Positions 1 through 64,000 of a stretch of 64,000 nucleotides of DNA are shown in pieces (position 1 is the stretch's first letter; each line of letters begins with the position of its first letter). The notes beneath the pieces are model-generated. The model was not told the DNA's origin. It saw nothing but the letters and a program-made list of their open reading frames with translations, and made no database searches. The DNA lies in contig CAXHJY010001105.1 in assembly GCA_964016885.1 (NCBI GenBank), forward strand, positions 310,001 through 374,000. The letters are read 5' to 3'. Source of the DNA: Eledone cirrhosa. Lineage: Eukaryota. The translations under genes were made by a program, and so were the position numbers.

Positions 1-700
1 TGGTATGGTGGTGGTATGCTGGTGGGAGTGTTGGTATGGTGGTGGTGGTGGTATGGTGGTGGTAGTGGTGGTGGTAGTGTTGGTTTGGTGGTGGTATGGT
101 GGTGGTGGTATGGTGGTGGTGGTGGTGGTGGTAGTGCTGGTTTGGTGGTGGTGGTGGTGTTGGTATGGTGGTGGTGGTGGTGATGGTAGTGCTGGTATGG
201 TGGTGGTGATGGTAATGCTGGTATGGTGGTGGTGGTGGTGGTAGTGTTAGTGTTGGTATGGTGGTGGTGATGGTATGGTGGTGATGGTGGTGTTGGTATG
301 GTGGTGGTGGTGGTGGTGATGGTATGGTGGTGGTGGTGGTGGTGGTGGTAGTACGGGTTTGGTGGTGGTAGTGTTGGTATGGTGGTGGTGGTGGTGGTAG
401 TGTTGGTATGGTGGTGGTGGTGGAGATGGTAGTGTTGGTATGGGGGTGGTGGTGGTGGAGGTGGTGGTGGTGGTGGAGGTGGTGGTAGTGCTGGTATGGT
501 GGTGGTGGTGGTGTGGAGGTGGTGATGCTAGTGCTGGTATGGTGGTGGAGGTGGTGGTGGTGGTGGTGATGCTAGTGCTGGTATGGTGGTGGAGGTGGTG
601 GTGGTGGTGGTGATGCTAGTGCTGGTATGGTGGTGCAGGTGGTGGTGGTGGTGGTGATGCTAGTGCTGGTATGGTGGTGTAGGTAGTGGTGGTGGTGGTG
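1..700. repeat. Degenerate (GGT)n trinucleotide microsatellite
   Basis: GGT runs interrupted by recurring GTAGTGCTGGTAT / GTAGTGTTGGTAT motifs. Confidence 0.95.
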
Positions 701-840
701 ATAATAATAATAGTTACGATACAGGTAACACTTAAATTGCCGCAGTTACATCCCTTGAATATTGTTTATATTTCTTTTACATAGTTGCCTCCCTTATTCT
801 ATTCAGCGTTGACATGAATCAATACCAGTTATATGTTGTG

Positions 841-917
841 GGTAGTGTGGCTTAGTGGTTAATATTCGGTTCATGATCGTAAGGTTGTGAGTTCGATTCC
901 CAGACAAGGCAGAACGT
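841..917 (+). mobile_element. tRNA-derived SINE head with RNA polymerase III internal promoter
   Basis: A box TGGCTTAGTGG at 848-858 and B box GTTCGATTCC at 891-900 with tRNA-like spacing. It runs directly into TGTGTCCTTGAGCAAG, a CORE-SINE-like motif, and has no acceptor-stem 3' half. Confidence 0.85.
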
Positions 918-3900
918 TGTGTCCTTGAGCAAGAGACTTTATTTCACATTGCACTCCAGTCCACTGTGTCCTTGAGCAAGAGACTTTATTTCACATTGAA
1001 CTCCAGTCCACTGTGTCCTTGAGCAAGAGACTTTATTTCACATTGCACTCCAGTCCACTGTGTCCTTGAGCAAGAGACTTTATTTCAATTGCACTCCAGT
1101 CCACTGTGTCCTTGAGCAAGAGACTATATTTCACATTGCACTCCAGTCCACTGTGTCCTTGAGCAAGAGACTTTATTTCACATTGCACTCCAGTCCACTG
1201 TGTCCTTGAGCAAGAGACTTTATTTCACATTGCACTCCAGTCCACTGTGTCCTTGAGCAAGACACTTTATTTCACATTGCACTCCAGTCCACTGTGTCCT
1301 TGAGCAAGACACTTTATTTCACATTGCACTCCAGTCCACTGTGTCCTGGAGCAAGACACTTTATGCCACATTGCACTCCAGTCCACTGTGTCCATGAGCA
1401 AGACACTTTATTTCACATTGCACTCCAGTCCACTGTGTCCTTGAGCAAGAGACTTTATTTCACATTGCACTCCAGTCCACTGTGTCCTTGAGCAAGACAC
1501 TTTATTTCACATTGCACTCCAGTCCACTGTGTCCTTGAGCAAGACACTTTATTTCACATTGCACTCCAGTCCACTGTGTCCTGGAGCAAGAGACTTTATT
1601 TCACATTGCACTCCGCTCCACTGTGTCCTTGAGCAAGAGACTTTATTTCACATTGCACTCCAGTCCACTGTGTCCTTGAGCAAGACACTTTATTTCACAT
1701 TGCACTCCAGTCCACTGTGTCCTTGAGCAAGACACTTTATTTCACATTGCACTCCAGTCCACTGTGTCCTTGAGCAAGACACTTTATTTCACATTGCACT
1801 CCAGTCCACTGTGTCCTTGAGCAAGAGACTTTATTTCACATTGCACTCCAGTCCACTGTGTCCTTGAGCAAGAGACTTTATTTCACATTGCACTCCAGTC
1901 CACTGTGTCCTTGAACAAGAGACTTTATTTCACATTGCACTCCAGTCCACTGTGTCCTTGAGCAAGAGACTTTATTTCACATTGCACTCCAGTCCACTGT
2001 GTCCTTGAGCAAGAGACTTTATTTCACATTGCACTCCAGTCCACTGTGTCCTTGAGCAAGACACTTTATTTCACATTGCACTCCTGTCCACTGTGTCCTT
2101 GAGCAAGAGACTTTATTTCACATTGCACTCCAGTCCACTGTGTCCTTGAGCAAGAGACTTTATTTCACATTGCACTCCAGTCCACTGTGTCCTTGAGCAA
2201 GAGACTTTATTTCACATTGCACTCCAGTCCACTGTGTCCTTGAGCAAGAGACTTTATTTCACATTGCACTCCAGTCCACTGTGTCCTTGAGCAAGAGACT
2301 TTATTTCACATTGCACTCCAGTCCACTGTGTCCTTGAGCAAGACACTTTATTTCACATTGCACTCCAGTCCACAGTGTCCTTGAGCAAGACACTTTAATT
2401 CACATTGCACACCAGTCCACTGTGTCCTTGAGCAAGACACTTTATTTCACATTGCACTCCAGTCCACTGTGTCCTTGAGCAAGAGACTTTATTTCACATT
2501 GCACTCCAGTCCACTGTGTCCTTGAGCAAGACACTTTATTTCACATTGCACTCCAGTCCACTGTGTCCTTGAGCAAGACACTTTATTTCACATTGCACTC
2601 CAGTCCACTGTGTCCTTGAGCAAGAGACTTTATTTCACATTGCACTCCAGTCCACTGTGTCCTTGAGCAAGAGACTTTATTTCACATTGCACTCCAGTCC
2701 ACTGTGTCCTTGAGCAAGAGACTTTATTTCACATTGCACTCCAGTCCACTGTGTCCTTGAGCAAGAGACATTATTTCACATTGCACTCCAGTCCACTGTG
2801 TCCTTGAGCAAGAGACTTTATTTCACATTGCACTCCAGTCCACTGTGTCCTTGAGCAAGAGACTTTATTTCACATTGCACTCCAGTCCACTGTGTCCTTG
2901 AGCAAGAGACTTTATTTCACATTGCACTCCAGTCCACTGTGTCCTTGAGCAAGAGACTTTATTTCACATTGCACTCCAGTCCACTGTGTCCTTGAGCAAG
3001 AGACTTCATTTCACATTGCACTCCAGTCCACTGTGTCCTTGAGCAAGACACTTTATTTCACATGGCACTCCAGTCCACTGTGTCCTTGAGCAAGAGACTT
3101 TATTTCACATTGCACTCCAGTCCACTGTGTCCTTGAGCAAGAGACTTTATTTCACATTGCACTCCAGTCCACTGTGTCCTTGAGCAAGACACTTTATTTC
3201 ACATTGCACTCCAATCCACTGTGTCCTTGAGCAAGACACTTTATTTCACATTGCACTCCAGTCCACTGTGTCCTTGAGCAAGAGACTTTATTTCACATTG
3301 CACTCCAGTCCACTGTGTCCTTGAGCAAGACACTTTATTTCACATTGCACTCCAGTCCACTGTGTCCTTGAGCAAGAGACTTTATTTCACATTGCACTCC
3401 AGTCCACTGTGTCCTTGAGCAAGAGACTTTATTTCACATTGCACTCCAGTCCACTGTGTCCTTGAGCAAGACACTTTATTTCACATTGCACTCCAGTCCA
3501 CTGTGTCCTTGAGCAAGAGACTTTATTTCACATTGCACTCCAGTCCACTGTGTCCTTGAGCAAGAGACTTTATTTCACATTGCACTCCAGTCCACTGTGT
3601 CCTTGAGCAAGACACTTTATTTCACATTGCACTCCAGTCCACTGTGTCCTTGAGCAAGAGACTTTATTTCACATTGCACTCCAGTCCACTGTGTCCTTGA
3701 GCAAGAGACTTTATTTCACATTGCACTCCAGTCCACTGTGTCCTTGAGCAAGACACTTTATTTCACATTGCACTCCAGTCCACTGTGTCCTTGAGCAAGA
3801 GACTTTATTTCACATTGCATTCCAGTCCACTGTGTCCTTGAGCAAGAGACTTTATTTCACATTGCACTCCAGTCCACTGTGTCCTTGAGCAAGAGACTTT

Positions 3901-6900
3901 ATTTCACATTGCACTCCAGTCCACTGTGTCCTTGAGCAAGAGACTTTATTTCACATTGCACTCCAGTCCACTGTGTCCTTGAGCAAGAGACTTTATTTCA
4001 CATTGCACTCCAGTCCACTGTGTCCTTGAGCAAGAGACTTTATTTCACATTGCACTCCAGTCCACTGTGTCCTTGAGCAAGAGACTTTATTTCACATTGC
4101 ACTCCAGTCCACTGTGTCCTTGAGCAAGACACTTTATTTCACATTGCACTCCAGTCCACTGTGTCCTTGAGCAAGAGACTTTATTTCACATTGCACTCCA
4201 GTCCACTGTGTCCTTGAGCAAGAGACTTTATTTCACATTGCACTCCAGTCCACTGTGTCCTTGAGCAAGACACTTTATTTCACATTGCACTCCAGTCCAC
4301 TGTGTCCTTGAGCAAGAGACTTTATTTCACATTGCACTCCAGTCCACTGTGTCCTTGAGCAAGAGACTTTATTTCACATTGCACTCCAGTCCACTGTGTC
4401 CTTGAGCAAGACACTTTATTTCACATTGCACTCCAGTCCACTGTGTCCTTGAGCAAGAGACTTTATTTCACATTGCACTCCAGTCCACTGTGTCCTTGAG
4501 CAAGAGACTTTATTTCACATTGCACTCCAGTCCACTGTGTCCTTGAGCAAGACACTTTATTTCACATTGCACTCCAGTCCACTGTGTCCTTGAGCAAGAG
4601 ACTTTATTTCACATTGCACTCCAGTCCACTGTGTCCTTGAGCAAGAGACTTTATTTCACATTGCACTCCAGTCCACTGTGTCCTTGAGCAAGACACTTTA
4701 TTTCACATTGCACTACAGTCCACTGTGTCCTTGAGCAAGAGACTTTATTTCACATTGCACTCCAGTCCACTGTGTCCTTGAGCAAGAGACTTTATTTCAC
4801 ATTGCACTCCAGTCCACTGTGTCCTTGAGCAAGACACTTTATTTCACACTGAACTCCAGTCCACTGTGTCCTTGAGCAAGAGACTTTATTTCACATTGCA
4901 CTCCAGTCCACTGTGTCCTTGAGCAAGAGACTTTATTTCACATTGCACTCCAGTCCACTGTGTCCTTGAGCAAGACACTTTATTTCACATTGCACTCCAG
5001 TCCACTGTGTCCTTGAGCAAGAGACTTTATTTCACATTGCACTCCAGTCCACTGTGTCCTTGAGCAAGACACTTTATTTCACATTGCACTCCAGTCCACT
5101 GTGTCCTTGAGCAAGAGACTTTATTTCACATTGCACTCCAGTCCACTGTGTCCTTGAGCAAGAGACTTTATTTCAATTGCACTCCAGTCCACTGTGTCCT
5201 TGAGCAAGAGACTTTATTTCACATTGCACTCCAGTCCATTGTGTCCTTGAGCAAGAGACTTTATTTCACATTGCACTCCAGTCCACTGTGTCCTTGAGCA
5301 AGAGACTTTATTTCACATTGCACTCCAGTCCACTGTGTCCTTGAGCAAGAGACTTTATTTCACATTGCACTCCAGTCCACTGTGTCCTTGAGCAAGACAC
5401 TTTATGCCACATTGCACTCCAGTCCACTGTGTCCTTGAGCAAGACACTTTATTTCACATTGCACTCCAGTCCACTGTGTCCTTGAGCAAGAGACTTTATT
5501 TCACATTGCACTCCAGTCCACTGTGTCCTTGAGCAAGACACTTTATTTCACATTGCACTCCAGTCCACTGCGTCCTTGAGCAAGAGACTTTATTTCAATT
5601 GCACTCCAGTCCACTGTGTCCTTGAGCAAGACACTTTATTTCACATTGCACTCCAGTCCACTGTGTCCTTGAGCAAGACACTTTATTTCACATTGCACTC
5701 CAGTCCACTGTGTCCTTGAGCAAGAGACTTTATTTCACATTGCACTCCAGTCCACTGTGTCCTTGAGCAAGACACTTTATTTCACATTGCACTCCAGTCC
5801 ACTGTGTCCTTGAGCAAGAGACTTTATTTCACATTGAACTCCAGTCCACTGTGTCCTTGAGCAAGAGACTTTATTTCACATTGCACTCCAGTCCACTGTG
5901 TCCTTGAGCAAGAGACTTTATTTCAATTGCACTCCAGTCCACTGTGTCCTTGAGCAAGAGACTATATTTCACATTGCACTCCAGTCCACTGTGTCCTTGA
6001 GCAAGAGACTTTATTTCACATTGCACTCCAGTCCACTGTGTCCTTGAGCAAGAGACTTTATTTCACATTGCACTCCAGTCCGCTGTGTCCTTGAGCAAGA
6101 CACTTTATTTCACATTGCACTCCAGTCCACTGTGTCCTTGAGCAAGAGACTTTATTTCACATTGCACTCCAGTCCACTGTGTCCTTGAGCAAGACACTTT
6201 ATTTCACATTGCACTCCAGTCCACTGTGTCCTTGAGCAAGACACTTTATTTCACATTGCACTCCAGTCCACTGTGTCCTTGAGCAAGACACTTTATTTCA
6301 ATTGCACTCCAGTCCACTGTGTCCTTGAGCAAGAGACTTTATTTCACATTGCACTCCAGTCCACTGTGTCCTTGAGCAAGAGACTTTATTTCACATTGCA
6401 CTCCAGTCCACTGTGTCCTTGAGCAAGAGACTTTATTTCACATTGCACTCCAGTCCACTGTGTCCTTGAGCAAGAGACTTTATTTCAATTGCACTCCAGT
6501 CCACTGTGTCCTTGAGCAAGAGACTTTATTTCACATTGCACTCCAGTCCACTGTGTCCTTGAGCAAGAGACTTTATTTCACATTGCACTCCAGTCCACTG
6601 TGTCCTTGAGCAAGAGACTTTATTTCACATTGCACTCCAGTCCACTGTGTCCTTGAGCAAGACACTTTATGCCACATTGCACTCCAGTCCATTGTGTCCA
6701 TGAGCAAGACACTTTATTTCACATTGCACTCCAGTCCACTGTGTCCTTGAGCAAGAGACTTTATTTCACATTGCACTCCAGTCCACTGTGTCCTTGAGCA
6801 AGACACTTTATTTCACATTGCACTCCAGTCCACTGTGTCCTTGAGCAAGACACTTTATTTCACATTGCACTCCAGTCCACTGTGTCCTGGAGCAAGAGAC

Positions 6901-9900
6901 TTTATTTCACATTGCACACCAGTCCACTGTGTCCTTGAGCAAGAGACTTTATTTCACATTGCACTCCAGTCCACTGTGTCCTTGAGCAAGACACTTTATT
7001 TCACATTGCACTCCAGTCCACTGTGTCCTTGAGCAAGACACTTTATTTCACATTGCACTCCAGTCCACTGTGTCCTTGAGCAAGACACTTTATTTCACAT
7101 TGCACTCCAGTCCACTGTGTCCTTGAGCAAGACACTTTATTTCACATTGCACTCCAGTCCACTGTGTCCTTGAGCAAGAGACTTTATTTCACATTGCACT
7201 CCAGTCCACTGTGTCCTTGAGCAAGAGACTTTATTTCACATTGCACTCCAGTCCACTGTGTCCTTGAGCAAGACACTTTATTTCACATTGCACTCCAGTC
7301 CACTGTGTCCTTGAGCAAGAGACTTTATTTCACATTGCACTCCAGTCCACTGTCTCCTTGAGCAAGACACTTTATTTCACATTGCACTCCAGTCCACTGT
7401 GTCCTTGAGCAAGACACTTTATTTCACATTGCACTCCAGTCCACTGTGTCCTTGAGCAAGACACTTTATTTCAATTGCACTCCAGTCCACTGTGTCCTTG
7501 AGCAAGAGACTTTATTTCACATTGCACTCCAGTCCACTGTGTCCTTGAGCAAGAGACTTTATTTCACATTGCACTCCAGTCCACTGTGTCCTTGAGCAAG
7601 AGACTTTATTTCACATTGCACTCCAGTCCACTGTGTCCTTGAGCAAGAGACTTTATTTCAATTGCACTCCAGTCCACTGTGTCCTTGAGCAAGAGACTTT
7701 ATTTCACATTGCACTCCAGTCCACTGTGTCCTTGAGCAAGAGACTTTATTTCACATTGCACTCCAGTCCACTGTGTCCTTGAGCAAGAGACTTTATTTCA
7801 CATTGCACTCCAGTCCACTGTGTCCTTGAGCAAGAGACTTTATTTCCCATTGCACTCCAGTCCACTGTGTCCTTGAGCAAGACACTTTATGCCACATTGC
7901 ACTCCAGTCCACTGTGTCCATGAGCAAGACACTTTATTTCACATTGCACTCCAGTCCACTGTGTCCTTGAGCAAGAGACTTTATTTCACATTGCACTCCA
8001 GTCCACTGTGTCCTTGAGCAAGACACTTTATTTCACATTGCACTCCAGTCCACTGTGTCCTTGAGCAAGACACTTTATTTCACATTGCACTCCAGTCCAC
8101 TGTGTCCTGGAGCAAGAGACTTTATTTCACATTGCACTCCACTCCACTGTGTCCTTGAGCAAGAGACTTTATTTCACATTGCACTCCAGTCCACTGTGTC
8201 CTTGAGCAAGACACTTTATTTCACATTGCACTCCAGTCCACTGTGTCCTTGAGCAAGACACTTTATTTCACATTGCACTCCAGTCCACTGTGTCCTTGAG
8301 CAAGACACTTTATTTCACATTGCACTCCAGTCCACTGTGTCCTTGAGCAAGAGACTTTATTTCACATTGCACTCCAGTCCACTGTGTCCTTGAGCAAGAG
8401 ACTTTATTTCACATTGCACTCCAGTCCACTGTGTCCTTGAACAAGAGACTTTATTTCACATTGCACTCCAGTCCACTGTGTCCTTGAACAAGACACTTTA
8501 TTTCACATTGCACTCCAGTCCACTGTGTCCTTGAGCAAGAGACATTATTTCACATTGCACTCCAGTCCACTGTGTCCTTGAGCAAGAGACTTTATTTCAC
8601 ATTGCACTCCAGTCCACTGTGTCCTTGAGCAAGACACTTTATTTCACATTGCACTCCAGTCCACTGTGTCCTTGAGCAAGACACTTTATTTCACATTGCA
8701 CTCCAGTCCACTGTGTCCTTGAGCAAGAGACTTTATTTCACATTGCACTCCAGTCCACTGTGTCCTTGAGCAAGAGACTTTATTTCACATTGCACTCCAG
8801 TCCACTGTGTCCTTGAGCAAGAGACTTTATTTCACATTGCACTCCAGTCCACTGTGTCCTTGAGCAAGAGACTTTATTTCACATTGCACTCCAGTCCACT
8901 GTGTCCTTGAGCAAGACACTTTATTTCACATTGCACTCCAGTCCACTGTGTCCTTGAGCAAGACACTTTAATTCACATTGCACACCAGTCCACTGTGTCC
9001 TTGAGCAAGACACTTTATTTCACATTGCACTCCAGTCCACTGTGTCCTTGAGCAAGAGACTTTATTTCACATTGCACTCCAGTCCACTGTGTCCTTGAGC
9101 AAGACACTTTATTTCACATTGCACTCCAGTCCACTGTGTCCTTGAGCAAGACACTTTATTTCACATTGCACTCCAGTCCACTGTGTCCTTGAGCAAGAGA
9201 CTTTATTTCACATTGCACTCCAGTCCACTGTGTCCTTGAGCAAGAGACTTTATTTCACATTGCACTCCAGTCCACTGTGTCCTTGAGCAAGAGACTTTAT
9301 TTCACATTGCACTCCAGTCCACTGTGTCCTTGAGCAAGAGACTTTATTTCACATTGCACTCCAGTCCACTGTGTCCTTGAGCAAGAGACTTTATTTCACA
9401 TTGCACTCCAGTCCACTGTGTCCTTGAGCAAGAGACTTTATTTCACATTGGAACTCCAGTCCACTGTGTCCTTGAGCAAGAGACTTTATTTCACATTGCA
9501 CTCCAGTCCACTGTGTCCTTGAGCAAGAGACTTTATTTCACATTGCACTCCAGTCCACTGTGTCCTTGAGCAAGAGACTTTATTTCACATTGCACTCCAG
9601 TCCACTGTGTCCTTGAGCAAGACACTTTATTTCACATGGCACTCCAGTCCACTGTGTCCTTGAGCAAGAGACTTTATTTCACATTGCACTCCAGTCCACT
9701 GTGTCCTTGAGCAAGAGACTTTATTTCACATTGCACTCCAGTCCACTGTGTCCTTGAGCAAGACACTTTATTTCACATTGCACTCCAATCCACTGTGTCC
9801 TTGAGCAAGACACTTTATTTCACATTGCACTCCAGTCCACTGTGTCCTTGAGCAAGAGACTTTATTTCACATTGCACTCCAGTCCACTGTGTCCTTGAGC

Positions 9901-12900
9901 AAGACACTTTATTTCACATTGCACTCCAGTCCACTGTGTCCTTGAGCAAGAGACTTTATTTCACATTGCACTCCAGTCCACTGTGTCCTTGAGCAAGAGA
10001 CTTTATTTCACATTGCACTCCAGTCCACTGTGTCCTTGAGCAAGACACTTTATTTCACATTGCACTCCAGTCCACTGTGTCCTTGAGCAAGAGACTTTAT
10101 TTCACATTGCACTCCAGTCCACTCTGTCCTTGAGCAAGAGACTTTATTTCACATTGCACTCCAGTCCACTGTGTCCTTGAGCAAGACACTTTATTTCACA
10201 TTGCACTCCAGTCCACTGTGTCCTTGAGCAAGAGACTTTATTTCACATTGCACTCCAGTCCACTGTGTCCTTGAGCAAGAGACTTTATTTCACATTGCAC
10301 TCCAGTCCACTGTGTCCTTGAGCAAGACACTTTATTTCACATTGCACTCCAGTCCACTGTGTCCTTGAGCAAGAGACTTTATTTCACATTGCATTCCAGT
10401 CCACTGTGTCCTTGAGCAAGAGACTTTATTTCACATTGCACTCCAGTCCACTGTGTCCTTGAGCAAGAGACTTTATTTCACATTGCACTCCAGTCCACTG
10501 TGTCCTTGAGCAAGAGACTTTATTTCACATTGCACTCCAGTCCACTGTGTCCTTGAGCAAGAGACTTTATTTCACATTGCACTCCAGTCCACTGTGTCCT
10601 TGAGCAAGAGACTTTATTTCACATTGCACTCCAGTCCACTGTGTCCTTGAGCAAGAGACTTTATTTCACATTGCACTCCAGTCCACTGTGTCCTTGAGCA
10701 AGACACTTTATTTCATATTGCACTCCAGTCCACTGTGTCCTTGAGCAAGAGACTTTATTTCACATTGCACTCCAGTCCACTGTGTCCTTGAGCAAGAGAC
10801 TTTATTTCACATTGCACTCCAGTCCACTGTGTCCTTGAGCAAGCCACTTTATTTCACATTGCACTCCAGTCCACTGTGTCCTTGAGCAAGAGACTTTATT
10901 TCACATTGCACTCCAGTCCACTGTGTCCTTGAGCAAGAGACTTTATTTCACATTGCACTCCACTCCACTGTGTCCTTGAGCAAGACACTTTATTTCACAT
11001 TGCACTCCAGTCGACTGTGTCCTTGAGCAAGACACTTTATTTCACATTGCACTCCAGTCCACTGTGTCCTTGAGCAAGAGACTTTATTTCACATTGCACT
11101 CCAGTCCACTGTGTCCTTGAGCAAGACACTTTATTTCACATTGCACTCCAGTCCACTGTGTCCTTGAGCAAGAGACTTTATTTCACATTGCACTCCAGTC
11201 CACTGTGTCCTTGAGCAAGAGACTTTATTTCACATTGCACTCCAGTCCACTGTGTCCTTGAGCAAGACACTTTATTTCACATTGCACTCCAGTCCACTGT
11301 GTCCTTGAGCAAGAGACTTTATTTCACATTGCACTCCAGTCCACTGTGTCCTTGAGCAAGAGACTTTATTTCACATTGCACTCCAGTCCACTGTGTCCTT
11401 GAGCAAGACACTTTATTTCACATTGAACTCCAGTCCACTGTGTCCTTGAGCAAGAGACTTTATTTCACATTGCACTCCAGTCCACTGTGTCCTTGAGCAA
11501 GAGACTTTATTTCACATTGCACTCCAGTCCACTGTGTCCTTGAGCAAGACACTTTATTTCACATTGCACTCCAGTCCACTGTGTCCTTGAGCAAGAGACT
11601 TTATTTCACATTGCACTCCAGTCCACTGTGTCCTTGAGCAAGAGACTTTATTTCACATTGCACTCCAGTCCACTGTGTCCTTGAGCAAGAGACTTTATTT
11701 CACATTGCACTCCAGTCCACTGTGTCCTTGAGCATGAGACTTTATTTCAATTGCACTCCAGTCCACTGTGTCCTTGAGCAAGAGACTTTATTTCACATTG
11801 CACTCCAGTCCATTGTGTCCTTAAGCAAGAGACTTTATTTCACATTGCACTCCAGTCCACTGTGTCCTTGAGCAAGAGACTTTATTTCACATTGCACTCC
11901 AGTCCACTGTGTCCTTGAGCAAGAGACTTTATTTCACATTGCACTCCAGTCCACTGTGTCCTTGAGCAAGACACTTTATGCCACATTGCACTCCAGTCCA
12001 CTGTGTCCTTGAGCAAGACACTTTATTTCACATTGCACTCCAGTCCACTGTGTCCTTGAGCAAGAGACTTTATTTCACATTGCACTCCAGTCCACTGTGT
12101 CCTTGAGCAAGACACTTTATTTCACATTGCACTCCAGTCCACTGTGTCCTTGAGCAAGACACTTTATTTCACATTGCACTCCAGTCCACGGTGTCCTTGA
12201 GCAAGAGACTTTATTTCACATTGCACTCCAGTCCACTGTGTCCTTGAGCAAGAGACTTTATTTCACATTGCACTCCAATCCACTGTGTCCTTGAGCAAGA
12301 GACTTTATTTCACATTGCACTCCAGTCCACTGTGTCCTTGAGCAAGAGACTTTATTTCACATTGCACTCCAGTCCACTGTGTCCTTGAGCAAGAGACTTT
12401 ATTTCACGTTTCACTCCAGTCCACTGTGTCCTTGAGCAAGACACTTTATTTCACATTGCACTCCAGTCCACTGTGTCCTTGAGCAAGACACTTTAATTCA
12501 CATTGCACACCAGTCCACTGTGTCCTTGAGCAAGACACTTTATTTCACATTGCACTCCAGTCCACTGTGTCCTTGAGCAAGAGACTTTATTTCACATTGC
12601 ACTCCAGTCCACTGTGTCCTTGAGCAAGACACTTTATGCCACATTGCACTCCAGTCCACTGTGTCCTTGAGCAAGACACTTTATTTCACATTGCACTCCA
12701 GTCCACTGTGTCCTTGAGCAAGAGACTTTATTTCACATTGCACTCCAGTCCACTGTGTCCTTGAGCAAGACACTTTATTTCACATTGCACTCCAGTCCAC
12801 TGTGTCCTTGAGCAAGACACTTTATTTCACATTGCACTCCAGTCCACGGTGTCCTTGAGCAAGAGACTTTATTTCACATTGCACTCCAGTCCACTGTGTC

Positions 12901-15900
12901 CTTGAGCAAGAGACTTTATTTCACATTGCACTCCAGTCCACTGTGTCCTTGAGCAAGAGACTTTATTTCACATTGCACTCCAGTCCACTGTGTCCTTGAG
13001 CAAGAGACTTTATTTCACATTGCCCTCCAGTCCACTGTGTCCTTGAGCAAGAGACTTTATTTCACATTTCACTCCAGTCCACTGTGTCCTTGAGCAAGAC
13101 ACTTTATTTCACATTGCACTCCAGTCCACTGTGTCCTTGAGCAAGACACTTTAATTCACATTGCACACCAGTCCACTGTGTCCTTGAGCAAGACACTTTA
13201 TTTCACATTGCACTCCAGTCCACTGTGTCCTTGAGCAAGAGACTTTATTTCACATTGCACTCCAGTCCACTGTGTCCTTGAGCAAGACACTTTATTTCAC
13301 ATTGCACTCCAGTCCACTGTGTCCTTGAGCAAGACACTTTATTTCACATTGCACTCCAGTCCACTGTGTCCTTGAGCAAGAGACTTTATTTCACATTGCA
13401 CTCCAGTCCACTGTGTCCTTGAGCAAGAGACTTTATTTCACATTGCACTCCAGTCCACTGTGTCCTTGAGCAAGAGACTTTATTTCACATTGCACTCCAG
13501 TCCACTGTGTCCTTGAGCAAGAGACTTTATTTCACATTGCACTCCAGTCCACTGTGTCCTTGAGCAAGAGACTTTATTTCACATTGCACTCCAGTCCACT
13601 GTGTCCTTGAGCAAGAGACTTTATTTCACATTGCACTCCAGTCCACTGTGTCCTTGAGCAAGAGACTTTATTTCACATTGCACTCCAGTCCACTGTGTCC
13701 TTGAGCAAGAGACTTTATTTCACATTGCACTCCAGTCCACTGTGTCCTTGAGCAAGAGACTTTATTTCACATTGCACTCCAGTCCACTGTGTCCTTGAGC
13801 AAGACACTTTATTTCACATGGCACTCCAGTCCACTGTGTCCTTGAGCAAGAGACTTTATTTCACATTGCACTCCAGTCCACTGTGTCCTTGAGCAACAGA
13901 CTTTATTTCACATTGCAATCCAGTCCACTGTGTCCTTGAGCAAGAGACTTTATTTCACATTGCACTCCAGTCCACTGTGTCCTTGAGCAAGACACTTTAT
14001 TTCACATTGCACTCCAGTCCACTGTGTCCTTGAGCAAGACACTTTATTTCACATTGCACTCCAGTCCACTGTGTCCTTGAGCAAGACACTTTATTTCACA
14101 TTGCACTCCAGTCCACTGTGTCCTTGAGCAAGAGACTTTATTTCACATTGCACTCCAGTCCACTGTGTCCTTGAGCAAGAGACTTTATTTCACATTTCAC
14201 TCCAGTCCACTGTGTCCTTGAGCAAGACACTTTATTTCACATTGCACTCCAGTCCACTGTGTCCTTGAGCAAGAGACTTTATTTCACATTGCACTCCAGT
14301 CCACTGTGTCCTTGAGCAAGAGACTTTATTTCACATTGCACTCCAGTCCACTGTGTCCTTGAGCAAGACACTTTATTTCACATTGCACTCCAGTCCACTG
14401 TGTCCTTGAGCAAGAGACTTTATTTCACATTGCACTCCAGTCCACTGTGTCCTTGAGCAAGAGACTTTATTTCACATTGCACTCCAGTCCACTGTGTCCT
14501 TGAGCAAGACACTTTATTTCACATTGCACTCCAGTCCACTGTGTCCTTGAGCAAGAGACTTTATTTCACATTGCACTCCAGTCCACTGTGTCCTTGAGCA
14601 AGAGACTTTATTTCACATTGCACTCCAGTCCACTGTGTCCTTGAGCAAGAGACTTTATTTCACATTGCACTCCAGTCCACTGTGTCCTTGAGCAAGAGAC
14701 TTTATTTCACATTGCACTCCAGTCCACTGTGTCCTTGAGCAAGAGACTTTATTTCACATTGCACTCCAGTCCACTGTGTCCTTGAGCAAGAGACTTTATT
14801 TCACATTGCACTCCAGTCCACTGTGTCCTTGAGCAAGAGACTTTATTTCACATTGCACTCCAGTCCACTGTGTCCTTGAGCAAGAGACTTTATTTCACAT
14901 TGCACTCCAGTCCACTGTGTCCTTGAGCAAGAGACTTTATTTCACATTGCACTCCAGTCCACTGTGTCCTTGAGCAAGACACTTTATTTCACATTGCACT
15001 CCAGTCCACTGTGTCCTTGAGCAAGACACTTTATTTCACATTGCACTCCAGTCCACTGTGTCCTTGAGCAAGAGACTTTATTTCACATTGCACTCCAGTC
15101 CACTGTGTCCTTGAGCAAGACACTTTATTTCACATTGCACTCCAGTCCACTGTGTCCTTGAGCAAGACACTTTATTTCACATTGCACTCCAGTCCACTGT
15201 GTCCTTGAGCAAGAGACTTTATTTCACATTGCACTCCAGTCCACTGTGTCCTTGAGCAAGACACTTTATTTCACATTGCACTCCAGTCCACTGTGTCCTT
15301 GAGCAAGAGACTTTATTTCACATTGCACTCCAGTCCACTGTGTCCTTGAGCAAGACACTTTATTTCACATTGCACTCCAGTCCACTGTGTCCTTGAGCAA
15401 GACACTTTATTTCACATTGCACTCCAGTCCACTGTGTCCTTGAGCAAGAGACTTTATTTCACATTGCACTCCAGTCCACTGTGTCCTTGAGCAAGACACT
15501 TTATTTCACATTGCACTCCAGTCCACTGTGTCCTTGAGCAAGACACTTTATTTCACATTGAACTCCAGTCCACTGTGTCCTTGAGCAAGAGACTTTATTT
15601 CACATTGCACTCCAGTCCACTGTGTCCTTGAGCAAGAGACTTTATTTCACATTGCACTCCAGTCCACTGTGTCCTTGAGCAAGACACTTTATTTCACATT
15701 GCACTCCAGTCCACTGTGTCCTTGAGCAAGAGACTTTATTTCACATTGCACTCCAGTCCACTGTGTCCTTGAGGAAGAGACTTTATTTCACATTGCACTC
15801 CAGTCCACTGTGTCCTTGAGCAAGAGACTTTATTTCACATTGCACTCCCGTCCACTGTGTCCTTGAGCAAGAGACTTTATTTCAATTGCACTCCAGTCCA

Positions 15901-18900
15901 CTGTGTCCTTGAGCAAGAGACTTTATTTCACATTGCACTCCAGTCCATTGTGTCCTTGAGCAAGAGACTTTATTTCACATTGCACTCCAGTCCACTGTGT
16001 CCTTGAGCAAGAGACTTTATTTCACATTGCACTCCAGTCCACTGTGTCCTTGAGCAAGAGACTTTATTTCACATTGCACTCCAGTCCACTGTGTCCTTGA
16101 GCAAGACACTTTATGCCACATTGCACTCCAGTCCACTGTGTCCTTGACCAAGACACTTTATTTCACATTGCACTCCAGTCCACTGTGTCCTTGAGCAAGA
16201 GACTTTATTTCACATTGCACTCCAGTCCACTGTGTCCTTGAGCAAGACACTTCATTTCACATTGCACTCCAGTCCACTGTGTCCTTGAGCAAGACACTTT
16301 ATTTCACATTGCACTCCAGTCCACTGTGTCCTGGAGCAAGAGAATTTATTTCACATTGCACTCCAGTCCACTGTGTCCTTGAGCAAGAGACTTTATTTCA
16401 CATTGCACTCCAGTCCACTGTGTCCTTCAGCAAGACACTTTATTTCACATTGCACTCCAGTCCACTGTGTCCTTGAGCAAGACACTTTATTTCACATTGC
16501 ACTCCAGTCCACTGTGTCCTTCAGCAAGAGACTTTATTTCACATTGCACTCCAGTCCACTGTGTCCTTGAGCAAGAGACTTTATTTCACATTGCACTCCA
16601 GTCCACTGTGTCCTTGAGCAAGAGACTTTATTTCACAATGCACTCCACTCCACTGTGTCCTTGAGCAAGATACGTTATTTCACATTGCACTTCAGTCCAC
16701 TGTGTCCTTGAGCAAGATACGTTGTTTCACATTGCACTCCAGTCCACTGTGTCCTTGAGCAAGATAATTTATTTCACATTGCACTCCAGTACACTGTGTC
16801 CTTGAGCAAGACATTTTATTTCACATTGCACTCCAGTCCACTGTGTCCTTGAGCAAGATACGTTGTTTCACATTGCACTCCAGTCCACTGTGTCCTTGAG
16901 CAAGATAATTTATTTCACATTGCACTCCAGTCCACTGTGTCCTTGAGCAAGACATTTTATTTCACATTGCACTCCAGTCCACTGTGTCCTTGAGCAAGAT
17001 ACGTTATTTCACATTGCACTTCAGTCCACTGTGTCCTTGAGCAAGATACGTTATTTCACATTGCACTCCAGTCCACTGTGTCCTTGAGCAAGACACTTTA
17101 TTTCACATTGCACTCCAGTCCACTGTGTCCTTGAGCAAGACACTTTATTTCACATTGCACTTCAGTCCACTGTGTCCTTGAGCAAGACACTTTATTTCAC
17201 ATTGCACTCCAGTCCACTGTGTCCTTGAGCAAGAGACTTTATTTCACATTGCACTCCAGTCCACTGTGTCCTTGAGCAAGACACTTTATTTCACATTGCA
17301 CTCCAGTCCACTGTGTCCTTGAGCAAGAGACTTTATTTCACATTGCACTCCAGTCCACTGTGTCCTTGAGCAAGACACTTTATTTCACATTGCACTCCAG
17401 TCCACTGTGTCCTTGAGCAAGACACTTTATTTCACATTGCACTCCAGTCCACTGTGTCCTTGAGCAAGAGACTTTATTTCACATTGCACTCCAGTCCACT
17501 GTGTCCTTGAGCAAGAGACTTTATTTCACATTGCACTCCAGTCCACTGTGTCCTTGAGCAAGACACTTTATTTCACATTGAACTCCAGTCCACTGTGTCC
17601 TTGAGCAAGAGACTTTATTTCACATTGCACTCCAGTCCACTGTGTCCTTGAGCAAGAGACTTTATTTCACATTGCACTCCAGTCCACTGTGTCCTTGAGC
17701 AAGACACTTTATTTCACATTGCACTCCAGTCCACTGTGTCCTTGAGCAAGAGACTTTATTTCACATTGCACTCCAGTCCACTGTGTCCTTGAGGAAGAGA
17801 CTTTATTTCACATTGCACTCCAGTCCACTGTGTCCTTGAGCAAGAGACTTTATTTCACATTGCACTCCCGTCCACTGTGTCCTTGAGCAAGAGACTTTAT
17901 TTCAATTGCACTCCAGTCCACTGTGTCCTTGAGCAAGAGACTTTATTTCACATTGCACTCCAGTCCATTGTGTCCTTGAGCAAGAGACTTTATTTCACAT
18001 TGCACTCCAGTCCACTGTGTCCTTGAGCAAGAGACTTTATTTCACATTGCACTCCAGTCCACTGTGTCCTTGAGCAAGAGACTTTATTTCACATTGCACT
18101 CCAGTCCACTGTGTCCTTGAGCAAGACACTTTATGCCACATTGCACTCCAGTCCACTGTGTCCTTGACCAAGACACTTTATTTCACATTGCACTCCAGTC
18201 CACTGTGTCCTTGAGCAAGAGACTTTATTTCACATTGCACTCCAGTCCACTGTGTCCTTGAGCAAGACACTTCATTTCACATTGCACTCCAGTCCACTGT
18301 GTCCTTGAGCAAGACACTTTATTTCACATTGCACTCCAGTCCACTGTGTCCTGGAGCAAGAGACTTTATTTCACATTGCACTCCAGTCCACTGTGTCCTT
18401 GAGCAAGAGACTTTATTTCACATTGCACTCCAGTCCACTGTGTCCTTCAGCAAGACACTTTATTTCACATTGCACTCCAGTCCACTGTGTCCTTGAGCAA
18501 GACACTTTATTTCACATTGCACTCCAGTCCACTGTGTCCTTCAGCAAGAGACTTTATTTCACATTGCACTCCAGTCCACTGTGTCCTTGAGCAAGAGACT
18601 TTATTTCACATTGCACTCCAGTCCACTGTGTCCTTGAGCAAGAGACTTTATTTCACAATGCACTCCACTCCACTGTGTCCTTGAGCAAGATACGTTATTT
18701 CACATTGCACTTCAGTCCACTGTGTCCTTGAGCAAGATACGTTGTTTCACATTACACTCCAGTCCACTGTGTCCTTGAGCAAGATAATTTATTTCACATT
18801 GCACTCCAGTCCACTGTGTCCTTGAGCAAGACATTTTATTTCACATTGCACTCCAGTCCACTGTGTCCTTGAGCAAGATACGTTATTTCACATTGCACTT

Positions 18901-21900
18901 CAGTCCACTGTGTCCTTGAGCAAGATACGTTATTTCACATTGCACTCCAGTCCACTGTGTCCTTGAGCAAGACACTTTATTTCACATTGCACTCCAGTCC
19001 ACTGTGTCCTTGAGCAAGACACTTTATTTCACATTGCACTTCAGTCCACTGTGTCCTTGAGCAAGACACTTTATTTCACATTGCACTCCAGTCCACTGTG
19101 TCCTTGAGCAAGACACTTTATTACACATTGCACTCTAGTCCACTGTGTCCTTGAGCAAGATACTTTATTTCACATTGCACTCCAGTCCACTGTGTCCTTG
19201 AGCAAGAGACTTTATTTCACATTGCACTCCAGTCCACTGTGTCCTTGAGCAAGAGTCTTTATTTCACATTGCGCTCCAGTCCACTGTGTCCTTGAGCAAG
19301 AGACTTTATTTCACATTGCACTCCAGTCCACTGTGTCCTTGAGCAAGACATTTTATTTCACATTGCACTCCAGTCCACTGTGTCCTTGAACAAGATACTT
19401 TATTTCCCATTGCACTCCAGTCCAGTGTCCTTGAGCAATACATTTTATTTCACATTGCACTCCAGTACACTGTGTCCTTGAGCAAGACACTTTATTTCAC
19501 ATTGCACTCCAGTCCACTGTGTCCTTGAGCAAGAGACTTTATTTCACATTGCACTCCAGTCCACTGTGTCCTTGAGCAAGAGACTTTATTTCACATTGCA
19601 CTCCAGTACACTGTGTCCTTGAGCAAGAGACTTTATTACACATTGCACTCCAGTCCACTGTGTCCTTGAGCAAGATACGTTATTTCATATTGCACTCCAC
19701 TCCACTGTCCTTGAGCAAGATACTTTATTTCACATTGCACTCCAGTCCACTGTGTCCTTGAGCAAGATACGTTATTTCACATTGCACTCCAGTCCACTGT
19801 GTCCTTGAGCAAGATACGTTATTTCACATTGCACTCCACTCCACTGTGTCCTTGAGCAAGACACTTTATTTCACATTGCACTCCAGTCCACTGTGTCCTT
19901 GAGCAAGACACTTTATTTCACATTGCACTCCAGTCCACTGTGTCCTTGAGCAAGAGACTTTATTTCACATTGCACTCCAGTCCACTGTGTCCTTGAGCAA
20001 GACATTTTATTTCACATTGCACTTCAGTCCACTTTGTCCTTGAGCAAGATACGTTATTTCACATTGCACTCCACACCACTGTGTCCTTGAGCAAGAGACT
20101 TTATTTCACATTGCACTCCAGTCCATTGTGTCCTTGAGCAAGAGACTTTATTTCACATTGCACTCCAGTCCACTGTGTCCTTGAGCAAGAGACTTTATTT
20201 CACATTGCACTCCAGTCCACTGTGTCCTTGAGCAAGAGACTTTATTTCACATTGCACTCCAGTCCACTGTGTCCTTGAGCAAGACACTTTATGCCACATT
20301 GCACTCCAGTCCACTGTGTCCTTGACCAAGACACTTTATTTCACATTGCACTCCAGTCCACTGTGTCCTTGAGCAAGAGACTTTATTTCACATTGCACTC
20401 CAGTCCACTGTGTCCTTGAGCAAGACACTTCATTTCACATTGCACTCCAGTCCACTGTGTCCTTGAGCAAGACACTTTATTTCACATTGCACTCCAGTCC
20501 ACTGTGTCCTGGAGCAAGAGACTTTATTTCACATTGCACTCCAGTCCACTGTGTCCTTGAGCAAGAGACTTTATTTCACATTGCACTCCAGTCCACTGTG
20601 TCCTTCAGCAAGACACTTTATTTCACATTGCACTCCAGTCCACTGTGTCCTTGAGCAAGACACTTTATTTCACATTGCACTCCAGTCCACTGTGTCCTTC
20701 AGCAAGAGACTTTATTTCACATTGCACTCCAGTCCACTGTGTCCTTGAGCAAGAGACTTTATTTCACATTGCACTCCAGTCCACTGTGTCCTTGAGCAAG
20801 AGACTTTATTTCACAATGCACTCCACTCCACTGTGTCCTTGAGCAAGATACGTTATTTCACATTGCACTTCAGTCCACTGTGTCCTTGAGCAAGATACGT
20901 TGTTTCACATTGCACTCCAGTCCACTGTGTCCTTGAGCAAGATAATTTATTTCACATTGCACTCCAGTCCACTGTGTCCTTGAGCAAGACATTTTATTTC
21001 ACATTGCACTCCAGTCCACTGTGTCCTTGAGCAAGATACGTTATTTCACATTGCACTTCAGTCCACTGTGTCCTTGAGCAAGATACGTTATTTCACATTG
21101 CACTCCAGTCCACTGTGTCCTTGAGCAAGACACTTTATTTCACATTGCACTCCAGTCCACTGTGTCCTTGAGCAAGACACTTTATTTCACATTGCACTTC
21201 AGTCCACTGTGTCCTTGAGCAAGACACTTTATTTCACATTGCACTCCAGTCCACTGTGTCCTTGAGCAAGACACTTTATTACACATTGCACTCTAGTCCA
21301 CTGTGTCCTTGAGCAAGATACTTTATTTCACATTGCACTCCAGTCCACTGTGTCCTTGAGCAAGAGACTTTATTTCACATTGCACTCCAGTCCACTGTGT
21401 CCTTGAGCAAGAGTCTTTATTTCACATTGCGCTCCAGTCCACTGTGTCCTTGAGCAAGAGACTTTATTTCACATTGCACTCCAGTCCACTGTGTCCTTGA
21501 GCAAGACATTTTATTTCACATTGCACTCCAGTCCACTGTGTCCTTGAACAAGATACTTTATTTCCCATTGCACTCCAGTCCAGTGTCCTTGAGCAATACA
21601 TTTTATTTCACATTGCACTCCAGTACACTGTGTCCTTGATCAAGACACTTTATTTCACATTGCACTCCAGTCCACTGTGTCCTTGAGCAAGAGACTTTAT
21701 TTCACATTGCACTCCAGTCCACTGTGTCCTTGAGCAAGAGACTTTATTTCACATTGCACTCCAGTACACTGTGTCCTTGAGCAAGAGACTTTATTACACA
21801 TTGCACTCCAGTCCACTGTGTCCTTGAGCAAGATACGTTATTTCATATTGCACTCCACTCCACTGTCCTTGAGCAAGATACTTTATTTCACATTGCACTC

Positions 21901-24900
21901 CAGTCCACTGTGTCCTTGAGCAAGATACGTTATTTCACATTGCACTCCAGTCCACTGTGTCCTTGAGCAAGATACGTTATTTCACATTGCACTCCACTCC
22001 ACTGTGTCCTTGAGCAAGACACTTTATTTCACATTGCACTCCAGTCCACTGTGTCCTTGAGCAAGACACTTTATTTCACATTGCACTCCAGTCCACTGTG
22101 TCCTTGAGCAAGAGACTTTATTTCACATTGCACTCCAGTCCACTGTGTCCTTGAGCAAGACATTTTATTTCACTTTGCACTTCAGTCCACTTTGTCCTTG
22201 AGCAAAACACTTTATTTCACATTGCACTCCACACCACTGTGTCCTTGAGCAAGATACTTTATTTCACATTGCACTCCAGTCCACTGTGTCCTTGAGCAAG
22301 ATACGTTATTTCACATTGCACTCCAGTCCACTGTGTCCTTGAGCAAGATACGTTATTTCACAGTGCACTCCAGTCCACTGTGTCCTTGAGCAAGATAATT
22401 TATTTCACATTGCACTCCAGTCCACTGTGTCCTTGAGCAAGACATTTTATTTCACATTGCACTCCAGTCCACTGTGTCCTTGAGCAAGATACTTTATTTC
22501 ACATTGCACTCCAGTCCACTGTGTCCTTGAGCAAGACATTTTATTTTACATTGCACTCCAGTCCACTGTGTCCTTGAACAATACATTTTATTTCACATTG
22601 CACTCCAGACCACTGTGTCCTTGAGCAAGACACTTTATTTCACATTGCACTCCAGTCCACTGTGTCCTTGAGCAAGACACTTTATTTCACATTGCACTCC
22701 AGTCCACTGTGTCCTTGAGCAAGAGACTTTATTTCACATTGCACTCTAGTCCACTGTGTCCTTGAGCAAAACACTTTATTTCACATTGCACTCCAGTCAA
22801 CTGTATACTTGAGCAAGATACTTTATTTCAAATTACACTCCAGTCCACTGTGTCCTTGAGCAAGACGTTTTATTTCACATTGCACTCCACTCCACTGTGT
22901 CCTTGAGCAAGATACTTTATTTCACATTGCACTCCACTCCACTGTGTCCTTGAACAAGATACGTTATTTCACATTGCACTCCAGTCCACTGTGTGCTTGA
23001 GCAAGATAATTTATTTCACATTGCACTCCAGTCCACTGTGTCCTTGAGCAAAACACTTTATTTCACATTGCACTCCAGTCCACTGTGTCCTTGAGCAAGA
23101 TAATTTATTTCACATTGCACTCCAGTCCACTGTGTCCTTGAGCAAGACATTTTATTTCACATTGCACTCCAGTCCACTGTGTCCTTGAGCAAGATACGTT
23201 ATTTCACATTGCACTTCAGTCCACTGTGTCCTTGAGCAAGATACGTTATTTCACATTGCACTCCAGTCCACTGTGTCCTTGAGCAAGACACTTTATTTCA
23301 CATTGCACTCCAGTCCACTGTGTCCTTGAGCAAGACACTTTATTTCACATTGCACTTCAGTCCACTGTGTCCTTGAGCAAGACACTTTATTTCACATTGC
23401 ACTCCAGTCCACTGTGTCCTTGAGCAAGACACTTTATTACACATTGCACTCTAGTCCACTGTGTCCTTGAGCAAGATACTTTATTTCACATTGCACTCCA
23501 GTCCACTGTGTCCTTGAGCAAGAGACTTTATTTCACATTGCACTCCAGTCCACTGTGTCCTTGAGCAAGAGTCTTTATTTCACATTGCGCTCCAGTCCAC
23601 TGTGTCCTTGAGCAAGAGACTTTATTTCACATTGCACTCCAGTCCACTGTGTCCTTGAGCAAGACATTTTATTTCACATTGCACTCCAGTCCACTGTGTC
23701 CTTGAACAAGATACTTTATTTCCCATTGCACTCCAGTCCAGTGTCCTTGAGCAATACATTTTATTTCACATTGCACTCCAGTACACTGTGTCCTTGAGCA
23801 AGACACTTTATTTCACATTGCACTCCAGTCCACTGTGTCCTTGAGCAAGAGACTTTATTTCACATTGCACTCCAGTCCACTGTGTCCTTGAGCAAGAGAC
23901 TTTATTTCACATTGCACTCCAGTACACTGTGTCCTTGAGCAAGAGACTTTATTACACATTGCACTCCAGTCCACTGTGTCCTTGAGCAAGATACGTTATT
24001 TCATATTGCACTCCACTCCACTGTCCTTGAGCAAGATACTTTATTTCACATTGCACTCCAGTCCACTGTGTCCTTGAGCAAGATACGTTATTTCACATTG
24101 CACTCCAGTCCACTGTGTCCTTGAGCAAGATACGTTATTTCACATTGCACTCCACTCCACTGTGTCCTTGAGCAAGACACTTTATTTCACATTGCACTCC
24201 AGTCCACTGTGTCCTTGAGCAAGACACTTTATTTCACATTGCACTCCAGTCCACTGTGTCCTTGAGCAAGAGACTTTATTTCACATTGCACTCCAGTCCA
24301 CTGTGTCCTTGAGCAAGACATTTTATTTCACATTGCACTTCAGTCCACTTTGTCCTTGAGCAAGATACGTTATTTCACATTGCACTCCACACCACTGTGT
24401 CCTTGAGCAAGATACTTTATTTCACATTGCACTCCAGTCCACTGTGTCCTTGAGCAAGATACGTTATTTCACATTGCACTCCAGTCCACTGTGTCCTTGA
24501 GCAAGATACGTTATTTCACAGTGCACTCCAGTCCACTGTGTCCTTGAGCAAGATAATTTATTTCACATTGCACTCCAGTCCACTGTGTCCTTGAGCAAGA
24601 CATTTTATTTCACATTGCACTCCAGTCCACTGTGTCCTTGAGCAAGATACTTTATTTCACATTGCACTCCAGTCCACTGTGTCCTTGAGCAAGACATTTT
24701 ATTTTACATTGCACTCCAGTCCACTGTGTCCTTGAACAATACATTTTATTTCACATTGCACTCCAGACCACTGTGTCCTTGAGCAAGACACTTTATTTCA
24801 CATTGCACTCCAGTCCACTGTGTCCTTGAGCAAGACACTTTATTTCACATTGCACTCCAGTCCACTGTGTCCTTGAGCAAGAGACTTTATTTCACATTGC

Positions 24901-27900
24901 ACTCTAGTCCACTGTGTCCTTGAGCAAAACACTTTATTTCACATTGCACTCCAGTCAACTGTATACTTGAGCAAGATACTTTATTTCAAATTACACTCCA
25001 GTCCACTGTGTCCTTGAGCAAGACGTTTTATTTCACATTGCACTCCACTCCACTGTGTCCTTGAGCAAGATACTTTATTTCACATTGCACTCCACTCCAC
25101 TGTGTCCTTGAGCAAGATACGTTATTTCACATTGCACTCCAGTCCACTGTGTGCTTGAGCAAGATAATTTATTTCACATTGCACTCCAGTCCACTGTGTC
25201 CTTGAGCAAAACACTTTATTTCACATTGCACTCCAGTCCACTGTATCCTTGAGCAAGATACTTTATTTCAAATTGCACTCCAGTCCACTGTGTCCTTGAG
25301 CAAGACATTTTATTTCACATTGCACTCCACTCCACTGTGTCCTTGAGCAAGATACTTTATTTCACAATGCACTCCACTCCACTGTGTCCTTGAGCAAGAT
25401 ACGTTATTTCACATTGCACTTCAGTCCACTGTGTCCTTGAGCAAGATACGTTGTTTCACATTGCACTCCAGTCCACTGTGTCCTTGAGCAAGATAATTTA
25501 TTTCACATTGCACTCCAGTTCACTGTGTCCTTGAGCAAGACATTTTATTTCACATTGCACTCCAGTCCACTGTGTCCTTGAGCAAGATACGTTATTTCAC
25601 ATTGCACTTCAGTCCACTGTGTCCTTGAGCAAGATACGTTATTTCACATTGCACTCCAGTCCACTGTGTCCTTGAGCAAGACACTTTATTTCACATTGCA
25701 CTTCAGTCCACTGTGTCCTTGAGCAAGACACTTTATTTCACATTGCACTTCAGTCCACTGTGTCCTTGAGCAAGACACTTTATTTCACATTGCACTCCAG
25801 TCCACTGTGTCCTTGAGCAAGACACTTTATTACACATTGCACTCTAGTCCACTGTGTCCTTGAGCAAGATACTTTATTTCACATTGCACTCCAGTCCACT
25901 GTGTCCTTGAGCAAGAGACTTTATTTCACATTGCACTCCAGTCCACTGTGTCCTTGAGCAAGAGTCTTTATTTCACATTGCGCTCCAGTCCACTGTGTCC
26001 TTGAGCAAGAGACTTTATTTCACATTGCACTCCAGTCCACTGTGTCCTTGAGCAAGACATTTTATTTCACATTGCACTCCAGTCCACTGTGTCCTTGAAC
26101 AAGATACTTTATTTCCCATTGCACTCCAGTCCAGTGTCCTTGAGCAATACATTTTATTTCACATTGCACTCCAGTCCACTGTGTCCTTGAGCAAGACACT
26201 TTATTTCACATTGCACTCCAGTCCACTGTGTCCTTGAGCAAGAGACTTTATTTCACATTGCACTCCAGTCCACTGTGTCCTTGTGCAAGAGACTTTATTT
26301 CACATTGCACTCCAGTCCACTGTGTCCTTGAGCAAGAGACTTTATTACACATTGCACTCCAGTCCACTGTGTCCTTGAGCAAGATACGTTATTTCATATT
26401 GCACTCCACTCCACTGTCCTTGAGCAAGATACTTTATTTCACATTGCACTCCAGTCCACTGTGTCCTTGAGCAAGATACGTTATTTCACATTGCACTCCA
26501 GTCCACTGTGTCCTTGAGCAAGATACGTTATTTCACATTGCACTCCACTCCACTGTGTCCTTGAGCAAGATACTTTATTTCACATTGCACTCCAGTCCAC
26601 TGTGTCCTTGAGCAAGACACTTTATTTCACATTGCACTCCAGTCCACTGTGTCCTTGAGCAAGAGACTTTATTTCACATTGCACTCCAGTCCACTGTGTC
26701 CTTGAGCAAGACATTTTATTTCACATTGCACTTCAGTCCACTTTGTCCTTGAGCAAGATACGTTATTTCACATTGCACTCCACACCACTGTGTCCTTGAG
26801 CAAGATACTTTATTTCACATTGCACTCCAGTCCACTGTGTCCTTGAGCAAGATACGTTATTTCACATTGCACTCCAGTCCACTGTGTCCTTGAGCAAGAT
26901 ACGTTATTTCACAGTGCACTCCAGTCCACTGTGTCCTTGAGCAAGATAATTTATTTCACATTGCACTCCAGTCCACTGTGTCCTTGAGCAAGACATTTTA
27001 TTTCACATTGCACTCCAGTCCACTGTGTCCTTGAGCAAGATACTTTATTTCACATTGCACTCCAGTCCACTGTGTCCTTGAGCAAGACATTTTATTTTAC
27101 ATTGCACTCCAGTCCACTGTGTCCTTGAACAATACATTTTATTTCACATTGCACTCCAGTCCACTGTGTCCTTGAGCAAGACACTTTATTTCACATTGCA
27201 CTCCAGTCCACTGTGTCCTTGAGCAAGACACTTTATTTCACATTGCACTCCAGTCCACTGTGTCCTTGAGCAAGAGACTTTATTTCACATTGCACTCTAG
27301 TCCACTGTGTCCTTGAGCAAAACACTTTATTTCACATTGCACTCCAGTCAACTGTATACTTGAGCAAGATACTTTATTTCAAATTGCACTCCAGTCCACT
27401 GTGTCCTTGAGCAAGACATTTTATTTCACATTGCACTCCACTCCACTGTGTCCTTGAGCAAGATACTTTATTTCACATTGCACTCCACTCCACTGTGTCC
27501 TTGAGCAAGATACGTTATTTCACATTGCACTCCAGTCCACTGTGTGCTTGAGCAAGATAATTTATTTCACATTGCACTCCAGTCCACTGTGTCCTTGAGC
27601 AAAACACTTTATTTCACATTGCACTCCAGTCCACTGTATCCTTGAGCAAGATACTTTATTTCAAATTGCACTCCAGTCCACTGTGTCCTTGAGCAAGACA
27701 TTTTATTTCACATTGCACTCCACTCCACTGTGTCCTTGAGCAAGATACTTTATTTCACAATGCACTCCACTCCACTGTGTCCTTGAGCAAGATACGTTAT
27801 TTCACATTGCACTTCAGTCCACTGTGTCCTTGAGCAAGATACGTTGTTTCACATTGCACTCCAGTCCACTGTGTCCTTGAGCAAGATAATTTATTTCACA

Positions 27901-30900
27901 TTGCACTCCAGTCCACTGTGTCCTTGAGCAAGACATTTTATTTCACATTGCACTCCAGTCCACTGTGTCCTTGAGCAAGATACGTTATTTCACATTGCAC
28001 TTCAGTCCACTGTGTCCTTGAGCAAGATACGTTATTTCACATTGCACTCCAGTCCACTGTGTCCTTGAGCAAGACCCTTTATTTCACATTGCACTCCAGT
28101 CCACTGTGTCCTTGAGCAAGACACTTTATTTCACATTGCACTTCAGTCCACTGTGTCCTTGAGCAAGACACTTTATTTCACATTGCACTCCAGTCCACTG
28201 TGTCCTTGAGCAAGACACTTTATTACACATTGCACTCTAGTCCACTGTGTCCTTGAGCAAGATACTTTATTTCACATTGCACTCCAGTCCACTGTGTCCT
28301 TGAGCAAGAGACTTTATTTCACATTGCACTCCAGTCCACTGTGTCCTTGAGCAAGAGTCTTTATTTCACATTGCGCTCCACTCCACTGTCCTTGAGCAAG
28401 ATACTTTATTTCACATTGCACTCCAGTCCACTGTGTCCTTGAGCAAGATACGTTATTTCACATTGCACTCCAGTCCACTGTGTCCTTGAGCAAGATACGT
28501 TATTTCACATTGCACTCCACTCCACTGTGTCCTTGAGCAAGACACTTTATTTCACATTGCACTCCAGTCCACTGTGTCCTTGAGCAAGACACTTTATTTC
28601 ACATTGCACTCCAGTCCACTGTGTCCTTGAGCAAGAGACTTTATTTCACATTGCACTCCAGTCCACTGTGTCCTTGAGCAAGACATTTTATTTCACTTTG
28701 CACTTCAGTCCACTTTGTCCTTGAGCAAAACACTTTATTTCACATTGCACTCCACACCACTGTGTCCTTGAGCAAGATACTTTATTTCACATTGCACTCC
28801 AGTCCACTGTGTCCTTGAGCAAGATACGTTATTTCACATTGCACTCCAGTCCACTGTGTCCTTGAGCAAGATACGTTATTTCACAGTGCACTCCAGTCCA
28901 CTGTGTCCTTGAGCAAGATAATTTATTTCACATTGCACTCCAGTCCACTGTGTCCTTGAGCAAGACATTTTATTTCACATTGCACTCCAGTCCACTGTGT
29001 CCTTGAGCAAGATACTTTATTTCACATTGCACTCCAGTCCACTGTGTCCTTGAGCAAGACATTTTATTTTACATTGCACTCCAGTCCACTGTGTCCTTGA
29101 ACAATACATTTTATTTCACATTGCACTCCAGACCACTGTGTCCTTGAGCAAGACACTTTATTTCACATTGCACTCCAGTCCACTGTGTCCTTGAGCAAGA
29201 CACTTTATTTCACATTGCACTCCAGTCCACTGTGTCCTTGAGCAAGAGACTTTATTTCACATTGCACTCTAGTCCACTGTGTCCTTGAGCAAAACACTTT
29301 ATTTCACATTGCACTCCAGTCAACTGTATACTTGAGCAAGATACTTTATTTCAAATTACACTCCAGTCCACTGTGTCCTTGAGCAAGACGTTTTATTTCA
29401 CATTGCACTCCACTCCACTGTGTCCTTGAGCAAGATACTTTATTTCACATTGCACTCCACTCCACTGTGTCCTTGAGCAAGATACGTTATTTCACATTGC
29501 ACTCCAGTCCACTGTGTGCTTGAGCAAGATAATTTATTTCACATTGCACTCCAGTCCACTGTGTCCTTGAGCAAAACACTTTATTTCACATTGCACTCCA
29601 GTCCACTGTGTCCTTGAGCAAGATAATTTATTTCACATTGCACTCCAGTCCACTGTGTCCTTGAGCAAGACATTTTATTTCACATTGCACTCCAGTCCAC
29701 TGTGTCCTTGAGCAAGATACGTTATTTCACATTGCACTTCAGTCCACTGTGTCCTTGAGCAAGATACGTTATTTCACATTGCACTCCAGTCCACTGTGTC
29801 CTTGAGCAAGACACTTTATTTCACATTGCACTCCAGTCCACTGTGTCCTTGAGCAAGACACTTTATTTCACATTGCACTTCAGTCCACTGTGTCCTTGAG
29901 CAAGACACTTTATTTCACATTGCACTCCAGTCCACTGTGTCCTTGAGCAAGACACTTTATTACACATTGCACTCTAGTCCACTGTGTCCTTGAGCAAGAT
30001 ACTTTATTTCACATTGCACTCCAGTCCACTGTGTCCTTGAGCAAGAGACTTTATTTCACATTGCACTCCAGTCCACTGTGTCCTTGAGCAAGAGTCTTTA
30101 TTTCACATTGCGCTCCAGTCCACTGTGTCCTTGAGCAAGAGACTTTATTTCACATTGCACTCCAGTCCACTGTGTCCTTGAGCAAGACATTTTATTTCAC
30201 ATTGCACTCCAGTCCACTGTGTCCTTGAACAAGATACTTTATTTCCCATTGCACTCCAGTCCAGTGTCCTTGAGCAATACATTTTATTTCACATTGCACT
30301 CCAGTACACTGTGTCCTTGAGCAAGACACTTTATTTCACATTGCACTCCAGTCCACTGTGTCCTTGAGCAAGAGACTTTATTTCACATTGCACTCCAGTC
30401 CACTGTGTCCTTGAGCAAGAGACTTTATTTCACATTGCACTCCAGTACACTGTGTCCTTGAGCAAGAGACTTTATTACACATTGCACTCCAGTCCACTGT
30501 GTCCTTGAGCAAGATACGTTATTTCATATTGCACTCCACTCCACTGTCCTTGAGCAAGATACTTTATTTCACATTGCACTCCAGTCCACTGTGTCCTTGA
30601 GCAAGATACGTTATTTCACATTGCACTCCAGTCCACTGTGTCCTTGAGCAAGATACGTTATTTCACATTGCACTCCACTCCACTGTGTCCTTGAGCAAGA
30701 CACTTTATTTCACATTGCACTCCAGTCCACTGTGTCCTTGAGCAAGACACTTTATTTCACATTGCACTCCAGTCCACTGTGTCCTTGAGCAAGAGACTTT
30801 ATTTCACATTGCACTCCAGTCCACTGTGTCCTTGAGCAAGACATTTTATTTCACATTGCACTTCAGTCCACTTTGTCCTTGAGCAAGATACGTTATTTCA

Positions 30901-33900
30901 CATTGCACTCCACACCACTGTGTCCTTGAGCAAGATACTTTATTTCACATTGCACTCCAGTCCACTGTGTCCTTGAGCAAGATACGTTATTTCACATTGC
31001 ACTCCAGTCCACTGTGTCCTTGAGCAAGATACGTTATTTCACAGTGCACTCCAGTCCACTGTGTCCTTGAGCAAGATAATTTATTTCACATTGCACTCCA
31101 GTCCACTGTGTCCTTGAGCAAGACATTTTATTTCACATTGCACTCCAGTCCACTGTGTCCTTGAGCAAGATACTTTATTTCACATTGCACTCCAGTCCAC
31201 TGTGTCCTTGAGCAAGACATTTTATTTTACATTGCACTCCAGTCCACTGTGTCCTTGAACAATACATTTTATTTCACATTGCACTCCAGACCACTGTGTC
31301 CTTGAGCAAGACACTTTATTTCACATTGCACTCCAGTCCACTGTGTCCTTGAGCAAGACACTTTATTTCACATTGCACTCCAGTCCACTGTGTCCTTGAG
31401 CAAGAGACTTTATTTCACATTGCACTCTAGTCCACTGTGTCCTTGAGCAAAACACTTTATTTCACATTGCACTCCAGTCAACTGTATACTTGAGCAAGAT
31501 ACTTTATTTCAAATTACACTCCAGTCCACTGTGTCCTTGAGCAAGACGTTTTATTTCACATTGCACTCCACTCCACTGTGTCCTTGAGCAAGATACTTTA
31601 TTTCACATTGCACTCCACTCCACTGTGTCCTTGAGCAAGATACGTTATTTCACATTGCACTCCAGTCCACTGTGTGCTTGAGCAAGATAATTTATTTCAC
31701 ATTGCACTCCAGTCCACTGTGTCCTTGAGCAAAACACTTTATTTCACATTGCACTCCAGTCCACTGTATCCTTGAGCAAGATACTTTATTTCAAATTGCA
31801 CTCCAGTCCACTGTGTCCTTGAGCAAGACATTTTATTTCACATTGCACTCCACTCCACTGTGTCCTTGAGCAAGATACTTTATTTCACAATGCACTCCAC
31901 TCCACTGTGTCCTTGAGCAAGATACGTTATTTCACATTGCACTTCAGTCCACTGTGTCCTTGAGCAAGATACGTTGTTTCACATTGCACTCCAGTCCACT
32001 GTGTCCTTGAGCAAGATAATTTATTTCACATTGCACTCCAGTTCACTGTGTCCTTGAGCAAGACATTTTATTTCACATTGCACTCCAGTCCACTGTGTCC
32101 TTGAGCAAGATACGTTATTTCACATTGCACTTCAGTCCACTGTGTCCTTGAGCAAGATACGTTATTTCACATTGCACTCCAGTCCACTGTGTCCTTGAGC
32201 AAGACACTTTATTTCACATTGCACTTCAGTCCACTGTGTCCTTGAGCAAGACACTTTATTTCACATTGCACTTCAGTCCACTGTGTCCTTGAGCAAGACA
32301 CTTTATTTCACATTGCACTCCAGTCCACTGTGTCCTTGAGCAAGACACTTTATTACACATTGCACTCTAGTCCACTGTGTCCTTGAGCAAGATACTTTAT
32401 TTCACATTGCACTCCAGTCCACTGTGTCCTTGAGCAAGAGACTTTATTTCACATTGCACTCCAGTCCACTGTGTCCTTGAGCAAGAGTCTTTATTTCACA
32501 TTGCGCTCCAGTCCACTGTGTCCTTGAGCAAGAGACTTTATTTCACATTGCACTCCAGTCCACTGTGTCCTTGAGCAAGACATTTTATTTCACATTGCAC
32601 TCCAGTCCACTGTGTCCTTGAACAAGATACTTTATTTCCCATTGCACTCCAGTCCAGTGTCCTTGAGCAATACATTTTATTTCACATTGCACTCCAGTCC
32701 ACTGTGTCCTTGAGCAAGATACTTTATTTCACATTGCACTCCAGTCCACTGTGTCCTTGAGCAAGAGACTTTATTTCACATTGCACTCCAGTCCACTGTG
32801 TCCTTGTGCAAGAGACTTTATTTCACATTGCACTCCAGTCCACTGTGTCCTTGAGCAAGAGACTTTATTACACATTGCACTCCAGTCCACTGTGTCCTTG
32901 AGCAAGATACGTTATTTCATATTGCACTCCACTCCACTGTCCTTGAGCAAGATACTTTATTTCACATTGCACTCCAGTCCACTGTGTCCTTGAGCAAGAT
33001 AATTTATTTCACATTGCACTCCAGTCCACTGTGTCCTTGAGCAAGACATTTTATTTCACATTGCACTCCAGTCCACTGTGTCCTTGAGCAAGATACGTTA
33101 TTTCACATTGCACTTCAGTCCACTGTGTCCTTGAGCAAGATACGTTATTTCACATTGCACTCCAGTCCACTGTGTCCTTGAGCAAGACACTTTATTTCAC
33201 ATTGCACTCCAGTCCACTGTGTCCTTGAGCAAGACACTTTATTTCACATTGCACTTCAGTCCACTGTGTCCTTGAGCAAGACACTTTATTTCACATTGCA
33301 CTCCAGTCCACTGTGTCCTTGAGCAAGACACTTTATTACACATTGCACTCTAGTCCACTGTGTCCTTGAGCAAGATACTTTATTTCACATTGCACTCCAG
33401 TCCACTGTGTCCTTGAGCAAGAGACTTTATTTCACATTGCACTCCAGTCCACTGTGTCCTTGAGCAAGAGTCTTTATTTCACATTGCGCTCCAGTCCACT
33501 GTGTCCTTGAGCAAGAGACTTTATTTCACATTGCACTCCAGTCCACTGTGTCCTTGAGCAAGACATTTTATTTCACATTGCACTCCAGTCCACTGTGTCC
33601 TTGAACAAGATACTTTATTTCCCATTGCACTCCAGTCCAGTGTCCTTGAGCAATACATTTTATTTCACAGTGCACTCCAGTACACTGTGTCCTTGAGCAA
33701 GACACTTTATTTCACATTGCACTCCAGTCCACTGTGTCCTTGAGCAAGAGACTTTATTTCACATTGCACTCCAGTCCACTGTGTCCTTGAGCAAGAGACT
33801 TTATTTCACATTGCACTCCAGTACACTGTGTCCTTGAGCAAGAGACTTTATTACACATTGCACTCCAGTCCACTGTGTCCTTGAGCAAGATACGTTATTT

Positions 33901-36900
33901 CATATTGCACTCCACTCCACTGTCCTTGAGCAAGATACTTTATTTCACATTGCACTCCAGTCCACTGTGTCCTTGAGCAAGATACGTTATTTCACATTGC
34001 ACTCCAGTCCACTGTGTCCTTGAGCAAGATACGTTATTTCACATTGCACTCCACTCCACTGTGTCCTTGAGCAAGACACTTTATTTCACATTGCACTCCA
34101 GTCCACTGTGTCCTTGAGCAAGACACTTTATTTCACATTGCACTCCAGTCCACTGTGTCCTTGAGCAAGAGACTTTATTTCACATTGCACTCCAGTCCAC
34201 TGTGTCCTTGAGCAAGACATTTTATTTCACATTGCACTTCAGTCCACTTTGTCCTTGAGCAAGATACGTTATTTCACATTGCACTCCACACCACTGTGTC
34301 CTTGAGCAAGATACTTTATTTCACATTGCACTCCAGTCCACTGTGTCCTTGAGCAAGATACGTTATTTCACATTGCACTCCAGTCCACTGTGTCCTTGAG
34401 CAAGATACGTTATTTCACAGTGCACTCCAGTCCACTGTGTCCTTGAGCAAGATAATTTATTTCACATTGCACTCCAGTCCACTGTGTCCTTGAGCAAGAC
34501 ATTTTATTTCACATTGCACTCCAGTCCACTGTGTCCTTGAGCAAGATACTTTATTTCACATTGCACTCCAGTCCACTGTGTCCTTGAGCAAGACATTTTA
34601 TTTTACATTGCACTCCAGTCCACTGTGTCCTTGAACAATACATTTTATTTCACATTGCACTCCAGACCACTGTGTCCTTGAGCAAGACACTTTATTTCAC
34701 ATTGCACTCCAGTCCACTGTGTCCTTGAGCAAGACACTTTATTTCACATTGCACTCCAGTCCACTGTGTCCTTGAGCAAGAGACTTTATTTCACATTGCA
34801 CTCTAGTCCACTGTGTCCTTGAGCAAAACACTTTATTTCACATTGCACTCCAGTCAACTGTATACTTGAGCAAGATACTTTATTTCAAATTACACTCCAG
34901 TCCACTGTGTCCTTGAGCAAGACGTTTTATTTCACATTGCACTCCACTCCACTGTGTCCTTGAGCAAGATACTTTATTTCACATTGCACTCCACTCCACT
35001 GTGTCCTTGAGCAAGATACGTTATTTCACATTGCACTCCAGTCCACTGTGTGCTTGAGCAAGATAATTTATTTCACATTGCACTCCAGTCCACTGTGTCC
35101 TTGAGCAAAACACTTTATTTCACATTGCACTCCAGTCCACTGTATCCTTGAGCAAGATACTTTATTTCAAATTGCACTCCAGTCCACTGTGTCCTTGAGC
35201 AAGACATTTTATTTCACATTGCACTCCACTCCACTGTGTCCTTGAGCAAGATACTTTATTTCACAATGCACTCCACTCCACTGTGTCCTTGAGCAAGATA
35301 CGTTATTTCACATTGCACTTCAGTCCACTGTGTCCTTGAGCAAGATACGTTGTTTCACATTGCACTCCAGTCCACTGTGTCCTTGAGCAAGATAATTTAT
35401 TTCACATTGCACTCCAGTTCACTGTGTCCTTGAGCAAGACATTTTATTTCACATTGCACTCCAGTCCACTGTGTCCTTGAGCAAGATACGTTATTTCACA
35501 TTGCACTTCAGTCCACTGTGTCCTTGAGCAAGATACGTTATTTCACATTGCACTCCAGTCCACTGTGTCCTTGAGCAAGACACTTTATTTCACATTACAC
35601 TTCAGTCCACTGTGTCCTTGAGCAAGACACTTTATTTCACATTGCACTTCAGTCCACTGTGTCCTTGAGCAAGACACTTTATTTCACATTGCACTCCAGT
35701 CCACTGTGTCCTTGAGCAAGACACTTTATTACACATTGCACTCTAGTCCACTGTGTCCTTGAGCAAGATACTTTATTTCACATTGCACTCCAGTCCACTG
35801 TGTCCTTGAGCAAGAGACTTTATTTCACATTGCACTCCAGTCCACTGTGTCCTTGAGCAAGAGTCTTTATTTCACATTGCGCTCCAGTCCACTGTGTCCT
35901 TGAGCAAGAGACTTTATTTCACATTGCACTCCAGTCCACTGTGTCCTTGAGCAAGACATTTTATTTCACATTGCACTCCAGTCCACTGTGTCCTTGAACA
36001 AGATACTTTATTTCCCATTGCACTCCAGTCCAGTGTCCTTGAGCAATACATTTTATTTCACATTGCACTCCAGTCCACTGTGTCCTTGAGCAAGACACTT
36101 TATTTCACATTGCACTCCAGTCCACTGTGTCCTTGAGCAAGAGACTTTATTTCACATTGCACTCCAGTCCACTGTGTCCTTGTGCAAGAGACTTTATTTC
36201 ACATTGCACTCCAGTCCACTGTGTCCTTGAGCAAGAGACTTTATTACACATTGCACTCCAGTCCACTGTGTCCTTGAGCAAGATACGTTATTTCATATTG
36301 CACTCCACTCCACTGTCCTTGAGCAAGATACTTTATTTCACATTGCACTCCAGTCCACTGTGTCCTTGAGCAAGATACGTTATTTCACATTGCACTCCAG
36401 TCCACTGTGTCCTTGAGCAAGATACGTTATTTCACATTGCACTCCACTCCACTGTGTCCTTGAGCAAGATACTTTATTTCACATTGCACTCCAGTCCACT
36501 GTGTCCTTGAGCAAGACACTTTATTTCACATTGCACTCCAGTCCACTGTGTCCTTGAGCAAGAGACTTTATTTCACATTGCACTCCAGTCCACTGTGTCC
36601 TTGAGCAAGACATTTTATTTCACATTGCACTTCAGTCCACTTTGTCCTTGAGCAAGATACGTTATTTCACATTGCACTCCACACCACTGTGTCCTTGAGC
36701 AAGATACTTTATTTCACATTGCACTCCAGTCCACTGTGTCCTTGAGCAAGATACGTTATTTCACATTGCACTCCAGTCCACTGTGTCCTTGAGCAAGATA
36801 CGTTATTTCACAGTGCACTCCAGTCCACTGTGTCCTTGAGCAAGATAATTTATTTCACATTGCACTCCAGTCCACTGTGTCCTTGAGCAAGACATTTTAT

Positions 36901-39900
36901 TTCACATTGCACTCCAGTCCACTGTGTCCTTGAGCAAGATACTTTATTTCACATTGCACTCCAGTCCACTGTGTCCTTGAGCAAGACATTTTATTTTACA
37001 TTGCACTCCAGTCCACTGTGTCCTTGAACAATACATTTTATTTCACATTGCACTCCAGTCCACTGTGTCCTTGAGCAAGACACTTTATTTCACATTGCAC
37101 TCCAGTCCACTGTGTCCTTGAGCAAGACACTTTATTTCACATTGCACTCCAGTCCACTGTGTCCTTGAGCAAGAGACTTTATTTCACATTGCACTCTAGT
37201 CCACTGTGTCCTTGAGCAAAACACTTTATTTCACATTGCACTCCAGTCAACTGTATACTTGAGCAAGATACTTTATTTCAAATTGCACTCCAGTCCACTG
37301 TGTCCTTGAGCAAGACATTTTATTTCACATTGCACTCCACTCCACTGTGTCCTTGAGCAAGATACTTTATTTCACATTGCACTCCACTCCACTGTGTCCT
37401 TGAGCAAGATACGTTATTTCACATTGCACTCCAGTCCACTGTGTGCTTGAGCAAGATAATTTATTTCACATTGCACTCCAGTCCACTGTGTCCTTGAGCA
37501 AAACACTTTATTTCACATTGCACTCCAGTCCACTGTATCCTTGAGCAAGATACTTTATTTCAAATTGCACTCCAGTCCACTGTGTCCTTGAGCAAGACAT
37601 TTTATTTCACATTGCACTCCACTCCACTGTGTCCTTGAGCAAGATACTTTATTTCACAATGCACTCCACTCCACTGTGTCCTTGAGCAAGATACGTTATT
37701 TCACATTGCACTTCAGTCCACTGTGTCCTTGAGCAAGATACGTTGTTTCACATTGCACTCCAGTCCACTGTGTCCTTGAGCAAGATAATTTATTTCACAT
37801 TGCACTCCAGTCCACTGTGTCCTTGAGCAAGACATTTTATTTCACATTGCACTCCAGTCCACTGTGTCCTTGAGCAAGATACGTTATTTCACATTGCACT
37901 TCAGTCCACTGTGTCCTTGAGCAAGATACGTTATTTCACATTGCACTCCAGTCCACTGTGTCCTTGAGCAAGACACTTTATTTCACATTGCACTCCAGTC
38001 CACTGTGTCCTTGAGCAAGACACTTTATTTCACATTGCACTTCAGTCCACTGTGTCCTTGAGCAAGACACTTTATTTCACATTGCACTCCAGTCCACTGT
38101 GTCCTTGAGCAAGACACTTTATTACACATTGCACTCTAGTCCACTGTGTCCTTGAGCAAGATACTTTATTTCACATTGCACTCCAGTCCACTGTGTCCTT
38201 GAGCAAGAGACTTTATTTCACATTGCACTCCAGTCCACTGTGTCCTTGAGCAAGAGTCTTTATTTCACATTGCGCTCCAGTCCACTGTGTCCTTGAGCAA
38301 GAGACTTTATTTCACATTGCACTCCAGTCCACTGTGTCCTTGAGCAAGACATTTTATTTCACATTGCACTCCAGTCCACTGTGTCCTTGAACAAGATACT
38401 TTATTTCCCATTGCACTCCAGTCCAGTGTCCTTGAGCAATACATTTTATTTCACATTGCACTTCAGTCCACTGTGTCCTTGAGCAAGACACTTTATTTCA
38501 CATTGCACTCCATTCCACTGTGTCCTTGAGCAAGACACTTTATTTCACATTGTACTCCAGTCCACTGTGTCCTTGAGCAAGATACGTTATTTCACATTGC
38601 ACTTCAGTCCACTGTGTCCTTGAGCAAGACACTTTATTTCACATTGCACTCCACTCCACTGTGTCCTTGAGCAAGACACTTTATTTCACATTGCACTCCA
38701 GTCCACTGTGTCCTTGAGCAAGACACTTTATTACACATTGCACTCCAGTCCACTGTGTCTTTGAGCAAGATACTTTATTTCACATTGCACTCCAGTCTAC
38801 TGTATCCTTGAGTAAGACACTTTATTTCACATTGCACTCCAGTCTACTGTATCCTTGAGTAAGACACTTTATTTCACATTGCACTCCAGTCCACTGTGTC
38901 CTTGAGCAAGAGACTTTATTTCACATTGCACTCCAGTCCACTGTGTCCTTGAGCAAGACACTTTATTTCACATTGCACTCCAGTCCACTGTGTCCTTGAG
39001 CAAGATACGTTATTTCACATTGCACTCCAGTCCACTGTGTCCTTGAGCAAGACATTTTATTTCACATTGTACTCCAGTCCACTGTGTCCTTGAGCAAGAT
39101 ACTTTATTTCACATTGCACTCCAGTCCACTGTGTTCTTGAGCAAGACATTTTATTTCACATTGCACTCCAGTCCACTGTGTCCTTGAGCAAGATACTTTA
39201 TTTCATATTGCACTTCACTCCACTGTGTCCTTGAGCAAGATACTTTATTTCACATTGCACTCCAGTCCAGTGTCCTTGAGCAATACATTTTATTTCACAT
39301 TGCACTCCAGTCTACTGTGTCCTTGAGCAAGACACTTTATTTCACATTGCACTCCACTCCACTGTGTCCTTGAGCAAGAGACTTTATTTCACATTGCACT
39401 CCAGTCCACTGTGTCCTTGAGCAAGACACTTTATTTCACATTGCACTCCAGTTCACTGTGTCCTTGAACAGGACACTTTATTTCACATTGCACTCCAGTC
39501 CACCGTGTCCTTGAGCAAGACACTTTATTTCACATTGCACTCCACTCCACCGTGTCCTTGAGCAAGAGACTTTATTTCACATTGCACTCCAGTCCACTGT
39601 GTCCTTGAGCAAGACACTTTATTTCACATTGCACTCCAGACCACTGTGTCCTTGAGCAAGACACTTTATTTCACATTGCACTCCAGTCCACTGTGTCCTT
39701 GAGCAAGACACTTTATTTCACATTGCACTCCAGTCCACTGTGTCCTTGAGCAAGACACTTTATTTCACATTGCACTCCAGACCACCGTGTCCTTGAGCAA
39801 TACATTTTATTTCACATTGCACTCCAGTCCACTGTGTCCTTGAGCAAGACACTTTATTTCACATTGCACTCCAGTCCACTGTGTCCTTGAGCAAGACACT

Positions 39901-40322
39901 TTATTTTACATTGCACTCCAGTCCACTGTGTCTTTGAGCAAGACACTTTATTTCACATTGCACTCCAGTCCACTGTGTCCTTGAGCAAGACACTTTGTTT
40001 CACATTGCACTCCAGTCCACTGTGTCCTTGAGCAAGACACTTTATTTTACATTGCACTCCACTCCACTGTGTCCTTGAGCAAGACACTTTATTTCACATT
40101 GCACTCCAGTCCACTGTGTCCTTGAGCAAGACACTTTATTTCACATTGCACTCCAGACCACTGTGTCCTTGAGCAAGACACTTTATTTCACATTGCACTC
40201 CAGTCCACTGTGTCCTTGAGCAAGACACTTATTTCACATTGCACTCCAGTCCACTGTGTCCTTGAGCAAGACACTTTATTTCACATTGCACTCCAGACCA
40301 CTGTGTCCTTGAGCAAGACACT
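918..40322 (+). repeat. 47-bp tandem satellite (~838 copies) derived from the SINE central CORE-like domain
   Basis: Unit TGTGTCCTTGAGCAAGA(G/C)ACTTTATTTCACATTGCACTCCAGTCCAC repeats head-to-tail without interruption; 39405/47 is about 838. The first ~25 nt resemble the CORE-SINE motif TGTGACCTTGGGCAAGTCACTT (recalled consensus). Confidence 0.97.
16650..38460 (+). repeat. Higher-order repeat domain of the satellite (mostly 51-mer, 2393 bp; also 46-mer, 2158 bp)
   Basis: The variant monomer GAGTCTTT...TGCGCTCC has its GCGC at 19271, 21429, 23587, 25980, 28373, 30110, 32503, 33486, 35879 and 38272. Spacings are 2158, 2158, 2393, 2393, 1737, 2393, 983, 2393, 2393. 2393 = 51x47-4, consistent with the two 2-bp deletion monomers seen per unit. 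Confidence 0.9.
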
Positions 40323-40413
40323 CTCCCAGGTCAGTTTAATCGAGCAGACTTATGATCAAAGATGTTCCAGCGGTTGGATCAGGACTGACCTGGGGCTAAA
40401 CAACAACAACAAC
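40323..40413 (+). mobile_element. Probable SINE 3' end with (CAA)n tail, preceded by an inverted copy of the same segment
   Basis: Ends GACTGACCTGGGGCTAAACAACAACAACAAC. CCCAGGTCAGT (40325-40335) is the reverse complement of ACTGACCTGGG (40384-40394). Confidence 0.6.
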
Positions 40414-40451
40414 TGTGTATGTATGTATCAGTAGGATTCTCATTACTAGAT

Positions 40452-40843
40452 AAAGAGAGAGAGAGAGAGAGAGGGGAGGAGTGAGAGACAGGGAAGAAGA
40501 GAGAGAGAGAGTGAAGGGGTGAGAGAGAGGGAAGGGGTGAGAGAGAGGTAACGAGAGAGAGGGAAGGGGTGAGAGAGAGTGAAGGGGTCAGAGAGAGGGA
40601 GTAAGAAAGAGACGTATCATCATCATCGTTTAATCGTGATGATGATATATCTCTCTCTCTATCTTATCATCTTCCTCTGTCCCCCTCTCTATTATTCCCT
40701 CTCTTACTCCCTCTCTATACCGCCATCTCCCCCCTCTCTCTCTTATTCCCTCTCTATCTCACCACCTCCCCCCTCTCTCTCATTCCCTCTCTATATCGCC
40801 ATCTCCCCCCTCTCTCTCTCTTATTCCCTCTCTATCTCACCAC

Positions 40844-40883
<40 letters not shown>

Positions 40884-41147
40884 CCCCCTCTTACTCCCTC
40901 TCTATATCGCCATCTCCCCCTCTCTCTATCTTAACCCCCCCCCTCGCTATCCCATCACCTCCCCCCTCTCTCTCTTATTCCCTCTCTATATCGCCATCTC
41001 CCCCCTCTCTCTTATTCCCTCTCTATCTCACCACCCCTTTCTCTCTCTCACACACACACACATATACACACAAACATATACATGTATCTATCTTCGAGTG
41101 TGTGTGTGTATATATATATATATGTGTGTGTGTATGTGTGGATGTAT

Positions 41148-41210
<63 letters not shown>

Positions 41211-41552
41211 GCTGTGTGTGTTTGTGTGGGTGTGGGTGTGGGTGTGTGTGTGTGTATGTGTGTGTGTATATATAAATATATATATATATATGTCTGTTTG
41301 TGTGTATATATATATATGTGTGTGTGTGTGTTTGTGTATATATATATATATAAATTTGGCTGTGTGTGTGTGTATGTATATATATATGTCTGTTTGTTTG
41401 TGTATATATATATATATATGTGTGTGTGGCTGTGTGTGTGTGTTTGTGTTTGTGTGGCTGTATGTATGTGTGGGTATATATATATATATATATATGTCTG
41501 TTTGTGTTTATATAATATACGTATATATATGTGTATGTGTGTGTGTGTGTGT
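40452..41552. repeat. Compound low-complexity tract: (GA)n, CT-rich, then (TA)/(TG)n
   Basis: Direct reading of the sequence. Confidence 0.9.
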
Positions 41553-41684
41553 GGTAGGAAGGGAGGCAGTGTAAAAGGTGTCAAATTACGACCAATGAGA
41601 GAGCAGCTAGCAGTATCACGTGTCTAAGATGAATTACACAGGTTACCAGTCCAGTAGCTGACATTGTTAACACTGTTGTTTGAA

Positions 41685-64000: not shown

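Follow-up and report, generated by a model that had tools for sequence, protein, structure and literature searches.

A 39-kb satellite array built from the central segment of a SINE and lying directly behind a tRNA-like SINE head

The stretch of DNA analyzed here (64,000 nucleotides, referred to as the window) carries one tandem array at positions 918 to 40322, which is preceded on the forward strand by a tRNA-derived SINE head at 841 to 917 (A-box at 848 to 858 and B-box at 891 to 899). TRF described the array with a period of 47, 839.4 copies, 95% matches, and 0% indels. Wrap-around alignment of the array resolved 839 full 47-bp monomers and a final 21-bp partial monomer; by length, 798 monomers were 47 bp, 30 were 46 bp, 10 were 45 bp, and 1 was 48 bp. 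There were 125 distinct monomer types, and monomer segmentation detected no foreign insertion within 918 to 40322. Monomer 1 (918 to 964, forward strand) abuts the head without a spacer; it corresponds to the 45 bp that follow the head in the SINE, enlarged by a 2-bp insertion (952 to 954). A sequence-only reading had proposed that an A/B-box head runs straight into monomer 1 of an uninterrupted array of about 838 47-bp copies, and this description was borne out on both points. Three domains were distinguished in the array, all on the forward strand: domain I (monomers 1 to 335; positions 918 to 16653; mean pairwise identity of 97.7%), domain II (monomers 336 to 800; 16654 to 38471; 93.7% identity, with higher-order blocks), and domain III (monomers 801 to 839 and the 21-bp partial monomer; 38472 to 40322; 94.4% identity), which lies outside the block parse described below. 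The array is followed by a 91-bp end segment (40323 to 40413, assigned to neither strand), an inverted-repeat fragment ending in (CAA)n. No second copy of the head, the monomer, or the end segment was found elsewhere in the 64,000-nt window. The window also holds a Helitron relic, whose named protein matches include those of a spider (51%) and Octopus sinensis (53%), and LINE relics, for which all matches were unnamed.

The A-box and B-box, located by regular expressions, place Pol III promoter elements within the tRNA-like head at 841 to 917, as is characteristic of tRNA-derived SINEs. Sixteen tRNA-like heads of SINEs in other contigs resembling animal DNA were combined into a head profile from which the search motif was excluded; of the 18 loci found, L001 and L018 (the latter viral) were set aside because neither has a head. 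With nhmmer, this profile matched 840 to 910 (E = 1.8e-7), its sole match in the non-array part of the window. ARAGORN predicted no tRNA at the head and Rfam gave no match, both of which are expected for a decayed SINE head, and no tRNA fold was found there (fold z = -0.2). The letters of the head differ from those of most dispersed copies (described below) at positions 870, 874, 881, 886, 902, 906, and others. Judged by its sequence, the head at 841 to 917 is an aged SINE copy.

The relation of the monomer to this SINE family was examined in Logan contigs of four runs from four organisms (X1, X4, X5, and X6), aligned to positions 701 to 1030. X1, which is from organism A, was the best match to the locus (0.79 of 33 words); the small-share runs X2, X3, and X7 to X13 were left out of the contig alignment, and among the runs listed, no RNA run carried the words of the locus. 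Contigs aligned on 701 to 1030 numbered 6025 in X1, 3138 in X4, 377 in X5, and 8615 in X6 and had many different flanks, consistent with the high dispersed copy number of a tRNA-derived SINE. Record 1 of X1 spanned the flank and the head of the locus (701 to 900) with one other letter. In all four runs, the longest dispersed pieces, from about 845 to 952, carried the head and the monomer contiguously between differing flanks. Since dispersed SINE contigs carry the two contiguously, the monomer is SINE derived, and it is the SINE segment directly 3' of the tRNA-like head. The sequence-only reading had named the lack of such contiguity in dispersed SINE copies as the result that would overturn it; the contiguity was found in four of four runs, and the derivation of the satellite monomer from a SINE segment 3' of the head was thus upheld.

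The same contigs also revealed what the dispersed family carries behind this segment. Contigs departed from the window sequence behind position 952 in every run (434 in X1, 282 in X4, 67 in X5, and 391 in X6), and their loose ends began at 951/952 in all four. The departing contigs did not have the two bases at 952 to 954, and after the last base of the monomer they continued into TCAGCTG... rather than into a new monomer; the loose ends show 30 letters only, so that the true 3' end of the family lies beyond view. Because the departing contigs skip the 2-bp insertion, the dispersed family has a 45-bp unit in register behind the head. In this dispersed unit, column 18 is C and columns 30 and 31 form a CpG.

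An exact 21-mer from the start of the monomer was found at 11 metagenome loci and 6 genome-collection loci, and in 16 of these 17 exact matches, judged by eye, it lay behind a tRNA-like head at the same spacing. A 19-mer pattern identified one viral locus, which had no head, and no metagenome or viral contig matched a 28-bp monomer pattern. Beyond the 21-bp motif, the similarity of the monomer to the foreign loci was not significant (154 of 2000 shuffles). The contigs that bear the 21-mer look like animal DNA within microbial collections.

Monomer 1 may be CORE-like. CORE-SINEs are defined by a central domain of about 60 to 65 bp that is homologous to the MIR CORE. Like members of this superfamily, the locus has a tRNA head followed by a central segment common to distant animals (16 other tRNA-head elements aligned); its likeness to CORE, OR1, and OR2 is putative. 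In the available text of two reports, the octopus elements OR1 and OR2 are classed as CORE-SINEs (PMC4824008, PMC4758252), and only the 5' 45 bp of the CORE is given as common to all members (PMC4824008); the ancestral unit of the present array is likewise 45 bp. The monomer motif was absent from the supplements of PMC5804259 and PMC9115989, apart from files 5 to 8 of the latter, which lay outside the search. A search of literature listings, with most subscription papers outside its scope, turned up neither this repeat nor any cephalopod or CORE-derived satellite, and the available text of four further papers provided general background only (PMC13282606, PMC9659126, PMC3531059, and PMC9223172).

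In a greedy parse, 15 block copies accounted for 693 of the 839 monomers; their lags ranged from 3 to 229 monomers, and the largest block spanned 112. The longest exact block was 68 monomers, compared with 7 to 12 in 20 within-domain shuffles. Block copies in domain I had lags of up to 229 monomers. The higher-order blocks of domain II had lags of 43, 46, 51, 72, 88, 97, 139, and 211 monomers and included exact copies of up to 68 monomers, and this domain was nearly devoid of private variants (0.004 per monomer). Domain III was the richest in private variants (0.103 per monomer), and 30 of its 39 monomers have the ancestral letter, C, at column 18. Moreover, transitions made up 16 of 23 substitutions in domain III compared to 13 of 44 in domain I (Fisher P = 0.004), so that the old-looking edge of the array is the one far from the head. 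Domain III is likely the oldest and least homogenized edge. Nested blocks of this kind are usually explained by unequal sister exchange or break-induced replication. Dimers and trimers of the monomer folded no better than shuffles (z = 0.22, 0.85, and -0.28). The monomer having no unusual fold, hairpin-driven instability was rejected.

At its far end, the array stops at base 21 of the monomer instead of base 47, out of register, and passes into the end segment. The sequence-only reading had the array end at a (CAA)n-tailed segment, and a (CAA)n run in the orientation of the head does end at 40413; what carries it, however, is an inverted-repeat fragment and not an in-register SINE tail. An 11-bp perfect inverted repeat brackets the segment (40325 to 40335 versus 40384 to 40394), which was reached by 5 of 2000 shuffles, and the fold z of the segment was -2.0. 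In-place inflation of one SINE would leave a full unit and then the family continuation; the stop at base 21 therefore contradicts simple inflation. Indeed, the continuation seen behind the monomer in dispersed copies had no match in the window at up to 3 mismatches, and no 3' body collinear with the family follows the central domain at 841 to 40413. Around the whole head-to-tail stretch, no target site duplication longer than 5 bp was found, only low-complexity 4- and 5-mers, the 4-bp TGTG at 837 to 840 and 40414 to 40417 among the short matches; around the end segment, there was no target site duplication either. When compared with the sequence downstream of the foreign loci, the end segment scored about 2 to 3.5 standard deviations above shuffles for 6 of 18, probably via a short shared motif. 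The end segment is likely a piece of another repeat family joined to the array by deletion, and it may resemble both ends of a separate octopus repeat family. Classical twin priming was considered as its source and appears unlikely, as both arms seem to cover the same terminal sequence. It is possible that the (CAA)n piece is the family terminus left after an internal SINE deletion, since the 30-letter loose ends do not reach the 3' end of the family.

The array had also been taken to preserve the founding locus of the satellite, a claim that is doubtful. None of the 839 monomers is without the 2-bp insertion and none carries the ancestral CACGTTG, and monomer 1 itself has the derived states (the 2-bp insertion, A at column 31, and G at column 18). 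Tandems of the 45-bp type nevertheless appear in X1, where 32 contigs aligned across a 2-bp gap at 952 and onward (depth of 23,046 of 328,591) and another 39 began to align at 954, preceded by a loose end of the ancestral type. Junction contigs with the 2-bp gap numbered 0 in X4 and X6, in which the dispersed copies were clipped at this point, and 2 in X5. We read these X1 contigs as probable junctions between 45-bp units of the ancestral type in a tandem that lies elsewhere, either at a different locus or on a different allele. In X5, the records crossing the junction included some with two gaps (records 22 and 23) and one without gaps (record 24), and a 77-letter record crossed the 47-bp junction with one other letter. 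The tandem junction has only 1 bp of microhomology (a T), which makes independent origins at the same breakpoints unlikely; the 45-bp and 47-bp tandems thus probably share one origin that is older than the insertion. The array at 918 to 40322 is probably neither the only such array nor the first.

Over the second tandem junction (1009 to 1019 and 1020 to 1030, respectively), the summed depths were 67,128 and 53,007 in X1, 6.5 and 0 in X4, 8.5 and 4.3 in X5, and 57 and 39 in X6, whereas over the head (888 to 898) they were 124,055 in X1, 898,584 in X4, 521 in X5, and 1,044,622 in X6. Since overlapping contigs are summed, these Logan depths do not equal copy numbers, and deriving copy number from them was rejected. 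The assembly may itself come from X1. The high junction depth in X1, set against the higher head depths in X4 and X6, indicated that large-scale amplification is mostly limited to organism A.

Together, these results are best explained, in our view probably correctly, by a SINE-derived satellite that likely grew in place from the SINE copy behind whose head it sits, a deletion at the far end having likely removed the 3' body of that copy. The starting point is an aged SINE copy in which the head and the central segment are contiguous. The 45 bp behind the head would then have been duplicated in tandem through slippage or template switching. One unit may subsequently have gained the 2-bp insertion and lost the CpG, and this 47-bp variant would have replaced all others, including monomer 1, while ancestral-type 45-bp tandems persisted outside this array. 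Repeated copying of blocks of up to 112 monomers, a pattern visible in the array, may have proceeded as from unequal sister exchange or break-induced replication and would have yielded a young homogeneous domain, a domain of higher-order repeats, and an old 3' edge. Finally, the array is cut at base 21 of a monomer and joined to an unrelated inverted-repeat fragment ending in (CAA)n, probably through that deletion. No function is implied for the array by this account, neutral array turnover being the default. Several observations count against it. Monomer 1 carries derived states, and the monomers that look oldest are found at the end away from the head; among the listed contigs, none bridges the 917/918 join of the locus, record 1 of X1 stopping at 900; and TGTG flanks both 840 and 40414, while the end segment scores above shuffles against 6 of the 18 foreign loci.

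The derived monomer 1 and the old far edge fit equally well with an array that was copied onto the head from elsewhere. Under this alternative, which we regard as unlikely overall but the strongest of those considered, the satellite was born at another place and was copied onto a SINE copy by ectopic recombination or break-induced replication via the shared central segment, so that the head was a landing pad and not a parent and the same event removed the 3' body. Such an import would account for the derived insertion in all 839 monomers, monomer 1 included, for the ancestral-type 45-bp tandem junctions in X1 (the 32 contigs as well as the 39 with a loose end before 954), for the position of the oldest-looking domain farthest from the head, and for the X5 junction-crossing records with two gaps and without. 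However, head and monomer meet in precisely the register of the dispersed copies and both show CpG-type decay, a crossover or conversion inside monomer 1 would equally explain its derived states, and the 45-bp tandems could belong to the other allele of the locus. Growth in place is preferred.

A further proposal concerns transcription of the array. The first TTTT behind the head is at 16814, so that domain I is free of TTTT, and no T5 occurs anywhere; Pol III read-through of 16 kb would thus formally be allowed. Selection against Pol III terminators in domain I was considered as well and discarded, as 3 of 141 substitutions create T4 and 0 of 44 observed is unremarkable. That the retained head is an active Pol III promoter, with read-through head-plus-tandem RNAs or their DNA copies seeding sister arrays such as the 45-bp variant, appears improbable. 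Were it true, a CORE-type SINE subfamily would be a vehicle that both founds and spreads a satellite, and the history from 45 bp to 47 bp would be traceable across related species.

Very improbable is the original proposal of one intact SINE, with its head, an inflated center, and its own (CAA)n tail, as the unique founding locus of the satellite. The contiguity of head and monomer, the (CAA)n end in the orientation of the head, and the 4-bp TGTG on both sides agree with it, but the array ends out of register at base 21, the family continuation is absent from the window, the end segment is an inverted-repeat pair, and sister 45-bp tandems lie outside the array. The portrayal of the locus as a single SINE with head, inflated middle, and its own tail is not supported: no 3' body follows in register, and the end segment is a different, inverted-repeat fragment. 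Least probable of all is that the array, though real, owes much of its length and block structure to assembly error. Exact duplications of 68, 50, and 40 monomers and the transversion-rich variants of domain I (31 of 44) would suit this reading, and the exact multi-kilobase blocks could partly be assembly duplications. Against it, the blocks are nested within one another and most are set apart by a few private changes, and X1 has a depth over the tandem junction some four orders of magnitude higher than the 5.3 of the flank contig, which requires hundreds of copies even when overlapping contigs are allowed for.

The closest known systems are the SINE-derived satellites sSat1 to sSat3 of squamate reptiles (Vassetzky et al. 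2023, PMC10702118), which in the available text of that report comprise at least four tandem units. The present locus has 839 full monomers; its unit is a sub-segment of a SINE family dispersed in X1, the best match to the locus, and in three other organisms; and its first unit reaches one SINE end, the head at 841 to 917 being in register with monomer 1. The array is therefore a large, head-keeping SINE-derived satellite, a class already known from squamates, in which such satellites of this size have been published, so that the arrangement as such is not novel. According to the same text (PMC10702118), squamate loci reach about 950 monomers in the glossy snake and more than 1200 in the fence lizard, and they are numerous in each genome with a subtelomeric tendency. 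In both systems, a segment from within the SINE is repeated in tandem, the unit at one terminus runs on to an end of the SINE, and long loci are homogeneous (94% in a 320-monomer squamate locus). Retention of one SINE end is usual in squamates, and loci with both termini are described there as an uncommon minority; squamate loci also have locus-specific subvariants, with several unit variants coexisting in a genome, and here a second array or allele is suggested by the 45-bp junctions of X1. The differences from the squamate satellites of that text (PMC10702118) are that the unit is 47 bp here and about 70 to 290 nt in squamates, that it contains no part of the promoter because it lies wholly 3' of the B-box, that higher-order blocks of 43 to 229 monomers replace the alternation of dimers and trimers, and that the host here looks invertebrate and may be an octopus.

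A second comparison is offered by the tandem-like HCD-SINE arrays of bivalves (Martelossi et al. 2024, PMC11481361), in which, in the available text, mollusc tRNA SINEs with conserved central domains likewise form tandems and one type has a complete head followed by copies truncated at both ends. Those arrays have 2 to 15 units of near-SINE length, that type with a complete tail, whereas the array here has 839 short units and no family 3' body (PMC11481361). Neither a new mechanism nor a function is shown by this array. Rather, it would offer a rare polarized history, from a dispersed 45-bp segment to a 45-bp tandem, a derived 47-bp tandem, and growth to 39 kb by nested blocks, and among the four organisms the amplification is largely confined to one. 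With this polarity and lineage restriction, a single orthologous locus would serve to test the "library then amplification" model of how satellites are born. The array extends SINE-derived satellites, known at this size from squamates until now, to a genome that looks invertebrate and to a unit consisting of the conserved central domain alone.

Along the array of 47-bp monomers, C-to-T changes made up 3 of the 44 substitutions in domain I (monomers 1 to 335, 918-16653) versus 11 of the 23 in domain III (monomers 801 to 839 and the terminal partial copy, 38472-40322), a difference that was significant by Fisher's test (P = 2e-4). This contrast might reflect either a different mutational process or an error in the consensus. 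Linked double changes were also seen to recur within domain I.

In sequencing run X6, from organism D, one contig passed directly from monomer-like sequence to another SINE head, with a joint corresponding to window position 1028 followed by 863, hinting that short tandems or nested SINE copies also occur in that organism. Six SINE-like copies with a tRNA head (L012 to L017) were located on five contigs of a genome from GTDB whose title describes it as a Nitrospirales MAG, which suggests that animal host DNA is present in that bin.

A 40-bp minisatellite (41684-43012; about 23 copies by TRF), situated 1.3 kb downstream of the array, decays into (TA)n, and TRF also reported 4.3 copies of a 104-bp repeat at 44989-45425. 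A degenerate Helitron Rep/helicase-like coding relic (50826-52447) carries stops and frameshifts; its top matches were about 50% identical, and those with names were Helitron-like. Two further relics, at 45750-46025 (plus strand) and 56567-56800 (minus strand), had only unnamed entries as homologues and look similar to LINE ORF2 C-termini.

A perfect palindrome lies at 46515-47033, with 259-bp arms that are 100% complementary and a 1-bp spacer. Further palindromes were noted at approximately 48.0-48.3, 53.0-53.6, and 63.6-63.8 kb. A regular-expression search with the consensus CTGAnGA...GAAA returned 12 pattern matches to minimal hammerhead-like cores in the window (45722-45745, 46317-46357, 46685-46713, 46835-46863, 47591-47614, 48558-48594, 49437-49465, 53078-53120, 53672-53716, 59009-59033, 63627-63667, and 63774-63814). 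None of the 12 was among the 150 Rfam matches listed. Several are contained in perfect palindromes, and the 12 putative cores look like relics of Penelope-like element pLTRs.
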